Shown piece after piece: positions 1 through 64,000 of a stretch of 64,000 bases of DNA. The notes beneath the pieces are model-generated. The model saw only the letters and a program-made list of their open reading frames with translations. It was not told where the DNA came from and ran no database searches. Position numbers and translations under genes: made by a program. Position 1 is the stretch's first letter, and each line of letters starts with the position of its first letter. The DNA comes from an uncultured Verrucomicrobiae bacterium (GTDB lineage Bacteria > Verrucomicrobiota > Verrucomicrobiia > Chthoniobacterales > UBA10450), in the NCBI GenBank assembly GCA_963735805.1, contig CAVTMK010000002.1:15012-79011 (forward strand), written 5' to 3'.

Positions 1-640
1 CAGGTTCGGCTGTGCCGGTATCCAGCCAGATTTTCAACGGTGGTTTTTGCTCGATCGAATCGACGAGTCGATAAATTGCGAAATTGTCCCACCAGATTGA
101 TGGCGACATCACCATAAGCCGTCCGAAGACTTGAGGGTATAAAATTCCAATCGCCAGCGTAACGAGACCGCCCAGGGATGAACCGCCCAGCCCTGTGAAT
201 TCCGCGCCCGGGATGGTTCGATATTTCCGGTCGATGTACGGTTTGAGTTCGTTCATTAGAAAGTACCCATACTTTCGGGCCAGACCCTTGCTGCGTTTCT
301 TGCGTTTTGCCCTGACGTCAATAACTCCTCGCGTCGGGGCGTATTCGTCAACACGTTGCTCGCCTGTGTTGGCAACCGCCACGACGATGAGTGATTCGAC
401 AAGGTTCTCTTTGATCAAGCGTTCGGCTGCCTCGTCCACACCCCATTCCACGCCCGAAAACGAAGTTGCAGCATCGAAAACATTTTGGCCGTCCTGCAAA
501 TAGAGCACTGGATAGCGCTGTTGAGAGAAACGGCGGTAATCGCGCGGCAAATAAACCAGAACATCCCGCCGATTCCCGAGAATCTTCGACGGAAACGCGC
601 GGTGGCGTTTGATGTTTCCAGTGAGCGTGTGTTTGGGCAT
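1..640 (-). CDS. Esterase-family alpha/beta hydrolase (putative esterase / enterochelin-esterase-like); 3' end runs off the window
   Basis: Not in the ORF track because it is open at the window edge. My translation of the minus strand from the ATG at 640-638 gives MPKHTLTGNIKRHRAFPSKILGNRRDVLVYLPRDYRRFSQQRYPVLYLQDGQNVFD..., and further on AEFTGLGGSSLGG, a GxSxG nucleophile elbow at about 160-200. Track ORFs 195..503(+) and 348..752(-) are other frames of this gene. Confidence 0.7.
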   Translation of the reverse strand, partial: MPKHTLTGNIKRHRAFPSKILGNRRDVLVYLPRDYRRFSQQRYPVLYLQDGQNVFDAATSFSGVEWGVDEAAERLIKENLVESLIVVAVANTGEQRVDEYAPTRGVIDVRAKRKKRSKGLARKYGYFLMNELKPYIDRKYRTIPGAEFTGLGGSSLGGLVTLAIGILYPQVFGRLMVMSPSIWWDNFAIYRLVDSIEQKPPLKIWLDTGTAEP

Positions 641-770
641 TGAAAAACGAGACGCTTCGCCGAAAATCCAATGTAACGCAAGCCTCGCAAGTCCGTCCAT
701 CCGGACATGTCCATCTGTTGATGAGCTTGCGATTTGACCGCCCCGCTACCAAGATGACGGGCTACTTTCA

Positions 771-1478
771 ATGAACGAACGTTACATCAAATGGTACACG
801 CCTTGGTTGAGCCGCGAATTTGAAATGCTTGTGTTCGGAAATGGCGGCCTGCCGCTAATTCTCTTCCCGACCTCATTTGGCCGCTATTACCAAAACAAAG
901 ATTTCGGTCTGATCGGGTCGGTGAGCGACTATGTGGATGCGGGCAGGCTGACAGTTTATTGCCCGGACGCCATCGATCTGGAAAGCTTTTACAATAAATC
1001 GATTCATCCAGCCGACCGGATGCGCACCCATAACGCGTATGAAAATGTAATCGTGCACGATGTGTTCGATCTCGCGCGCCGTGAATGTAATTGCCATCGT
1101 GTAGCGGTCAGCGGAGCCAGTCTTGGGGCCTATCACGCCGCGAATATTGCCTTTCGTCACCCGGACGCCGTCAGTCACCTCATCAGCTTGAGCGGCTCAT
1201 TCGATATCAGCTCGTTTTTCGACGGCTATCATGACGACGACATTTATTTCAACAGCCCCTTTGAATATCTACCCAACGTGCCCGACCCGTGGAAATACAA
1301 TCACATGAGCATCATCCTCGGCACTGGTGAATGGGACAACACACGCCACGAATCCTATCGCTTATCTGAAATTTTGAATTCAAAGGGCGTTAAGCACTGG
1401 CTCGACGACGGTAAGTGGCGCGGCCACGATTGGAACTACTGGCGCGACATGCTGCCGCATTATTTGTCCGTATTATGA
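771..1478 (+). CDS. Esterase-family alpha/beta hydrolase (esterase D / putative esterase type)
   Basis: 235-aa ORF. Carries a GxSxG motif (VSGASLGAYHAA) and the overall esterase-family pattern (WYTPWLSREFEMLVFG, GEWD). Divergent from the esterase at 1..640. Confidence 0.72.
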   Translation: MNERYIKWYTPWLSREFEMLVFGNGGLPLILFPTSFGRYYQNKDFGLIGSVSDYVDAGRLTVYCPDAIDLESFYNKSIHPADRMRTHNAYENVIVHDVFDLARRECNCHRVAVSGASLGAYHAANIAFRHPDAVSHLISLSGSFDISSFFDGYHDDDIYFNSPFEYLPNVPDPWKYNHMSIILGTGEWDNTRHESYRLSEILNSKGVKHWLDDGKWRGHDWNYWRDMLPHYLSVL

Positions 1479-1485
1479 TCTTTTC

Positions 1486-2067
1486 GTGCCGATGAAAGTG
1501 GTGATTGCCGCAACCGGCGCCAGCGGAACGATCTATCTGCAAAGGTTGCTTGCGCAGATTGATTGTGTCGCGCACGAGGTTCACCTGGTGATGAGCACAC
1601 ATGCGAATGAGGTAGCGAGGCAGGAGCTCGATGATTTCAAGATCCCCCCGAATGTCTCGCAGCACTCTGAAAATGATATGAACGTGCCATTCGTCAGCGG
1701 CTCAACACGTTTCGACGCGATGGTGATTGTTCCTTGTTCGATGGCAACTCTGGGACGAATCGCTTCCGGTTCGAGCGATAGTGTGCTGTTGCGGGCCGCC
1801 GATGTTTTCTTGAAGGAACGCCGGAAATTGATTCTCGTTCCACGCGAAACACCCTGGAATTTGATTCACGCACGCAATGTAGTGAGCTTGCTTGAAGCGG
1901 GAGCGGTTGTGTTGCCGGCGATGCCTTCGTTCTACAGCCGTCCAGATAGCGTAACCTCAATCGTGGATACGGTAGTCTGGCGTATTCTGGATCAAATTGG
2001 GTTGCCGAGCCCCAAGACGTATCGTTGGGGAGAGAAGAACGCCTCAGCGAAACGTACGAAAAATTGA
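1486..2067 (+). CDS. ubiX: Flavin prenyltransferase UbiX (start probably the ATG at 1492)
   Basis: KVVIAATGASGTIYLQRLL, VIVPCSMATLGRIASG, LLRAADVFLKERRKLILVPRETP and VVLPAMPSFY match the UbiX/Pad1 family throughout. Confidence 0.85.
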   Translation: MPMKVVIAATGASGTIYLQRLLAQIDCVAHEVHLVMSTHANEVARQELDDFKIPPNVSQHSENDMNVPFVSGSTRFDAMVIVPCSMATLGRIASGSSDSVLLRAADVFLKERRKLILVPRETPWNLIHARNVVSLLEAGAVVLPAMPSFYSRPDSVTSIVDTVVWRILDQIGLPSPKTYRWGEKNASAKRTKN

Positions 2068-2708
2068 AGATCGAAGGTTGCCTCGCGCGATGGTTGATCG
2101 CGTTTGGAGTTTATTTGTTGCAGATTTGGGCGCGAACGCTGCGTTATGAGCTCGACGACCCGGCTGGAATCGCTGGCAAACCGGTGACGGAAAATTATAT
2201 CGGCGCGCTGTGGCACAATCGACTGCTCATCTTTCCATTGGTCTTGCGGCGGTTTTTTCCAAATCGCGGCGGTGCAGCCCTTATAAGCGCCAGTCGTGAC
2301 GGCGATTTGCTCGCCGCCGCAATCCGCCGCTTTGGCTACGAAGTGGTTCGCGGTTCGAGCTCTCGCCTTGGAGCGAGCGCAATTCTTCAGCTGACAGAGG
2401 TGCTGGCGTCCGGCCGCGATGTGGTAATCACTCCAGACGGTCCGCGTGGGCCGGCTTACGAACTGGGTCCGGGGATTATTTTCCTTGCCCAGAAATCAGG
2501 GGCCGCAGTATTGCCGATGAATCTGGAATATTCGCATTGCTGGCGGCTGGGGAGTTGGGACCGTTTCATCGTACCGCGGCCATTTGCAAGAGTACGCGTC
2601 CTAATCGGCCGGCCGCATCGCGTCGAAGCAACAAGTACACCTGAGGAATTTGAAAAGGAACGCGTGGCGTTGCAGAACTGCATGATGGCATTGGTTACGA
2701 TGCGCTGA
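2025..2708 (+). CDS. DUF374 / lysophospholipid-acyltransferase-like protein
   Basis: [32 protein letters not shown] and [33 protein letters not shown] are typical of the DUF374 family. The annotated start overlaps ubiX by 43 nt, so the true start may lie slightly downstream. Confidence 0.65.
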
Positions 2709-2769
2709 AGCGGCTAACGCAATGCTCACTTGCACGCCGGACGCTCGCAGGCAGGATTGCCTGCTCATT

Positions 2770-3648
2770 ATGCCTAACCTCATCGATGGACGTGCGATCG
2801 CGGAGAAAGTTTATGTCGAATTGCGGCGCGAGATTGCGGAACTAAAAGCAAAAGGCCTGACCCCCGGTCTTGCCGTCGTTCTTGTGGGAGACGACCCAGC
2901 CTCCCGCGCGTACGTGCGGGCGAAGGACAAAATGTGTCGCGAGCTTGGGTTGCACTCCGTGAAGTTGGAACTGCCGGCGTCAACCACTCAAATGGACCTT
3001 CTCCGTCGCGTTAAAGAATTGAACGCCGACTCCACTATTCATGGAATTCTGGTGCAATCGCCGCCCCCCGCGCACATTGACGAAGCGGCCATTGTTCGCG
3101 CGCTCGATCCACGCAAAGACGTGGATGGATTTCATCCGGAGAACGTCGCGAAGCTGGTACTCGACGATCCAAGCGGCTTTGTTCCGTGCACGCCGTTGGG
3201 CGTCCAGCGGCTGCTGATAGAAAGCAAGATCAACCTGAATGGCGCGCACGTGGTGGTCCTCGGGCGCAGCATGATTGTGGGGAAACCGCTGGCCCTGCTT
3301 CTCATGCAGAAAAACCAGGAGGCTAACGCCACGGTCACGGTCGTGCATTCGCGAAGTCGCGATCTCGCGGAGATTACTCGCGCGGCCGATATTATCGTTG
3401 CCGCGATTGGTCGCGCGGAATTTGTGAAAGCCGAACACGTGCGCGCGGGTGCCGTCGTTATCGATGTTGGCATTAATCGCGTGGAGGATGGAGCGGCGCA
3501 GCGTGGTTATCGCCTCGTGGGCGATGTCGCATTTGACGAAGTCTCAAAGAAAGCGAGCGCAATCACGCCAGTTCCCGGCGGCGTGGGGCCGATGACCATC
3601 GCGATGCTGATGTCCAACACGGTCAAAGCGGCTCGGCAATCGGTGTAG
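2770..3648 (+). CDS. folD: Bifunctional methylenetetrahydrofolate dehydrogenase/cyclohydrolase FolD
   Basis: [14 protein letters not shown]..., [47 protein letters not shown] and [14 protein letters not shown]. The track ORF starts at 2722; the ATG at 2770 gives the canonical N-terminus. Confidence 0.92.
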
Positions 3649-3695
3649 CCACGTGCCTGCGGCACGTCCATCCCAAACGTCCCACATGGCCATGG

Positions 3696-4778
3696 CTACA
3701 ACTCGGGTGAAACAATTTTAGCGGTGAGCAATCTCAAGGTTGCCGGATTGATTCGCGCCGCGTGAACAAAGAGCGACCCGAAGCGTGGTGATAGAACCGC
3801 CCGCCGGGCCAAGCGATTAATCCAAAGCCGCCCTCGATACATTTCGGCACACGCGCGGGCAAATTCGCGAAGAACCAGTCGCCGATCTTCGCCTGTAACG
3901 ATTTTCATAATCGCGGCGGCTGCGAGTTCTCCGGAGCGAATTGCGTAATAGATTCCTTCGCCGGTGAATGGTTCTACTACGCGGGCCGCGTCGCCGATGA
4001 AAAGAAGATTTTCATGGGCCCAAGGAACGGCCGCCCGGGTGAGGGGTGTGATGGAACGCCACGGTTGATCGGCTGGGATCTCGAAATGTCGTTGTGCCCA
4101 TTGTCGCAGTTTGGAAATCGTAGTCGGCCTTCCCACAAGGCAAAGATTGAGTTCGGAGTCATTTACCGGAGCCTGACCGGAGTACCCTTCCCGAAGAAAT
4201 TGCAACACGACGCGCCTGCCGAAATTCCGCGGGAGCGGGATATGCGCCTGTAATGCGACACGTTCCCGCGTTGGACGTGGCAGTAAATTGCGCAAGCGCG
4301 CGATCGTAGAGTTTCGGCCATCTGCCGCAACTAACACCCGCGCGCGAAAAGTTTCCCCAGCGGCAGTCACAATTTTCCAATCGCGCTCCTGGGCCAAGGA
4401 TGTGACGATGGTTTTCTCGTGAACCCGCGCGCCAACCTGAGAAGCGTGCCTCAGCAAAAGATCGTCGAAGAGACTGCGTTTTACCGAAATCTCGCAATCA
4501 TCTCCGGTTGGAAGATCGACGATGATTTTGTGACCGTCGATGGCGATGAACTCGACCGCCGTAAGGTCGGAATGCCCCAAATCCAAAACCCGCTGCACAA
4601 GGCCGAGCCGCTCCAGTACACGCCAGCACGATGGATTCAGGCAATCGCCACACACTTTTTCCCGCGGAAATCTTTCCCGCTCGAGAATGAGTGTTCGAAC
4701 GCCGGCCAAGGCACAAAATGCTGCACAACTCGATCCGGCGGGACCGCCGCCCACGATCGCCACGTCAAACAGTTCCAT
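3696..4778 (-). CDS. FAD-dependent oxidoreductase, geranylgeranyl-reductase family
   Basis: FAD-binding fingerprint FDVAIVGGGPAGSSCA, followed by ERERFPREKVCGDCL and LFIGDAARVVEPFTGEGIYYA. Confidence 0.75.
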   Translation of the reverse strand: MELFDVAIVGGGPAGSSCAAFCALAGVRTLILERERFPREKVCGDCLNPSCWRVLERLGLVQRVLDLGHSDLTAVEFIAIDGHKIIVDLPTGDDCEISVKRSLFDDLLLRHASQVGARVHEKTIVTSLAQERDWKIVTAAGETFRARVLVAADGRNSTIARLRNLLPRPTRERVALQAHIPLPRNFGRRVVLQFLREGYSGQAPVNDSELNLCLVGRPTTISKLRQWAQRHFEIPADQPWRSITPLTRAAVPWAHENLLFIGDAARVVEPFTGEGIYYAIRSGELAAAAIMKIVTGEDRRLVLREFARACAEMYRGRLWINRLARRAVLSPRFGSLFVHAARINPATLRLLTAKIVSPEL

Positions 4779-4929
4779 CCTGGATTTCGGTAGTGATCAG
4801 TGAACGATGATTTGTGATCAACATGTCCGTCCACCGTTCACGCATCACTGATCACATGTATTACTTGCATGTCTATGCCGCCCGAATCCTGCTAGCGTGC
4901 GATCCAATATCGGGACAAATTGAAATCGC

Positions 4930-6012
4930 ATGAGCTGGTCTCTCCCGATCTTCCGAATCGCCGGAATCCAGTTGCGGATTCACATTACGTTCTTATTGCT
5001 GATTGCCTGGCTGGCTTTCGGTTACTACACGCAAGGTGGCTCCGCAGTGGCGGCGAGCCGCGTGATTTTTGTTCTGCTTCTCTTCCTTTGCGTGGTGCTG
5101 CACGAATTCGGACACGCATTCGCTGCGAAAGCGTTCGGAATTAATACGCCGGACATCACGTTGTTACCGATCGGCGGAGTGGCGCGACTGGAACGAATGC
5201 CGGAAGAGCCAGTACAGGAATTAATCATCGCGGTCGCCGGGCCATTGGTGAATGTGGTGATCGCGCTCGGTTTGTTTGTGGCAGGCGGATCGCAGGCATT
5301 GCTCAATCCCGCGACACTCGAAGGTGGCGGTCTCATTGCGCAGTTGATGACGATTAACATTATCCTGGTCCTTTTTAATCTGTTGCCGGCATTTCCAATG
5401 GACGGCGGTCGCGTGCTGCGCGCTCTTCTTGCCACGCGGATGAGCTACGCGCGTGCGACGCAGGTTGCCGCGAACGTCGGCCAAGCTTTCGCATTCGTCT
5501 TTGGTTTCATCGGGTTGCTGTGGAATCCGTTTCTGCTCTTCATCGCGCTTTTCGTATACATCGGCGCGTCGCAAGAAGCGGCCCTGGCTCAGATGAAAGA
5601 TGTTTCGCGCCGGTTTCCAGTGTCCAGCGCGATGGTACGGGAATTTCGAACGCTCGCGGAAGACGCGAGCCTGCAAGAAGCGGTGGACGCACTGCTTGCA
5701 ACTTCGCAGCACGATTTTCCAGTCGTTGACACCGCCGGCAACGTTGCCGGTTTGTTGACCCGTCAGGATCTGATCGCTGCGTTGCGAAAAAACGATCCCG
5801 CGCTGCGCGTAGGCGAAGTGATGCGGCGGGATATTCCTACGGTGACTACTGGAACACGCTTTGAAGATGCGTTTCGGATCATGCAGGAGTGCAATTGCCC
5901 GGCGGTGCCCGTGCTGGACCGAATGAAGCGCCTGGTCGGGTTACTCACTCCGGAGAACGTGACGGAGCTGATGATGGTGCAATCCGCCATGCCGCGACGA
6001 CGGGTTTTGTGA
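4930..6012 (+). CDS. Site-2 protease family (M50) zinc metalloprotease with C-terminal CBS pair
   Basis: HEFGH zinc motif and NLLPAFPMDGGRVL motif with multiple TM segments. The C-terminal about 130 aa are CBS-like (AMVREFRTLAEDASLQEAVDALL..., VMRRDIPTVTTGTRFEDAFRIM). Confidence 0.85.
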   Translation: MSWSLPIFRIAGIQLRIHITFLLLIAWLAFGYYTQGGSAVAASRVIFVLLLFLCVVLHEFGHAFAAKAFGINTPDITLLPIGGVARLERMPEEPVQELIIAVAGPLVNVVIALGLFVAGGSQALLNPATLEGGGLIAQLMTINIILVLFNLLPAFPMDGGRVLRALLATRMSYARATQVAANVGQAFAFVFGFIGLLWNPFLLFIALFVYIGASQEAALAQMKDVSRRFPVSSAMVREFRTLAEDASLQEAVDALLATSQHDFPVVDTAGNVAGLLTRQDLIAALRKNDPALRVGEVMRRDIPTVTTGTRFEDAFRIMQECNCPAVPVLDRMKRLVGLLTPENVTELMMVQSAMPRRRVL

Positions 6013-6018
6013 TGCAGT

Positions 6019-7116
6019 CTATGAGCTGATGCGCATTGGCATCAGGACGTAGAGGAACGGGGTCTGAATTTTCAAAACGCCCGGGCTCATCTCGTCGATG
6101 AGATCGAGAAAGACTTCGTCCTCGGTCAAAGCGCGCAGGGGCGCCATGAGAAATTCCGGATTAAATGCGATGGAGAAATCGCGACCCTTGTAGGCAACGG
6201 CTAGAGATTCCTTTGCTTCACCTACTTCCGGGGTCGTTGCGGTAATATCGATGTTGTTCTTCCCGAAATTCAGTTTCACCGAGTGCGATTTATCACTGGC
6301 GAGTAACGAGACGCGTCGCAGCGAATTTAAAAATGTTTCGCGTTCGAGTTTGATTCGCTCTTTTGCCTCGGACGGAATGACCTGGCGATAGTTTGGGTAA
6401 TTGCCTTCGATCAACTTCGAAACGAGCAGCGTCTTGTTGAGATCAAACGCGATCTGCCCGCTGCCCATGCTAACCTTGATTTCGCCATCGTCCGTCAGCA
6501 GGCGTTGCAATTCTGTTACCGCTTTGGTCGGAACGATGAGGTCCGCTTCATGGCTGCGCGGGAACTCAAGCTCGATTTCGACCATGGCCAGCCGCCGCCC
6601 GTCCGTCGCCGCCAGCGTCAGTTTGTTGTCTTTGAAGCTGAACAGAACGCCGTTGAGAACGTAGCGAGTCTCATCCGTCGATATCGCGTAAGAAGTTTTG
6701 CGCAGTCCGTCGCGCAAATCTTTCTGCCGAATCGTGACAACTTTAGCACCCTCGAATTTCGGCAGGGGAGGGAATTCTTCCTCGGGCAACCCAAGGATTT
6801 TAAAAAAGCTTTGGCCGCTTCGGATGGAAGCGGCATTCTTTCCGTTAACATCTATTTGAATTTCGCTCGCAGGCAGTTCACGGACAATGTTGAAGAGACG
6901 ACGGGCTGGAAGGGTGGTGGCTCCTTCTTTCTCGACGTCTGCTTCGCAAGTGCCGCGCACGCCGACATCAAGATCGGTTGTTGTGAGATGGATTTCTCCG
7001 CCGTGCGCTTGCAAAAGAACGTTGGAAAGAATGGGGAGAGTAGTGCGGGTGCTAACGACGTTTTGTACCTGCTGCAGCCCTTCGAGCAGTTTTTCTTTGG
7101 CGACGCTGAATTTCAT
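6019..7116 (-). CDS. dnaN: DNA polymerase III beta sliding clamp
   Basis: MKFSVAKEKLLEGLQQVQNVVSTRTTLPILSNVLL, about 365 aa, located immediately downstream of dnaA. Confidence 0.95.
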   Translation of the reverse strand: MKFSVAKEKLLEGLQQVQNVVSTRTTLPILSNVLLQAHGGEIHLTTTDLDVGVRGTCEADVEKEGATTLPARRLFNIVRELPASEIQIDVNGKNAASIRSGQSFFKILGLPEEEFPPLPKFEGAKVVTIRQKDLRDGLRKTSYAISTDETRYVLNGVLFSFKDNKLTLAATDGRRLAMVEIELEFPRSHEADLIVPTKAVTELQRLLTDDGEIKVSMGSGQIAFDLNKTLLVSKLIEGNYPNYRQVIPSEAKERIKLERETFLNSLRRVSLLASDKSHSVKLNFGKNNIDITATTPEVGEAKESLAVAYKGRDFSIAFNPEFLMAPLRALTEDEVFLDLIDEMSPGVLKIQTPFLYVLMPMRISS

Positions 7117-7250
7117 TATGACGGTTTAAGATGTAAAGCTTTGGGTTTTAATCGGCAACCGCAATCTGATGTCGGCCAAGTGCGCCGCGACGACCGAATT
7201 TGTAGCTGCCGCAGCCGGAATCGCAAGCTGGAAACGCACCCACGGGAGGC

Positions 7251-8612
7251 TCAACGCTGAAGGGAACTGTCAATGAAGGATATGGTCTGGCGAATGTTAT
7301 CTTGTTCTGACATCCGTTTCTTTACCAGTTTGCAGGCATGCAGCACCGTGCCGTGATCGCGGCCACCGAAGGCGTCGCCGATTTCATTCAAAGACGCCTT
7401 GGTAAGCTCCCGCGCGAGATACATCGCCACCTGCCGCGGAAAGGCGATACTGGCCGGGCGCCGCTTGCTGGTCATATCGGCTATGCGAACATCAAAATGT
7501 TCGGCTACGCGCCGCTGAATCTGATCGATTGTGATGGAATGGCGGCCTTCCTCCTGCAGAATATCCTTCAGCAAATGCTCCACCACTTCCTGGGTGAGTT
7601 CTTTGCCGCTAAGTGAGGCAAATGAGGCCACCCGCATCAATGCGCCTTCAAGCCGGCGCACGTTCGTCCGAATCCGGCTGGCGAGAAATTGAAAAATTTC
7701 ATCGCGCAATACGATCTGCATGCCGCGCGCTTTCTTCCGCAAAATCGCCATACGGGTTTCGATGTCCGGCGGTTGAAGCTCAGCGGTAAGTCCCCATTCA
7801 AAGCGCGAAACGAGACGGTGCTCCAGGTTTGCGATCTCGGACGCGGGTCGATCGCTGGAAAGGACAATCTGTTTATGCCCATCGAAAAGGGTGTTAAATG
7901 TGTGGAAGAATTCTTCCTGGGAACGCTCTTTGCCTCCGAGAAATTGGATATCGTCAATCAAAAGGAGATCGACCTGGCGATAACGCTTTCGGAATTTGAC
8001 CAGATTACTGTGTTGAATGGCATCGATGAACTCGTTGATAAACAGTTCGCTGGAAACGTAGATGACTTTTACATTTCTCTTCTTTGCCCAGACGTACTGA
8101 CCGATTGCTTGCATCAAATGAGTCTTGCCAAGCCCCACACCACCATAGATGAACAACGGGTTGTACGTGCGCGCGGGCGCCTGCGCTACCGCGAGAGCAG
8201 CGGCATGGGCAATTTCATTGTTCGGACCGACCACGAACGATTCGAATGTGTTCCGTGGATTAAGTCCGGGCACAGTTGTGCCTGGTTTTGTGTCGGCGGG
8301 CGGTTCAGGCAAAATTTTTTCCAGCGGCGCAGCATCCTCGGCGGGTATTTGCGGACCGGGGCCCGATGGAGAGCAGAACTTTATTGGCCGCGGACCGCCG
8401 AACGTCGTCACGATGGCAGTTTGCAATGCCGGCATGTAGTTACTTTCTATCCAAAACTGATAGATGTTGTTTGGAACACGAAAAGTGAGGGACTTGTCTT
8501 TCGCCTCGACAAGTTCGACGGCCGAAAACCACCGTTTAAAACTATCAGCGCTGATCTGCGGCTTGAGCGCGGCTGATAATTGCTGCCATAGCTGTGCGCA
8601 TTTTTTGTCCAT
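7251..8612 (-). CDS. dnaA: Chromosomal replication initiator DnaA
   Basis: Walker A GGVGLGKTHLMQAIG, LLIDDIQFL, the sensor/box VII region and the C-terminal DNA-binding helix (VAMYLARELT, IGDAFGGRDHGTVLHA). The track ORF runs to 8744; the ATG at 8612 (MDKKCAQLWQQL) gives a normal 453-aa DnaA. Confidence 0.93.
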   Translation of the reverse strand: MDKKCAQLWQQLSAALKPQISADSFKRWFSAVELVEAKDKSLTFRVPNNIYQFWIESNYMPALQTAIVTTFGGPRPIKFCSPSGPGPQIPAEDAAPLEKILPEPPADTKPGTTVPGLNPRNTFESFVVGPNNEIAHAAALAVAQAPARTYNPLFIYGGVGLGKTHLMQAIGQYVWAKKRNVKVIYVSSELFINEFIDAIQHSNLVKFRKRYRQVDLLLIDDIQFLGGKERSQEEFFHTFNTLFDGHKQIVLSSDRPASEIANLEHRLVSRFEWGLTAELQPPDIETRMAILRKKARGMQIVLRDEIFQFLASRIRTNVRRLEGALMRVASFASLSGKELTQEVVEHLLKDILQEEGRHSITIDQIQRRVAEHFDVRIADMTSKRRPASIAFPRQVAMYLARELTKASLNEIGDAFGGRDHGTVLHACKLVKKRMSEQDNIRQTISFIDSSLQR

Positions 8613-8814
8613 AGCAGACTTGTTAACAGTGTTACGCAATTGCCACACTCGCTGATACAGCGGAAAATCGTTGGGTAACCGCCGGGTGACATCGGGTTGA
8701 TCGCCATAGTAACTTCCCGGAGATGTACTTAAGAAAACTGTCAAAAGTGCCCAAATACGAGGGAAAATAGACCACGCTATGCGTTAGTGATCGACTGGAT
8801 GCCTGCAAGTGACG

Positions 8815-8904
8815 TTGTCCATTCCATCGTTGTCCAGGGGAGCTCTTCGTGTCGTTCATTCTCGGTGCTAAAAGTTTCTCAGAAATGTTCACAACTTATT
8901 CACA
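8815..8904. promoter_or_regulatory. Cluster of DnaA-box-like 9-mers (candidate oriC box region)
   Basis: TTGTCCATT (8815-8823) and TTGTCCAGG (8830-8838) sit inside a direct repeat CGTTGTCCA x2. ATGTTCACA is at 8885-8893 and TTATTCACA at 8896-8904. Only the last is within 1 mismatch of TTATCCACA; the others match 6/9. Confidence 0.4.
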
Positions 8905-8966
8905 GGCGCTTTGTTTCAGCCTCGCCAGCGGGCTTGAGACTAGAAATCACTTTCAAAACCGACAAG

Positions 8967-8990
8967 AAAAAAATGAATAAAAAAATGAAT
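8967..8990. repeat. Perfect tandem 12-mer AAAAAAATGAAT x2 inside the most AT-rich block of the window (8961-9015); candidate DNA-unwinding element
   Basis: Read directly: gacaag AAAAAAATGAAT AAAAAAATGAAT tttatttttcatcgcgaacaaaaattc. Confidence 0.45.
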
Positions 8991-9300
8991 TTTATTTTTC
9001 ATCGCGAACAAAAATTCTCTTGACTGGAAAAGCGAAACGCGCGTGCCGGAGGCAAAACCAAAAAATTACTCCAGTTGAGTCTGCGCCAGCCTTGTCGGCA
9101 AACCGGAGCGAAGATTCCGGGGCCAAACGATCGGGCTAGCGGTATCGTTTACGGCCGGTCGCGATTTGACCGAATTGACCCGTGCACGCAATTTCCCCAC
9201 CTCCCGACTGGCTACCGGGATGCCAATCAAAAATGCGGGCGACCCCGAACCAAAAATGACGAACTGGGAAGCGAACTGCAGTGTCAATTGTAACCGAGCG

Positions 9301-9819
9301 ATGCGGCGAACTTTGACCAGTGTGGCCATTCTTCTTCTCTCTGCGGTGCATGCATACCCCGTAGATGAACTGTTGCCACCGTTTGGATTTCGTTGGAACG
9401 ACTCAATGGCTCGTGTGGAAGATGTTTTGCATCGCGCGAAAGCCAGAATTACCGCGCGGCAAAAAAAGGAGAACCGTGATGTCTGGACGGTGGAGGGACT
9501 CGTCCATCCTGGATTAAAGCGCACTCTGTTTGTTTTTAGACAGAGAGCATTGGTCGAAGTGGAACTGCAATACGAATACGAAAACTGGAACATCGAGCGC
9601 TACAACCAGCGGATGGGAGAAATTCGCAAATACTTCGACGAAAAATACGGAACAGGGAAACTGGTATCGCGTAACCGTGATACCGATACAGACGTGATCC
9701 AAACGCTGGTTGGCTATCAATGGATGGTCGGCGCGACGATGCTCGAACTTTTTTATTTTTCAGCCCAGCATGACTCTCTTGTTTATCGGACCATCAGCGT
9801 AGACTACAAAGCGATGTAG
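9301..9819 (+). CDS. Hypothetical secreted protein
   Basis: The ATG at 9301 gives a signal-peptide-like N-terminus, MRRTLTSVAILLLSAVHA. No recognised family. The track ORF starts at 9166. Confidence 0.5.
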   Translation: MRRTLTSVAILLLSAVHAYPVDELLPPFGFRWNDSMARVEDVLHRAKARITARQKKENRDVWTVEGLVHPGLKRTLFVFRQRALVEVELQYEYENWNIERYNQRMGEIRKYFDEKYGTGKLVSRNRDTDTDVIQTLVGYQWMVGATMLELFYFSAQHDSLVYRTISVDYKAM

Positions 9820-9943
9820 TTGGCTCGGGCTCATCGCCGTGCCGACTGCGCGCTTGCCGAACCTTGTCGTCGCTTTTTTTTCTAGTGTTGGACGACGCGA
9901 CAAGTTATCACGTCCTCCTACTAAATGAGCCGAGGAGTTCTTC

Positions 9944-12464
9944 ATGCCGGCGTCTAATCTCGCGGGATCCGTGAGTGCGACGATTACGCAGCTTCTTGCG
10001 AAGCTTGGAACGGATCCGCAAACCGGTTTGGCTTCCGCCCAGCTGCAGGAACGTGCCAACAAGTATGGGCCAAACGCGCTGCCGGAAGAAAAGAAAAGCG
10101 CGGTCTCTGCTTTCCTCGCCTATTTCTGGGGACCTATAGCATGGATGATCGAAGCTGCTGCCCTGATGGCGTTGATTGTAAGGGACTGGGGCGATTTCGC
10201 GATCATCACTTCACTCCTGTTGTTTAACGCCTTGTTAGGGTTCTGGGAGGAGCATGAGGCTTCCAACGCGCTTGACGCGCTGAAGAGTTCCCTCGCGTTG
10301 AAAGCGCGCGTTCTGCGTGACGGAAAATGGGAGCAAGTTGACGCGCGAACGCTGGTGCCTGGAGATATTGTTCGTTTGTATCTTGGTGACGTTGTACCCG
10401 CCGACTGCAAGCTGATCCGGGGCGGTTACATCAACATCGACCAATCGGCGCTGACAGGGGAGTCGTTGCCGGTGACGAAGAAATCGGGCGAGGATGCATA
10501 CTCGGGTTCGGTCGTCAAAGAAGGAGAAATGGTCGCCGTAGTTACTGCTACTGGAGTGAACACGTTCTTTGGGCGCACGGCAAAATTAGTAGCTGGAGCT
10601 GGAAGCGTTTCTCACTTTCAGAGAGCTATAATGAAGATCGGCAACTTCCTTATTATTCTGGCGCTGGTCTTGGTCGTGATCCTGGTAGCCAGCCGCCTTT
10701 TCGACCTGCGTGGCCACTACGATCGAGTTGTTTTGTTAAGGCTCGCGGAAATCGTTCTCATTCTTTTGGTGGCATCGGTGCCCGTGGCCATGCCAGCCGT
10801 ACTCTCGGTAACGATGGCGTTGGGCGCACGGTTGCTTGCCAGGAGCAAAGCAATTGTTTCTCGACTGGAGTCGATTGAGGAATTGGCGGGCGTCGACGTG
10901 CTTTGTTCTGATAAGACCGGCACGTTGACTCAGAACAAGCTTACACTGGGTGAAGCAGTGCCCTGGGCGGGAACCGATGCAGCGACGTTGATTCTCATGG
11001 CATCATTGGCTTCACGGAGGGCAGATAACGATCCGATTGATCTGGCAGTAATGGCTGGCATAGAGGACCCAAGTGGTACTTAAGACCTATCAACAGGAAA
11101 AGTATGTTCCTTTCAATCCGGTAGATAAACGGACTGAAGCGACAATTAGGGATACTTCCGGTAAGCTTTTTAGAGTTACAAAGGGCGCGCCACAAGTGAT
11201 TCTCGCCCTGACGAAGCTCTCTGGTGGCGACCTGGAAAAAGCCAGTCAGACGATAAACAGTTTAGCTAGCCGCGGCTATCGGACCATTGGCGTTGCTGTT
11301 GCTCAAGGCGATGGCCCTTGGGTTTTCTTGGGAATTCTTCCGTTACTTGATCCGCCTCGGCCCGATTCCAAGAGTACCATAGCAAGGGCGCGTGCCTACG
11401 GCGTCAAGGTAAAGATGGTTACCGGCGATAACGTCGCTATAGCCAGACAGATCGCGTCTGAGCTGGATATGGGCACAAATATTCAACCTGCGACCGAGCT
11501 TTTCCCTGGCGATGTTACAAAAGGGCAAATCCCGCTGGATGCCGCTCAAAAGATCGATGACGCCGATGGTTTCGCCGAGGTTTTTCCGGAACATAAGTAC
11601 GCTATCGTAAAAATACTGCAGGAAAACGACCACATCGTGGGAATGACCGGTGACGGCGTCAATGACGCTCCGGCTCTCAAGCAAGCGGACGTCGGCATTG
11701 CCGTTTCCGGAGCCACTGAGGCAGCTCGGGCAGCAGCAGCCGTAATTCTAACTGCGCCCGGTCTCTCGGTTATTATTGAAGGGATCGCAGAATCCAGGCG
11801 AATCTTCGAACGGATGATGAGTTATGTGTTGTATCGCATCGCCATGACCATCGCTATCATGGTCTTTGTGGTACTGGCATCGATCTACTACCATTTCTTT
11901 CCGCTGACCGCGATCATGCTTATCGCTCTTGCTCTCCTCGACGACGTTCCCATCATGACGATCGCTTTCGATAATGCCAGCGTGCCGCCTCAGCCAGTAA
12001 GATGGGAGCTGGACCGCGTGTTGGTGATTTCGTCGGTCCTGGGGCTACTAGGTGTTATTCAAAGCTTTGGTCTGCTCTACCTCGGAGATACTCTTCATCA
12101 TCTCGATCATCCACAGCTGCAGACAATGATGTTTCTGCAACTTGTAGCTGGCGGGCACCTCATGTTATTCGTGACTCGCACCCGATGCGCGTTCTGGAAG
12201 CCGCCATATCCAAACCCGAAACTCTTCTTTGCAATTGTGGCTACCCAAATCGCAGCAGTGTTCATGTGTAGCGAGGGCTGGCTGGTGCCGGCGCTTCCTT
12301 GGAGGATCATTGGTTTTGTTTGGGCTTACAACCTCATTTGGATGATCGTTCAGGACACCGTTAAACTTGGACTTTACGGAATCCTGGACCCGGCTCGCTC
12401 ATGGAAAAAGTCACTTTTCCAGCCACTTCGAGTTTCCATGACACGCAGAGCGGCGGTTCGTTAA
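9944..12464 (+). pseudogene. Type IIIA plasma-membrane-type H+ P-type ATPase, split by a +1 frameshift near 11070-11083 (ORFs 9944..11083 and 11073..12464)
   Basis: The N-terminal ORF carries YGPNALPEEKK, FWGPIAWMIEAAA, TGESLPV and CSDKTGTLTQNKLTL, and ends ...NDPIDLAVMAGIEDPSGT*. The second ORF continues in the +1 frame with VLKTYQQEKYVPFNPVDKRTEA, MVTGDNVAIA and MTGDGVNDAPALKQADVGIAV. Deleting one g in ccaagtGgtactt would fuse them into one about 840-aa ATPase. Confidence 0.75.
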
Positions 12465-12480
12465 TATCAAGAACAATGAC

Positions 12481-13344
12481 ATGCCTAACTACCGCAAAAA
12501 ACTTATCGTAAAACCTGATTCGAAGATCCGGCTAAAGCATTTCAATCCCGGTTATCACGGCAAACATGAGTCGCATAAGTCGGCTTTGACAGAGATTCAG
12601 GGAAACCTTCAGAAAATGGATAAGCTGCAATACTGCATGTACGCGGAGAACAAGCATTCACTTCTCATCGTGTTGCAGGGACTCGACGCCGCTGGCAAAG
12701 ACGGCGTAGTTCGTCACGTTCTGACCGGCATGAATCCGGAAGGTTGCGTTTGCGCTAACTTCAAGCAACCGACGAAGGAGGAATTGGCGCACGATTTCCT
12801 CTGGCGCGTGCATCCACACGTGCCTGGCAAAGGCTCAGTGGCCATTTTCAATCGTTCCCACTATGAAGACGTGCTGGTAGCAAGGGTTCACGGGCTGGTG
12901 CCGGAAAAAGTTTGGTCGACGCGCTACGATCAGATTAACGATTTTGAACGGTTAATCACGACCGAAAATAACACAACGGTTCTCAAATTTTTCCTCCACA
13001 TTTCCAAAGAGGAACAGCTTGCACGGTTTAAGAAACGATTGGACGACCCGGCGCGTCAGTGGAAAATCAGCGACTCTGATTACAAGGAACGCGAATACTG
13101 GGGGGACTACGTCAAGGCTTTCGAGGATGTACTTACCAAGACGAGCACTGAGTATGCCCCTTGGTTTATAATCCCCTCAAATCACAAGTGGTTTCGCGAT
13201 TTGGCCATCTCACAGATCATAGTCGGCCAAATGGAAGAGATGGACATGAAGTTGCCGAAACCAACTGTGAACCTCGCCGAAATTCGCCGTGAATATCATC
13301 AGGCGAAGGATGGGGAGAACTCGGATCGTCGGAAGAAGCGGTAA
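12481..13344 (+). CDS. ppk2: Polyphosphate kinase 2 family (polyphosphate:nucleotide phosphotransferase)
   Basis: LLIVLQGLDAAGKDGVVRHV (Walker A-like), HDFLWRVHPHVPGKGSVAIFNRSHYEDVLV and APWFIIPSNHKWFRDL. Confidence 0.85.
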   Translation: MPNYRKKLIVKPDSKIRLKHFNPGYHGKHESHKSALTEIQGNLQKMDKLQYCMYAENKHSLLIVLQGLDAAGKDGVVRHVLTGMNPEGCVCANFKQPTKEELAHDFLWRVHPHVPGKGSVAIFNRSHYEDVLVARVHGLVPEKVWSTRYDQINDFERLITTENNTTVLKFFLHISKEEQLARFKKRLDDPARQWKISDSDYKEREYWGDYVKAFEDVLTKTSTEYAPWFIIPSNHKWFRDLAISQIIVGQMEEMDMKLPKPTVNLAEIRREYHQAKDGENSDRRKKR

Positions 13345-13347
13345 CAC

Positions 13348-14748
13348 TTGGTCGAGACCACGCCATCGCAACGCCTGACTTTGCTGCTGGATGGTTCGCC
13401 GCTGAAACCGGTCCAGCGATGGCTCTGGGTGCTTTCGACCGGAGGCACATTACTTGATGGCTTCGCAATCTTTGTTCTCGGCGTCGCGATGCCGCTGATC
13501 ATCGCTGAGTTTCAGTTTGCCCCCGATGTGGTCGGTCTAATCGGAGCCAGTCTGGTCTTGGGTGCTGTCTTTGGAGCCGGACTTGGCGGGCCAATGGCGG
13601 ACCATCTTGGCCGAAAAAAATTGATGCTCGCCGACATGCTAATCATCGCAGCGGGCGCCTTAATCAGCGGGTTGGCGAAGGGATTCCCAATGCTCTTTAT
13701 CGGACAACTACTCGTTGGCGTCGGAGTTGGCATCGATTTCCCCGCCAGTAGCAGTTACGTCTCCGAAATATTGCCGAAACGCAGTCGTGCGCGAATGATG
13801 GTGGCTACAATTGCATGCCAAGCAGTCGGCATGTTGTTTGCCGCTGCGATTGCACTCGTGCTGCTGAAGAATTCGCGCAGCGCCGAAATTTGGCGAGTTT
13901 TTCTGGCGACAGAGGGGATCATTGCGCTTCTCTTTTTTTTGCTGCGCCTCTCGGAACCGGACAGTCCACATTGGTTGATGATTCGAGGCAGATTTGCCGA
14001 GGCCGCTCGCGCGTTTATCCGCATCATGCCCGAGCAGGCAGAAGCAGCGCTACAAATCACCACCGAAGCGGGATGGGCAAAGGCTGGAAATTCGACTGCA
14101 TCAGCGAAGACGCCCGGAATAGCGATTCTTTTCTCGCGTCCCTATCGAGGGCGCACGGTGCTTGTCGCGGTTCCCTGGTTCTTAATGGATATCGCCACTT
14201 ATGGTATCGGACTTTTCACGCCGATTATTCTGGGTGCAATTGGCCTATCAGGAAAGAAAGGCGGCGTCATCGCTCCTGACTTCGTCGCCGCAAGGGGAAG
14301 TGCTGCGATCGATTTATTCCTCTTCCTGGGTTTTCTTCTGGGAATTTGGGCCGTGCCGCGCTTCGGGCGCATCCGCATGCAGGCCATTGGTTTCGCGAGC
14401 ATGGCTTTCGGCATGCTGTTGCTAATGGTCGCTGTTCAGCTATCGAATTTCAGCCTTCACATTCCACTAGTGTTCGCCGGATTCATCGTATTCAACTTGC
14501 TAATGAACGCTGGACCCAATTCCACGACGTTCACGCTTGCGCCAATCCTGTTTCCGACACAACTGAGGGGCACCGCCAGCGGTTTCGCCGCTGGTGTGGC
14601 TAAGATCGGAGCGACTCTAGGTGTCTTCGTCCTGCCAGTCTTAAAAGGCAAGTTCGGCGTCCCCGCCGTCCTTGGAATGATGGCGGTTGTTAGTGTGCTG
14701 GGTCTGATCGTGACCTTGGCGTTCGGGCACGAGGATACGGAAGATTGA
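13348..14748 (+). CDS. MFS transporter (sugar-porter / metabolite:H+ symporter-like), TTG start
   Basis: About 12 predicted TM segments, the MFS loop motif GPMADHLGRKKLML, and PESPHW-like SEPDSPHWL. Confidence 0.8.
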   Translation: MVETTPSQRLTLLLDGSPLKPVQRWLWVLSTGGTLLDGFAIFVLGVAMPLIIAEFQFAPDVVGLIGASLVLGAVFGAGLGGPMADHLGRKKLMLADMLIIAAGALISGLAKGFPMLFIGQLLVGVGVGIDFPASSSYVSEILPKRSRARMMVATIACQAVGMLFAAAIALVLLKNSRSAEIWRVFLATEGIIALLFFLLRLSEPDSPHWLMIRGRFAEAARAFIRIMPEQAEAALQITTEAGWAKAGNSTASAKTPGIAILFSRPYRGRTVLVAVPWFLMDIATYGIGLFTPIILGAIGLSGKKGGVIAPDFVAARGSAAIDLFLFLGFLLGIWAVPRFGRIRMQAIGFASMAFGMLLLMVAVQLSNFSLHIPLVFAGFIVFNLLMNAGPNSTTFTLAPILFPTQLRGTASGFAAGVAKIGATLGVFVLPVLKGKFGVPAVLGMMAVVSVLGLIVTLAFGHEDTED

Positions 14749-14867
14749 ACTGAACCGAGAGTCAGCGACAGCGCGCGTGGCCAGCCAATCGCTCTGAGCG
14801 CAAGAAACGCACAGCGTTTAGCAAACACCGCGCAGACCTGTCCCCCCGGTCAAAGCAATATTGCGCC

Positions 14868-15404
14868 ATGAAATTTAAGGATGTTGCCCTCAAGCAGTCG
14901 CGGTTACGGAACCCAGTTGCTACGAAGACTCTCGGAGATGGACAGCAGCCGATCACTGTCAGAAAAATTCTCGTGCCGACCGACTTTTCTGCCGCATCGA
15001 GGAAATCTCTGTCCTACGCACTACGCTTTGCGAAAGGACTAAATTCTGAAATCACATTGCTGCATATTCTTGAGCCGGATACTCCGCTGACATTGTCTGG
15101 GCGGCCGGCTACGGCAGCATTCTCAAAAGAGGAATTGGTTGATGCGGAAGAAGCGTTGCGTGGTTTAACCGATTCGGCCAAAGCGGCTGGCGCCGCCGCT
15201 ACAAAGTCAATACTCCGCACCGGGGTTGCGACGCACGAGATCGTCGAGACAGCCAAGGAGCTCGATGTCGATCTGATTGTGATTGCCACGCATGGTTTCA
15301 GTGGTTGGAAACATTTCGCCATCGGCAGCACGGCCGAACGCGTCGCTCGAGCCGCGCCATGCCCAGTGCTCGTCGTTCGCGAAAAGGAACACGATTTTAT
15401 CTGA
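14868..15404 (+). CDS. Universal stress protein (single USP domain)
   Basis: [16 protein letters not shown] ... DLIVIATHGFSGWKHFAIGSTAERVARAAPCPVLVV. Confidence 0.87.
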   Translation: MKFKDVALKQSRLRNPVATKTLGDGQQPITVRKILVPTDFSAASRKSLSYALRFAKGLNSEITLLHILEPDTPLTLSGRPATAAFSKEELVDAEEALRGLTDSAKAAGAAATKSILRTGVATHEIVETAKELDVDLIVIATHGFSGWKHFAIGSTAERVARAAPCPVLVVREKEHDFI

Positions 15405-15614
15405 GTACCATGAAGCCGAAATCGTCACTCAAGAGGCGCACAACAGGCCACTCGAATCAAAAAGCGACGAACCGATCCCGAAAGCACCTCTCACGTCCCC
15501 AATGTCAACATCGGCATGGCCGGTTCGAATTTTCATGCGGGATCGACATGACACGGGCGTTGGTCGTCAAGGAATCCATAAAAGAGGAAGAAAGAGAACA
15601 CTGACGCAACTAAA

Positions 15615-16181
15615 ATGAAAACCCAAACCCAGACAAGAAAAGGAAACGAAACGAAAACAGAAGCCGAGGCACTGGCTACACGCGTGGCGCTACATCCATT
15701 CCTCGCTGGAATGGACCATGCGCAGCTAACGTTGCTAACCGATTGCGCTATAGAGGCGCACTTCAAACCTGGCGAGATCATTTTGCGCGAAGGCGAACTC
15801 GCCAATCGCTTTTATTTGATCGAGAGCGGGAAAGTGGTGCTGCAGTCCGGGAAAGATTCCGTGATCGTAGATACAATCGGCGCCGGTGATTTGCTGGGCT
15901 GGTCGTGGATGTTTCCTCCTCACGTGTGGCATTTCAGCGCCCGCGCTGTGGAGCCGACGGAAGCAATCTTTTTCTACGGCACAATACTGCGTGAGTATTG
16001 CGAGCGTGATCCCTCGTTAGGCTACGAGCTTTTCAAACGCATGGCGCCGATCATGCTGCGGCGGTTGCAAGCCGCACGCGATAAAATGTTGGCCATCCAT
16101 CATGGGCGGGCATCGCTTGAGCCGGTGGTCTTGGAGTCGCCATTCATGGACCAGGAGCAGGATGCCCTGGAGGATTCTTGA
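15615..16181 (+). CDS. Stand-alone cyclic-nucleotide-binding (CAP_ED) domain protein, no HTH
   Basis: HPFLAGMDHAQLTLLTDCAIEAHFKPGEIILREGELANRFYLIESGKVVL ... GAGDLLGWSWM. Confidence 0.75.
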   Translation: MKTQTQTRKGNETKTEAEALATRVALHPFLAGMDHAQLTLLTDCAIEAHFKPGEIILREGELANRFYLIESGKVVLQSGKDSVIVDTIGAGDLLGWSWMFPPHVWHFSARAVEPTEAIFFYGTILREYCERDPSLGYELFKRMAPIMLRRLQAARDKMLAIHHGRASLEPVVLESPFMDQEQDALEDS

Positions 16182-16438
16182 AAACGCGAACCGATGACAG
16201 GGAATACCGCGGCCTCGTTACCGATCTACTTGCCGGCGCTTCCATTCTCCGGAAAGAAGCGGCGAGATTGGCCAAAGACGCCGATTGCCTTCACGAAACC
16301 ATCGACCGGATGCACGCGGCAGCCGACCGCCTCCACCGAAGAATTGAGCAAACACATATCCGAATTCGCACCTACAGATCGCTCAATCGCATTCGCAAGT
16401 CGCCCGCCCGCCGCGGCTCCGGCTGCCAACAGTCTTGA
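16178..16438 (+). CDS. Small hypothetical coiled-coil protein (86 aa), TTGA-coupled to the cNMP-binding gene
   Basis: The TTG start overlaps the upstream stop. Helical heptad-like sequence: EAARLAKDADCLHETIDRMHAAADRLHRRIEQTHIRI. No family recognised. Confidence 0.3.
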   Translation: MKTRTDDREYRGLVTDLLAGASILRKEAARLAKDADCLHETIDRMHAAADRLHRRIEQTHIRIRTYRSLNRIRKSPARRGSGCQQS

Positions 16439-16480
16439 CGCTGCCATTCGTGCGATCGAAACTAGGTCTTTTCCTGATGT

Positions 16481-17401
16481 ATGGTCGAGGCCGGTGCAAG
16501 CCGAGCGGAATCGAATAAGCAACTTATCGACATGTTGCGCCGGTCTCGATTATTTCGGGATTACGAGAGTGTCTTTACTAAGGCGACTGGCCTGCCGCTG
16601 GTGCTTCGGCCGTTGGAATTTTGGCAACTCGCGCATCACGGCAAAAAACACGAAAATCCATTCTGCGCTCTCCTTGCCGAAAACCCCGCCACTCTCAGCG
16701 TTTGTCTGCAAGCGCACCAGGACATGATCGACCACACGGGATCAATTCCCCACAGTGTCACATGTCCATTTGGTCTGACCGAGACGGCCGTGCCAGTGAA
16801 GCTCGGAGCTAACGTCATTGGGTATTTGCGGATTGGTCAGGTCTTGCGGCATTTACCGGCAAAGTCAGACGCCAACAAGGTGAGTCGAGCGCTGGAGCGA
16901 TGCGGGGTTCCGTTCAAAAGCGAAGTTCGCAAAGCATGGGAGAGCAATCCTCTCATGCCACCCGACAAGTACAATGCCATTGTGCGGTTGCTCTCGTTTT
17001 TTGCCGAGCAACTCTCAGGTTTGGCGAACCAACTGGTCATCGAATCGCAAAACATTGAGCCACCGCTCGTGCAAAAGGCGCGTGATTACATCGACAAACA
17101 CAAGATGGAGCCGCTTTCTTTGGACGCCGTCGCAAAAGCAGCAGGTGCAAGCGTCTTCCATTTTTGCAAAGTTTTCCACAAAGCGACCGGCTTAAAGTTT
17201 ACAGATTACGTCGCGCGGGTCCGGCTGGAAGACGCGCGCACACAGCTGCTGAATCCGAATCGGCGCATCAGCGAAGTCGCGTACGACGTTGGCTTTCAAT
17301 CGCTGACGCAATTCAATCGCGTTTTCAAGCGCGTGTTCGGGCAATCGCCGAGCAAGTTTCGCGAGCGGCTCGTTGCGAACCAGTCACGGAAAATTGGATA
17401 A
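16481..17401 (+). CDS. AraC-family transcriptional regulator with N-terminal PocR-type sensor domain
   Basis: PocR-like N-terminal half (LFRDYESVFTKATGLPLVLRP, NPFCALLAENPATLSVCLQAH, TCPFGLTETAVPV). C-terminal AraC HTH (LSLDAVAKAAGASVFHFCKVFHKATG, EVAYDVGFQSLTQFNRVFKRVFGQSPSKFR). Confidence 0.8.
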   Translation: MVEAGASRAESNKQLIDMLRRSRLFRDYESVFTKATGLPLVLRPLEFWQLAHHGKKHENPFCALLAENPATLSVCLQAHQDMIDHTGSIPHSVTCPFGLTETAVPVKLGANVIGYLRIGQVLRHLPAKSDANKVSRALERCGVPFKSEVRKAWESNPLMPPDKYNAIVRLLSFFAEQLSGLANQLVIESQNIEPPLVQKARDYIDKHKMEPLSLDAVAKAAGASVFHFCKVFHKATGLKFTDYVARVRLEDARTQLLNPNRRISEVAYDVGFQSLTQFNRVFKRVFGQSPSKFRERLVANQSRKIG

Positions 17402-17471
17402 GAGCCGCAGCTACAGCTGGCGGACGTATAACTCGCGATCGTAGGGTTTGGTATTAAAAAACGGCGATTCG

Positions 17472-18446
17472 TCATTCAATCACCCCCAGGCCTTTTCTGG
17501 TGGATTTAGCCACGCGCATACAACGCAGCTCACACTCCCCCCGTCCTAGGGCTAGCCACCGACTTTCAAATTCCACCCACCGCTGCTCCTCGGGCAGCAT
17601 GGTGTGGCTCACGGGAAATTCCATGATTTCGCAGGGCGCCACGAAATGGTTTGCAATGGAATAGACGGTTTCAGCTGGAACCACCGGATCATTGAGTCCC
17701 AGACCAATGAGCGTTTCGCAGGAAACCATCCCAGCGAAGTTCACCGCGTCGAAATAGCGGAGCACTAACATGATGTCTTCGGTGGCCTCGGCACGCTCTT
17801 TAAGGTAATGCGCGATCTCCGCACCGGAACCAGATTTGACCAGGAAATATCGCCCCTCCGCCCATCCAAAGGTCGGCACGCCGAGCACAAGAAGATCCGA
17901 CGTGTCCCAAATCGCCTCCGCCATAAGGGCGAGTCCGCCCGCGAAGCTGAATCCATAAGTCAGATGTCGGGTGGTCTGTCCCGCGAAGAGATCGCGGGCC
18001 AGGTGCATCGTGCGGCCGTAGTCGCAAACCGCACCGCGCAGAATGGATGTCTCGGGCGACTCGATTCCAGTCAGCACATATCCCCAGGGCGAAGGGGCCG
18101 GGACGGCCGCCGCCGAGTGGCCAAAGCCACGAATGTCAATGCCAACCACATTGTATCCAGCCTGAGCCCATTTCCACTGGATCTCGCACTGCGAATGGTA
18201 GCCGTGGCTATGCACAACAAGCGGGCGTGGCGCGCCATCCAGCCAGCCGAGGCTGTAGCCAGTGATTTCGACCGCGCCTAACGAATGAAACGTGAACTGG
18301 CACAATTCAAGCGACGGGTGACTCTCGTAGGTCACGGGTATCCGGCGCACGCTTGGATCGATAGCATTCAGCTCCTCGCACGTCTTCGCCCAGAACGATT
18401 CGAAATCCGGGGGGCGGGTTAGAGGCGGGCGAATCTGGCGTTTCAT
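17472..18446 (-). CDS. Alpha/beta hydrolase, acetyl-xylan-esterase (AXE1/CE7)-like
   Basis: PPDFESFWAKT, LVVHSHGY, VGIDIRGFGHS and the nucleophile region YGFSFAGGLA. Confidence 0.68.
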   Translation of the reverse strand: MKRQIRPPLTRPPDFESFWAKTCEELNAIDPSVRRIPVTYESHPSLELCQFTFHSLGAVEITGYSLGWLDGAPRPLVVHSHGYHSQCEIQWKWAQAGYNVVGIDIRGFGHSAAAVPAPSPWGYVLTGIESPETSILRGAVCDYGRTMHLARDLFAGQTTRHLTYGFSFAGGLALMAEAIWDTSDLLVLGVPTFGWAEGRYFLVKSGSGAEIAHYLKERAEATEDIMLVLRYFDAVNFAGMVSCETLIGLGLNDPVVPAETVYSIANHFVAPCEIMEFPVSHTMLPEEQRWVEFESRWLALGRGECELRCMRVAKSTRKGLGVIE

Positions 18447-18471
18447 GAGACGCGCACGACGGCTCGCGAGG

Positions 18472-18501
18472 TTGCAGGCGTCGTAGCCGCTCTTCTATAC
18501 T
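18472..18501 (+). promoter_or_regulatory. Sigma-70-like promoter candidate (TTGCAG-18 nt-TATACT) ending 9 nt before the ATG at 18511; implies a near-leaderless transcript
   Basis: Read directly: gTTGCAGgcgtcgtagccgctcttcTATACTccgaacgcgATG. Confidence 0.35.
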
Positions 18502-18510
18502 CCGAACGCG

Positions 18511-18990
18511 ATGCATGTCGAACAGGTCGTCCAGATCCCATTTTTTCAAGGGCTCCCGGCCGAAGCGCTCCGGCAAGTCGCTGCCGACGCGACCGTGCTC
18601 AGATTGGAACGCGGTCGGATCCTCATGTCGCAGCATGACGCTGCCGAGCATCTGTTCTTTCTGATTTCCGGCGTGGTGCAGTTTTACATTCATTTTCAAG
18701 GCGTGGACGATCTGCTCGTCGGGACAATCCGTGAGCGAGGCGCGTTGCTCGGCTGGTCGGTTTTCCGGAAGCCCTATCGCTACACGGTCACTATCCGTTG
18801 CGAAGAGGATTGCCAGGTCATGCGCCTCCCTCGCGAAACCATCATGGAACTGGTGCAAACGCAGCCGCGTCTTGGCTACCTCCTGTTAAAGCGGGTTGCC
18901 GCGACCCTCGCCAATAGACTTGAACAGACGCGCGATATTCTCGTTAGCTCCGCGACCTCAGGCGTGATGCCGACGGTGGGCGCCACATGA
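18511..18990 (+). CDS. Stand-alone cyclic-nucleotide-binding (CAP_ED) domain protein
   Basis: IPFFQGLPAEALRQVAADATVLRLERGRILMSQHDAAEHLFFLISGVV ... RGALLGWSV. Confidence 0.75.
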   Translation: MHVEQVVQIPFFQGLPAEALRQVAADATVLRLERGRILMSQHDAAEHLFFLISGVVQFYIHFQGVDDLLVGTIRERGALLGWSVFRKPYRYTVTIRCEEDCQVMRLPRETIMELVQTQPRLGYLLLKRVAATLANRLEQTRDILVSSATSGVMPTVGAT

Positions 18991-20492
18991 AATCAACCAT
19001 CGAACTGATTCGGGAATCACCATTCTTCGAGACCTTCCCGTCCGAAGACATCGACGCGCTTGCCGCGCACGCGGGAATGCAAAGCGTCGCGGCCGGCGAC
19101 GTAATCCTGCGGGAGAACGATCCGGCCGACGCGCTCTACATGATGGTGGCTGGCCAGGTGCGCCTCTCGTTCGAGATGGCCGAGGCACATACCAGATCGC
19201 GTACGTCAGAAGAAGATCGCATTCTTATCCGGACGCTGACGGAACCAGGGCGGATCATTGGGTGGTCGGCGATGGTCGAGCCATATCATTATCGCGCCAC
19301 GGCGACGGCCATCGAGAACACCCACCTGCTGGTATTCGAACGTTCATGGCTGGAGCGACGCGCGGAAGAGTTGCCTGAGTTTGGAGTGCAACTAATGACG
19401 CGGATCCTCTGGGTGCTCGGCAACCGGTTACGAGAGGCGCGCATCCGGCTCGTGGCCAGCCGGTATGAGGAGGAAGCGCTTGCCATTCGCGCGCTAATCG
19501 AGGAAAGCGGCTCCGAGCTCAGCGTCACATCGCCCCTGCACAAGCTGCCCATTTATCTCGAGCGTAGGCTTACTCTGTCCGATGCCTTTCAAACGCTCGA
19601 GCTGCTCCGCCACCATGGCGACCCACTTGAGGCCAGTCTCGCGCGGATGTGCCTTGAAATTCTGAAGAACGTCCGCAAAGAACTTGATGTCTATCGGCGA
19701 CTCCAGCAAATCTACGAAGCGGTGAGCGCGGCGCCGGAAGACACAACGCCAGAAGAGGTGAGGCGGCGCTGCTGCGTGGAATTCTGCCGGCTGTTCGAGC
19801 GCGTCGATTACATCATTGAGGGAGAAGAAAACCTACCCGCCGAGGCGGGGCACATCTTCGTCATGAACCACCTCGCTAATCATCCCGAGAACACGTTGCC
19901 TAACGATTTCCAGCTCACGCTCGACACACATTTTGTCTCCTGCATGGTGCTCAGCCCGAAGTATGGCGAGCCGCCGGTTCGCGTCATTCGCAAGTCGAAC
20001 CCTCACGAATACGGCCACCAGAAGTATTTCGATCGTCTGGGATACATCTATGTCTATGCAAAACATGTCGATGAAGACGAACGCAACCCGCAGTTGCTGG
20101 CGGAGCAGCGGCGGCGGGTTTTCCTAGAAACCGCCGCCCGCTGCCTTCGCGACGGTCGGAACCTTGTAATCTGTCCCGAAGGAGCATCCACCTCGACCGA
20201 ACGCTCCCCGCTGCCGTTTAAAGCGGGGGCTTTCCGCCTCGCGGCCTTCGTCGACTCCGAACCATTGATCGTACCGGTAGTGGTGGCGCATTTCGATCGC
20301 AAGATCACGCGGACCACTCTCATCGCGTGCGTGCACAAACCCTTCCTCCTGTCCGATCACGTTGCGAAGCCGGTGCAGGATGAAGCGCTCTTCGCGTTCA
20401 TCGCCGAGTTCGGGGAGAAAATGCGCGCCTGGGTGCACGACGCTGCCGCTCGCGCCGCGGTCGGGGCGACACCTCGCTCCAGCATCTCGTAG
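18987..20492 (+). CDS. Fusion protein: N-terminal cNMP-binding domain + C-terminal PlsC/LPLAT-type acyltransferase domain
   Basis: N-terminus: SPFFETFPSEDIDALAAHAGMQSVAAGDVILRENDPADALYMMVAGQV, GRIIGWSAMV. C-terminus: IFVMNHLANHPEN, RNLVICPEGASTSTERSPLPFKAGAFRLAA. ATGA overlap with the preceding CAP_ED gene. Confidence 0.7.
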   Translation: MKSTIELIRESPFFETFPSEDIDALAAHAGMQSVAAGDVILRENDPADALYMMVAGQVRLSFEMAEAHTRSRTSEEDRILIRTLTEPGRIIGWSAMVEPYHYRATATAIENTHLLVFERSWLERRAEELPEFGVQLMTRILWVLGNRLREARIRLVASRYEEEALAIRALIEESGSELSVTSPLHKLPIYLERRLTLSDAFQTLELLRHHGDPLEASLARMCLEILKNVRKELDVYRRLQQIYEAVSAAPEDTTPEEVRRRCCVEFCRLFERVDYIIEGEENLPAEAGHIFVMNHLANHPENTLPNDFQLTLDTHFVSCMVLSPKYGEPPVRVIRKSNPHEYGHQKYFDRLGYIYVYAKHVDEDERNPQLLAEQRRRVFLETAARCLRDGRNLVICPEGASTSTERSPLPFKAGAFRLAAFVDSEPLIVPVVVAHFDRKITRTTLIACVHKPFLLSDHVAKPVQDEALFAFIAEFGEKMRAWVHDAAARAAVGATPRSSIS

Positions 20493-20600
20493 CGCTGGCC
20501 TCGCGCTTATCGACACAACGCAATCACGACGGCGAAGACCAGGTATAGGCCAATCAGGATGGTCCAACCTACGCGATGCAATCGTGCATCGGCAATCGGC

Positions 20601-20723
20601 CTAACGACTAATCGTTTCGTCGATCTTGTTCTTCCTATAATTTTTCTTCACCTCGTTTCCGATGAATCGAAGTTCGTGACAAGAAGCGAGCTGGTGATCG
20701 ACGGCGGCTACACGGCGCGGTAG
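20601..20723 (+). pseudogene. C-terminal remnant of a short-chain dehydrogenase/reductase (SDR)
   Basis: Own translation: ...NRFVDLVLPIIFLHLVSDESKFVTRSELVIDGGYTAR*. (L)ASDES.FVTG..L.VDGGYTA is the classic SDR C-terminus. There is no matching upstream reading frame. Confidence 0.45.
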
Positions 20724-21030
20724 AGGCCCCTTAGTAACCACCCAATTCGTTGATTTCCGACGACGTTCCTGATGGAGAGCAAGAGGGAACAGCCGGGCTT
20801 CTTTCGAAAAACTGTTTAAGGGGCCAGTCCGGCGAGGATGTGTGTCAAACGACCGACGAGGAAATTCGGATACTCCCATCCAAGCCACTAACCGCCAAAT
20901 CGTTTTAGCGGTAATGGACGCTGGGTCGCAGTTCGATGCGACTGCCAAGAATTGCGCTGTTCTTCGCAAGATTTGCCGAGCGGGATTGCCACGTCTGATC
21001 TCAAATTGAAATTAAGAAAGGCAAAATAAC

Positions 21031-21528
21031 ATGAAAGTACAAGACGTAATGACATATGAAGTGCAGACTTGCCGTCCTGAAACCAATCTGGCCGATGCAG
21101 CGATGCGGATGTGGCGAGGCGATTGCGGTATCCTGCCGGTAGTGACCGACGGTCAGAAAGTCGTCGGTGTGATCACCGATCGGGATATTTGCATGGCCGC
21201 TGCGACCAAACGTCGCGACCTTACGCAAATCCGCGTTAAAGAGGTGATCTCCGGAAAGGTTTACGGCTGCTCGTCGGATAGCGACATTCACGAGGCGCTC
21301 AAAATCATGCAACAGAAACAGGTGCGGCGGCTGCCGATCATCAGTGCCGAAGACGGAAGACTCGAAGGCATATTGTCGATGAACGATGTCGCGCTCAAAG
21401 CCGAAGGAGGTCGAGACGCTCAACTCTCGGCCCAGGATGTGGAGACGACGCTGCGAGGTATCTGCGCGCATCGGGAGCTTCCATTGGCCAGGCCTATGCA
21501 ACAATCGGTCGCGCAAAGCGCGGCCTAG
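21031..21528 (+). CDS. CBS-pair domain protein
   Basis: Two CBS repeats: VQDVMTYEVQTCRPETNLADAAMRMWRGDCGILPVV..GVITDRDI and VKEVISGKVYGCSSDSDIHEALKIMQQKQVRRLPII..GILSMNDV. Confidence 0.85.
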   Translation: MKVQDVMTYEVQTCRPETNLADAAMRMWRGDCGILPVVTDGQKVVGVITDRDICMAAATKRRDLTQIRVKEVISGKVYGCSSDSDIHEALKIMQQKQVRRLPIISAEDGRLEGILSMNDVALKAEGGRDAQLSAQDVETTLRGICAHRELPLARPMQQSVAQSAA

Positions 21529-21557
21529 AACCGCAAACGGAGACAACGGAGCAACCT

Positions 21558-22019
21558 ATGAAATCACATCAACCCGACGTTTTCGGAACCACACTGGCAA
21601 AAACAAATTTGTGGCTCGAGCAAATGAGCGATGCACTTCATTGGGACGATCATCACAAGGCGTATCACGGACTGCGCGCGGTGCTGCATGCGTTGCGAGA
21701 CCGTTTGCCTGTTCCGGAAGCGGTCCATCTTGGCGCGCAACTGCCGATGTTAGTACGCGGGTTCTACTATGACGGTTGGAAACCGACTTCCACGCCGGTG
21801 AAGTTCAAAACAGCACAGGAGTTTTACGATGCCGTAAAAGCAAATTTTACCGCCGATCAAAACATCAATCCCAAACGCCTGACGGAGGCCGTGCTGCGAT
21901 TGCTTACCAGACATATCACGCCCGGTGAGCTGGCGAAGTTGCGCTCAATTTTTCCGCCTCATCTTCGCGAGATCTGGCTCGGAGCGGAACAAACCGTCGA
22001 TCTTTCCGAGTATGTATGA
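21558..22019 (+). CDS. DUF2267 domain protein
   Basis: WLEQMSDAL, AYHGLRAVLHALRDRLPVPEAVHLGAQLPMLVRGFYYDGWKP and the second-repeat EFYDAVK...AVLRLLTRHITPGE pattern. Confidence 0.78.
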   Translation: MKSHQPDVFGTTLAKTNLWLEQMSDALHWDDHHKAYHGLRAVLHALRDRLPVPEAVHLGAQLPMLVRGFYYDGWKPTSTPVKFKTAQEFYDAVKANFTADQNINPKRLTEAVLRLLTRHITPGELAKLRSIFPPHLREIWLGAEQTVDLSEYV

Positions 22020-22429
22020 CTGCAGCGTCGCTGATCATTGTAGCTGATCGCGGTAGCCTGCGCGCATACGGCGTGGAGCAAACGCCCACACGCGGGCCTC
22101 ACCTCAGACTGGTGCAGGCGTTTGAAGTCACTGATGTCATAAACGCTCCGAGCACGCGGCACACCACGCCAATGACCGATTGGCCTCAACTGGAGGCAGA
22201 AATGGATCACCAAATTTGCAGGGAACTCGCGGCCGAGATTGCGAAAATTGCTGAGCGCAGTCCCGGTGAAGGCTGGTCGCTTGCCGCTCCAGCGTCGATT
22301 CACGCAGCGATTGTCGATCTTCTGCCATTGGAAATCCGGGAACGCATCGTGGAGCACTTGAAATCCGACCTGGTTAAGATTGAGCCCGCGAAGCTACCCG
22401 AACATTTTCGATCGCTTCAACCAATCTAA
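22016..22429 (+). CDS. Host_attach-family protein (protein required for attachment to host cells; eRF1-fold-related by my recollection)
   Basis: SLIIVADRGSLRAYGVE at the N-terminus and HLKSDLVKIEPAKLPEHF at the C-terminus, about 137 aa. ATGA overlap with the DUF2267 gene. Confidence 0.6.
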   Translation: MTAASLIIVADRGSLRAYGVEQTPTRGPHLRLVQAFEVTDVINAPSTRHTTPMTDWPQLEAEMDHQICRELAAEIAKIAERSPGEGWSLAAPASIHAAIVDLLPLEIRERIVEHLKSDLVKIEPAKLPEHFRSLQPI

Positions 22430-22497
22430 TTCGCACAGGTGCCTCAGAAACAGTTCAAACGTAATCAACGAAAACAAGATGAGAATGGATAAACCTT

Positions 22498-22731
22498 ATG
22501 GCTAAATGCGAACATTGCGGAAACGAATATGACAAGGCATTCGAGGTTAGCTTTCAGGGAAAAATGCATGTCTTCGACAGCTTCGAGTGTGCGATTCAGG
22601 CGATGGCGCCGGAATGCAATCATTGCCATTGCAAAATTATTGGCCACGGCGTGGAAAACGGCGGCCAAATATTTTGTTGCGCCAATTGCGCGCGCGAGCG
22701 TGGTGAAAACCGGCTGCGCGATCGGATCTAA
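22498..22731 (+). CDS. Small Cys-rich zinc-ribbon / TRASH-YHS-like protein (77 aa)
   Basis: CEHCG...FDSFECAIQAM followed by CNHCHC...GGQIFCCANCARE, giving two CxxC...FxC-type half-sites. Confidence 0.55.
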   Translation: MAKCEHCGNEYDKAFEVSFQGKMHVFDSFECAIQAMAPECNHCHCKIIGHGVENGGQIFCCANCARERGENRLRDRI

Positions 22732-22791
22732 ATCAGTTTAAGTTTTCTGACAAAGCTCCAGGCACCGCGACGACAGTTTTCACCGAGTGAT

Positions 22792-23754
22792 ATGACAGAG
22801 GCAACTTCCACAACAGGTTCCGGCTCGCAGCTGGAGTTCAAGATCGAAAGAATTCTGGTACCGCTGGATTTCTCTCCCGCATCAATGGAAGCGCTGGAGT
22901 ACGCTATTTCGCTGGCGAAACAATTTCGAGCCGCCATTCATCTTGTGCATGTGTACCCACCTGATGAGGCTGCTTCAATGCCGGGCGCAGCGCATCTCTT
23001 ACTGCAATCAGCCGAAGCGATCGAGCGTCTAAATGAGGAATTAACTGGGATTCATCGCAAGCGGGTTGAGCCGTTTTGTCCGGAGAATTGTCACGTTCGC
23101 AGCGGTCGACCATACGAGCAGATTATCCGTTTGGCTCGCGAGATTGCTGCTGACTTAATCGTTCTTTCGACGCGCGGCCATAGCGGCCTCAAGCATCTTT
23201 TACTTGGCAGCACAGCGGAACGAGTCGTCCGCAGCGCCCCGTGCCCCGTGCTTGTCGCGCGGAAACGGAAACGAAGATCGAAGGCGAGGCCCGAAGCATT
23301 CGCCATCCGCACCATCCTGGTTCCGACGGATTTCTCGCAGTGTGCGCTCGCGGGAGCCGAGTACGCAGCGTTTTTGGCAAGGACGCTTGGTGCCACGCTC
23401 CGTCTCTTTCACGCGATCTATCCCTATACAAATTACGTGTTCGTTGACCGTGCCGGCGTCCGTCTCTCCGGGCTGGTTGAAGCGGTGGAAGAAACAGCTC
23501 GACAGGAAATGGACGCACTCAAACAGATGAATTTTTTGAGCGGTCTGCCCGTTCAAACCCAGACTCTTCCGGGTCACGCAGTGGACGAGATCTGCGCCGC
23601 AGCGAGCCAGCCGAATGTGGATCTCATCGTTACTTCCACCCATGGCCGCACAGGATTCAAACATGCGGTCATCGGGAGCGTGGCTGAACATGTCGTCCGC
23701 TACGCCGATTGTTCAGTCCTGGTTATTCCCAGCCGCTCTCACCCCAAATCCTGA
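22792..23754 (+). CDS. Universal stress protein, tandem USP domains
   Basis: Domain 1: RILVPLDFSPASMEAL...[34 protein letters not shown]. Domain 2: [13 protein letters not shown]...[35 protein letters not shown]. Confidence 0.9.
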   Translation: MTEATSTTGSGSQLEFKIERILVPLDFSPASMEALEYAISLAKQFRAAIHLVHVYPPDEAASMPGAAHLLLQSAEAIERLNEELTGIHRKRVEPFCPENCHVRSGRPYEQIIRLAREIAADLIVLSTRGHSGLKHLLLGSTAERVVRSAPCPVLVARKRKRRSKARPEAFAIRTILVPTDFSQCALAGAEYAAFLARTLGATLRLFHAIYPYTNYVFVDRAGVRLSGLVEAVEETARQEMDALKQMNFLSGLPVQTQTLPGHAVDEICAAASQPNVDLIVTSTHGRTGFKHAVIGSVAEHVVRYADCSVLVIPSRSHPKS

Positions 23755-23920
23755 TCTTTCGGTGCCAGCTTGCAACGGACGGGTTTGCGTTTTGGCATGC
23801 GGCCGTATTTCGCCGCTGTTTCATTCTGGGGGCCCTGCACAAGAATTGGACAATCCTTCGCAAAATCCGGCAAGTGATTGGCGGAAGGCATTGTCTATTT
23901 GCGTTCGAGCGGCACGACAA

Positions 23921-24322
23921 ATGAATTCCTCACCACGGCAAAAGCGGAAACCAGGCAGCGCCAGCGAAGAAACCGTATTCGAATTTCAGAACCTCGAAAT
24001 CACGCGAGACGTGCTGGTGATACATTTCTTCAAAGAGAAGACCATCATTCCTCTGAAAGACATCGCCTCGTACCATTTCGACTGGTATCTGCATGACCCG
24101 ACTTTTGCGAAGAAGTGGTGGTTCCTTGTCTTGATAGTAAGGCTTAAAAACGGCGACGAGGAAGGGGGCCACATCACGACCGTCAAATTCAATTATCTCA
24201 GCGACGACTCCGAATTGCGAAAAGAGATCGAAACTAAAATCTCGCGCGCAATAGACACTGCGCTTTCGCGCGCAAGCATCGCGACAAAAAACGATTCCTG
24301 TGCAGCAACACGCAACGAGTGA
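23921..24322 (+). CDS. Hypothetical protein (133 aa), visibly A/T-richer than its neighbours
   Basis: The ATG at 23921 gives MNSSPRQKRKPGSASEETVFEFQNLEITRDVLVIHFFKEK.... No family recognised. The track ORF (23615) overlaps the USP gene and is probably an artefactual extension. Confidence 0.4.
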   Translation: MNSSPRQKRKPGSASEETVFEFQNLEITRDVLVIHFFKEKTIIPLKDIASYHFDWYLHDPTFAKKWWFLVLIVRLKNGDEEGGHITTVKFNYLSDDSELRKEIETKISRAIDTALSRASIATKNDSCAATRNE

Positions 24323-24524
24323 GGTTCGGTCGAGCGGAGCGAGAAGCGGAAGTGAATTTTATCGCCATCAAAATGCTGCTCGACGGCCGGGCCAAGATCC
24401 ACAGAGTTTATATGGATTGATGCGTATTTCGGAGTCGAATTCAAACAACTCGCTGCACAAGAAACGAACTACTTTTCACAAGCAATGACATGCTGACCTC
24501 TGCGAAACCAAGCATTTTCGACTC

Positions 24525-25628
24525 ATGAAAAAACTGAGCATTGGAAACATTCTGGTGCCGATCGATTTCTCGAAGATGTCGATCCAGGCTATCGAAACTG
24601 CGAAAGGCTTGGCCCAGCCCTTTGGTGCCACCATCCATCTTGTGCACGTTCATCACTGGCAGTACTCCGCCGATTTTGTGGGACCGGTCATCTCATCGGG
24701 ATTTTTGCCCGCATCGTTCGAAGAGCATCGCAATAAACACTTGGCTGAGGAGTTCAAGACAATCGCCAGCAAAGCTCGATTATCCCCACGCGATAAAACC
24801 CACCTGAGAACAGGCGCCTCTGCATTTCAGGAGATTTGCACGCTGGCCCGGCAAATTCCCGCCGATCTGATCGTCATGCCGACACACGGCTACACCGGGA
24901 TCAAGCATGTGTTCCTCGGGAGCACGACGGAACGCGTCGTGCAGCATGCGCCCTGCCCAGTATTTGTTGTGCGACAACTCGGCAAACGGCCGGCCGAAGA
25001 AAAGTTTCGCTACAAGAAGGTTCTCGTACCGGTCGATTTCTCCGATTGCTCGCAGAAAGCGCTCCAGTACGCCATCGGGTTCGCGAATGAATTTGGGGCC
25101 GAGATCGTTTTGCTGCATGCCACTTACCTCGGTTACATCTATTCCGCCGAGGGCACGGCCCTGTATGACATTCCAGGCTTGCAAAAGGCTGCTCGCAAAG
25201 AAGCCGAGCACCAAATGCAAACGCTTGTCCGGGCGGCAAAGTTTGGACAAGTAAAATTTGAGACGGTCTTTACCGAGGCCTCGCCTGTCTTGGATATTTG
25301 CGCCTTTGCAAAACACCACGACGTCGATCTGATTATTACGTCGACGCACGGGGTGACCGGTTTCGAGCATGTCTTAATTGGGAGCATCGCAGAGAAAGTG
25401 GTCCGACATGCGCCCTGTTCCGTTCTGGTCGTGCCATCGCACCTTCGGATCAGAGCGGCGAATCTGGCAAAAACGCCCGGCACCAGGACCCGCGCAGCAG
25501 GCCAACAGCAACCACCCAAATCATCGAGAGGCAAAGCGCTCACGAAAAAAGATCGAAGGCTCGTTGCGAATGCCTTTCCCGAGCGCCGCAAAACGAACAA
25601 GTTTCGCGAATCGCATTTCGGTCGATGA
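24525..25628 (+). CDS. Universal stress protein, tandem USP domains with about 60-aa basic C-terminal tail
   Basis: [12 protein letters not shown]...LIVMPTHGYTGIKHVFLGSTTERVVQHAPCPVFVV; [12 protein letters not shown]...[35 protein letters not shown]. Tail: RIRAANLAKTPGTRTRAAGQQQPPKSSRGKALTKKDRR...RRKTNKFRESHFGR. Confidence 0.9.
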   Translation: MKKLSIGNILVPIDFSKMSIQAIETAKGLAQPFGATIHLVHVHHWQYSADFVGPVISSGFLPASFEEHRNKHLAEEFKTIASKARLSPRDKTHLRTGASAFQEICTLARQIPADLIVMPTHGYTGIKHVFLGSTTERVVQHAPCPVFVVRQLGKRPAEEKFRYKKVLVPVDFSDCSQKALQYAIGFANEFGAEIVLLHATYLGYIYSAEGTALYDIPGLQKAARKEAEHQMQTLVRAAKFGQVKFETVFTEASPVLDICAFAKHHDVDLIITSTHGVTGFEHVLIGSIAEKVVRHAPCSVLVVPSHLRIRAANLAKTPGTRTRAAGQQQPPKSSRGKALTKKDRRLVANAFPERRKTNKFRESHFGR

Positions 25629-26452
25629 CAAAAGCCTTAGTCACGGCTGATTCCGGGATCACCTCGACGCGGCATGCTGTCGAACTGCGCGACGTGAGCA
25701 TGAGCTTCGGCGGCAAACAGGTTCTCGATGACGTTTCTCTGGTCGTCGATCCCCAGGAGCGCCTCGTCATCATCGGGCAAAGCGGCGCGGGCAAAACGAC
25801 GATTCTGCGGTTGATCCTGGGCATTCTGAAACCCAACAAAGGCTCGGTCTTGTTCAAGCAACACAAGGTTTCACAAATGAACGATCACGAGCTGGAAGCA
25901 ATTCGTATGCGGATGGGAATGGTATATCAAGATGCGGCGTTGCTAAGCTCGCTCACGGTGCGCGAAAACCTTGCTCTTCCTTTGCAGGAGTTGACGAACA
26001 AAACGCCCGTCGAAATCGACAAGCTAGTCGATGAAAAATTAGAAATGGTCGAGCTGACTGGTGAAGGCAAAGCGATGCCGTTCGAATTAAGTGGCGGCAT
26101 GCGCAAACGCGTCGGGCTTGCTCGTGCACTGATGATAGAGCCAGAATTAATTCTGTTCGACGAACCGACCCAGGGGTTGGATCCAGTCATAGCCGCATTG
26201 ATCGATGAGCTGATAATCGATCTTACCAAAAGAACGAAAACGACGTCCATCATCGTTACCCATCTAATGGACAGCGCGTTTCGCGTGGCCACCCGCATGG
26301 CCATGTTGCACCGTGGAAAAATCATCGAACAAGGAACACCCCAGCACATGCGGCAATCAAAGAATCCGGTGGTCGTACAGTTCTTAAGCGGTAGCACCGA
26401 GGGCCCAATCTTTGAGCGCAGCAAATATCACATGCTCTCACCGGCCGATTAA
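25625..26452 (+). CDS. ABC transporter ATP-binding protein (MlaF/Mkl-like), orphan: no permease or substrate-binding gene nearby
   Basis: Walker A GQSGAGKTT, signature LSGGMRKRVGLARAL, Walker B LILFDEPTQGLD and the H-loop VTH. The ATG at 25625 overlaps the USP stop (ATGA). The track ORF from 25298 is an upstream in-frame extension. Confidence 0.9.
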   Translation: MTKALVTADSGITSTRHAVELRDVSMSFGGKQVLDDVSLVVDPQERLVIIGQSGAGKTTILRLILGILKPNKGSVLFKQHKVSQMNDHELEAIRMRMGMVYQDAALLSSLTVRENLALPLQELTNKTPVEIDKLVDEKLEMVELTGEGKAMPFELSGGMRKRVGLARALMIEPELILFDEPTQGLDPVIAALIDELIIDLTKRTKTTSIIVTHLMDSAFRVATRMAMLHRGKIIEQGTPQHMRQSKNPVVVQFLSGSTEGPIFERSKYHMLSPAD

Positions 26453-26704
26453 CATCGAACAAAAACGCTTACCTTCATCCATATCGAAGACCAAGAACTC
26501 GGCGCGGGACTCTCCTGTGGAACTGCTTTCCGCCCCGCGCTAGGCCTCGTCGCGCCCGCAACGCACTCTACAAATCCAGGCGCACGGATCGCCGCAGATA
26601 TAACCAGCGCAACAACAAGCGGGAAAGCGCATAAGAGATGTAAGAACGCTCAGGTTGAATTTGACGAAAAACTCGGAATTTAACCTTCTTTTTCGCCGCC
26701 TGGT

Positions 26705-26899
26705 CTACTCCACTTTAGGTTGACCGATGATCTTCAACTGCGACTCTGGTCTTTGGATTCGTTCATGCTTCTGCTCAGGAGGTTCAGTTGCGATCTCCTT
26801 GATTTCCCTGGTAATTGCAACCGATTGAAACGTATCCGCAGTGGAGAGTTTCTTTAAGAGTTCCTGAATCCTTGCAGCCTTCTCGTGTTCAAGAAACAT
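26705..26899 (-). CDS. Possible small hypothetical protein (64 aa)
   Basis: ATG preceded by AAAGG 8 nt upstream. The helical sequence MFLEHEKAARIQELLKKLSTADTF has no family match. It lies in an otherwise gene-free 590-bp gap. Confidence 0.25.
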   Translation of the reverse strand: MFLEHEKAARIQELLKKLSTADTFQSVAITREIKEIATEPPEQKHERIQRPESQLKIIGQPKVE

Positions 26900-27046
26900 A
26901 CTAACCTTTCGTCAGCGCGGCGCCCAACTGCTCATCAATCTTTGTGAGAATCTGTTCAGATTCTGCGCCGCGCTCGCGCCCAAGAAATGAGCAGCATTTA
27001 GCAATTCGCGCTGAGCCAGCGCTTTTTGCCGGCGCAATATGGCTCA

Positions 27047-28054
27047 ATGAAAAATGTGTTAGACCCTCCCAGTTCAAAACACTTATCTGCCAAATCACGG
27101 CGGGGCGTTACACGGTCGCGGTTGCTTGGAATTAAGCGCATCCTGGTCCCGATCGATTTTTCGCGCCCATCATTAAAGGCGATTCCCTACGCACTTTCGG
27201 CCTCGCGGCAATTCAGCGCAGGCGTGCATCTTTTGCACGTAGTTGATACCACTCAGTACCCGCCTCCGACGTTGCTTACGCTTCCGCTGGTTCCGCAATC
27301 AGAATGGAACAGGCGATTGATGAAACGGCTGAAGGCTGTTGCCTTGAAATATCAAAGCAATGGCAATGTCTCCGCACTGGAACTGCGCACCGGCACGGCC
27401 TGCGAGGAGATTTGCGCGACCGCACGGGAGATGAAGGCGGATCTGATTGTTATCTCGACCCACGGATACACAGGTTACAAGCACATGTTTCTCGGCAGCA
27501 CTGCGGAACGGGTTGTCCAACATTCGCCATGCCCGGTTCTTGTCGTACGTGGGAACCTCAGACATTGGAACGGAGCCGTTGACCCGCGCACACGCATGGG
27601 CTTTCAACTCAGGAGGATTCTTGTGCCAACCGATTTTTCGGAATGTTCACGCGCCGGATTTGATTACGGTCTTCAACTGGCACGCGATTTCAAGGCAGAG
27701 TTGCGCCTGGTCCACGTAATTAATCCGCACGCCTATCCGTTCGGAGACAAGTATGCTGCGCTCGATCCGGCACAGCTCGTGCGCGATGTGGTGAACGCGG
27801 CGCAAAAGCAGATGCGTTCGATGGCAGCAAAAGCCAAGGTCCGATATTCCGCCCGTGTGATTCAAGGTTCGCCGGCAATCCAAATTTGCAATGCGGCAAA
27901 CGAAGATGTCGATCTCATTGTCATTTCGACGCATGGCCGCACCGGGTTCGAACATGTCCTCATCGGCAGCGTGACAGAGCGCGTTGTGCGCCATGCACAC
28001 TGCCCAGTGCTGGTCATTCCGGCACGGCCAAAATCCAACAAAAACAAAACATGA
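27047..28054 (+). CDS. Universal stress protein, tandem USP domains
   Basis: [15 protein letters not shown]...[35 protein letters not shown]; [13 protein letters not shown]...[35 protein letters not shown]. Confidence 0.9.
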
Positions 28055-28713
28055 AAACACAATTCTTAAACCGATTCGAGGCCGGCCAACTTCTGGCGCA
28101 AAAGCTCCCAGCTTATGCAAATCGGAACGACGTGCTTGTTCTCGCATTGCCCCGCGGCGGCGTCCCTGTCGCAGCCGAAGTGGCCAAAGCCTTAAAAGCG
28201 CCACTTGATGTGTTCGTTGTACGCAAGCTTGGATTGCCTTACCACCCGGAGCTGGCGATGGGGGCAATCGCCACCGGCGGCGTACGTGTGTTCAATGGCG
28301 ATATTGTAAATTCGCTGCAGATACCCGACCAAGTCATTGACGCAGTGAGCGCGCAGGAGTACGCCGAGCTTCAGCGAAGGGAGAAAGCTTATCGTGACGA
28401 TCTTCCACCACCGGAGGTTGAAGGCAAAACCGTCATCCTTGTCGATGACGGCATCGCGACTGGCTCAACCATGTTTGCTGCCATTGCGGCCCTACGACAG
28501 TTGAATGCCGCGTCTATCGTCGTTGCAACGCCTGTTGTCGCACCAACGACGTATCAAGAAATCCAGCGGGCAGCCGATGAAGTTGCGGCGGTAATGACCC
28601 CGGAAGACTTCTACGCGGTCGGCCAATGGTACCAGGATTTCTCGCAGACCGGCGACGATGAGGTTCGCGACCTTCTTGCGCAGGCCGCTCAGCGACAGCC
28701 TGTAGGAGCCTGA
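28051..28713 (+). CDS. Phosphoribosyltransferase-domain protein
   Basis: [27 protein letters not shown] and the PRPP-binding loop [16 protein letters not shown]. The ATG at 28051 overlaps the USP stop (ATGA). Confidence 0.85.
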
Positions 28714-28840
28714 GCAAACAAAAAATGTGCAGTTGTTCCCAAAATTCGGCGAGTCTGGTCAATGAGAATCGGCTTCACTGTTCGCACACCCAAACACAAA
28801 CCATAAAAGTGCAAGATGCAATGAAGGTCGATGAAACCCC

Positions 28841-29821
28841 ATGAAAACGCCTACGAAGGAACGCAGCACGACTTCATTGCATCGGTTTGAGGCGAGAACG
28901 CTTTCGGGGTTGCCTCTGCCTGCCGTTGAAATAAAGACAATCCTTGTCCCTTTGGATTTTTCGCCGGCGTCGATCGAGGCGTTAAGTTACGCCGTTCCGC
29001 TGGCGAAGAAATTTGGTGCTGTAGTACATCTGGTTCACGTCAGCTACAAAAAGGACGCTTCGGAGGTATTCCGGCTAGACGAGCTCACATTCGAGACTGT
29101 CGAGTGGATTGATTTTTTACGGGACCGGCTGTCACTAGTTCACCAGAAACACCTCCCTCCTTTTTGGCCGAAGAACGATCATGTGCGTGCTGGAGAACCG
29201 TATGAGCAGATCTGCGAGCTTGCGCGCGAAATCGATGCCGGCCTCATCGTCATTGGGACACGCGGGCACACGGGCTTCAATCGCATGCTTCTTGGCAGCA
29301 CCGCAGAGCGAGTGATTCGCTTCGCGTCGCGTCCTGTCCTCGTGGTCCGAAGACACGAGCGCAAGCAACCAAAAGAATTCATGCTCCGCAAAATTCTGGC
29401 ACCGGTCGATTTCTCTGAATGCAGCATGTTCGGCGCGCTGGACGCGGCATTTTTCGCAAAAACGTTCGACGCAAAACTTTTGTTATTACACGTGTTCGCC
29501 GGCGTAATGCCAGTAGAGACTGGCAAGGCCAGCAAAGCCAAAAATGACGCGATCGATTTGAAGAATGCCCAGCTCGACATGGAAGCGTTCACGCAACTCG
29601 ATTTCCTGCGCAAAGTGAAACACGCAACGGAAATTCGCGCTGGCTACCCAGTAGACGAAATCTGCCGCGAGGCAGCAAAGTCGGAAGTCGACCTTGTGGT
29701 GATCGCCACGCACGGACGCACCGGATTCAATCGCATGTTCCTCGGCAGTGTCGCAGAGCACGTGGTCCGTTACGCAGAATGTCCAGTGTTGGTCGTGCCC
29801 GGTCATCCGTCCGCTTCGTAA
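28841..29821 (+). CDS. Universal stress protein, tandem USP domains
   Basis: TILVPLDFSPASIEAL...[35 protein letters not shown]; KILAPVDFSECSM...LVVIATHGRTGFNRMFLGSVAEHVVRYAECPVLVV. Confidence 0.9.
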   Translation: MKTPTKERSTTSLHRFEARTLSGLPLPAVEIKTILVPLDFSPASIEALSYAVPLAKKFGAVVHLVHVSYKKDASEVFRLDELTFETVEWIDFLRDRLSLVHQKHLPPFWPKNDHVRAGEPYEQICELAREIDAGLIVIGTRGHTGFNRMLLGSTAERVIRFASRPVLVVRRHERKQPKEFMLRKILAPVDFSECSMFGALDAAFFAKTFDAKLLLLHVFAGVMPVETGKASKAKNDAIDLKNAQLDMEAFTQLDFLRKVKHATEIRAGYPVDEICREAAKSEVDLVVIATHGRTGFNRMFLGSVAEHVVRYAECPVLVVPGHPSAS

Positions 29822-29831
29822 CAAAAATTGT

Positions 29832-31166
29832 ATGCCAAAATCTCTGGTTGATCTCGTCAGTGAAAAATCGGAAGCCCTGGTTGGTTCGCCTAACGACTTT
29901 GATTCCCTTGTCGATTTAATCGGCGATGCGCGTTTTGTTTTGCTCGGCGAAGCAAGTCACGGGACGCATGAGTTTTATCGAATTCGGGCACAAATCTCGA
30001 AAGTCCTGATAGCCAGACGCGGTTTTAGTGCCATCGCGGTAGAAGCCGATTGGCCGGACGCATATCGCCTGAACCGATTCGTTCGCGGGGTAGGGAATGA
30101 CAGCGACAGCGTGGAGGCACTAGGTGGATTTCGACGCTTCCCACAATGGATGTGGCGAAATGCTGATGTACTCGATTTTGTCGGTTGGCTCCGCGAACAC
30201 AATGACGAGCAAGCGTTTGAAGATCGGAAGTGTGGATTCTACGGCCTCGATCTTTACAGTTTGCATGCTTCGATTGAGGCGGTGCTCGCTTATCTGGACA
30301 AGCTCGACCCGGAGACAGCAAAACGCGCGCGAAATTACTACAGTTGTTTCGAGCACTTTGGTAAAGACATCACAACTTACGGATATGCTGCCGGCTTTCA
30401 CATGACCCCGTCCTGCGAGGAGGCTGTCGTAGAAAGCCTCGTCGAGCTGCGCCGCAAAGCGATGGATTACCTGCAACGCGACGGCCAGGTCGCGGCCGAT
30501 GCATATTTTTGCGCGGAACAAAACGCGCTGGTTGTGCGAAACGCCGAAGAGTATTACCGGAATATGTTTCGGCGCGAAATTTCCTCATGGAACCTGCGCG
30601 ATAGCCACATGATGGAGTCGCTCCTTCGCATCGCAATTCATCTGAGCAACCAAAAACCGCCGGCGAAAGTTATCGTTTGGGCGCACAATTCACACTTGGG
30701 CGACGCGCGCGCGACACAAATGGGCGACCGGGGAGAACTCAATCTCGGCCAGCTGGTACGCGAACATTTTGGAAAGGAAGTCGTTTCCATCGGGTTCACT
30801 ACCTACGACGGCACAGTCACGGCGGCGTCCGACTGGGACGGACCGGCTGAGCGCAAAAATGTGCGTCCGGCGCATCCGGACAGTTATGAAGCGCTTTTTC
30901 ATCAGGTTGATGTTCCAAATTTCTTTCTCGACTTCAGAAAAAGTGTTGATGTTACCGCGTTGCTGCGCAATGAACGTCTCGAGCGAGCGATTGGTGTCAT
31001 TTACCGCCCGGATACAGAATTGATCAGTCATTACTTCCATGCACGCTTACCAGATCAATTCGACGCCATCCTGCATTACGATCACACTCGCGCTGTTGAA
31101 CCGCTTGAACGGACCGCTGAATGGGAAATGGGTGAAGTTGAAGAAACCTTCCCCAGCGGGCTTTGA
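29832..31166 (+). CDS. Erythromycin-esterase-family protein
   Basis: ARFVLLGEASHGTHEFYRIRAQISKVLIARRGFSAIAVEADWPDAYRLNRFVRG, RDSHMMESL and VWAHNSHLGDAR. The ATG lies 10 nt after the USP stop. Confidence 0.85.
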   Translation: MPKSLVDLVSEKSEALVGSPNDFDSLVDLIGDARFVLLGEASHGTHEFYRIRAQISKVLIARRGFSAIAVEADWPDAYRLNRFVRGVGNDSDSVEALGGFRRFPQWMWRNADVLDFVGWLREHNDEQAFEDRKCGFYGLDLYSLHASIEAVLAYLDKLDPETAKRARNYYSCFEHFGKDITTYGYAAGFHMTPSCEEAVVESLVELRRKAMDYLQRDGQVAADAYFCAEQNALVVRNAEEYYRNMFRREISSWNLRDSHMMESLLRIAIHLSNQKPPAKVIVWAHNSHLGDARATQMGDRGELNLGQLVREHFGKEVVSIGFTTYDGTVTAASDWDGPAERKNVRPAHPDSYEALFHQVDVPNFFLDFRKSVDVTALLRNERLERAIGVIYRPDTELISHYFHARLPDQFDAILHYDHTRAVEPLERTAEWEMGEVEETFPSGL

Positions 31167-31173
31167 ATTCGTT

Positions 31174-31974
31174 GTGTCTGCGCCGAAGCTTTGCTTTTTC
31201 ATTCTGGCCGCTGCTGTCCTCCCTTTATCGGGTCAGACACCTTTCGACCAAAACGTCCAACTCTCGCCGCAAGCCAGGCAGGTCGGTGGTGTCGCAGTCC
31301 CGGTGCCGAAAGAGATCTTCCGTTCCCTGGATCAATTCCGGGACGCGAACTGGCGTGCTGTAAAGCGACCTGAGGTAGCTGGCTGGAAATCACACGGTGA
31401 CCAGGCGCAGATTGCAACGTTGCTCGGAGTCGTAATAGCGGAAGGTTTCATCGCAATGGAAGCGGAAGATTCAGCCGAAGTGAAAGATCTCGGTCGCACC
31501 GTGTTGACGCTAGCGCGAGGGCTTGGCGTGGGAGATCGCGCTCTCCGCCGAAGCCGCAGCATCATAGAATTTGCGGATAAGAACGAATGGGCGGCTGCAC
31601 GGCAGGAATGGGACGGTGTGCTTTCAGATATCGAAGGCGGAATGATTGAACTCAAGAGTACACAGCTTGCCCAACTGGTAAGTGTCGGGGGATGGCTGCG
31701 CGGCACCGAGGCGTTATCTGCGCTGGTACGTCAGAAGTATTCATCCCAGGGTTCCGCGCTCATTCAGCAACCGGTTCTTATTGACTATTTGGAGAAAGAA
31801 CTGCTCGCAATGAGCAGTGACAGCCAAGCTCGTCCTATAGTTGTGAAGCTGCTCGATGGAATACGCAGAATTCGCAGGCTAACCGAAAATGGGCCTTTGC
31901 CTGAAGAAACTGTCCGGAAAGTGCACGGCATTTGCAAAGAGCTGGTGCCACTGTCATCACGGCGGCTTGAGTAA
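31174..31974 (+). CDS. Hypothetical secreted protein (GTG start inferred)
   Basis: Signal-like N-terminus (M)SAPKLCFFILAAAVLPLSGQ, then a helical soluble region. No family recognised. The upstream part of track ORF 31039 overlaps the esterase gene. Confidence 0.45.
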   Translation: MSAPKLCFFILAAAVLPLSGQTPFDQNVQLSPQARQVGGVAVPVPKEIFRSLDQFRDANWRAVKRPEVAGWKSHGDQAQIATLLGVVIAEGFIAMEAEDSAEVKDLGRTVLTLARGLGVGDRALRRSRSIIEFADKNEWAAARQEWDGVLSDIEGGMIELKSTQLAQLVSVGGWLRGTEALSALVRQKYSSQGSALIQQPVLIDYLEKELLAMSSDSQARPIVVKLLDGIRRIRRLTENGPLPEETVRKVHGICKELVPLSSRRLE

Positions 31975-31983
31975 ATTCTCAAC

Positions 31984-32535
31984 TTGAAGCCACGTACGAG
32001 AGCGCTTCATCGAATCGAAGTTTTTGTCGATCGAATCGAGCAGCTTTTCAATTCGATGGATCCGTCGCCGTTCCACGAAAGGGACCTCGACGAGGACGCG
32101 GAAGAATTTATCGTCGGTTGGGCGCGGGAATTTCCGCGGCACGACCCAGTTTCGCTAGTTGTCCACGTCAATCAGCTTCCCGGGCACGGTGACGCGCAAC
32201 ACCTGCTTGAAACCGCTGTGCATAATTATTTTGCCTATCGGGCAAAACTAAACCGACTTGAGTTTCGCTATCTTCTCAAACAAGGCCGGACCAGCCTAAT
32301 GATCGGGTTGGCGTTTCTGGCCGCCTGCATGCTCATGAGCCAGTTGCTGCGTCATCGAGCCGGAACATTACCGATTGTCCTTCGGGAAGGCCTGATCATC
32401 GCCGGTTGGGTGGCCATGTGGCGTCCCATGGAAATATTCCTTTACGAATGGTGGCCGCTCCTGCGCAGGGGCCGCCTCTACCAAAAACTCAGTCAGATGC
32501 GCGTGGAAGTGCGCATACGCAACGCGCAAGACTAA
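31984..32535 (+). CDS. Hypothetical membrane protein (183 aa; soluble N-terminal half + 2 TM), directly upstream of the MgtA-like ATPase
   Basis: TTG start. TM segments SLMIGLAFLAACMLMSQLL and GLIIAGWVAMWRPMEIFLY. The stop is 4 nt before the ATPase start. Confidence 0.55.
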   Translation: MKPRTRALHRIEVFVDRIEQLFNSMDPSPFHERDLDEDAEEFIVGWAREFPRHDPVSLVVHVNQLPGHGDAQHLLETAVHNYFAYRAKLNRLEFRYLLKQGRTSLMIGLAFLAACMLMSQLLRHRAGTLPIVLREGLIIAGWVAMWRPMEIFLYEWWPLLRRGRLYQKLSQMRVEVRIRNAQD

Positions 32536-32539
32536 GGCT

Positions 32540-34993
32540 GTGGTCGCTGGTCTAACAAGCGCGGAAGCCCAAAGACGTCTGGCCGAATTTGGGGAAAACC
32601 GAATAAGCAGTCAACGACGCACCGGAGCGCTCGCGCTTTTCATCGCCCAATTTAAGAGCCCGATTATTCTGATTTTGATTGGCGCGGTGATCGTGTCCCT
32701 GTTCTTGCAGGACCGCACGGATGCAACCTTGATTCTCGCAATCGTGCTGGCGAGCGGCGTGCTCGGATTCTGGCAGGAATATGCCGCCACCGATGCGGTG
32801 GCGAAATTGCGCGCGCTCGTCGAGACAAAGACACGCGTCTTGCGCGATGGCGCTGAAGCGATCGTTCCGCTGGCGGATGTTGTGCCCGGTGATGTGGCGT
32901 TGCTTTCCGCTGGAGCAATCATTCCCGGTGATGGGCGTTTGCTCGAAGTCCGCGAGCTATTCGTCAACGAAGCCGCTCTCACAGGTGAAACATTCCCAGC
33001 GGAGAAAAGCGTTGCCGGACCCTCAATGGCGGACAATCCCAAAGCGGAAGTTTACCTCGGCACGAATGTGGTGAGCGGTTCGGGCAGAGCCGAGATCGTC
33101 GCTACAGGCAAGAACACGCGATTCGGTAAAATTGCGGAGCGTTTGCAGTTGCGCCGCCCGGAAACAGAGTTCGAACGCGGCGTGAGGCGGTTCGGCTATC
33201 TACTCGCGCAGATCACGCTCTTACTGGTACTCGCGATCTTTGCCTTCAACGTCTTCCTGCACAAACCGGTATTCGATTCGTTTCTGTTCGCGCTTGCGCT
33301 TGCCGTTGGGCTGACGCCACAACTGCTTCCGGCGATCATCACGATCAATCTTTCTCACGGTGCGCGGCGGATGGCACAGCAAAAAGTGATTGTGAAACGC
33401 CTGGCTGCTATCGAGAACTTCGGAAGCATGAATGTGCTCTGCTCGGACAAGACCGGGACGATCACAGAAGGCATAATAGACGTTCACGCGGCGGTGGACG
33501 CCCGCGGCGCGGAATGCGAAAAAGCGATGTTTTACGCGTACCTCAATGCCTCAAACGAAACCGGGTTCATTAATCCAATCGACGAAGCAATTCGTGCGCA
33601 TCCGGCGTGGGACTGCACTGGCTGGAACAAGCTCGACGAGCTTCCCTACGACTTTGCTCGAAAACGGTTGAGCATTCTTCTCGAAAAAGAACGGCGGCAC
33701 GTACTGATTACGAAAGGAGCGCTGCGGCAGATTCTGGAAATCTGCTCGGCCATCGAGCGCAACGACGGTACGCGAGACAAGATCGACAATGCGCGCGATG
33801 AGATCGACGAACAACTGCGCACGCTCAGTTCGCAGGGATGCCGGGTGCTGGGCATCGCTTATCGCGAATGCGGTTCCGATATTTCCGCCATCACTCACGA
33901 GACCGAAACCGACATGATTTTCCTGGGACTCGTGGCGTTGTCCGATCCACCAAAAGCCGGTATTGAATCCACTTTAAGCGAACTGCGCGATCTCGGCATT
34001 CGATTAAAGATCATTACCGGCGACAACGTCTTGATCGCCACGCACCTGGCGCAGCAAGTAGGTCTGAACACGGAAAAAGTCCTCGCCGGGCGCGACATTC
34101 AAATGATGAGCGACGCCGCGCTCATTCCACGGGCGAGCGATGTCGATGTGTTTGCCGAAATCGAGCCTGGCCAGAAGGAGCGATTGATCCTTGCGCTTAA
34201 GAAAGCTGGTCATGTGGTTGGTTATATCGGCGACGGGATCAATGATGTGTCCGCTCTGCACGTTTCGGATGTGAGTTTGTCGGTTGATAGTGCTGTCGAT
34301 GTTGCCCGCGAGGCGGCAGATTTTGTCCTCCTCGAACACGATCTTGAGGTTCTGGTCGACGGCGTGCGCGAAGGCCGGCGCACCTTTGCGAATACGCTCA
34401 AGTATGTCTTCATCGCCACGAGTGCGAATTTTGGAAACATGTTCAGCATGGCCGGCGCTTCACTGCTACTGCCATTTTTGCCTTTGTTGCCGAAGCAAAT
34501 CCTACTCATCAATTTACTGACCGATCTTCCTGAGATGACCATAGCGAATGACAACGTTGATCCCGAGCTCACCGAGCGTCCGCGGCGCTGGGATATTCGT
34601 TTCATTCGCCGCTTCATGATTGTATTTGGTCTGGTGAGCTCCGTTTTCGATTTCCTGACTTTCGGCGTTTTGATCTGGTTAAACGCAACCATTGAACAAT
34701 TTAGGGCCGGCTGGTTCATCGAATCAATCGCCTCAGCGGCTCTAATTGTCCTCGTCGTGCGCACGCGTCGTCCATTTTTCAGAAGCCGTCCCAGCAAACT
34801 ACTCGCGCTAGCCACGCTGGTCGTCGTCGTTGTTGCCGCGCTGATACCGTATCTTCCGTTTGCATCCGTGCTGGGTTTTCAAACCATGCCAGGGCATTTT
34901 TATCCGATCATAACTTTGATCGTTTTCGCATATGTCGCAGCTGCGGAGGCGACCAAGGTTTTTTTCTACCGCAGGATCGCGAACGCGCGATGA
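32540..34993 (+). CDS. mgtA: Type IIIB Mg2+-importing-type P-type ATPase (MgtA/MgtB-like)
   Basis: TGETFPAEK, CSDKTGTITEG, ITGDNVLIA, GDGINDVSALHVSDVSLSVDSAVDVAREAADFVLLEHDLEVLVDGVREGRRTFANTLKYV and the MgtA-type C-terminal TM block. Confidence 0.82.
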   Translation: MVAGLTSAEAQRRLAEFGENRISSQRRTGALALFIAQFKSPIILILIGAVIVSLFLQDRTDATLILAIVLASGVLGFWQEYAATDAVAKLRALVETKTRVLRDGAEAIVPLADVVPGDVALLSAGAIIPGDGRLLEVRELFVNEAALTGETFPAEKSVAGPSMADNPKAEVYLGTNVVSGSGRAEIVATGKNTRFGKIAERLQLRRPETEFERGVRRFGYLLAQITLLLVLAIFAFNVFLHKPVFDSFLFALALAVGLTPQLLPAIITINLSHGARRMAQQKVIVKRLAAIENFGSMNVLCSDKTGTITEGIIDVHAAVDARGAECEKAMFYAYLNASNETGFINPIDEAIRAHPAWDCTGWNKLDELPYDFARKRLSILLEKERRHVLITKGALRQILEICSAIERNDGTRDKIDNARDEIDEQLRTLSSQGCRVLGIAYRECGSDISAITHETETDMIFLGLVALSDPPKAGIESTLSELRDLGIRLKIITGDNVLIATHLAQQVGLNTEKVLAGRDIQMMSDAALIPRASDVDVFAEIEPGQKERLILALKKAGHVVGYIGDGINDVSALHVSDVSLSVDSAVDVAREAADFVLLEHDLEVLVDGVREGRRTFANTLKYVFIATSANFGNMFSMAGASLLLPFLPLLPKQILLINLLTDLPEMTIANDNVDPELTERPRRWDIRFIRRFMIVFGLVSSVFDFLTFGVLIWLNATIEQFRAGWFIESIASAALIVLVVRTRRPFFRSRPSKLLALATLVVVVVAALIPYLPFASVLGFQTMPGHFYPIITLIVFAYVAAAEATKVFFYRRIANAR

Positions 34994-35094
34994 GGTTATG
35001 GCACACCGGCCGCAATATTTGCGCAGTTAAAGCCAAGTTGCGGTTATCGCCGAAGCCCGTGCCGAACCATGCTTCGACTGACAAAGGAGGCATT

Positions 35095-35277
35095 ATGAAA
35101 AGAGTTGTACTAACAGTTCTCGAACCAGCGAACATGACTTTACTGCTCGCGTTCACAATCGGTTTCGGCATCGCGGTGCACCCCGTGTTCTTTCTCGCGG
35201 CTTTGCTGCTAGCGATCGCCGCGCTTGTCGAAGCAGTTGCTAACGCGACTGGCCAACTGACGCATCGGCATCCGTGA
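35095..35277 (+). CDS. Small membrane protein (60 aa, 2 TM) downstream of the MgtA-like ATPase
   Basis: Strong SD AAAGGAGG 4 nt before the ATG. Sequence: MKRVVLTVLEPANMTLLLAFTIGFGIAVHPVFFLAALLLAIAALVEAV. Its stop overlaps the next gene's GTG (GTGA). Confidence 0.45.
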   Translation: MKRVVLTVLEPANMTLLLAFTIGFGIAVHPVFFLAALLLAIAALVEAVANATGQLTHRHP

Positions 35278-36074
35278 GACCAACAGGAGCGACCACTCAG
35301 GCTGCCAAAGACCACGCGGCGCCCTTCCTCGCATCGAGGTGGACAATCGCGTTGATCGCTGCGCTGCTGCTTTCAATCGGCGCATCTTCGTTTCTGTACG
35401 CTATCCACTTGAAATCGGAAACCGGTGAAAAGAGTCGCACCGGCCAGAGCGAAAAAATGGGAAAGCTTGGCGAGGTCGATCGCGGCCCGCGCGGCAAGAA
35501 AGAGATCGCGCTCACGTTCGATGCGGGAGCTGAAGCCGAGTGCTTTGACGATTTGATCACAGCCCTCGCGAACACACATGCCAGCAGCACGTTCTTCATA
35601 ACGGGAAGATTCGTCCATGACCATTCAGACTGCACCGCGGAAATCACAAAGCATGGTCACGAAGTTGGAAATCACACCTGGAGTCATCTGAATTTGACCC
35701 AGCAACCGGATAATGTGGTGCGCGATGAAATCATGCGCGCCGAAGGCGCCATTTTTCAAGCCTCCGGGCAAACTCCGAAACCCAGATTCCGGGCCCCGTA
35801 CGGAATTCGGGATGAACGCGTCTTGAAAATTGCGAACAATCTCGGTTACCGATCAATCCAGTGGACCCTCGATAGTCTCGATGGAGTCGAGCCTGCAAAG
35901 AGTTCGCAGTTCCTCATCGATCGGATCACCAGCAAAAGCGACGCCGAACTCGACGGGGCAATCATTTTAATGCACGTAGGCGTTCGCAGCACTGCGGACG
36001 CGTTGCCGGCAATTATCGCCAATTTGCAAGGGCGGGGTTTCCATCTCGTCACGATCTCCGACCTTTTGCAATGA
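35274..36074 (+). CDS. Polysaccharide deacetylase (NodB homology / CE4), membrane-anchored
   Basis: N-terminal [22 protein letters not shown], then NodB motifs [26 protein letters not shown] and RAPYG. Confidence 0.85.
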
Positions 36075-36760
36075 AAACCTCATCAACTTTGCGTCTCCGC
36101 GCTCGCCAACGGCTTATTCGTAGAATTCTGGTTCCGGTCGACTTCTCGGACTGTTCACTGGCAGGTCTAAGGTATGCGGTTCGATTCGCCAAGAAGGTGG
36201 GTGCACGCATCATCGTCCTGCACGTCACTGATCTCGGCCCGGTTATGATGACCAGTGGCGGCGGCGATTACGATTCGTCGACTTATATGGAAGCGGCGCG
36301 GCGTCGATGTGGCGATCAGATGCAAGCTTTTCTGAAGCGCGTCGATTGCGGTGGTGTTCCAGTCGATACATCGGCGGTTGCCGGATACTGCCCGGTCGCG
36401 ATTTATGAAGCCGCTGCAAAGAAACATGCCGACTTGATTATTATCTCGACGCATGGGCGGACTGGTTTGCGTCGTGCGCTGATTGGCAGCGTCGCTGAAG
36501 GCACAGTGCGACATGCCGCGTGCCCGGTGCTCGTTGTGCCGTCGTTTACGGGTGAGCGGAAAAGAGGCGGTAAACAAAACCGCGCGCCGGCGAGGCCTCG
36601 CAACAGTTGGCAAAAAGTCACGCACATAGCGAAGTCAAATCCATCTGCGACCGCTCAGGGAGCACCGAAACCGAAACAAAGCGGGCGAGCAAGAAATGCG
36701 CGGCAAATCGCAATCGCTGCGAAGCGTAAATTTGCACGCAGCGCAAGAGTTCAAACATGA
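36071..36760 (+). CDS. Universal stress protein (single domain) with about 70-aa basic C-terminal tail
   Basis: [16 protein letters not shown]...[35 protein letters not shown]. Tail: [22 protein letters not shown]...[34 protein letters not shown] overlaps at both ends. Confidence 0.87.
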
Positions 36761-37143
36761 AGACAACAGTTATGCTTCTACTAACCAACGATAACGGATT
36801 GGAAGATCTCGTTGCCAAAATTCTGTCGGAGATTGGCGGTGTGAGCCATCTCACACACGCCGCGGGCGAGGCGTTAGAAATTATCTGCGGCGTGCACGAC
36901 CTCGATCTTGCCATAATCGACTTCGAACATGGCGCCCACGGAATAACGCTGCTCAGCGCGATCACCACGGTGCGAGAAGATCTTCCTGTAATCGTGATTA
37001 CCCACGACGACGAACAACATGTCGAAGCGCTGGCCTACGCCAATGGGGCTGCGGCTTGCTTTCCAAAAGCAGTGTTGGCGACAGAGTTGGCGACCGCGAT
37101 TCGCAAATTACAACGGCCGCAACCAGAACTGGCTCACGCTTAA
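36757..37143 (+). CDS. Orphan single-domain response-regulator receiver (REC/CheY-like)
   Basis: The beta1 strand [10 protein letters not shown] has only one acidic residue. Present are the putative phospho-acceptor [19 protein letters not shown] (Thr) and ACFPKAV (Lys). No output domain, and no histidine kinase in the window. Confidence 0.55.
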
Positions 37144-37161
37144 CCAAAGGAGAACGCGGCA

Positions 37162-38226
37162 ATGGAAAAGATGAAAGCCAACGTTTTCCACGGACCAAAC
37201 AATATCCGCATCGAAGAAGTGCCGCGCCCGCATGCTGGCGCTGGCGAAGCGGTCATTCGGATTACGCTCACGACCATTTGCGGGACCGACCTTCATATTC
37301 TACGGGGCGAATATGCCGTGAAACCCGGACTCGTAATTGGACACGAACCGGTCGGCGTGATCGAAGAACTCGGCGAAGGATTGTCCGGATACAAAATCGG
37401 CGATCGCGTGCTCGTCGGCGCCATCACACCTTGCGGTCAATGCCGCGCCTGTTTGTCTGCACAATGGGCTCAATGCGGGCACGGTGAAGGTGTCGAAGCA
37501 ATCGGCGGCTGGCGTTTCGGCAACACCATCAATGGCGCGCAAGCTGAATATCTTTTGATTCCGAACGCGCAGGCAAATCTCGCGAAAATTCCAGACAAAT
37601 TGAGTGACGAACAGGTCGTGCTGCTTGCCGATATCGCTTCCACCGGATTCAGCGGGGCCGAATCGGCCGACATTCATATTGGAGATACGGCGGCCGTTTT
37701 TGCACAGGGACCAATCGGTCTGTGCGCGACGGCAGGCGCAAAATTGATGGGTGCTTCATTCATCGTCACTGTGGAAAGCGATCCCGTCCGGATGAAAATG
37801 TCGCAGCGGATGGGCGCCGACGTCGTGCTTGATCCAAAACAGTGTGACGTCGTTGCGGAGATCAGGAAGCTGACCGGAGGCGGGGCGGATGTGGCGATTG
37901 AAGCGCTGGGGCTTCAGGAGACATTTGAAAATAGTCTTCGTTGTCTGCGTGCAGGCGGGACGTTGAGCAGCCTCGGCGTTTACTCGGGAAAACTCCAAGT
38001 GCCTTACGATGCCTTCGCTGCCGGCATTGGCGACTACAAGATCGTGACCACACTTTGCCCCGGTGGAAAAGAACGAATGCGGCGCTTGATGTCGATGGTG
38101 CAATCGAAGCGCTTTGATCCGACGCCACTGCTGACGCACAGTTTCAAGCTCGATCAAATCGTCGAGGCGTACGAACTTTTTGGTTCGCGCCGCGAAGGTT
38201 GCCTCAAGGTCGCGATCCGGCCATAA
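37162..38226 (+). CDS. Zinc-dependent NAD(P) alcohol dehydrogenase (MDR family)
   Basis: CGTDLHILRGE, GHEPVGVIEELG, CGQCRACLS and the Rossmann motif VFAQGPIGL. Confidence 0.9.
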   Translation: MEKMKANVFHGPNNIRIEEVPRPHAGAGEAVIRITLTTICGTDLHILRGEYAVKPGLVIGHEPVGVIEELGEGLSGYKIGDRVLVGAITPCGQCRACLSAQWAQCGHGEGVEAIGGWRFGNTINGAQAEYLLIPNAQANLAKIPDKLSDEQVVLLADIASTGFSGAESADIHIGDTAAVFAQGPIGLCATAGAKLMGASFIVTVESDPVRMKMSQRMGADVVLDPKQCDVVAEIRKLTGGGADVAIEALGLQETFENSLRCLRAGGTLSSLGVYSGKLQVPYDAFAAGIGDYKIVTTLCPGGKERMRRLMSMVQSKRFDPTPLLTHSFKLDQIVEAYELFGSRREGCLKVAIRP

Positions 38227-38261
38227 GGATGTTCGGCTCGAATGCCGAATCCAGCGACACG

Positions 38262-39197
38262 ATGAAACGCATCCTGACTTTGACCATCAATCCTGCGATT
38301 GATGCGAGCTGTTCGGTCGAAACCGTGTTTCCTGATCATAAATTGCGTTCGGGTCCGGTTTGTCACGAACCGGGCGGAGGCGGCGTGAATGTCTCGCGGG
38401 CGATTCGCAATCTAGGCGGCGAATCGACGGTTCTTTATCTCGCCGGTGGACCTAGCGGCCAAATGCTCGGGTTGTTGCTGGACCGCGAAGGATTGATACA
38501 CGAGGCCATATCAGTCGAAGATTGGACGCGGGAAAACCTCACAGTGACGGAACGGACGAGAGGGGCGGAATATCGTTTCGTTACGCCGGGTCCGAATTTA
38601 CGCGCAGAGGAATGGCAAGCTTGTCTGGCAAGAATCGGCGGCCTCGATCCGATGCCTGACTTTGTTGTGGCAAGCGGCAGTCTGCCGCCAGGTGCGCCGG
38701 CTGATTTCTACGGGCGTCTGGCGAAGGTGGTTTCCGTGAAGCACAGTCGTTTTGTTCTAGATAGCTCTGGCGCAGCACTGGCAGAAGGTTTGCGAAGCGG
38801 CAGCGTTTATCTGACAAAGCCAAGTATGCGTGAGTTGCGCGGGGTGGTCGGACGCGAACTGATCCATGAAAAGGAGCAAGCAGAAGCAGCCATGGAGATC
38901 GTGAAAACCGAGCAGGCTCAAATCGTTGTCGTGTCGTTAGGCTTGGCGGGAGCGCTTCTGGTGACGGCGACAGGATGCGAACGCATTCCCTCACCGGCGG
39001 TCCCGGTGAAAAGCAAAGTGGGCGCCGGGGACAGTATGGTAGCGGGTATTGTGCTAGGTCTAGCTCGGGACATGCCCGTCCGCGATGCCGTCTGTCTCGG
39101 AATCGCCTGCGGCACCGCCACCGTAATGATGCCTGGAACCCAGCTTTGTCGGCGCCAAGATGCTGATCGTCTTTTCAGGCAGATACTCGATGAGTAA
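38262..39197 (+). CDS. PfkB-family sugar-phosphate kinase (1-phosphofructokinase / 6-phosphofructokinase II type)
   Basis: ILTLTINPAIDAS, EPGGGGVNVSRA, VVASGSLPPG and the C-terminal GAGDSMVAGIVLG. Confidence 0.85.
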   Translation: MKRILTLTINPAIDASCSVETVFPDHKLRSGPVCHEPGGGGVNVSRAIRNLGGESTVLYLAGGPSGQMLGLLLDREGLIHEAISVEDWTRENLTVTERTRGAEYRFVTPGPNLRAEEWQACLARIGGLDPMPDFVVASGSLPPGAPADFYGRLAKVVSVKHSRFVLDSSGAALAEGLRSGSVYLTKPSMRELRGVVGRELIHEKEQAEAAMEIVKTEQAQIVVVSLGLAGALLVTATGCERIPSPAVPVKSKVGAGDSMVAGIVLGLARDMPVRDAVCLGIACGTATVMMPGTQLCRRQDADRLFRQILDE

Positions 39198-39415
39198 TGA
39201 ACCGAAGTTTGCGGCAAACTCTGCAAGCAAGTCTTGGAGCAGTTGTCCCAACCTCGTCTTTGAGAATTGCGCCATCGGTTAGCCAGCTTTCCCGCATGAC
39301 CAAGAAATGCGTGGAAATTCGCAATAACCGCGAAGGCAAAAGAACGTCGTTGGTCAAGCTAGACTCGACGTCAACAAACGGGACTAGTTTGGTTGCTGTT
39401 TAGAAAAGGATATTT

Positions 39416-41905
39416 ATGAAGAGCGGAGCCTCAGGGCGACAGTTGAAGGATTGGCCAAAATCCGACGCAGAAATGGAGCAGCTTGCCGGCAGCGTTACGC
39501 ACAGCACTCCAGGTGGTCGCTACATCAAATGGTTTCGCGAAATCGGGATCCAAGATGTGCCGCTGGTCGGCGGCAAGACGGCGTCGTTAGGCGAAATGTT
39601 TCGCGAACTCGCGCCGAAGGGAGTCAAAGTGCCGGATGGCTTTGCCATCACCGCTGTCGGTTACTGGCACATTCTCCACGAGACTCAACTCGATCAATTT
39701 ATCGAGACACAACTTCGCGGCTTGGAAATTAACGATGTAAAGCAGTTGCAAAAACGCGGCGTGGCCATTCGTGACGCGGTTCTTGCCGCGAAGCTGCCCA
39801 CCGATTTGCGTCGGGAGATTTTGGACGCCTACGATCAGTTATGCCGGGACTCCGACGGGCCCATTTCCGTTGCAGTCCGAAGCAGCGCGACAGCAGAAGA
39901 TTTACCCGAGGCCAGCTTCGCCGGCGCCCAGGAAACTTTCCTCAACGTGACCGGGCACGATCGCGTAATTGAGGCGTGCCGCCGCTGTTACGCCTCGCTT
40001 TTCACTGACCGTGCAATCTCATATCGGGCTGAGCGAGGGTTCGCCCATGACAAGGTCGGTTTGTCAATCGCCGTGCAGACGATGGTGCACTCGGACGTCG
40101 GTAGTTCGGGCGTTATTTTTACAATCGATACCGAGACTGGATTTCGCGACGCAATTTTGATCAACGCTTCATATGGACTTGGAGAAAATGTCGTAAAGGG
40201 CTTCGTGAATCCGGACGAGTTCTACGTGTTTAAAACAACGTTGAAGACCGACTTTCGTCCGATTCTGCAAAAGATTGCAGGCAGCAAAGAATTAAAACTT
40301 GTTTACGATACAGTTGCTGCCGGCGGCACGCGCAATATTCCAGTCCCGCCCCAGGATCGCCGCCGCTTCTCGATTTCGGACGACGAAATCCTTCAGCTCG
40401 CGCGGTGGGCCTGTATGATCGAAGAACACTACAGCGCAAAAAACGGTCGACCGACTCCAATGGACGTCGAGTTCGCCAAGGATGGCCGCACTGGTGAATT
40501 ATTCATTCTTCAGGCGCGGCCCGAAACGGTCGAATCCCGGAAGAACACGGCCGTAATGGAACATTACCGCCTCAAATCGCGTGGCTCAATTTTGATCCAA
40601 GGACGAAGTGTTGGAATGAAGATCGCGGCCGGGGTAGTGCGAGTGATAGCCGATCCAAAACATCTCGATGATTTTCAGGAAGGCGAGATTTTGGTCGCCG
40701 ACAAAACCGATCCGGATTGGGAACCGATCATGAAACAAGCGGCGGCGATTGTGACCAATCGTGGCGGCCGCACCTGTCATGCGGCAATCGTCAGTCGCGA
40801 ACTCGGAGTTCCGGCAATCGTTGGAACGGAACACGGCACAGAATTGTTGCGTAATGGACAAAGCGTCACCGTCTCATGCGCCGAGGGCGATATCGGTTTT
40901 GTTTACGAGGGCAAGTTGCCGTTCGAAGTGCAGCGCACGAATCTGAAAGACCTCTCGCGGCCGCGGACAAATGTGATGATGAACGTCGCGAACCCAGAGG
41001 AAGCATTCGCGCTGTCGTTTATTCCGAATGATGGCGTCGGCCTGGCGCGCGAGGAGTTCATCATCAGCAACTACATTAAAGTGCATCCGTTGGCGTTGCT
41101 CGATTACGCAAAAATCACCGATCCCGAAGTCAAAGCGAACATTGACCACTTGACGGTCGGTTACGACGACAAACCGCAGTTCTTCGTGGATAAACTTGCG
41201 CAAGGTGTGGCCATGATCGCTGCCGCATTCTATCCGAAGGATGTGATCGTGCGTTTGAGTGATTTCAAGACAAACGAATATGCAAATCTGATTGGTGGCC
41301 GCGCTTATGAGCCCATTGAAGAAAATCCGATGCTCGGTTTCCGCGGCGCGTCACGCTATTACAATGAAAGATATCAGGCAGGTTTCGCACTCGAATGCCG
41401 CGCCATGAAAAAAGTCCGCGATGAGATGGGCCTGACGAATTTGAAACTGATGATTCCTTTCTGCCGAACTGTCGATGAAGGCCGCAAGGTCATCGCAGAA
41501 ATGCAGAAGCACGGCCTCAAGCGCGGCGAGGCTGGCCTCGAGATTTATGTAATGTGTGAAATTCCCAGCAACGTCATTCTAGCCAACGAGTTCGCGGAGA
41601 TTTTTGATGGCTTCAGCATCGGTTCGAACGATCTGACTCAACTCATTCTTGGCGTGGATCGCGACAGCGAGATCGTGGCCGATATTTTCGACGAACGAAA
41701 CGCCGCTGTGAAAAAGATGATCTCTGACGTCATTGTAGTCGCACGCGCAAAACAACGAAAAATCGGCATCTGCGGCCAAGCGCCCAGCGATTATCCTGAG
41801 TTCGCTCAATTTTTAGTGGAGCAAAAAATCGACAGCATTTCGTTAAATCCCGACACTGTCCTCCAAACCACGCGAGCGATTCTCGAAACGGAAAAAGAGC
41901 GATAA
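39416..41905 (+). CDS. ppsA: Phosphoenolpyruvate synthase (pyruvate, water dikinase)
   Basis: VPLVGGKTASLGEM, SVAVRSSATAEDLPEASFAGAQETFLNV, the swivel-domain TNRGGRTCHAAIVSRELGVPAIVG and the PEP-utiliser C-terminus GFSIGSNDLTQL. Confidence 0.92.
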   Translation: MKSGASGRQLKDWPKSDAEMEQLAGSVTHSTPGGRYIKWFREIGIQDVPLVGGKTASLGEMFRELAPKGVKVPDGFAITAVGYWHILHETQLDQFIETQLRGLEINDVKQLQKRGVAIRDAVLAAKLPTDLRREILDAYDQLCRDSDGPISVAVRSSATAEDLPEASFAGAQETFLNVTGHDRVIEACRRCYASLFTDRAISYRAERGFAHDKVGLSIAVQTMVHSDVGSSGVIFTIDTETGFRDAILINASYGLGENVVKGFVNPDEFYVFKTTLKTDFRPILQKIAGSKELKLVYDTVAAGGTRNIPVPPQDRRRFSISDDEILQLARWACMIEEHYSAKNGRPTPMDVEFAKDGRTGELFILQARPETVESRKNTAVMEHYRLKSRGSILIQGRSVGMKIAAGVVRVIADPKHLDDFQEGEILVADKTDPDWEPIMKQAAAIVTNRGGRTCHAAIVSRELGVPAIVGTEHGTELLRNGQSVTVSCAEGDIGFVYEGKLPFEVQRTNLKDLSRPRTNVMMNVANPEEAFALSFIPNDGVGLAREEFIISNYIKVHPLALLDYAKITDPEVKANIDHLTVGYDDKPQFFVDKLAQGVAMIAAAFYPKDVIVRLSDFKTNEYANLIGGRAYEPIEENPMLGFRGASRYYNERYQAGFALECRAMKKVRDEMGLTNLKLMIPFCRTVDEGRKVIAEMQKHGLKRGEAGLEIYVMCEIPSNVILANEFAEIFDGFSIGSNDLTQLILGVDRDSEIVADIFDERNAAVKKMISDVIVVARAKQRKIGICGQAPSDYPEFAQFLVEQKIDSISLNPDTVLQTTRAILETEKER

Positions 41906-41909
41906 ATCT

Positions 41910-42836
41910 GTGAAAGAGAAAAACGAATCTCTGATCGTCTGTGGAACCGATTTTTCCGCGATGGCGACAGAAGCGGTTGACCTTGCAGCGGCGATGGCGA
42001 AACGCCTAGACACAAGACTTGTCCTTGTCCACGTCGACGAATCTTACGGAATGGCTTCAGTGGATTCCAAATTGTTCGACGCGGCTGTTGCGCACGGACG
42101 TCCTGAGCTCAATCAGATGGCGGATCGATTGAGGGAATTGGGAACTGACGTCGAAGTAAGGCTCCTTTGTGGGTCTGCGTTTGATAAATTGGTAACAGTC
42201 GCAAACAAATCCCGAGCACGGCTCATCGTCGTTGGCGCAGTAGGACATAGTCTCGTTAGGCGATTGCTTGTCGGAAGCGTAGCTGAACGCACGGCTGAAA
42301 CTTCGCCGATTCCCACCCTGGTGGTGCGTCCTGGTGGAAGGCTTCTCTCCTGGATTCAAGGTGAGCACGCTTTGAAAATTCTGGTCGGATACGATTTCTC
42401 TGCTGCCAGCGATGCCGCTTTAGATTGGCTGAATCAGCTCCGAAATATTGGCAAATGCCAAATCACCGTACTCTACAGTAATTGGCCTCCGGACGAAGCG
42501 CGTCGGCTGGGATATGAAGGACCGCTGCCCCTGGCGGATAATCCGAAGGCGATTCAAAAGAATCTTGAGCGTGATTTGAAGAAACGCGTTGCGACGTTTC
42601 TGCCGAAGCAACAAGTAAACGCCATCGTAGAGCCCGGCTGGGGAAATCCGGAAGGATACTTGTTCGAAATGGCTGGCGGCCAACATATGGATCTGATCGT
42701 CGTCGGAACTCATCAGCGACGTGGCTTGGGCGGCATTCTTCTGGGGTCGGTTTCGCGTGCTGTCTTACATCACGCAAAAATGTCAGTGGCGGTCGTCCCT
42801 CCGGTTGAAAACGCCATGCGAAAATCAAAGGAATGA
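41910..42836 (+). CDS. Universal stress protein, tandem USP domains (GTG start 4 nt after the ppsA stop)
   Basis: LIVCGTDFSAMATEA...LIVVGAVGHSLVRRLLVGSVAERTAETSPIPTLVV; ILVGYDFSAASD...LIVVGTHQRRGLGGILLGSVSRAVLHHAKMSVAVV. Confidence 0.85.
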   Translation: MKEKNESLIVCGTDFSAMATEAVDLAAAMAKRLDTRLVLVHVDESYGMASVDSKLFDAAVAHGRPELNQMADRLRELGTDVEVRLLCGSAFDKLVTVANKSRARLIVVGAVGHSLVRRLLVGSVAERTAETSPIPTLVVRPGGRLLSWIQGEHALKILVGYDFSAASDAALDWLNQLRNIGKCQITVLYSNWPPDEARRLGYEGPLPLADNPKAIQKNLERDLKKRVATFLPKQQVNAIVEPGWGNPEGYLFEMAGGQHMDLIVVGTHQRRGLGGILLGSVSRAVLHHAKMSVAVVPPVENAMRKSKE

Positions 42837-43378
42837 GAACCAGACCATCAGGGCAGCGTCGTCGCGCCCGAATGGACCTACAACGTATATTGGTGCCAGT
42901 CGATTTCTCGGAATCGTCCGCGGGCGCATTACGCCATGCCGTGGAACTCGCTGTGGAATCGGGCGGCTCGCTGATAATAGTTCACGTCGTTCCGTCTGAC
43001 TACGGATGGTTGGGGATCGGGCGTGACGAATCACGCGATTTAGATCGCTCATTGCAGCGGCAGGCGGCAAATCGATTGGAGGGCTTGGCAGATGAACATG
43101 TAGACCACAAGGTGGTTGCGGAACTGGAGGTTCGTATCGGCCAGCCGGCAACACAGATCGCTGCTGCAGCGACTGACTCAAAATGCAATCTGATTGTCAT
43201 GGCGACGCATGGACTTACCGGGCTCGACCGGTATCTCATCGGCAGCGTTGCCGATCGGGTCGCGCGACTAGCTCCTTGTCCGGTGCTTCTAATCCCGCCT
43301 GTGAGGCGCCCGATTGTTGGAGCACTTCCATCCCAAACTGTCCTTCGGTTTAAACACAAACCCAAGCGGGGTCGCTGA
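42833..43378 (+). CDS. Universal stress protein (single domain) with short basic tail
   Basis: [16 protein letters not shown]...LIVMATHGLTGLDRYLIGSVADRVARLAPCPVLLI. Tail: RFKHKPKRGR. ATGA overlap with the upstream USP. Confidence 0.87.
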   Translation: MRTRPSGQRRRARMDLQRILVPVDFSESSAGALRHAVELAVESGGSLIIVHVVPSDYGWLGIGRDESRDLDRSLQRQAANRLEGLADEHVDHKVVAELEVRIGQPATQIAAAATDSKCNLIVMATHGLTGLDRYLIGSVADRVARLAPCPVLLIPPVRRPIVGALPSQTVLRFKHKPKRGR

Positions 43379-43400
43379 GTCTGCGCAAGAATCTGCGGCC

Positions 43401-46124
43401 ATGCAACCCGTTGATGCTCCTTGCTGGCATCATACGAGCGTGGATGAGGTCGTCCGATGTTTTAGAACCAATCTTGCGAATGGCCTTTCGCTCAGTGAAG
43501 TCAGATCACGAGCAAAAGAATATGGACCAAACAAGCTGGCCGAACCGCGACCTCGGCGTTGGTTGTCAAAGCTGCTTAGCCAGTTCAATCAACTGGTTCT
43601 TTGGATTCTAATCGCCGCGACACTTCTGTCGGCAGTCCTGGGCGACTGGCTGGAAGCCGGGGCGATTCTGGCAATCGTTCTTTTAAACGCGCTGCTCGGA
43701 TTTTTTCAGGAACAAAAAGCCGAGAAGGCCCTTTCTTCGCTCAAAGAGCTTTCTTCTCCTGTTGCCAAGGTAATCCGGGACGGCTCACTGCGCATTCTTC
43801 CAGCGGAAACGCTCGTTCCGGGAGACGTCGTTGAAGTTGAGGCAGGCGACCACGTCCCGGCAGACGCACGGCTGGTTACAACATTCGCATTGAAGATGCA
43901 GGAAGCCGCTCTCACTGGTGAATCGACGCCCATTGAAAAGGACAGCGTTGCAGTGTTACCCCACGATGTTGGTATTGCTGAGCGCGCCAATGTGGTGTTC
44001 ACAGGAACCACGGTCGTCGCCGGTAAAGGTCGTGGCGTAGTCACAGCGATCGGAATGAATACCGAATTGGGTCGCATCGCCGGGTTCCTGATCACGGAAA
44101 AACGCGAACCGACACCGCTCCAGAAACGATTGGCGGAGCTGGGTCGCGTGCTTATTATCGCCTGTCTCAGTCTGGTGGCTGTCATTTTCGTTTTAGAGCT
44201 GCTCCGCGGCGAAAGTCTGGCGCAAACCTTTCTCATGGCGGTCAGCCTGGCGGTGGCGGCGGTGCCCGAAGGATTGCCGGCGGTGGTGGCCATTGCCCTT
44301 GCCCTGGGTTTGCAGCGCATGGTTAAGCGAAACGCTCTCATCCGCCGATTGGCCAGTGTCGAAACGCTCGGCTCGGTGACCGTGATCTGCTCTGACAAGA
44401 CAGGGACGCTAACACGCAACGAAATGATGGTTACGGAAATCGTAACCGGCACTGGACGGTACAAAGTTACTGGAACCGGTTATGGGCCGGATGGAGAATT
44501 CGTTGCGCTTGCGGTCGGACCAGACGGCGATAGCGGACCTGCAAACCCGCGAAATGACCCTGACCTCGCAATGGCGTTGACCATCGGCATCTGGTGCAAC
44601 AATGCGAGACTGGATCCGCCAAGCGATCATGATGAGCACTGGAGAATCTTCGGCGACCCAACTGAGGGCGCTCTCATCGTCGCGGCGAGAAAGGCCGGGG
44701 TCGAGCGTGGCCCCGATTGCTCCATCATTCACGAGATCCCGTTCGACTCAACTCGCAAATTGATGTCGATCGTGGTGAAAAACGCGCAGCGGCGAGCTGT
44801 CATTTATACCAAGGGTGCGCCCGAATTACTTCTGGAACGCTGCGCATTTGAACGCCGGGATGGAAAGATCGTGTCGTTGTCACCGGCGCGCCGCGAGAAA
44901 CTACTACGGCAAAGCAGCGACATGGCCAACCGTGCGCTGCGATTACTTGCGCTTGCCTATCGAGATCTCGACAACGATTCACCGGAATATCGAGAACAGG
45001 ATTTGGTTTTTGCGGGGCTGGTTGGAATGATTGATCCGCCGCGCGAAGAAGCGCGTACAGCGGTCGCGAAATGCCAGTCGGCAGGCGTACGTCCGGTAAT
45101 GATGACCGGCGATCATCCAGCAACTGCCCTTGCTGTTGCGCAAGCGTTGAACGTTGCAAGCGACGCTGAAGCTCGGATCACCGGTTTGGAACTTGATGCA
45201 CTCTCCGAGCAGGAGTTGCTAGCGAGGGTGGAACGTCTTGCCGTATACGCGCGTGTTTCGCCAGAGCACAAGCTAAGAGTCATACAAGCGCTCAAAGCGA
45301 ACGGCCAGGTTGTCGCGATGACGGGCGACGGCGTGAATGACGCGCCTGCAGTCAAGATGGCCGACATCGGAATCGCGATGGGGATTACTGGTACGGACGT
45401 GACGAAGGAGGTGTCGGACATGGTTCTGACAGACGACAACTTTGCTTCCATCGTCAACGCAGTTGAAGAAGGGCGAGGCATCTACAACAACATCCAGGAG
45501 TTCGTCCATTATCTCCTTTCCTGTAACATTAGCGAAGTCGCGCTGGTCCTCTTTGCGGCTCTTGTCGGATGGCCCGTTCCGCTGCTTCCAATCCAGATAC
45601 TTTGGATCAATCTTATCACCGATGGATTACCAGCGCTGGCGCTTGCCATGGAAAAACCGGAGCCGAACATAATGAAGCGCCGCCCGCGGCCACCAAGGGA
45701 GCCGTTCTTTACCCGCCGGCGTGGATCGCAAATTCTTATTCACGGCTTTGTTCTGTCGGCGGTAAACATTGGAGGGTTCGCCTATTCCTATATTAGAGCG
45801 GGGAGTTCGTATGCGCAGGCGACGGCCTTCTACATCACAACCTTCGCCCAGCTTTTCTTCTCCTTCGCTTGCCGCAGTCAGCGTTACACGCTTCCGCAAC
45901 TTGGCGTCTTTACGAATCCGTACCTTCTCGCAGCGATTGTCCTTTCTGGGATATTGCAGATTTCCTTGCTCTGGTTTCCGTTAACGCGAAACGTATTTTT
46001 CCAAACCGCGCCACAATTTGGCTCTGATTGGTTGATCATTCTTTTGCTGGCGCTCGCTCCGGTGTCATTGGTCGAGATCACGAAAATTGTCCGTCGTCGA
46101 TACGGGTGCAAAAGCGTGATCTGA
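43401..46124 (+). CDS. Type IIA Ca2+-type P-type ATPase (SERCA/CtpF-like)
   Basis: GLSLSEVRSRAKEYGPNKL, TGESTPIEK, PEGLPAVVAIALALG, CSDKTGTLTRNEM, MTGDHPATA, MTGDGVNDAPAVKMADIGIAMG and 10-TM topology. The ATG at 43401 was chosen; the track ORF from 43314 overlaps the USP gene. Confidence 0.9.
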   Translation: MQPVDAPCWHHTSVDEVVRCFRTNLANGLSLSEVRSRAKEYGPNKLAEPRPRRWLSKLLSQFNQLVLWILIAATLLSAVLGDWLEAGAILAIVLLNALLGFFQEQKAEKALSSLKELSSPVAKVIRDGSLRILPAETLVPGDVVEVEAGDHVPADARLVTTFALKMQEAALTGESTPIEKDSVAVLPHDVGIAERANVVFTGTTVVAGKGRGVVTAIGMNTELGRIAGFLITEKREPTPLQKRLAELGRVLIIACLSLVAVIFVLELLRGESLAQTFLMAVSLAVAAVPEGLPAVVAIALALGLQRMVKRNALIRRLASVETLGSVTVICSDKTGTLTRNEMMVTEIVTGTGRYKVTGTGYGPDGEFVALAVGPDGDSGPANPRNDPDLAMALTIGIWCNNARLDPPSDHDEHWRIFGDPTEGALIVAARKAGVERGPDCSIIHEIPFDSTRKLMSIVVKNAQRRAVIYTKGAPELLLERCAFERRDGKIVSLSPARREKLLRQSSDMANRALRLLALAYRDLDNDSPEYREQDLVFAGLVGMIDPPREEARTAVAKCQSAGVRPVMMTGDHPATALAVAQALNVASDAEARITGLELDALSEQELLARVERLAVYARVSPEHKLRVIQALKANGQVVAMTGDGVNDAPAVKMADIGIAMGITGTDVTKEVSDMVLTDDNFASIVNAVEEGRGIYNNIQEFVHYLLSCNISEVALVLFAALVGWPVPLLPIQILWINLITDGLPALALAMEKPEPNIMKRRPRPPREPFFTRRRGSQILIHGFVLSAVNIGGFAYSYIRAGSSYAQATAFYITTFAQLFFSFACRSQRYTLPQLGVFTNPYLLAAIVLSGILQISLLWFPLTRNVFFQTAPQFGSDWLIILLLALAPVSLVEITKIVRRRYGCKSVI

Positions 46125-46127
46125 ATC

Positions 46128-46487
46128 ATGAAAACAGCCGAAGCGCGAGCTGAGCCTTCTGCGGAAACAATGGGGTTGGAGCGTCGTCCGGTTCTCAAGA
46201 CAATGGTTGCGCCGAGGAAAATCAGTTGCGTTAGACGCGTGGTCAAAGAGCACAGGACGGATGAAACGGAGTTTTCGATTCTGATCAGCGATCACTGGCA
46301 GGGCAAGGGATTGGGCTCGGCGCGTCTGAGGTTGCTCGTGCAACTCCGACGCAGAGACCGCCTAGGGCGAATCATTGGCCATATTTCAGCTGAGAACATC
46401 ACAATGAAAACCGTGAGCCAAGAAGCCGGGTTTGATCTGCATTTCGATCGAAGCGATAGCGAATGGGGGGCTGAGATGAATTTGTGA
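46128..46487 (+). CDS. Short GNAT-like protein (119 aa), resembling only the C-terminal half of the GNAT domain of Pat-type protein acetyltransferases
   Basis: [58 protein letters not shown] contains the Q/RxxGxG/A acetyl-CoA motif. It starts 3 nt after the ATPase stop, and its stop overlaps the ldhA GTG (GTGA). Confidence 0.5.
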
Positions 46488-47470
46488 AGGTCGCCGTCTT
46501 TGGCACCAGAAGTTACGATCGTGAATTTCTTGGCGCGGCAAATCATTCGCGTCACGAATTACATTTCTTTGAGCCGCACTTGAACGAGCAAACGGCCGGC
46601 CTCGCAGCCGGATTCAATGCCGTTTGCGTTTTTGTCAATGATCAGGTTGGCGCGGCAACGATTACAGCGTTGAACTCGTTAGGCGTACGTCTGATTGCGC
46701 TGCGTTGCGCCGGATACAACAATGTCGATCTAAGTGCCGCTAAGAAACATGGCATCACCGTCGTGCGCGTCCCCGGATATTCGCCTTACGCAGTGGCGGA
46801 GCACGCGATCGGTTTGGTGCTGGCGCTCGATCGCAAACTGCATCGCGCATCCAACCGGGTGCGTGAAGGCAATTTCGCGCTCGACGGTCTGCTCGGGTTC
46901 GATCTCCACGGCAAAACTGTTGGAATCATCGGCACCGGAAAAATTGGGACTGTCGTGGCGCAAATTCTCACTGGCTTTGGTTGCCCGACATTGGTATTCG
47001 ATCCGATTCCGAACGAGAAATGTCGATCCTTGGGAGCCCGTTACGTCGAGTTGGAAGAGCTCCTCGCGCAGTCCGACATCGTCACTTTACACTGCCCGCT
47101 TACACCGGAGAACAAGCACATGATCAACGCCGCTGCGATCGCAAAGATGAAAACCGGAGTGATGCTGATTAATACCAGCCGGGGTGCGCTGCTAGACACG
47201 GTGGCCGTAATCGAGGCCCTAAAGAGCGGCAAGATCGGATATCTCGGTCTTGACGTTTACGAAGAAGAGGAACAGATCTTTTTCGAAGATCGCTCTGGTC
47301 TAATCATTCCCGATGACGTGTTCGCGCGGCTATTAACTTTCCCAAATGTCATCATTACGGGTCACCAGGCCTTCTTTACGCGGGAAGCTTTAGAAAACAT
47401 CGCGGCTGTTACCGTACACAACCTCACGAGCTTCGAAAATGGACTGAAGCTTGAAAATCAGCTTATTTGA
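46484..47470 (+). CDS. ldhA: D-lactate dehydrogenase / D-isomer-specific 2-hydroxyacid dehydrogenase
   Basis: [52 protein letters not shown] and TGHQAFFT. Confidence 0.85.
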
Positions 47471-47603
47471 GGACGCTCGGGACGAGACGACGGCAACAGT
47501 GCTGGTTCGCGGCTGATCACCGCCCCGACAGGAGCGCAAGAAATGACCAATCTTTGCCAAGCCAGGACAGGCTGCGCTTCCATAAATTACGCACACTTAC
47601 GGC

Positions 47604-48107
47604 ATGAGAATCACAAGCATCATCGGCCTTGCCGTAAGTCTAATTCTAGTGGCTGGCAACGCGTGCGCCGTTCAACCAGCGAAAGCGGAACCCAAGCTCC
47701 ATAGCGGCAGCATCCAGCCGTTCACGTATGGCAACGTTGTTGCTCATTTCAAGGCCGCTGGACTTCGGACTACCGAAGTACAAAAGCGTTGCACCATCTT
47801 TTTCGAGGGCAGATGGAAGAATGCTAACATTTATGACTATTGCGTTATCATGGTGGAAAACTCCGATGAAGATGTGCAAGTGACGTTTTATCTTACTGAC
47901 GCCCATGAGATGAATTGGGTAACAGAATTCCTCGACGCCCCATTCTTTGCTCAACCGGAAACGCAAAAGCTCTTTGGCTTGATTAATTCGGGACACGACA
48001 TTCGCGGAGAAAAAGTCGGCCGCTTTCGTGTGGATTTTAATCGCTGGCAACCGCGCCATGCCGAGATTCTCGTGTTTAGCCTCACCCCAGTTCGCGCTCG
48101 AGGTTAA
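47604..48107 (+). CDS. Hypothetical secreted protein
   Basis: Signal peptide MRITSIIGLAVSLILVAGNACA. No family recognised. A/T-richer than its flanks. Confidence 0.5.
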   Translation: MRITSIIGLAVSLILVAGNACAVQPAKAEPKLHSGSIQPFTYGNVVAHFKAAGLRTTEVQKRCTIFFEGRWKNANIYDYCVIMVENSDEDVQVTFYLTDAHEMNWVTEFLDAPFFAQPETQKLFGLINSGHDIRGEKVGRFRVDFNRWQPRHAEILVFSLTPVRARG

Positions 48108-48294
48108 TCAAGCCTTGATGACGCGATCGCGGTGAGGAGGGCTCCGATGACTCCTGAGAACTGACCAGCGAGAAACGGCGAACCGCGACAAACATAGCTC
48201 GGGAAATTTCCTCGTTTTTCAAACGCCAGTTGTCCAAAGGATGCGAACAGATGTCTCGACTCCCAAGCGATCCATCCCGAATAGTAATAACACG

Positions 48295-50223
48295 ATGGCC
48301 CAGGCTATTGCCTCTCCAAAGCTCAGACATCAGCCGCCAATCAGTCGGTTTTGGGAATCTGTCACCGTTCTACATCGTCGGAGAACCAGCATCATCGCTG
48401 CCTTTTCGGTTATGGCGATCCTAGTGCATCTCGTTCTGCGTTTTGGCTTACACATTTCTCCGGGAGTTTCCCAAATTCCGCTTGCTGCTGTGCTGGTTTT
48501 TGGTGGTGTTCCTCTCGTTTACGAACTAGCCGGAAATCTTTTACGCCGTGAATTCGGCTCTGATCTGCTTGCCGGACTTTCGATCGTCACTTCTGTCTTG
48601 CTTCACGAATACCTCGCTGGCGCGATCGTCGTATTGATGCTTTCCGGCGGCGAGGCGCTCGAAAATTATGCATTACGCAATGCATCTTCGGTCTTGCGGG
48701 CTTTAGCAAAACGGATGCCCGCCATCGCACATCGGAAACGAGATTCCGTAGTCAGCGACGTGGCGCTCGATGACATCGCGGTGGGCGACACACTAGTTAT
48801 TTATCCGCACGACATTTCTCCAGTGGACGGAACTGTGATTGATGGGCACGGAGTAATGAACGAAGCGTTCCTCACCGGGGAACCTTTCGAGATCACGAAA
48901 GCGCCCGGATCCGCCGTCATTTCCGGCGCGGTGAATGGTGAGTCCGTTCTCACTATCACAGCCTCGCGTCGTGCGGTCGATTCGCGCTACGCCAAGATCA
49001 TGAAGGTCATGCGGGAGTCCGAGCTAAACCAACCACATCTACGACGGCTCGGAGATCAATTGGGAGCGATTTACACTCCAGTCGCAGTCACCATTGCGGT
49101 ACTCGCGTGGGTCATCAGCGGCGAAGCCGTTCGCTTTCTCGCTGTACTCGTGATCGCCACACCCTGTCCGTTGCTGATTGCCATTCCGGTTTCGATTATC
49201 GGCTCGATTTCTTTGGCCGCGCGACGTTCGATCATCATAAAAAATCCAGCGGTCCTTGAACAAATCACGAACTGTCGCACTGCAATCTTCGATAAGACTG
49301 GAACACTCACGTACGGCGAGCCCAAGTTGACGGAACAATTTATCGCACCGGGTTTTGCACAGAAAGAAGTGCTTACGCTCGCGGCAAGTCTTGAGTTGTA
49401 TTCGAAACATCCGCTCGCTCGCGCCATTCTTGCCGCGGCGTCCTCCGAAGCGCTTCCGCTCCAGCAAGCGTCCCGGGTTAGCGAGCCTCCCGGCCAGGGA
49501 TTGCGAGGAACGGTCGGTGGTCATGAGGTTCAAATTACCAGCCGTGGCAAACTCATCACCGAAAAGGTACCGGGCTCCGAGCATCTTCCACCGATCGTTG
49601 GTGGACTGGAATGCGTCATCGTAATCGATGGGCGATTCGCAGCGGCTTTTCGATTGCGGGACGCGCCCCGCGCAGAAGGGCGTTCCTTTATTATGCACCT
49701 GGGACCGAAACATCAGTTCCAACGTGTCATGATCCTCTCCGGCGATCGGGAATCGGAAGTGCGTTATCTCGCGGAAGAGGTTGGTATCAGCGAAATTCAT
49801 GCGGAGCAAAGTCCGGAACAGAAGCTTACAATCGTTAGACAGGAAACTGCCCGCGCGAAGACCCTATATGTCGGCGATGGCATTAACGATGCGCCGGCAA
49901 TGATGGCGGCTACGGTAGGAATGGCAATCGGGCAGAACAGCGATGTGACCGCAGAAGCCGCTGACGTTGTGGCAATGGAAAATTCGCTGAAGAAAGTGGA
50001 TGAATTCATGCACATCAGCCGCAGGATGCGTTCTATTGCTTTGCAAAGCGCCGTCGGTGGAATGTTGTTAAGCTTTGGTGGTATGATGTTCGCCGCCGCA
50101 GGGTTTCTGACTCCGGTAGCTGGAGCTATCAGCCAGGAAATTATCGATGTGCTGGCGGTGCTGAATGCGCTGCGAGGTGCTTTCCCGCCAAAACTGATTT
50201 CGGATATCACAGAGGGCTCTTAG
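48295..50223 (+). CDS. P1B-type heavy-metal P-type ATPase with TPCP / QExxD transmembrane signature (P1B-5-like), no N-terminal metal-binding domain
   Basis: TGEPFEITK, VLVIATPCPLLIAIP (TPCP instead of CPC), FDKTGTLTYGEP, VGDGINDAPAMMAATVGMAIG and C-terminal TM GAISQEIIDVLAVLNALR. The track ORF starts at 48241; 48295 is the ATG giving MAQAIASPK. Confidence 0.78.
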   Translation: MAQAIASPKLRHQPPISRFWESVTVLHRRRTSIIAAFSVMAILVHLVLRFGLHISPGVSQIPLAAVLVFGGVPLVYELAGNLLRREFGSDLLAGLSIVTSVLLHEYLAGAIVVLMLSGGEALENYALRNASSVLRALAKRMPAIAHRKRDSVVSDVALDDIAVGDTLVIYPHDISPVDGTVIDGHGVMNEAFLTGEPFEITKAPGSAVISGAVNGESVLTITASRRAVDSRYAKIMKVMRESELNQPHLRRLGDQLGAIYTPVAVTIAVLAWVISGEAVRFLAVLVIATPCPLLIAIPVSIIGSISLAARRSIIIKNPAVLEQITNCRTAIFDKTGTLTYGEPKLTEQFIAPGFAQKEVLTLAASLELYSKHPLARAILAAASSEALPLQQASRVSEPPGQGLRGTVGGHEVQITSRGKLITEKVPGSEHLPPIVGGLECVIVIDGRFAAAFRLRDAPRAEGRSFIMHLGPKHQFQRVMILSGDRESEVRYLAEEVGISEIHAEQSPEQKLTIVRQETARAKTLYVGDGINDAPAMMAATVGMAIGQNSDVTAEAADVVAMENSLKKVDEFMHISRRMRSIALQSAVGGMLLSFGGMMFAAAGFLTPVAGAISQEIIDVLAVLNALRGAFPPKLISDITEGS

Positions 50224-50363
50224 GAAGAATGGACCATACACTGCCGTGCCGCCTATCCGGGTCGATCATGCTAGATATTTCCCCTTCAGCCACAGGCTTT
50301 CATCGCGAGCTCGCCGCAATCGAGCGAGCAGTGCCAGAAGGCCGATCTGCAGGTTTCTGCTAT

Positions 50364-50447
50364 TTACGCACCGCGTAAACAGCGCTCCATAATTAAGACG
50401 TATAGCCCCATCATCGCGGCTACGCCGAATGCAATTACGTATTCCAT
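50364..50447 (-). CDS. Possible 27-aa hydrophobic micro-protein
   Basis: Own translation: MEYVIAFGVAAMMGLYVLIMERCLRGA*. The ATG lies 10 nt after the stop of the Cys-rich ORF and is preceded by GGTGGAG. It is too short for the ORF track. Confidence 0.2.
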   Translation of the reverse strand: MEYVIAFGVAAMMGLYVLIMERCLRGA

Positions 50448-50457
50448 TTTCTCCACC

Positions 50458-50658
50458 TCACTTCTTGGTCTCCGCACAACCAGGGCAGGGATGCCCCCAG
50501 CGGTCGCATCGGCAGCCATGCTTCTTAGGATGACGGTCAACAATATTCTCCGTTGTGATCGGAACGTGACGCGCGTCCTTGGCCGGCGGCTTTACACGTG
50601 GAGCGACACAGCAGGCATTAAGGTATTCATCCATCGTTAGAACCAGATCCGTTTTCAT
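50458..50658 (-). CDS. Small Cys-rich hypothetical protein (66 aa)
   Basis: The ATG at 50658 is preceded by AGAGGAAA. Sequence: MKTDLVLTMDEYLNACCVAPRV...HPKKHGCRCDRWGHPCPGCAETKK. The track ORF extends to a TTG at 50763. Confidence 0.4.
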   Translation of the reverse strand: MKTDLVLTMDEYLNACCVAPRVKPPAKDARHVPITTENIVDRHPKKHGCRCDRWGHPCPGCAETKK

Positions 50659-50858
50659 AACCGTTTCCTCTTTTCGATCAGAGACTACGGTCACGATGAG
50701 AAAAGCACTCCTCCTGGATTGGCTTTTGCTTTGCAAAAATTGCCCAGGCTTTGGACAAACCAAGTGAGTCTTCGCCGTGACTTGGCGGCGGGCAATGCTA
50801 GAGCAACGCGATAATCCGTTGGCGAGAAAAGATGCGGTGCGCAGCTGGTGGGCGCCGA

Positions 50859-51998
50859 CTAACTGGGCACCGCGGCGTGTCCTGATACGTTGAGACCTTC
50901 GTACGTTTCCTCAACGATATGATCCACCACGGCCTTCATATCATGCGTACGTTCGAACGCAGCAAGTTGTCGGTCTGCGCCGGTGCCTTCACGCATGATG
51001 CGTTCGATATGCGCCATCTCACGATGGGTCCCGAGCTCGTCTGCCTCGCTGGCAACAAATTCAAGCAACTCGTTCAGCAACCTGCGCTCTTCTACTTCCG
51101 CTTCCCTGCCGAAATCGATCAGTTTTCCGTTGATGCCGTAGCGCGCTGCGCGCCAACGGTTTTCATCCAGAAGGCGACGACGGTAAATCCGGAAGGTAGT
51201 GTTTTGCCAGAGCAATTTGAAAAGCTTGGCAATGACTGCCTGGATCAGCGCTGCAATCGCGAGCGTGTCATCCACCCGGGTCTGGGCATCGCACACGCGC
51301 ACCTCCAGCGTATCGAAAAATGGATGCAGCCGAATGTCCCACCAGATTTTTTTCGCGTTGTCGACGCAGCCGGTCTTAACCAGCAGCTTGCAGTAGTCTT
51401 CATACTCCGACAGCGACTCGAATGCGTCGGGAATGCCGGTGCGCGGAAAACGCTCGAACACTTTGAGGCGATAACCTTTCAGCCCGGTATCGTGCCCTAT
51501 CCAAAACGGAGAGTTGACTGAAAGCGCGTAAATATGCGGCAAGAAATAGCGTGCTTGATTCATCACATGGATGGCGCTTTCGCGATCAGGCACTCCGACG
51601 TGAACGTGCAACCCAAAGATCAGATTTGCCCGTGCAAGCAATTGCATGTCTTCGATAATCTGCTTGTAACGTTCGCCCTCGGTGATGTGCTGATTGCGCC
51701 AATGCGAAAACGGATGCGTGCCAACTGACGCGATCTTTAATCCACTCCGACCGGCTAGCTCCGCCAGTCGGCTGCGCAATTCGATCACATGCGCGCGCGC
51801 GCAATTGATGGAATCGCAAACCTCCGTGCCGAGTTCCACCACAGACTGGTGCATCTCGGGCTTGATCTGCTCTTTAAGGAGGATTTTTCCGCCTTCGAGA
51901 ATTTCGTGAATATGCGACCGCAACTCACGCGTTTCCGGATCGATAATGGCGAACTCCTCTTCGATGCCGAGGGTGAATGTGTGCTCCTTCGCGCTCAT
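50859..51998 (-). CDS. Carboxylate-amine ligase, YbdK / GCS2 (glutamate-cysteine ligase 2) family
   Basis: FTLGIEEEFAIIDPETREL, EMHQSVVELGT, GTHPFSHW, LIFGLHVHVGV and SVNSPFW. An alternative TTG start lies at 52022. Confidence 0.85.
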   Translation of the reverse strand: MSAKEHTFTLGIEEEFAIIDPETRELRSHIHEILEGGKILLKEQIKPEMHQSVVELGTEVCDSINCARAHVIELRSRLAELAGRSGLKIASVGTHPFSHWRNQHITEGERYKQIIEDMQLLARANLIFGLHVHVGVPDRESAIHVMNQARYFLPHIYALSVNSPFWIGHDTGLKGYRLKVFERFPRTGIPDAFESLSEYEDYCKLLVKTGCVDNAKKIWWDIRLHPFFDTLEVRVCDAQTRVDDTLAIAALIQAVIAKLFKLLWQNTTFRIYRRRLLDENRWRAARYGINGKLIDFGREAEVEERRLLNELLEFVASEADELGTHREMAHIERIMREGTGADRQLAAFERTHDMKAVVDHIVEETYEGLNVSGHAAVPS

Positions 51999-52139
51999 TG
52001 AGGGGGGGCAAATCTCCGCCAAAAAGAGAGCGCTGTCATCCCGACCCGGTCACTTCGCGATGTTCCCTTGCAGAGATCGTCTTTTATAGCGCCGCAAGTT
52101 AGCTGAATCGGGCTGAGGAAGCGAAGTTGACTATAGCTC

Positions 52140-53105
52140 TTATGCGAGATCGCTAAGCGAGCGTTTCGTCACCGCAGCTTGCAGGAACTTGCCCCAGCTT
52201 AAGTTGTCGCGGCCTGAAACGTGTTCGCGCGCTTTACGGATCGCCATTTCCGAAACGGCTTCGACGACCCATTCAAAATTTGCCTGGCCTACCGATGCTG
52301 CTTCTGCATCTGGCGCAGGGTTACAAAAATCTATTGCCAGTGGCAGGCCGTCGCGCACGGCGAACTCCACGGTGTTCAAGTCGTAGCCAAGAAATTGATT
52401 CAACCGCAAAACACCTTCCTCAACTTTCTGTAGAACCTCTTTCGGCGTCTGCCACTCAGTTTGATATCTCAGGTGATAAGGATGACGCGGTTCATACGGC
52501 ATGATCCGCACGTGGCGTTGATCGATCGAGTAACACCGGAAATACATTTCGAACTTTACCTCCTCTTGTAACATCATTACCAGTTGGCCGGTTTCGCTGT
52601 AGGCGCGGTAAAATTCGTCCGGATTGTGTAATCGGTAAACGTTCTTCCAGCCGCCGCCTGCGAATGGTTTGAAGAACGCAGGCCAGCCGACGTAACTGAA
52701 AATGGCTTCCCAATTCAGCGGATACCCAAGATTGCGAAATGATTTATCGTTTGTGTCCGCCGGGGGTTGGTTGGACGGAAGTAACACGGTTCGCGGTACG
52801 GCGACGCCGATCTTTGTCGCTAGCGCGTTGTTGAAGAATTTTTCGTCCGCGCTCCACCAGAAAGGATTATTTACCACCGCTGTACCAGTGAGCGCTGCGT
52901 TTTTGAGCCAAGCCCGATAGAACGGGACATCTTGCGAAATGCGATCGATCACCACGTCGTAACCGCAAGGCTCGCCTTGAATCACCTTGTCGATTCTGAC
53001 GAATTCCGCGACGATGTCCTTGCCGCCGGTTTTTTGATTCACCCTCTCGACAAATGCCGGTGGAAAACTGTGTTCCTGGCCAAAAAGAATTCCGATTTTT
53101 TTCAT
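52140..53105 (-). CDS. ATP-grasp family ligase (RimK / glutathione-synthetase-like fold)
   Basis: KIGILFGQEHSFPPAFVERV, VVIDRISQDVPFYRAWLK, VNNPFWWSADEKFFNN, WPAFFKPFAGGGWKNVYRL and NTVEFAV. Confidence 0.75.
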   Translation of the reverse strand: MKKIGILFGQEHSFPPAFVERVNQKTGGKDIVAEFVRIDKVIQGEPCGYDVVIDRISQDVPFYRAWLKNAALTGTAVVNNPFWWSADEKFFNNALATKIGVAVPRTVLLPSNQPPADTNDKSFRNLGYPLNWEAIFSYVGWPAFFKPFAGGGWKNVYRLHNPDEFYRAYSETGQLVMMLQEEVKFEMYFRCYSIDQRHVRIMPYEPRHPYHLRYQTEWQTPKEVLQKVEEGVLRLNQFLGYDLNTVEFAVRDGLPLAIDFCNPAPDAEAASVGQANFEWVVEAVSEMAIRKAREHVSGRDNLSWGKFLQAAVTKRSLSDLA

Positions 53106-53572
53106 AACTGGATGTGTGTCATTTCGAGTGAAGCCAAAGGCGGAAGTCGAGAAATCTCTTACGCTTACATGTCTTGCAGTACGTCAGCGGCGAAATCAAG
53201 CCAACTCGGATTCATGCGATTGATGAGAGCGCTTTTTTGGCGCGTGACCATTTCTTTAGCTGTGATTCACGGGCAATCGCGTCGCGAATACTCCTATAAT
53301 GCTCATATTAGATGAGCTTTTTGCATTGATAACGGGCCACGAAATTCGCCCAATCCTTTTTCGGTGTTTCCATGTTCGCCGCGACAGGCTATTTGTGACG
53401 CCGATATATAAACCGGAATCGTTCGGTTAGTGACAATGTAACCCAGAAATCGTAATCGCGTGGCATCGCTGAAGATAAACAATTAGAGATGTCTCAACTT
53501 TGATCGACATGACGAGAAGGAAAACCCAGAGCGTGAGTTTGAATCCGCATCGCGCAAGAATAGCTTAAGCCT

Positions 53573-53956
53573 ATGGTCAAGAAATTGCTGCATACGCGCT
53601 ATCGCGTCCACGACCTGGAGAAAACGGTTTCGTTCTACAAGGAGGTGCTGGGACTCGAGGAACTTCGCCGGCACACGTCCGGTCGCGGGTCGCAGCTTGT
53701 GTTTTTAAAGGCGCCCCATGGCGATGTGGAGATCGAGATTTGTAAATTTGACGAGAGCGGCCCGGTAACAGTTGGTCCCGATCTTACCCATCTCGCATTT
53801 GAAGTCGACGATCTGGAAACGTTTGCCAAGCACGCGGAGGCAAAAGGTTACCCGCTGTCCGATGGACCTCATTCGAGCGGCACCGGTAAAATTGCATTCA
53901 TCGACGCTCCGGAAGGCTACGAGATCGAATTGATCGAGCACGGGCGAAAATCATAG
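53573..53956 (+). CDS. gloA: Glyoxalase I (lactoylglutathione lyase) / VOC family
   Basis: LLHTRYRVHDLEKTVSFYKEVLGL, VEIEICKF, THLAFEVDD and IDAPEGYEIELIE. 127 aa, GloA-sized. Confidence 0.82.
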   Translation: MVKKLLHTRYRVHDLEKTVSFYKEVLGLEELRRHTSGRGSQLVFLKAPHGDVEIEICKFDESGPVTVGPDLTHLAFEVDDLETFAKHAEAKGYPLSDGPHSSGTGKIAFIDAPEGYEIELIEHGRKS

Positions 53957-54022
53957 ACACAAGACTAGCATTTGCGGTTCGGTGCTTGTGCCGGTAAAAG
54001 TTCTGTCACTAATTTCCAACCC

Positions 54023-55072
54023 ATGAAATTGTCGCGCAACTGGCTCTCGTTCCTTTGCGTTCTTATCCTGGCATCGGTTCCTAATGTATGGGGCCAGGAC
54101 GCCGCTGACTCCGACGCTGTACGACCGAGTGGAGTCTCAGGGCCAGTCCGCAAAGCGAAGACGGTTACAGATAAAGAGAAGGCGAACTCATCCGATGGTG
54201 AACAGGACGCCGATGCCGAACCGAGTCCGACCCGCAAGGCAAAAGGCTCGAAATCGACCCATACCCGATCGCACCGGGCGCGGGTGAAAGCGAAAGAAAC
54301 GTCGGAATCAATCGCTGCGCCGACCGATTACACGCCCGAGGGCATACCGAAGACCACCGCGGCGTCAGTGATTGTGGTAGATGCGAATAGCGGCAAAATC
54401 TTGTACGAAAAAAATGCGGACCAGTTCAGGGCCGCGGCAAGCACACAGAAACTGCTTACGGCGCTGATTGTGGCGGAGAGCGGCTTTCTTGATCGACAGG
54501 TCACAGTGCAACCGACAGATACAAACGCTGAGCCGGTGAAGTTGAACATCAAGGCGGGCGACACTTATCAGCGGATCGATCTTCTGCGCGCGTTACTGGT
54601 GAAAAGTCCTAATGATGTCGCTCGATGTCTGGCGCGAGATAATGCCGGCAGTATCGAAGCGTTTGCAGACGTCATGAATAGACGCGCCCAACAACTTGGA
54701 GCTGTGCACTCGCACTTTGTAAATCCGAACGGTTTGCCGATACCGGGCCAATATTCCACTGCACGCGACCTCTCGCTCATCGCGCGGGCTGCTTATGCAA
54801 ATCCGACGATCCGGTCGATCGTTTGTCTACCGCAACTGGTTTTTCGATTCGCCAACGGCCGCACACGCGAGCTTGAAAACACCAACAGGCTTCTCAGGCG
54901 ATTGCCGTACTGCAACGGGATGAAGACGGGTTACACCGAGGCTGCAGGCAAATGTTTAATCGCAAGCGGCACACGCCCGGGCAAGGATGTGATTGTTGTA
55001 GTCTTGGGCGACAGCTCAAGCCACGTGTGGCGCGATGCGTCCGCGCTACTCTCCTGGAGTCTCTGGTTGTAA
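54023..55072 (+). CDS. D-alanyl-D-alanine carboxypeptidase (S11, PBP5/6-type)
   Basis: Signal peptide MKLSRNWLSFLCVLILASVPNVWG, plus SxxK (ASTQK), SxN (SPND) and KTG (MKTGYT). Confidence 0.85.
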   Translation: MKLSRNWLSFLCVLILASVPNVWGQDAADSDAVRPSGVSGPVRKAKTVTDKEKANSSDGEQDADAEPSPTRKAKGSKSTHTRSHRARVKAKETSESIAAPTDYTPEGIPKTTAASVIVVDANSGKILYEKNADQFRAAASTQKLLTALIVAESGFLDRQVTVQPTDTNAEPVKLNIKAGDTYQRIDLLRALLVKSPNDVARCLARDNAGSIEAFADVMNRRAQQLGAVHSHFVNPNGLPIPGQYSTARDLSLIARAAYANPTIRSIVCLPQLVFRFANGRTRELENTNRLLRRLPYCNGMKTGYTEAAGKCLIASGTRPGKDVIVVVLGDSSSHVWRDASALLSWSLWL

Positions 55073-55375
55073 CGCTTCGACTGCGCCCGCTAGGTTTGCG
55101 TTTCCCTCAGTCCGCGAGACCGCCGCAGACGAGATGCTCAAACATGGCGCGCAGCCACCGAAAAAAAAATCGCTGCGCAACGGCAAAGGACGTTTTCGAT
55201 TTCCCGCGGACGTGCTCGCGAAAGGCGATCGAGACTTCACGTGCACGCGGCGTTCCTCCAGCGCGCACCATCGTTTTCGAAATCAATTTTTGAAACCGCT
55301 GGTTTGCGGCTCGAGTTCCAGTAACCGGGAACGACCGATGGCAAAGAAGCCGCACACCGAATCGGCAGTCCAAGG

Positions 55376-55451
55376 TGGAGCCGACGACGGGATTCGAACC
55401 CGTGACCTGCGGTTTACGAAACCGCTGCTCTACCAGCTGAGCTACGTCGGC
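55376..55451 (-). tRNA. tRNA-Thr (anticodon CGU), CCA encoded
   Basis: Reverse complement: GCCGACGTAGCTCAGCTGGTAGAGCAGCGGTTTCGTAAACCGCAGGTCACGGGTTCGAATCCCGTCGTCGGCTCCA. Folds with a perfect 7-bp acceptor, 4-bp D, 5-bp anticodon (loop TTCGTAA) and 5-bp T stems, and a TTCGAAT T-loop. Confidence 0.92.
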
Positions 55452-55502
55452 GTCGGCGGCGCAAACATTGCATCCCAATCCAGCATGAGCAAACCCACGG
55501 CC

Positions 55503-56426
55503 TCAGGGCAGAACGAACGTTTGGCCAATTTCGCGTAAGGCAATGCGTTCAGGAGTTTCGTTTAGAGCGGCCTGGAAGCGTTCGATCGGTTCCCGCGGTG
55601 GCTCGAAACTGAGACGGAACGTTTGGTGGTGCACCGGCATGATGAACCGCGCACCGGCTGCGGTTGCCATCGCCACTGCCTGTTCCGGCGAGCAGTGCGA
55701 TTGGATCCAGGGATTGTACGCGCCTATCGACATGATCGCGAGATCGACGTCTCCATCGCGTCGTAGTTTTGCGAAGCTCTCCGTCATCGCGGTGTCGCCA
55801 CCAAAAAGAATGCGCCGTCTCCCGCGATTATGGGATTCGATCAAATAGCCATTGTAACCGCGATGCATGTCCCGCTGGATTCGTGCTCCCCAATGTTTCA
55901 CTTCAAAGGCGGTGAGGATGAGAGTGCCGGCAACCGTGTTAAGAGATTTCTGCTCGCCCCAGCGAAGCTCCGTGATGTCGCGGAGACGTGTCCATCTCAA
56001 CAAGTCTGCCGTATTCGGAGCCGTTACTACGGCGGTGTTTTTGTCAAACCGGCGGAGGGTTCGCAAATCGAAATGATCGAAGTGCGCGTGGGATAGAAGA
56101 ATGAGGTCAATTCGAGGCAGTTCATGAAATTGGAGCGCAGGCGCGGTCAATCGCTTCGGACCAATGGTAAATCCGGGCAGCCGAATCCCGATACGCGGGA
56201 AAAGCACCGGGTCGGTCAGAATTTTAATGCCGAAGAAATTGATGAGCACGGTGGCGTGACCGATCCAGGTCGCCGTCACCCGAGCATCACTCCACTTCCA
56301 AGGCTCAGGCTTGGCGAAAGCGGGAGCGATTGGGCGCCAGCTTTCGATTGTCCATTCACGCCAAAGATGTGTCACCCAACGACGTACACGCGCGCTGCGA
56401 AAACTTGGTTGGTCGGGTTGTTTCAT
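55503..56426 (-). CDS. MBL-fold metallo-hydrolase (UlaG / NAPE-PLD-like)
   Basis: WIGHATVLINFFGIKILTDP, LLSHAHFDHFD and FGGDTA. Confidence 0.78.
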   Translation of the reverse strand: MKQPDQPSFRSARVRRWVTHLWREWTIESWRPIAPAFAKPEPWKWSDARVTATWIGHATVLINFFGIKILTDPVLFPRIGIRLPGFTIGPKRLTAPALQFHELPRIDLILLSHAHFDHFDLRTLRRFDKNTAVVTAPNTADLLRWTRLRDITELRWGEQKSLNTVAGTLILTAFEVKHWGARIQRDMHRGYNGYLIESHNRGRRRILFGGDTAMTESFAKLRRDGDVDLAIMSIGAYNPWIQSHCSPEQAVAMATAAGARFIMPVHHQTFRLSFEPPREPIERFQAALNETPERIALREIGQTFVLP

Positions 56427-56566
56427 TCAGCGGGCACACATGATTTGTGAAAGGGATGCGAAAAGGCATCGCACTCTGCAACACTTCGTGCGAAATGCAT
56501 CGAGAGGCTGTTCTCTGGTTGGGAGGCTTCGAGGGAGGCCCGAGCGCGTCCTGGCGTGGTTTTTAA

Positions 56567-57445
56567 TTAGACTCTGCTGAATAGTCCTTTGAAGGCGTTC
56601 CAGAGAGTGCGGGTTGTTGCTGGCTTGCCGGCCCGAGCAACGAGTACCGGACAATTGGCGCGGTTCAAAATGCTCCGGGTAAGATCGCCCATGATATAGT
56701 GGCGAAACAACCCGCGCGCCTGCGAGGTGCCGGTCACGATCAAATCGTAATCGCCGGCGCGGACTTCTTCGAAGACCTGGTCGATTACAATACCGTGCCT
56801 AAGGCGCACTTCAGCGGCAACACCAAAGCGTTCGAGCTGGGTTTTTTCAAGGCGCAGATTTGTTCCAAGCTCGGATTTCGATTCCAGCAACTGATCAACG
56901 TTCTCCTCCAACTGTACGAGATCGACGTAGATAGCAGGCGGCTCGGCCATCACGTGGAGAAGCGTGACCGATGCGCCGACAGCGGCCGCAATTACGCCGG
57001 TAAGTTGCACGGCTTGTTCGATAAATTCCTTTCCGCCTGTGCAAACGAGAAAGCGTTTCAACTGTTTGCGTTGACCAATTGCCACCAACACTGGCGGCTG
57101 AATCGCTTTGATCACTTCGTATGTTCGTTCAGAGCGCCAGTAATGCCCAGTCGCTCCAGTCCATCGCGCGCCGACGACAACAAGATCGTAGCCAGTGTTT
57201 GACGTTTGATCGAGAATCTGGCGTACCGGTTCGCCTGAGCGCACCGCGATATCCGGGTGCGCATCCCGGTTCCGCAGGATTTGCGCCTGTCTTTCAAGCG
57301 TTTCGCGCAATGGGCGCTCATCGCTCGACTTTTCGGCGATACCAAGAAGAGTGATTTGAGCTCTTAACGGGCCGGCCAATAAGGCCGCCAGTTCGATCGC
57401 ATTTTCGGAGGCCGGCATACCGTCGCTGCAAATCAAAATCTTCAT
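56567..57445 (-). CDS. Universal stress protein, tandem USP domains
   Basis: MKILICSDGMPASENA...LVVVGARW...; FLVCTGGKEFIEQA...LIVTGTSQARGLFRHYIMGDLTRSILNRANCPVLV. Confidence 0.78.
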   Translation of the reverse strand: MKILICSDGMPASENAIELAALLAGPLRAQITLLGIAEKSSDERPLRETLERQAQILRNRDAHPDIAVRSGEPVRQILDQTSNTGYDLVVVGARWTGATGHYWRSERTYEVIKAIQPPVLVAIGQRKQLKRFLVCTGGKEFIEQAVQLTGVIAAAVGASVTLLHVMAEPPAIYVDLVQLEENVDQLLESKSELGTNLRLEKTQLERFGVAAEVRLRHGIVIDQVFEEVRAGDYDLIVTGTSQARGLFRHYIMGDLTRSILNRANCPVLVARAGKPATTRTLWNAFKGLFSRV

Positions 57446-57450
57446 TGCAT

Positions 57451-58377
57451 TTACAATTTATGTCCGCTGAACATTGTGTAGATGACAATCACCGCGCCGA
57501 TCAGCGGCAATGGAACGAAAGCGAGCCGAATCTTAGGACCGGCGAAGTATTGCGTTGAGATAGCGCCGATCTGCGCGCCAACGGCCGCGCCGGTGTGCAT
57601 GACCAGCGCGATTAAGATGTCCACGTTGCCTTTCACTGCGTGACTAAAGGTGCCGTAACTGGCCGAGATGATGATTTCGAAAAGATCAGTGCCCACTGCG
57701 AGATGCGTGGGAACTCCGAGGACGTAGACCATGGACGGCATACGAATGTAACCGGCGCCGCCGCCGAGAAAGCCGCTGAATACTCCGCCGACAAAAGCGA
57801 CCAAAAGAATTATCCAAAGTGAAATTTCCTTTATCCCGGACGCCGGGAGGGAAATCATGGGCCAAATCTTGAGGCGTTGAATCGCGCGCGTGACCGGACC
57901 GAATGCCGAATGATCCTTTTTTGATTTGGCTCCTTTTGCAGCGCCGCGCGACGATCGTCCCTTTGATGACGACAAGGTCTTTCGGCTTTCCCAGATCATG
58001 AAAGCCGAAATGCTCACGTAGACGACGATGGAGACAATGCTTACCACAAAATTGATATTCCCCGCGCGCTTCAGCATCTGAATCGCCTGAGCGCCGACTT
58101 CCGCGCCAACGATCGTTCCCATGGCCATGATCAGCCCGAGACGTAGATCGACGTTTCCCATGGCGCGGTGCCTTCTAACGGCTACCACTGACTTTCCGAC
58201 GATATGCGCCAAATCGGTGCCAACTGCGAAATTCCAGTCCAACCCAGCCAGGCGCAGGGCCGGCCCTGCGATGAAACTTCCGCCGACTCCGAAGAAGCCG
58301 CCAAGAATACCGATAAGAAATCCGACCGTCACCAGATAGATAGGGCTGATGTGCGCGCCGGAAATTGGAAAAAACAT
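57451..58377 (-). CDS. TauE/SafE-family (DUF81) anion exporter / permease
   Basis: GILGGFFGVGGSFIAGPAL and GFLGGGAGYIRMPSMVYVLGVPTHLAVGT, an internal repeat with about 8 TM segments. Confidence 0.85.
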   Translation of the reverse strand: MFFPISGAHISPIYLVTVGFLIGILGGFFGVGGSFIAGPALRLAGLDWNFAVGTDLAHIVGKSVVAVRRHRAMGNVDLRLGLIMAMGTIVGAEVGAQAIQMLKRAGNINFVVSIVSIVVYVSISAFMIWESRKTLSSSKGRSSRGAAKGAKSKKDHSAFGPVTRAIQRLKIWPMISLPASGIKEISLWIILLVAFVGGVFSGFLGGGAGYIRMPSMVYVLGVPTHLAVGTDLFEIIISASYGTFSHAVKGNVDILIALVMHTGAAVGAQIGAISTQYFAGPKIRLAFVPLPLIGAVIVIYTMFSGHKL

Positions 58378-58381
58378 AGGC

Positions 58382-58624
58382 TTACTCGGAGCGGCCTCGA
58401 AGCAGGCGGATCAGAAACGTGGTCAAACCTTCAAGGAGAACGGCCTGACCTACGATTAACAAAATCGCTAGTCCGGCGTAGAGATATCGATGATGAATTT
58501 CGAGCTGATACAACCATTGTCCCAGGAAATGGAGCACCAGGAAAAAGTAGGCCGTGACAAGAAGCGCGTAGATTACGAGTTCAATCGCAAAGGCGCGGAC
58601 AGTCTTGACAGTTTCTTTTTTCAT
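58382..58624 (-). CDS. Small membrane protein (80 aa, 2 TM), first gene of the TauE-USP unit
   Basis: FAIELVIYALLVTAYFFLVLHFL and YLYAGLAILLIVGQAVLLEGL. The stop is 4 nt before the TauE start. Confidence 0.5.
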   Translation of the reverse strand: MKKETVKTVRAFAIELVIYALLVTAYFFLVLHFLGQWLYQLEIHHRYLYAGLAILLIVGQAVLLEGLTTFLIRLLRGRSE

Positions 58625-58647
58625 CAGAAGCGGTCGATGCGCTATCT

Positions 58648-58710
58648 CTTAACGTGTCAGCGGCACCTGGTGGTTGCGTGCAATCACGTTAAGGCGCAAA
58701 TTGTTTGCGC
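58648..58710. promoter_or_regulatory. Two adjacent inverted repeats in a divergent promoter region: CTTAACGTG-N28-CACGTTAAG, then GCGCAAA-TTG-TTTGCGC
   Basis: Read directly at 58648-58656 / 58685-58693 (9-bp perfect arms) and 58694-58710 (7-bp perfect arms, 3-nt spacer). They lie between the minus-strand start at 58624 and the ferredoxin start at 58756. Confidence 0.4.
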
Positions 58711-58755
58711 TGCGAGCGTTTCTTTCTAGCGTTCCACTCACTTTACGGGGAAACC

Positions 58756-58989
58756 ATGGCCGACGTCGCAAACAAATACGCCGAAAACGTACCGGGCAAA
58801 TTCTACGTCGATGATCAATGCATCGATTGCGATTTGTGCCGCGAAACTGCGCCTGCCAATTTCAAGCGGAACGATGACGGCGGTCACTCCTATGTCTATA
58901 AACAGCCGGAGACACCGGAAGAAGAGGGCCTTTGCAAAGAAGCGATGGAAGGTTGCCCGGTAGAAGCAATCGGCAACGACGGCGCGTGA
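58756..58989 (+). CDS. Ferredoxin (single Fe-S cluster type, 77 aa)
   Basis: GKFYVDDQCIDCDLCRETAP...EGCPVEAI. Confidence 0.8.
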   Translation: MADVANKYAENVPGKFYVDDQCIDCDLCRETAPANFKRNDDGGHSYVYKQPETPEEEGLCKEAMEGCPVEAIGNDGA

Positions 58990-59021
58990 ATAGTAGGGCG
59001 CGACCGATCGGCGCGCCGCGA

Positions 59022-59885
59022 ATGCGTGTGAATGCGCAAGCAAAAGCCGAACGCCCAACGGCCAGGGCCCGACGCCCGACTAAAAACGTTCCAGTCGCAC
59101 TAAGCATAGCGGGTTCCGACAGTAGCGCCGGAGCTGGTATTCAGGCTGATCTTAAAACCTTTTCGGCGCTCGGTGTTTATGGATTGACCGCCGTCACCTG
59201 TGTCGTAGCCGAAATTCCCGGAAAAGTTTCGCGAATTGAGCCGGTCACTGGAGAAATTGTTCGGGAGCAGACTGAAGTACTCGCAAAGAATTTTCCGATT
59301 GCGGCAATAAAGACTGGTCTGCTTTGCTCCGGCGAAATCATTTCTGCTGTTGCAAGGGCAATACGGGACATAGCCAAGATGCCTATGCCGCGGATTCCAC
59401 TGGTCATTGACCCGGTCTTTATCGCAACGAGCGGCGATCCTCTAATTGAACCGGCAGGTATCGAAACTTATGAAAAGGAATTGTTCCCACTCGCCAACTT
59501 AATTACGCCAAATCTTGACGAAGCGGGGCGGTTACTTGGAAGGAAGATCAAAGATCAACAATCGATGCATATTGCGGGGAAAGAGTTGCAGAACAAATAC
59601 GGAACCGGAATTCTTCTCAAGGGCGGTCACCTGCAGGGTGACTACGCGATCGATTTGCTCTTTGTCGAAGGAAAAGTCATCGAGTTTTCAGCCCCCAAAA
59701 CTTCCGGGGTGGCAACCCATGGCACCGGCTGCATTTATTCTGCCGCGATCACGGCTGGTCTTGCCCTGGGCCGACCTCTCGAAAAAGCGATCAGCGAGGC
59801 CAAGAAATTCGTGACCAAATCGATCCAGAATCATTTGCAATGGGGTGGCCTTCACGCGTTGAATCCAGGCATTGTAGAACTGTAA
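59022..59885 (+). CDS. thiD: Hydroxymethylpyrimidine / phosphomethylpyrimidine kinase
   Basis: VALSIAGSDSSAGAGIQADLKTFSALGVYG, IKTGLL, VIDPV, TPNLDEA and GTGCIYSAAITAGLA. Confidence 0.88.
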   Translation: MRVNAQAKAERPTARARRPTKNVPVALSIAGSDSSAGAGIQADLKTFSALGVYGLTAVTCVVAEIPGKVSRIEPVTGEIVREQTEVLAKNFPIAAIKTGLLCSGEIISAVARAIRDIAKMPMPRIPLVIDPVFIATSGDPLIEPAGIETYEKELFPLANLITPNLDEAGRLLGRKIKDQQSMHIAGKELQNKYGTGILLKGGHLQGDYAIDLLFVEGKVIEFSAPKTSGVATHGTGCIYSAAITAGLALGRPLEKAISEAKKFVTKSIQNHLQWGGLHALNPGIVEL

Positions 59886-59972
59886 TGGCAGGCATGTCGT
59901 ATGCGGAAAACACAAGGGCGTGCGCGCGGCATGACGCTCCCTTCAAACGCGGCGCTGGCTACTAGGCAGTCC

Positions 59973-60671
59973 CTACTGGTCCTTCTTCTCTTCTTCCCAA
60001 CGCTTTAACTGCATCGCTTCCAATGCGGCCACAGTTTCCGCTTGTTTTTTGCTGCGCCCGCTGCCCTGGCCCAGAACGATTCCCTCCCAAACAACCTGCG
60101 AGACAAATGTCTTCTCATGCTCTGGCCCGCTTTGTGAAACTAATTCATAAACCGGACTCCGCGGCGAGATGCTTTGGAGTAACTCCTGAAGCTGACCCTT
60201 TGGGTTTATGTCCACGGGTGTTTCCGCCAGTTGCTCGAGATCATCGCGGGTCTGCGTCAAAATGAACTCTTTCGCTGGCTCGAGACCGCCGTCGAGGTAG
60301 ATGGCGCCGATGAGCGCTTCAAACGCGTCGGCCAATGTGGATGTGCGTCCCCGTCCGCCGCTGCTTTCTTCGCCGCGTCCCATTAGAATGTAGCGCCCCA
60401 ACTCGAGCGTGGCAGCATGCGCCCTCAACGCCTCGCGAGAAACCAGCCGCGAGCGTAGTTTCGTGAGTTGACCTTCGGCTTCGGCTCGAAAATGCCGGAA
60501 CAGATACTCGGTAATAACAAGCTGCAGTACGGCGTCGCCCAAGAATTCCAACCGCTGATAATCAAAGTGGTGGCGTTGCGCTTCATGGCCGAGACTCGGG
60601 TGCGTAAGCGCCTCCGCCAGCAAAAGTGAGTTCCGGAATTTGTAGCCGATGCGTTCTTCGAGAGGTGTCAC
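59973..60671 (-). CDS. rnc: Ribonuclease III
   Basis: LLAEALTHPS, the signature ERLEFLGDAVL-like QRLEFLGDAVLQLVITEYLF, and the C-terminal dsRBD (PKGQLQELLQ, GSGRSKKQAETVAA). Confidence 0.92.
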   Translation of the reverse strand: MTPLEERIGYKFRNSLLLAEALTHPSLGHEAQRHHFDYQRLEFLGDAVLQLVITEYLFRHFRAEAEGQLTKLRSRLVSREALRAHAATLELGRYILMGRGEESSGGRGRTSTLADAFEALIGAIYLDGGLEPAKEFILTQTRDDLEQLAETPVDINPKGQLQELLQSISPRSPVYELVSQSGPEHEKTFVSQVVWEGIVLGQGSGRSKKQAETVAALEAMQLKRWEEEKKDQ

Positions 60672-60801
60672 TTCTTTGCCATTCTGAGCGAAATCAAAAA
60701 ATCTCTCAACTCAGTATAACGGTTGCGGTTTGCCTGCGTGGAACAAGGCTCCCGGTAACGACAAAACCAATGGACAACCAGATCCTCGAAGATGTGGTTT
60801 G

Positions 60802-61926
60802 TTATCGCTTTTGATAAACCTCGAGCGAGGTGATCACATCCAATGCACGCTGTAACACCGGATCGTGCGCTGGGGACTTCTCCGGCGCGCGGCCGCGGCG
60901 TTGCTGCGCTGCCTCGGCTGCTTCGACCTCAGGATTTGTTCCGGCTAACAGTGCCGCCTCGTTCATGTGCGGCCGGCCCCCTTCGTAGACAAAGGGCCCC
61001 ATTCCTTTTTCGCCGCTCAGTTGGAAAATCTGTCGTTTGTCTGCTGTCGACATCTCCACCGGCAAATCGGGTTTCACGCCGTCGGGATATAATGAACGGC
61101 CGTCAGGAGAAACCATTTCCGCTGCGGCAACGCGCAGAATCTTGCCACTCGGTAGAGACAAATCGGAATATTCAGCGGCGCGACCCGCAGTCGCTTGTCC
61201 GATGAGCAGCGCCCTATTGTAAAATCGCAGCGCAGCAGCGACCGCCTCGGCTGCACCAATCGTATCGGCGTCCGTAAGTACCATTACCAGGCCGCGAAAT
61301 GCCGGGTCGCGATCCGAACTGAAGACGCGGTCCTGACGAGCGGCCGGCTTGTGCAAGGTGAAAAGCGTTTTGCCCTTTGGACAAAACCGTTTTGCAAATT
61401 CGGCCGCCAACGCCAAATCAGGTGTTGCCTGACTGGCGCGAAGATCCACAATGAGCGCGTCCACGTTTTTCGCAGCGAAATTGCCAAGGCTCTTGTCCAG
61501 CGCTTGGAGGTTGGCTGCATTGAATGAACCGACACGCACGTAGCCGACGTGCCCGCCGATAATCTCACTGTAAAAGACGCTCCCTGCTTCCGTAGGCGCG
61601 TTTTCCTTGGCGGGCAAAAGCGTCACGCCGCGCGGCAACCGCACCATGAGGCCCTCGACCGTCGCCCGATTCAATTCGGTGTCGGTCGTTGCATCCGGAT
61701 TTGTAAAATTAGTTTTCAATAGCGTGATGACTGCCTGCAGGTCGGCCGGGCTTAACGAATTGACCAGGTCTTCTGCTGTCGGGCTGGCCGACGGCGAAGG
61801 CGACGCGGCGGCCGACGGTCCTGCCAGAGCTGGCTTGCCTGGAGCAACTACAGTCGGCGGAGTTTGCGCCACTGCGGTTATCGCCAGGACGAAGCTAATG
61901 AAGGACAACGATGTGGTTTGATGCAT
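60802..61926 (-). CDS. S41 (C-terminal processing peptidase)-like secreted protein, apparently lacking the Ser/Lys dyad
   Basis: Signal peptide MHQTTSLSFISFVLAITAVAQ. S41 core pattern GHVGYVRVGSF, ALIVDLR and VMVLTDADTIGAAEAVAAALRFYNRALLIGQATAGRAAEY (see finding). Confidence 0.65.
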   Translation of the reverse strand: MHQTTSLSFISFVLAITAVAQTPPTVVAPGKPALAGPSAAASPSPSASPTAEDLVNSLSPADLQAVITLLKTNFTNPDATTDTELNRATVEGLMVRLPRGVTLLPAKENAPTEAGSVFYSEIIGGHVGYVRVGSFNAANLQALDKSLGNFAAKNVDALIVDLRASQATPDLALAAEFAKRFCPKGKTLFTLHKPAARQDRVFSSDRDPAFRGLVMVLTDADTIGAAEAVAAALRFYNRALLIGQATAGRAAEYSDLSLPSGKILRVAAAEMVSPDGRSLYPDGVKPDLPVEMSTADKRQIFQLSGEKGMGPFVYEGGRPHMNEAALLAGTNPEVEAAEAAQQRRGRAPEKSPAHDPVLQRALDVITSLEVYQKR

Positions 61927-62005
61927 CGAAAACTAGATGCCGACCTATAACGCATTTTCTAATTGTGCGAAAATTCGAAATCCGGATACCGAAATAGGGA
62001 TTCTT

Positions 62006-63274
62006 TCAGTTAGTTGCGCACAGAGCAATATCGCGGCGGTAGTGGGAGTTTTCGAAATGAATGCGGGAGGTGGCCTCATATGCGCGTGCGCGTGCGGCTT
62101 CCAGTGTCGATCCAAGCGCGGTAACAGCGAGAACGCGACCGCCAGCACTTTTAATTTCGCCATCGGCGCGTTTAGTGCCTGCGTGAAAAATCTGAACGTT
62201 TTCGAGCTTTGCTGCATCGTCGAGACCCGAAATCGTTTTGCCAGTTTCGTATTTGTCAGGGTACCCGGCAGACGCGAGTACGACCGTAACTGCGGTGCGC
62301 GTGTCCCATTCAATCGCACACTTGCCGAGATTTCCGTCAATTGTCGCTTCCAACAGCGGTAGGAGATCGGATTTCATCCGGGGCAAAAGCGCCTGTGTCT
62401 CCGGGTCGCCGAAACGGCAATTAAACTCCAGGACGCGTAGGCCATCGCCGGTAATTATCAAACCCGGGTAAAGAAGCCCGCGAAATGTGATTTTTTCTTG
62501 TAGGAGCCCGCGAAGCACCGGTTGCATGATGTCCGCCTCGAATTGCGATTGCAGTTTCTTGTTCCAATTGTTGGCAGGGCTGAAAGCGCCCATCCCTCCC
62601 GTGTTGTCGCCCTCATCGCCATCCAGAGCGCGTTTGTGATCGCGCGCCGATTCCAGCAGACAGTAAGTGCTCCCATCGACCAGGGCGTGCAGCGAACATT
62701 CCGTTCCACTCAAAAAATCCTCGATCACGATACGCTGACCGGCGCCCGCAAAGCGACCTTGGTTCATCATTTCATCAACCGCGGATTTCGCGGCGGCAAC
62801 ATCGCTGGCGATGATTACTCCTTTTCCCAGGGCAAGGCCGTCTGCTTTGATTACAACAGGAAATTTTAGTCGTTCGCAATAATGCAGCGCTTCGCCGCTG
62901 TCGGAAAACGCCTTTGCCTGGGCGGTGGGGATTTTGTTCGCACGCATCAGTTCTTTCGCAAAAATCTTGGACGCCTCAATGCGTGCCGCCGACTTCGTCG
63001 GACCAAACACGCGCAATTTTTCACCAGTGAACAGATCCACAATCCCTGCGGCAAGAGGATCGTCCGGACCAACCACTGTCAGGTCGATACGGTTTTCCTT
63101 GGCGAAACGAGCAAGCGCCTTCAAATCACCAGCGGGAATGGACACATTTTCAGCAATCTCCGCAGTGCCTGCGTTCCCCGGTGCGCAAAAAATGCGCTCG
63201 GTTTGCGGAGATTGCTTCAGTTTCCAAGTCAGCGCGTGTTCGCGTCCGCCGCCGCCAATAAGCAGAATTTTCAT
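62006..63274 (-). CDS. purD: Phosphoribosylamine-glycine ligase
   Basis: MKILLIGGGGREHALTWKL, VVGPDDPLAAGIVD, VIKADGLALGKGV and NCRFGDPETQ. The track ORF extends to 63319. Confidence 0.93.
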   Translation of the reverse strand: MKILLIGGGGREHALTWKLKQSPQTERIFCAPGNAGTAEIAENVSIPAGDLKALARFAKENRIDLTVVGPDDPLAAGIVDLFTGEKLRVFGPTKSAARIEASKIFAKELMRANKIPTAQAKAFSDSGEALHYCERLKFPVVIKADGLALGKGVIIASDVAAAKSAVDEMMNQGRFAGAGQRIVIEDFLSGTECSLHALVDGSTYCLLESARDHKRALDGDEGDNTGGMGAFSPANNWNKKLQSQFEADIMQPVLRGLLQEKITFRGLLYPGLIITGDGLRVLEFNCRFGDPETQALLPRMKSDLLPLLEATIDGNLGKCAIEWDTRTAVTVVLASAGYPDKYETGKTISGLDDAAKLENVQIFHAGTKRADGEIKSAGGRVLAVTALGSTLEAARARAYEATSRIHFENSHYRRDIALCATN

Positions 63275-63333
63275 GACGAAAAGTAGCGTAACCGTGTCGG
63301 TTACACTGCGAATTCGCAAGCCCCAAGGCGGTA

Positions 63334-64000
63334 CTATTCTTCCGATCGCGATTCAGCCGGTAAGATCGACAAGTCCAATTTCTCGGTGTGCCGGATGATA
63401 GTAAGCTTCGCGTTAACTCCAATTTGTTCGCTAACCAGAACCTTGTGCAGATGATGTACGCTCCCAATAGGCTGATCGTTGAACGCAACAATCAGGTCCC
63501 CCTCGTGCAATGCGGCGCGCTCTGCAGGACTATTCTTTTCGACCGAAACGACAAGGACACCCGTCTCAAGGGGTAAACTATAAAATCGGACGATTCTCCG
63601 GTGAAGCGGCACGTTCTGCCCTGCCACACCGATGTAACTGCGTCGGATCTTGCCCTCTTTGATCAGCCAGCCGGCTACAAATTTAGCGGTGTTACTGGCG
63701 ATTGCGAAACAGATACCTTGCGCCGGTCGAATCATCGCGGTGTTTACGCCCACCACTTCACCGGCTGAATTGACCAGGGGTCCGCCGGAGTTGCCCGGAT
63801 TCAAGGCCGCGTCGGTTTGGATAATGTTATCAATCAACCGGCCGGATTGCCCGTGCATCGAGCGGCCGAGCGCGCTGATTACGCCTGCTGTGACGCTCGC
63901 CTGGAAACCAAGGGGATTTCCAATCGCGATCACCAGCTGGCCAACACGCAAATGCTCCGAATCGGCCAGGCGCACGTGCGTAAGTTGAGGCGCATCGATT
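63334..64000 (-). CDS. HtrA/DegP-family serine protease with PDZ domain; 5' end outside the window
   Basis: VGQLVIAIGNPLGF, IQTDAALNPGNSGGPLVN (catalytic Ser) and a PDZ-like C-terminus (GVLVVSVEKNSPAERAALHEGDLIVAFN). The frame stays open to the window edge (IDAPQLTHVRLADSE). Confidence 0.87.
   Translation of the reverse strand, partial: IDAPQLTHVRLADSEHLRVGQLVIAIGNPLGFQASVTAGVISALGRSMHGQSGRLIDNIIQTDAALNPGNSGGPLVNSAGEVVGVNTAMIRPAQGICFAIASNTAKFVAGWLIKEGKIRRSYIGVAGQNVPLHRRIVRFYSLPLETGVLVVSVEKNSPAERAALHEGDLIVAFNDQPIGSVHHLHKVLVSEQIGVNAKLTIIRHTEKLDLSILPAESRSEE

Follow-up and report, generated by a model that had tools for sequence, protein, structure and literature searches.

A 36-bp operator shared across a USP-rich island of a soil verrucomicrobium points to a single persistence regulon, probably with an AraC-type switch

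The window, meaning the whole 64,000-nucleotide stretch of DNA that was analysed, comes from a Ca. Udaeobacter-like soil bacterium (Chthoniobacterales, Verrucomicrobiota). Within it lies a 35-kb island in which eight USP genes share one 36-bp control sequence with metabolic and ion-pump genes, and which is therefore probably a single persistence regulon. The gene set resembles those of the DosR regulon and the lxa locus; the switch probably differs from theirs and is likely to be of the AraC type. What the sequence analysis shows directly is the gene content and the operator, along with how the operator is conserved and spaced.

The USP family (PF00582) scored above the Pfam gathering score in all eight genes, and the count of eight genes and 13 domains given by an earlier sequence-only reading agrees with Pfam:

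14868-15404, +, USP, one domain; first gene of a conserved USP-cNMP-PocR/AraC triad
22792-23754, +, tandem USP, two domains
24525-25628, +, tandem USP, two domains
27047-28054, +, tandem USP, two domains
28841-29821, +, tandem USP, two domains
36071-36760, +, USP, one domain
41910-42836, +, tandem USP, two domains
42833-43378, +, USP, one domain

All this lies within 32.6 kb, a density of about 24 per 100 kb, compared with roughly 0.1-0.25 per 100 kb in E. coli or M. tuberculosis. A ninth, tandem USP (56567-57445, - strand) lies outside the interval and lacks the nucleotide-binding loop. Of the 13 island domains, 11 have the ILVP.DFS strand and 12 a relaxed loop, x3-G-x9-G(S/T); the statement that all USPs carry these motifs was slightly overstated, because USP 41910 diverges. 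Two domains have the strict ATP-binding loop of MJ0577/UspFG type, G-2x-G-9x-G(S/T), and in 10 further domains the first loop glycine is replaced by A, S or P. The island paralogues are 25-54% identical, and are therefore old duplicates rather than the result of recent tandem amplification.

Pfam also found every neighbouring family that had been named. The earlier gene list stands with two corrections: PPK2 (12481-13344) falls outside its interval, and the intact P-type ATPases number three (Mg-type 32540, Ca/P2-type 43401, heavy-metal P1B 48241), not one. A fourth, H+-type P-type ATPase is split across 9944-12464. The other genes are as follows:

15615-16181, +, cNMP-binding-domain protein, 188 aa, without HTH (Pfam)
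16481-17401, +, PocR sensor plus AraC-type two-HTH regulator (Pfam)
17472-18446, -, AXE1-family esterase (Pfam)
18511-18990, +, cNMP-binding protein (Pfam)
18987-20492, +, cNMP-binding plus PlsC-type acyltransferase (Pfam)
21031-21528, +, CBS pair, first gene of the CBS operon 21031-22731 (Pfam)
21558-22019, +, DUF2267, CBS operon (Pfam)
22016-22429, +, Host_attach/baeRF-like, CBS operon (Pfam)
22498-22731, +, Cys-rich 77-aa ORF, CBS operon
23921-24322, +, 133-aa ORF of no named family; 71% identical ORF in syntenic position in L002
25625-26452, +, ABC ATPase, with tandem USP 24525 (Pfam)
28051-28713, +, phosphoribosyltransferase-domain (PRTase) protein, with tandem USP 27047 (Pfam, NCBIfam)
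29832-31166, +, Erythro_esterase-family protein (Pfam, 456 bits)
31132-31974 and 31984-32535, +, two ORFs of no named family
32540-34993, +, Mg-type P-ATPase (Pfam, NCBIfam)
35095-35277, +, small membrane ORF
35274-36074, +, polysaccharide deacetylase (Pfam)
36757-37143, +, REC-only protein (Pfam)
37162-38226, +, Zn-ADH (Pfam)
38262-39197, +, PfkB hexose kinase (Pfam, NCBIfam)
39416-41905, +, PpsA (Pfam, NCBIfam)
43401-46124, +, P2 Ca-type ATPase (Pfam, NCBIfam)
46128-46487, +, GNAT fragment
46484-47470, +, D-2-hydroxyacid dehydrogenase (Pfam, NCBIfam)
47604-48107, +, protein with hydrophobic, signal-peptide-like N-terminus
48241-50223, +, P1B heavy-metal ATPase, possibly co-transcribed with ORF 47604-48107 (Pfam, NCBIfam)

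The genes from 28841 to 36760 (+) form a tightly packed run that is collinear in two loci from relatives, L001 and L002, and the gene order of the CBS operon is identical in L004 and L006. An MFS transporter and PPK2 lie near the island. The esterase-like protein 29832 belongs to the PF05139 family only. Its identification as a macrolide esterase Ere was rejected on its scores against EreB (66 bits, cut-off 750), EreA (33 against 750) and EreD (21 against 800), and its best solved relatives are Bacillus 'succinoglycan biosynthesis' proteins.

One 36-bp operator recurs ahead of nine transcription units in the interval 14.8-50.2 kb, each time on the coding strand. This consists of two 15-bp direct repeats, CAAGAAwyGcgCAGy, placed 21 bp apart: unit A (positions 1-15) reads CAAGAAayGcgCAGt and unit B (positions 22-36) CAAgattyGCgrAGc. 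Of 20 sites, 19-20 have C1/A2/A3/G9 and C22/A23/A24/G30, and the two-repeat pattern is kept in all 28 aligned sites. The window sites are listed with the distance from the end of the operator 24-mer to the ATG:

Site 1, 14801-14836, +, CAAGAAACGCACAGCGTTTAGCAA plus 12 nt; 43 nt to the ATG of USP 14868
Site 2, 20946-20981, +, top score; 61 nt to the CBS gene ATG, with SD-like GAAAGG
Site 3, 23840-23875, +, 57 nt to the ATG of ORF 23921-24322
Site 4, 24458-24493, +, 43 nt to the ATG (tandem USP 24525 and ABC ATPase)
Site 5, 26981-27016, +, 42 nt to the ATG (tandem USP 27047 and PRTase)
Site 6, 28719-28754, +, one mismatch; 98 nt to the ATG (run from 28841)
Site 7, 36690-36725, +, inside the 3' end of USP 36071; 43 nt to the REC gene ATG
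Site 8, 39301-39336, +, 91 nt to the PpsA ATG
Site 9, 47537-47572, +, 43 nt to the ATG (ORF 47604-48107)

A pattern scan of the window gave 10 matches, compared with 2.5 +/- 1.6 in shuffles; each of the nine best lies on the + strand and upstream of a gene, from 14.8 to 47.6 kb. A PWM derived solely from 11 sites in relatives recovered exactly these nine window sites, at 22-41 bits; the next-best match in the window reached 16 bits and the shuffle maximum was 14.6. No operator was found in the block at 17.4-20.5 kb, which holds the AXE1 esterase and two cNMP proteins. Two proteins that had been counted as part of the toolkit, the M50-CBS protease (4930) and the ferredoxin (58756), are present in the window, but neither is preceded by an operator. 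Membership of the unit is unsupported for these two, as for PPK2 and the ninth USP, because they are without it.

Chthoniobacterales relatives (L002-L004, L006, L007, L082-L084) carry the operator ahead of orthologous USP, CBS, REC and HSP20 genes, with spacer bases that vary. HSP20 is operator-controlled by this measure in L082, L004 and L176, and the arrangement at the REC gene (site 7) recurs in L083, L122, L174 and L178. In other lineages, 74 loci (~1.1 Mb) gave two weak matches only. The possibility that USP genes accumulated locally by chance or pure duplication, with no common regulation, draws on the mutual paralogy of the tandem USPs 22792, 24525, 27047 and 28841. It is very improbable, and a chance pile-up of genes is rejected for the region from ~14.8 to 50.2 kb: the nine sites lie far above shuffle, the relatives' PWM finds them independently, and synteny and operator are both kept across related genomes, so that the island is conserved rather than a random accumulation. 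The evidence supports a real, non-mobile island kept within the lineage. The GC content matches that of the flanks. As the sequence-only reading had said of the flanks, no mobility genes were found by Pfam in the window, all plausible ORFs of its 64 kb included. That reading's placing of the island next to oriC was not supported, as dnaA adjacency is not conserved in relatives and no DnaA-box cluster was found.

The distance from operator to start codon falls into classes. The ATG follows the 24-mer by 42-43 nt in 18 of 35 sites and by 56-61 nt in another 10, the latter with SD-like GAAAGG. Sites of the 42-43-nt class have a -10-like cAnnnT at -12 to -7, with positions -11 and -7 being A/T in 17 of 18 (consensus cA...T), and no canonical sigma-70 promoters were found upstream. 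With the transcription start predicted at or just upstream of the ATG, the operator would cover approximately -67 to -32, a geometry that implies leaderless or very short-leader mRNAs. The lack of an SD says little on this point, because SD-like sequences are rare across the window (9 of 51 genes).

XylS/AraC promoters, whose regulators have an N-terminal sensor and a C-terminal double HTH, have operators of two direct repeats, each ~15-17 bp, that follow one another at a 21-bp period and adjoin the -35 region. The island shares with AraC I1-I2 at araBAD and XylS at Pm the two direct repeats, the 21-bp period and the linkage of regulator gene and targets; on the predicted transcription start, its proximal repeat would likewise reach -35. 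It differs in its sensor, a PocR (PAS-like) domain, in the size of the regulon (nine promoters in one island), and in that about half of its promoters would give leaderless mRNAs.

The PocR-AraC protein (16481-17401) combines PF10114 with PF12833 (86 bits) and PF00165 (64 bits). Its residues 195-297 align full-length over the DNA-binding domain with SoxS, MarA and Rob, and also with RamA, in the PDB. It is at least 79% identical in over 120 protein clusters, and among close relatives its sensor has three invariant Cys. Several regulators had been proposed from sequence; this protein can bind DNA by its domains, whereas the cNMP proteins are without an HTH and the REC protein without an output domain. 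As the sole DNA-binding protein in the island it is the best candidate regulator, and is most likely the activator of the operator. The PocR of Salmonella and Lactobacillus reuteri, the pdu/cob regulator, has the same sensor and HTH architecture and activates a large gene cluster, as we propose for the island protein; its targets would instead be stress genes, none of them of the pdu, cob or microcompartment type. The triad is conserved in relatives, with an operator ahead of it in the window (14801), L082 (8724) and L084 (8655). A paralogous PocR-AraC gene in L082 is also preceded by the operator. In the window neither cNMP 15615 nor PocR-AraC 16481 has an operator of its own, and gaps of 210 and 300 nt make co-transcription with USP 14868 uncertain.

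It is possible, though we think it rather unlikely, that the operator is read by another factor, a symmetric-dimer regulator or alternative sigma factor encoded elsewhere, with PocR-AraC a mere member of the regulon. In some sites the left part can also be read as an imperfect palindrome of 18 bp (AAGAAcTGC/GCAgTTCTT), near-perfect in the CBS-class sites (AAGAACTGCGCAGTTCTT), in keeping with a symmetric dimer, for example a protein of Crp/Fnr or TetR type. In L084 the triad adjoins NnrS, a multicopper oxidase and a full Crp/Fnr regulator (cNMP plus HTH_Crp_2), and our view covers 64 kb of genome. However, USP-class sites do not keep the palindrome register, while every site keeps the CAA-N5-G direct repeat at 21 bp, with the 3' repeat invariant at G30 and G35. 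The conserved elements lie ~30 nt from the -10-like box, too far for a -35 element, and the operator is linked to the PocR-AraC operon in every relative examined.

The suggestion that control differs from that of DosR gained support from this specific operator, which matches neither the DosR box nor the FNR box. The DosR palindrome (core GGGAC-N4-GTCCC) gave 20 matches at up to 2 mismatches (22.5 expected), none at island promoters, and FNR-box matches were scattered, mostly intragenic and not enriched at those promoters. DosR and DosS are absent, as the sequence-only reading had said, with no GerE/LuxR, GAF or HisKA_3 domain in plausible ORFs of the 64-kb window (Pfam), so that the island differs from DosR/OsdR systems in having no NarL/LuxR-type regulator, GAF-haem kinase or DosR palindrome.

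The parallel with DosR stands at family level only. The M. tuberculosis regulon, which responds to hypoxia, NO or CO and serves survival without replication, likewise has multiple USPs, and its PfkB, CBS pair, P2-type ATPase and PRTase/erythromycin-esterase-like families are shared; it also has the alpha-crystallin HspX. The window holds no HSP20, nitrate reductase or other DosR hallmark families, nor were NarK2, Tgs1 or NrdZ found in it. Pfam found no Acg-type nitroreductases in window ORFs; according to a passage in PMC11876180 (citing Gerasimova 2011), the minimal DosR regulon includes these together with USPs. Descent or horizontal transfer of an actinobacterial DosR regulon, later rewired in Verrucomicrobia, would account for the shared families, and some bacteria have the PRTase and erythromycin-esterase-like proteins fused, Rv2030c being a fusion of this kind. 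We consider such an origin highly unlikely. The nearest homologues of the esterase-like protein outside the order belong to Acidobacteriota, Gemmatimonadota and Cyanobacteria (60-67% identity), with one actinobacterial match among its best 80. Rv2626c ranks 5th and Rv2623 6th-7th among PDB matches, and the M. tuberculosis similarity is therefore generic. The age of the USP paralogues, the uniform GC, the lack of mobility genes and the occurrence of the same family assemblage in many phyla also argue against transfer.

A DosR-like toolkit under new control outside the actinobacteria was put forward as novel, but the lxa locus of Burkholderia cenocepacia J2315 is already known as such an island under non-DosR control. 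It holds six USPs, PfkB, polysaccharide deacetylase, Zn-ADH, a cation ATPase and CRP-type regulators (PMC3721108, Sass et al., 2013), and its authors themselves remarked on the overlap with the DosR regulon (PMC3721108). Both are contiguous chromosomal clusters without DosR in non-actinobacteria, each defined by a shared upstream motif. Comparison of annotations, rather than sequences, matches the island's Pfam content to lxa Table 4 (PMC3721108) in USP, PfkB, polysaccharide deacetylase, Zn-ADH, cation ATPase, ABC ATPase and response regulator. The lxa locus also has cNMP/CRP-type proteins, whereas the island cNMP proteins are without an HTH, and the lxa motif is Anr/FNR-like (TGA-N6-TCA / TTGAT-N4-ATCAA) rather than a 21-bp-period direct repeat. 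Alpha-crystallin, BON proteins, PHA synthesis, class II RNR and acetate kinase occur in lxa and are absent from the window. Induction and the anoxic-survival phenotype of lxa are experimental, whereas the island is known here from sequence alone. The OsdR island of S. coelicolor (SCO0167-SCO0219) likewise groups USPs, Zn-ADH, pyruvate phosphate dikinase and a Crp-like regulator around osdR.

Hypoxia as the island's signal is suggested by these analogies. A co-regulated unit serving general stress (desiccation/rewetting, osmotic or ion stress, starvation or stationary phase) instead of hypoxia or dormancy is a tentative alternative to which we give limited weight. USPs, HSP20 and BON-domain proteins are generic stress markers, and they recur in equivalent loci of relatives and other phyla. 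Four P-type ATPases of differing ion classes, with the MFS transporter and PPK2 nearby, and a soil habitat with drying cycles also favour it. The gene content, USP here and also HSP20 and BON in relatives, suits general stress, desiccation or starvation as well as hypoxia, and three families usual in low-oxygen regulons, Acg-type nitroreductases, nitrate reductase and class II ribonucleotide reductase, were not found. On the other hand, the fermentative or redox-balancing set of D-2-hydroxyacid dehydrogenase, Zn-ADH, PpsA and PfkB matches the lxa and OsdR/DosR sets, whose induction by low oxygen is experimental, and NnrS, Crp/Fnr and cytochrome c genes adjoin in relatives.

From these data we infer the identity of the regulator, the transcription starts and the signal. 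In the proposed mechanism, PocR-AraC would activate nine transcription units of ~33 genes, each from an activator-dependent promoter with the operator as its upstream element. Members would be the eight USPs, the CBS-DUF2267-baeRF-like operon, the PRTase and erythromycin-esterase-like pair, the Mg, Ca and heavy-metal P-type ATPases, polysaccharide deacetylase, the REC-ZnADH-PfkB operon, PpsA and D-2-hydroxyacid dehydrogenase. As the operator precedes the conserved USP-cNMP-PocR/AraC operon, positive autoregulation would follow. The DosR/OsdR and lxa gene sets suggest, by analogy, that oxygen or energy limitation, or growth arrest, is the most likely trigger. With moderate confidence, we read the region from ~14.8 to 50.2 kb as one lineage-specific stress or persistence regulon, activated by PocR-AraC in response to such conditions.

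The island, at about 14.8-50.2 kb of the window, is very likely a single co-regulated unit, in which one direct-repeat element, here called the operator, covers nine transcription units with about 33 genes. The core of this element is a 24-mer, CAAGAAWYG-N8-TT-NN-CAA, that recurs in the intergenic regions of the island. A search of the window with this pattern gave 10 matches, compared with 2.5 +/- 1.6 in shuffles, and the nine best all lie on the + strand and upstream of genes.

Operator sites of the window, found by pattern search
14801, + strand, operator site ahead of the USP at 14868-15404
20946, + strand, operator site
23840, + strand, operator site
24458, + strand, operator site
26981, + strand, operator site
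28719, + strand, operator site
36690, + strand, operator site
39301, + strand, operator site
47537, + strand, operator site

As the pattern had been drawn from six of these nine sites, the test was repeated with a matrix from relatives only, built on 11 sites of related genomes with the window sites left out. This independent matrix finds exactly the same nine sites (22-41 bits); the next match in the window reaches 16 bits and the highest in 20 shuffles 14.6 bits. The gap between sites and background is more than 5 bits with the relatives-only matrix, and more than 15 bits with a matrix that takes in every known site. When the sites are aligned with their flanks, the element grows to 36 bp: a pair of 15-bp direct repeats, CAAGAAayGcgCAGt and CAAgattyGCgrAGc, whose starts are 21 bp apart. 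Near-invariant in both are C-A-A, G at position 9 of the unit and AG at 13-14. At the CBS-class sites the left part doubles as an 18-bp palindrome (AAGAACTGC/GCAGTTCTT), a register that is lost in USP-class sites. A reading of the AAACG/CGTTT versus AAATG/CATTT pairing in some sites as an RNA hairpin was set aside, the pairing not being kept in most sites and its register being unlike that of the CBS-class palindrome.

A weak divergent operator-like site at 26930-26965 (-) scores about 14 bits, no more than noise; it precedes a 64-aa ORF (26705-26899, -) by exactly 42 nt. It is similar to the sites ahead of HSP20 in two relatives, L082 and L004, and is possibly a degenerate tenth operator. The 24-mer pattern also matches an unrelated, highly repeated sequence (CAAGAAAAGCAAAGAATTTTGCAAGAGCAGATGAGA), found in part on human-gut metagenome contigs. 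Among the matches listed, this family comprises L086, L097, L099, L104, L105, L108 and at least some 20 further metagenome loci, and each copy precedes, by 70 nt, an ORF beginning MEES, MEKS or METS; it resembles a promoter or leader conserved in some gene family of gut bacteria or phages.

The operator stands ahead of orthologous genes in eight Chthoniobacterales relatives (L002, L003, L004, L006, L007, L082, L083 and L084), with bases differing at the non-conserved positions. In 74 loci from other lineages, about 1.1 Mb in all, it is essentially missing. Collinearity between the window and L002 extends over 16.5 kb, part of the island recurs unchanged in GCA_049698875.1, and GC content is even between island and flanks. 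Metagenome-wide operator matches are contaminated by the gut sequence family and were used solely, after filtering, for a census of first genes. This census covers at least 62 genes downstream of operator-like sites in the window, the relatives and the filtered metagenome matches among those listed. The first gene encodes, among these 62, a USP in at least 22, a REC-only protein in at least 6, a CBS protein in at least 6, HSP20 in at least 3, DUF2267 in at least 2 and PpsA in at least 1; the window ORFs 23921 and 47604 account for one each, and 20 are unassigned. One of the unassigned genes looks like a pyruvate kinase, and some of the unassigned metagenome matches are probably noise. No operator lies ahead of PPK2, the M50-CBS protease, the ferredoxin or a ninth, tandem USP at 56567-57445 (-), which adjoins a TauE/SafE exporter. 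As this ninth USP also lacks the G-x9-G(S/T) loop, it is probably not a member of the regulon.

The distance from operator to gene is constrained. Among 35 operator sites from the window and eight related loci, the 24-mer ends exactly 42-43 nt from the ATG in 18, and 56-61 nt from it in 10, where a GAAAGG-like sequence precedes the ATG. Between operator and ATG, conservation in the 42-43-nt class is limited to cA at -12/-11 and T at -7. In a sigma-70 -10 element the two positions that matter most are A-11 and T-7, and their placement here fits a predicted transcription start at the A of the ATG; the 56-61-nt class would fit the same start point with a leader of 13-18 nt. No canonical -35/-10 pair was found upstream of island genes. 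In the simplest reading, with starts placed in this way, the island promoters would be activator-dependent and the operator would cover about -67 to -32. Neither canonical sigma-70 promoters nor intrinsic terminators exceed shuffles, so operon boundaries could not be set by these means. The missing SD was rejected as an argument for leaderless mRNAs: SD-like tetramers are rare upstream of genes throughout the window (9/51), and their absence at operator genes therefore adds nothing. Translation initiation in this organism seems to be largely SD-independent.

The sole DNA-binding protein of the island is a PocR-AraC regulator (16481-17401), and we infer, at even balance, that it is the regulator of the operator. 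An alignment with SoxS, MarA, Rob and RamA spans all of its C-terminal 100 residues, and more than 120 protein clusters have the protein at 79% identity or higher. The operator shares its two direct repeats with a 21-bp period with AraC I1-I2 and XylS at Pm, where the repeats reach the -35 region, as they would here with the predicted starts, and the two conserved sub-sites per repeat would fit a double-HTH monomer. PocR-AraC is the third gene of a triad, after a USP and a cNMP-binding protein (in the window at 14868-15404 and 15615-16181), in all three relatives inspected. The operator precedes this triad in the window, L082 and L084, and likewise a second PocR-AraC paralogue in L082, which suggests autoregulation. 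Three Cys and five His of the PocR domain are invariant among the compared sequences, but these resemble one another too closely for this to count as evidence. Downstream of the operator of the second paralogue (L082:14971-15199), at the canonical 42 nt, lies a 22-aa ORF (MKTKLHRRKLRARDQELDIPKV), possibly a leader peptide or else a decayed USP gene. At L084:1479-8514 the triad adjoins DUF2249, NnrS, a TPP enzyme, a Crp/Fnr regulator and a multicopper oxidase; this NO- and oxygen-related context is missing from the window.

The gene content described in the sequence-only reading was confirmed, and its interpretation was supported in part. Each of the eight USP genes (at 14868, 22792, 24525, 27047, 28841, 36071, 41910 and 42833) scores above the PF00582 gathering score, and a Pfam scan of the ORFs gives 1, 2, 2, 2, 2, 1, 2 and 1 domains in coordinate order, 13 in total. 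The USP motifs, said to be carried by all eight genes, are in most domains: ILVP.DFS in 11 of 13, the relaxed loop x3-G-x9-G(S/T) in 12, and the strict G-2x-G-9x-G(S/T) in two, the divergent USP being that at 41910. The paralogues share only 25-54% pairwise identity, which points to an old family expansion and not to fresh tandem duplication. Every neighbour family named was found by Pfam, as were the three cNMP-binding proteins, the PocR-AraC regulator and the orphan REC protein. PPK2 exists, at 12481-13344, beyond the interval in which it had been placed, and the supposedly single Ca2+ P-type ATPase is one of several P-type ATPases.

Other features of the window (Pfam unless stated)
16481-17401, PocR + AraC regulator
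21558-22429, + strand, block of DUF2267 and a Host_attach/baeRF-like protein
28051-28713, PRTase
29832-31166, Erythro_esterase family protein (456 bits)
32540, P-type ATPase, Mg-type (NCBIfam TIGR01524, above cut-off)
43401, P-type ATPase, P2 Ca-type (NCBIfam)
48241, P-type ATPase, P1B heavy-metal type (NCBIfam)
Three cNMP-binding proteins, HTH in none of the three
PfkB, hexose kinase of the PfkB-II kind (Pfam; NCBIfam)
CBS pair; AXE1 esterase; ABC ATPase; polysaccharide deacetylase; REC-only protein; Zn-ADH; PpsA; D-2-hydroxyacid dehydrogenase

A further P-type ATPase, of the plasma-membrane H+-type (P3A-like; 9944-12464, +), has a single-base frameshift near 11073-11083 (...GACCCAAGTGGTACTTAAGACC...) that splits it into ORFs 9944-11083 and 11073-12464, and is either a pseudogene or an assembly error. 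With those at 32540, 43401 and 48241, four P-type ATPases of four subfamilies lie inside 40 kb. The DUF2267 and Host_attach/baeRF (release-factor-like) block belongs to the CBS operon; baeRF_family3 proteins recur among the seven USP-rich loci of other phyla that were scanned, which hints at a tie to translation or the state of the ribosome. A Cys/His-rich 77-aa ORF (22498-22731, +; MAKCEHCGNEYDKAF...) sits between the baeRF-like gene and the USP at 22792, with 75% identity in L004 and a single, weak Pfam match, to prokaryotic metallothionein (E 0.007). A 119-aa ORF (46128-46487, +), identical in the comparison locus L001, has a Pfam match under the cut-off that takes in just the C-terminal half of a GNAT acetyltransferase; the gene may be truncated. 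ORFs 23921, 31132, 31984, 47604, 22498, 35095 and 26705-26899 gave nothing significant in Pfam (E<=1), and five of these seven also had no match in NCBIfam. In Rfam and tRNA scans of the window the sole match was tRNA-Thr at 55376-55451.

Similar gene sets are known from other bacteria. The lxa cluster of B. cenocepacia, 50 genes induced by low oxygen, contains six USPs, a PfkB-type kinase, a polysaccharide deacetylase, a Zn-ADH and a cation ATPase, as well as ABC proteins, CRP-type regulators and a response regulator; its genes have an Anr/FNR-like motif in common, and its authors themselves noted the overlap with the DosR regulon (PMC3721108). In the OsdR island of S. coelicolor (SCO0167-0219), USPs, a Zn-ADH, PPDK, a nitroreductase and a Crp-like regulator are clustered (PMC5069765), and the minimal DosR regulon is reported to include USPs and the Acg nitroreductase (PMC11876180). 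The island is the same kind of object as the lxa, OsdR and DosR sets, and shows the defining marks of neither regulatory system. In contrast to the DosR system, it has no DosR, DosS or DosR box (GGGAC-N4-GTCCC, no enrichment), and GerE/LuxR and GAF kinase domains, like integrases and transposases, were found in none of the plausible ORFs of the window, as had been proposed. Unlike lxa, it has no FNR box at its promoters and its cNMP proteins lack an HTH; the FNR/Anr box (TTGAT-N4-ATCAA) shows a modest global excess (47 vs 30), not at island promoters. No nitroreductase was found in the window. In a comparison with the PDB entries of Rv2623 and Rv2626c, the only M. tuberculosis sequences covered, Rv2626c ranks 5th (E 4e-13) and Rv2623 6th-7th (E 1e-10) among PDB matches of island proteins, a generic likeness. 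Oxygen or energy limitation is a plausible trigger, at slightly less than even confidence, with general stress as the main rival.

The esterase-like protein (29832-31166) has 92% identity to one in a Ca. Udaeobacter sp. MAG; for other Chthoniobacterales/Spartobacteria MAGs the figure is 75-78%. Among its best 80 matches, most of the 74 loci that fall outside the Udaeobacter-like group have it at 58-67% identity; Acidobacteriota, Gemmatimonadota, Cyanobacteria, Chloroflexi and Planctomycetes are represented in these 74. The PRTase gene is present in 53 of these best 80 loci, immediately upstream on the same strand in 40, and the two are fused in L077:1638-3686 (683 aa, a Kofleriaceae MAG) and L063:1-1752 (a Rhodomicrobium MAG). 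Rv2030c, too, is a PRTase-esterase-like fusion. In other lineages, USP ORFs occur near the pair at 2.7 per 100 kb, and seven USP-rich loci also have BON, HSP20, baeRF, CBS and ADH genes, with GerE and GAF not among their 25 most frequent families. As the same assemblage is found in many phyla, the DosR-like content appears to be a widespread neighbourhood and no single actinobacterial transplant. The esterase-like protein scores far under every NCBIfam Ere cut-off, so its label as an antibiotic-resistance gene is probably wrong; the "erythromycin esterase" of this pair is a likely false positive of antibiotic-resistance screens, and the function of the conserved pair is worth solving.

The position of the island beside dnaA/dnaN is not kept in relatives, where the flanks are RuvC/Nramp (L082) or NnrS/Crp/Cu-oxidase (L084). 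Nor is its proposed adjacency to oriC demonstrated: the gap upstream of dnaA contains only one E. coli-type DnaA box, with one mismatch, and there is no GC skew switch. Gene orientation flips at about 9 kb, and the switch point is the 1.2-kb gap (8745-9943) from dnaA to the first + strand gene. If this gap is oriC, the DnaA boxes of the lineage would differ from the E. coli consensus.

The assemblage of USP, PfkB, ADH, P-type ATPase, CBS and PRTase-esterase genes recurs in Verrucomicrobiota, Acidobacteriota and Gemmatimonadota under different regulators, which points to a conserved physiological module and not an actinobacterial speciality. More tentatively than for the trigger, PocR-AraC, possibly with its conserved cNMP-domain partner, could act in Ca. 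Udaeobacter as master activator of about 35 genes, a persistence regulon that would be largely leaderless, with the PRTase and esterase-like pair and its USP, CBS, HSP20, BON and baeRF neighbours forming a pan-phylum persistence module. We found no mention of the island in the published literature searched. The analysis yields a directly testable gene set, a 36-bp operator with a position weight matrix, and a single candidate regulator. Uncultured and ecologically dominant, Ca. Udaeobacter and its relatives rank with the most abundant bacteria of soil, and if the joint reading is true they would have a third, independently evolved control of the same USP-centred gene set, after DosR and Anr/FNR.
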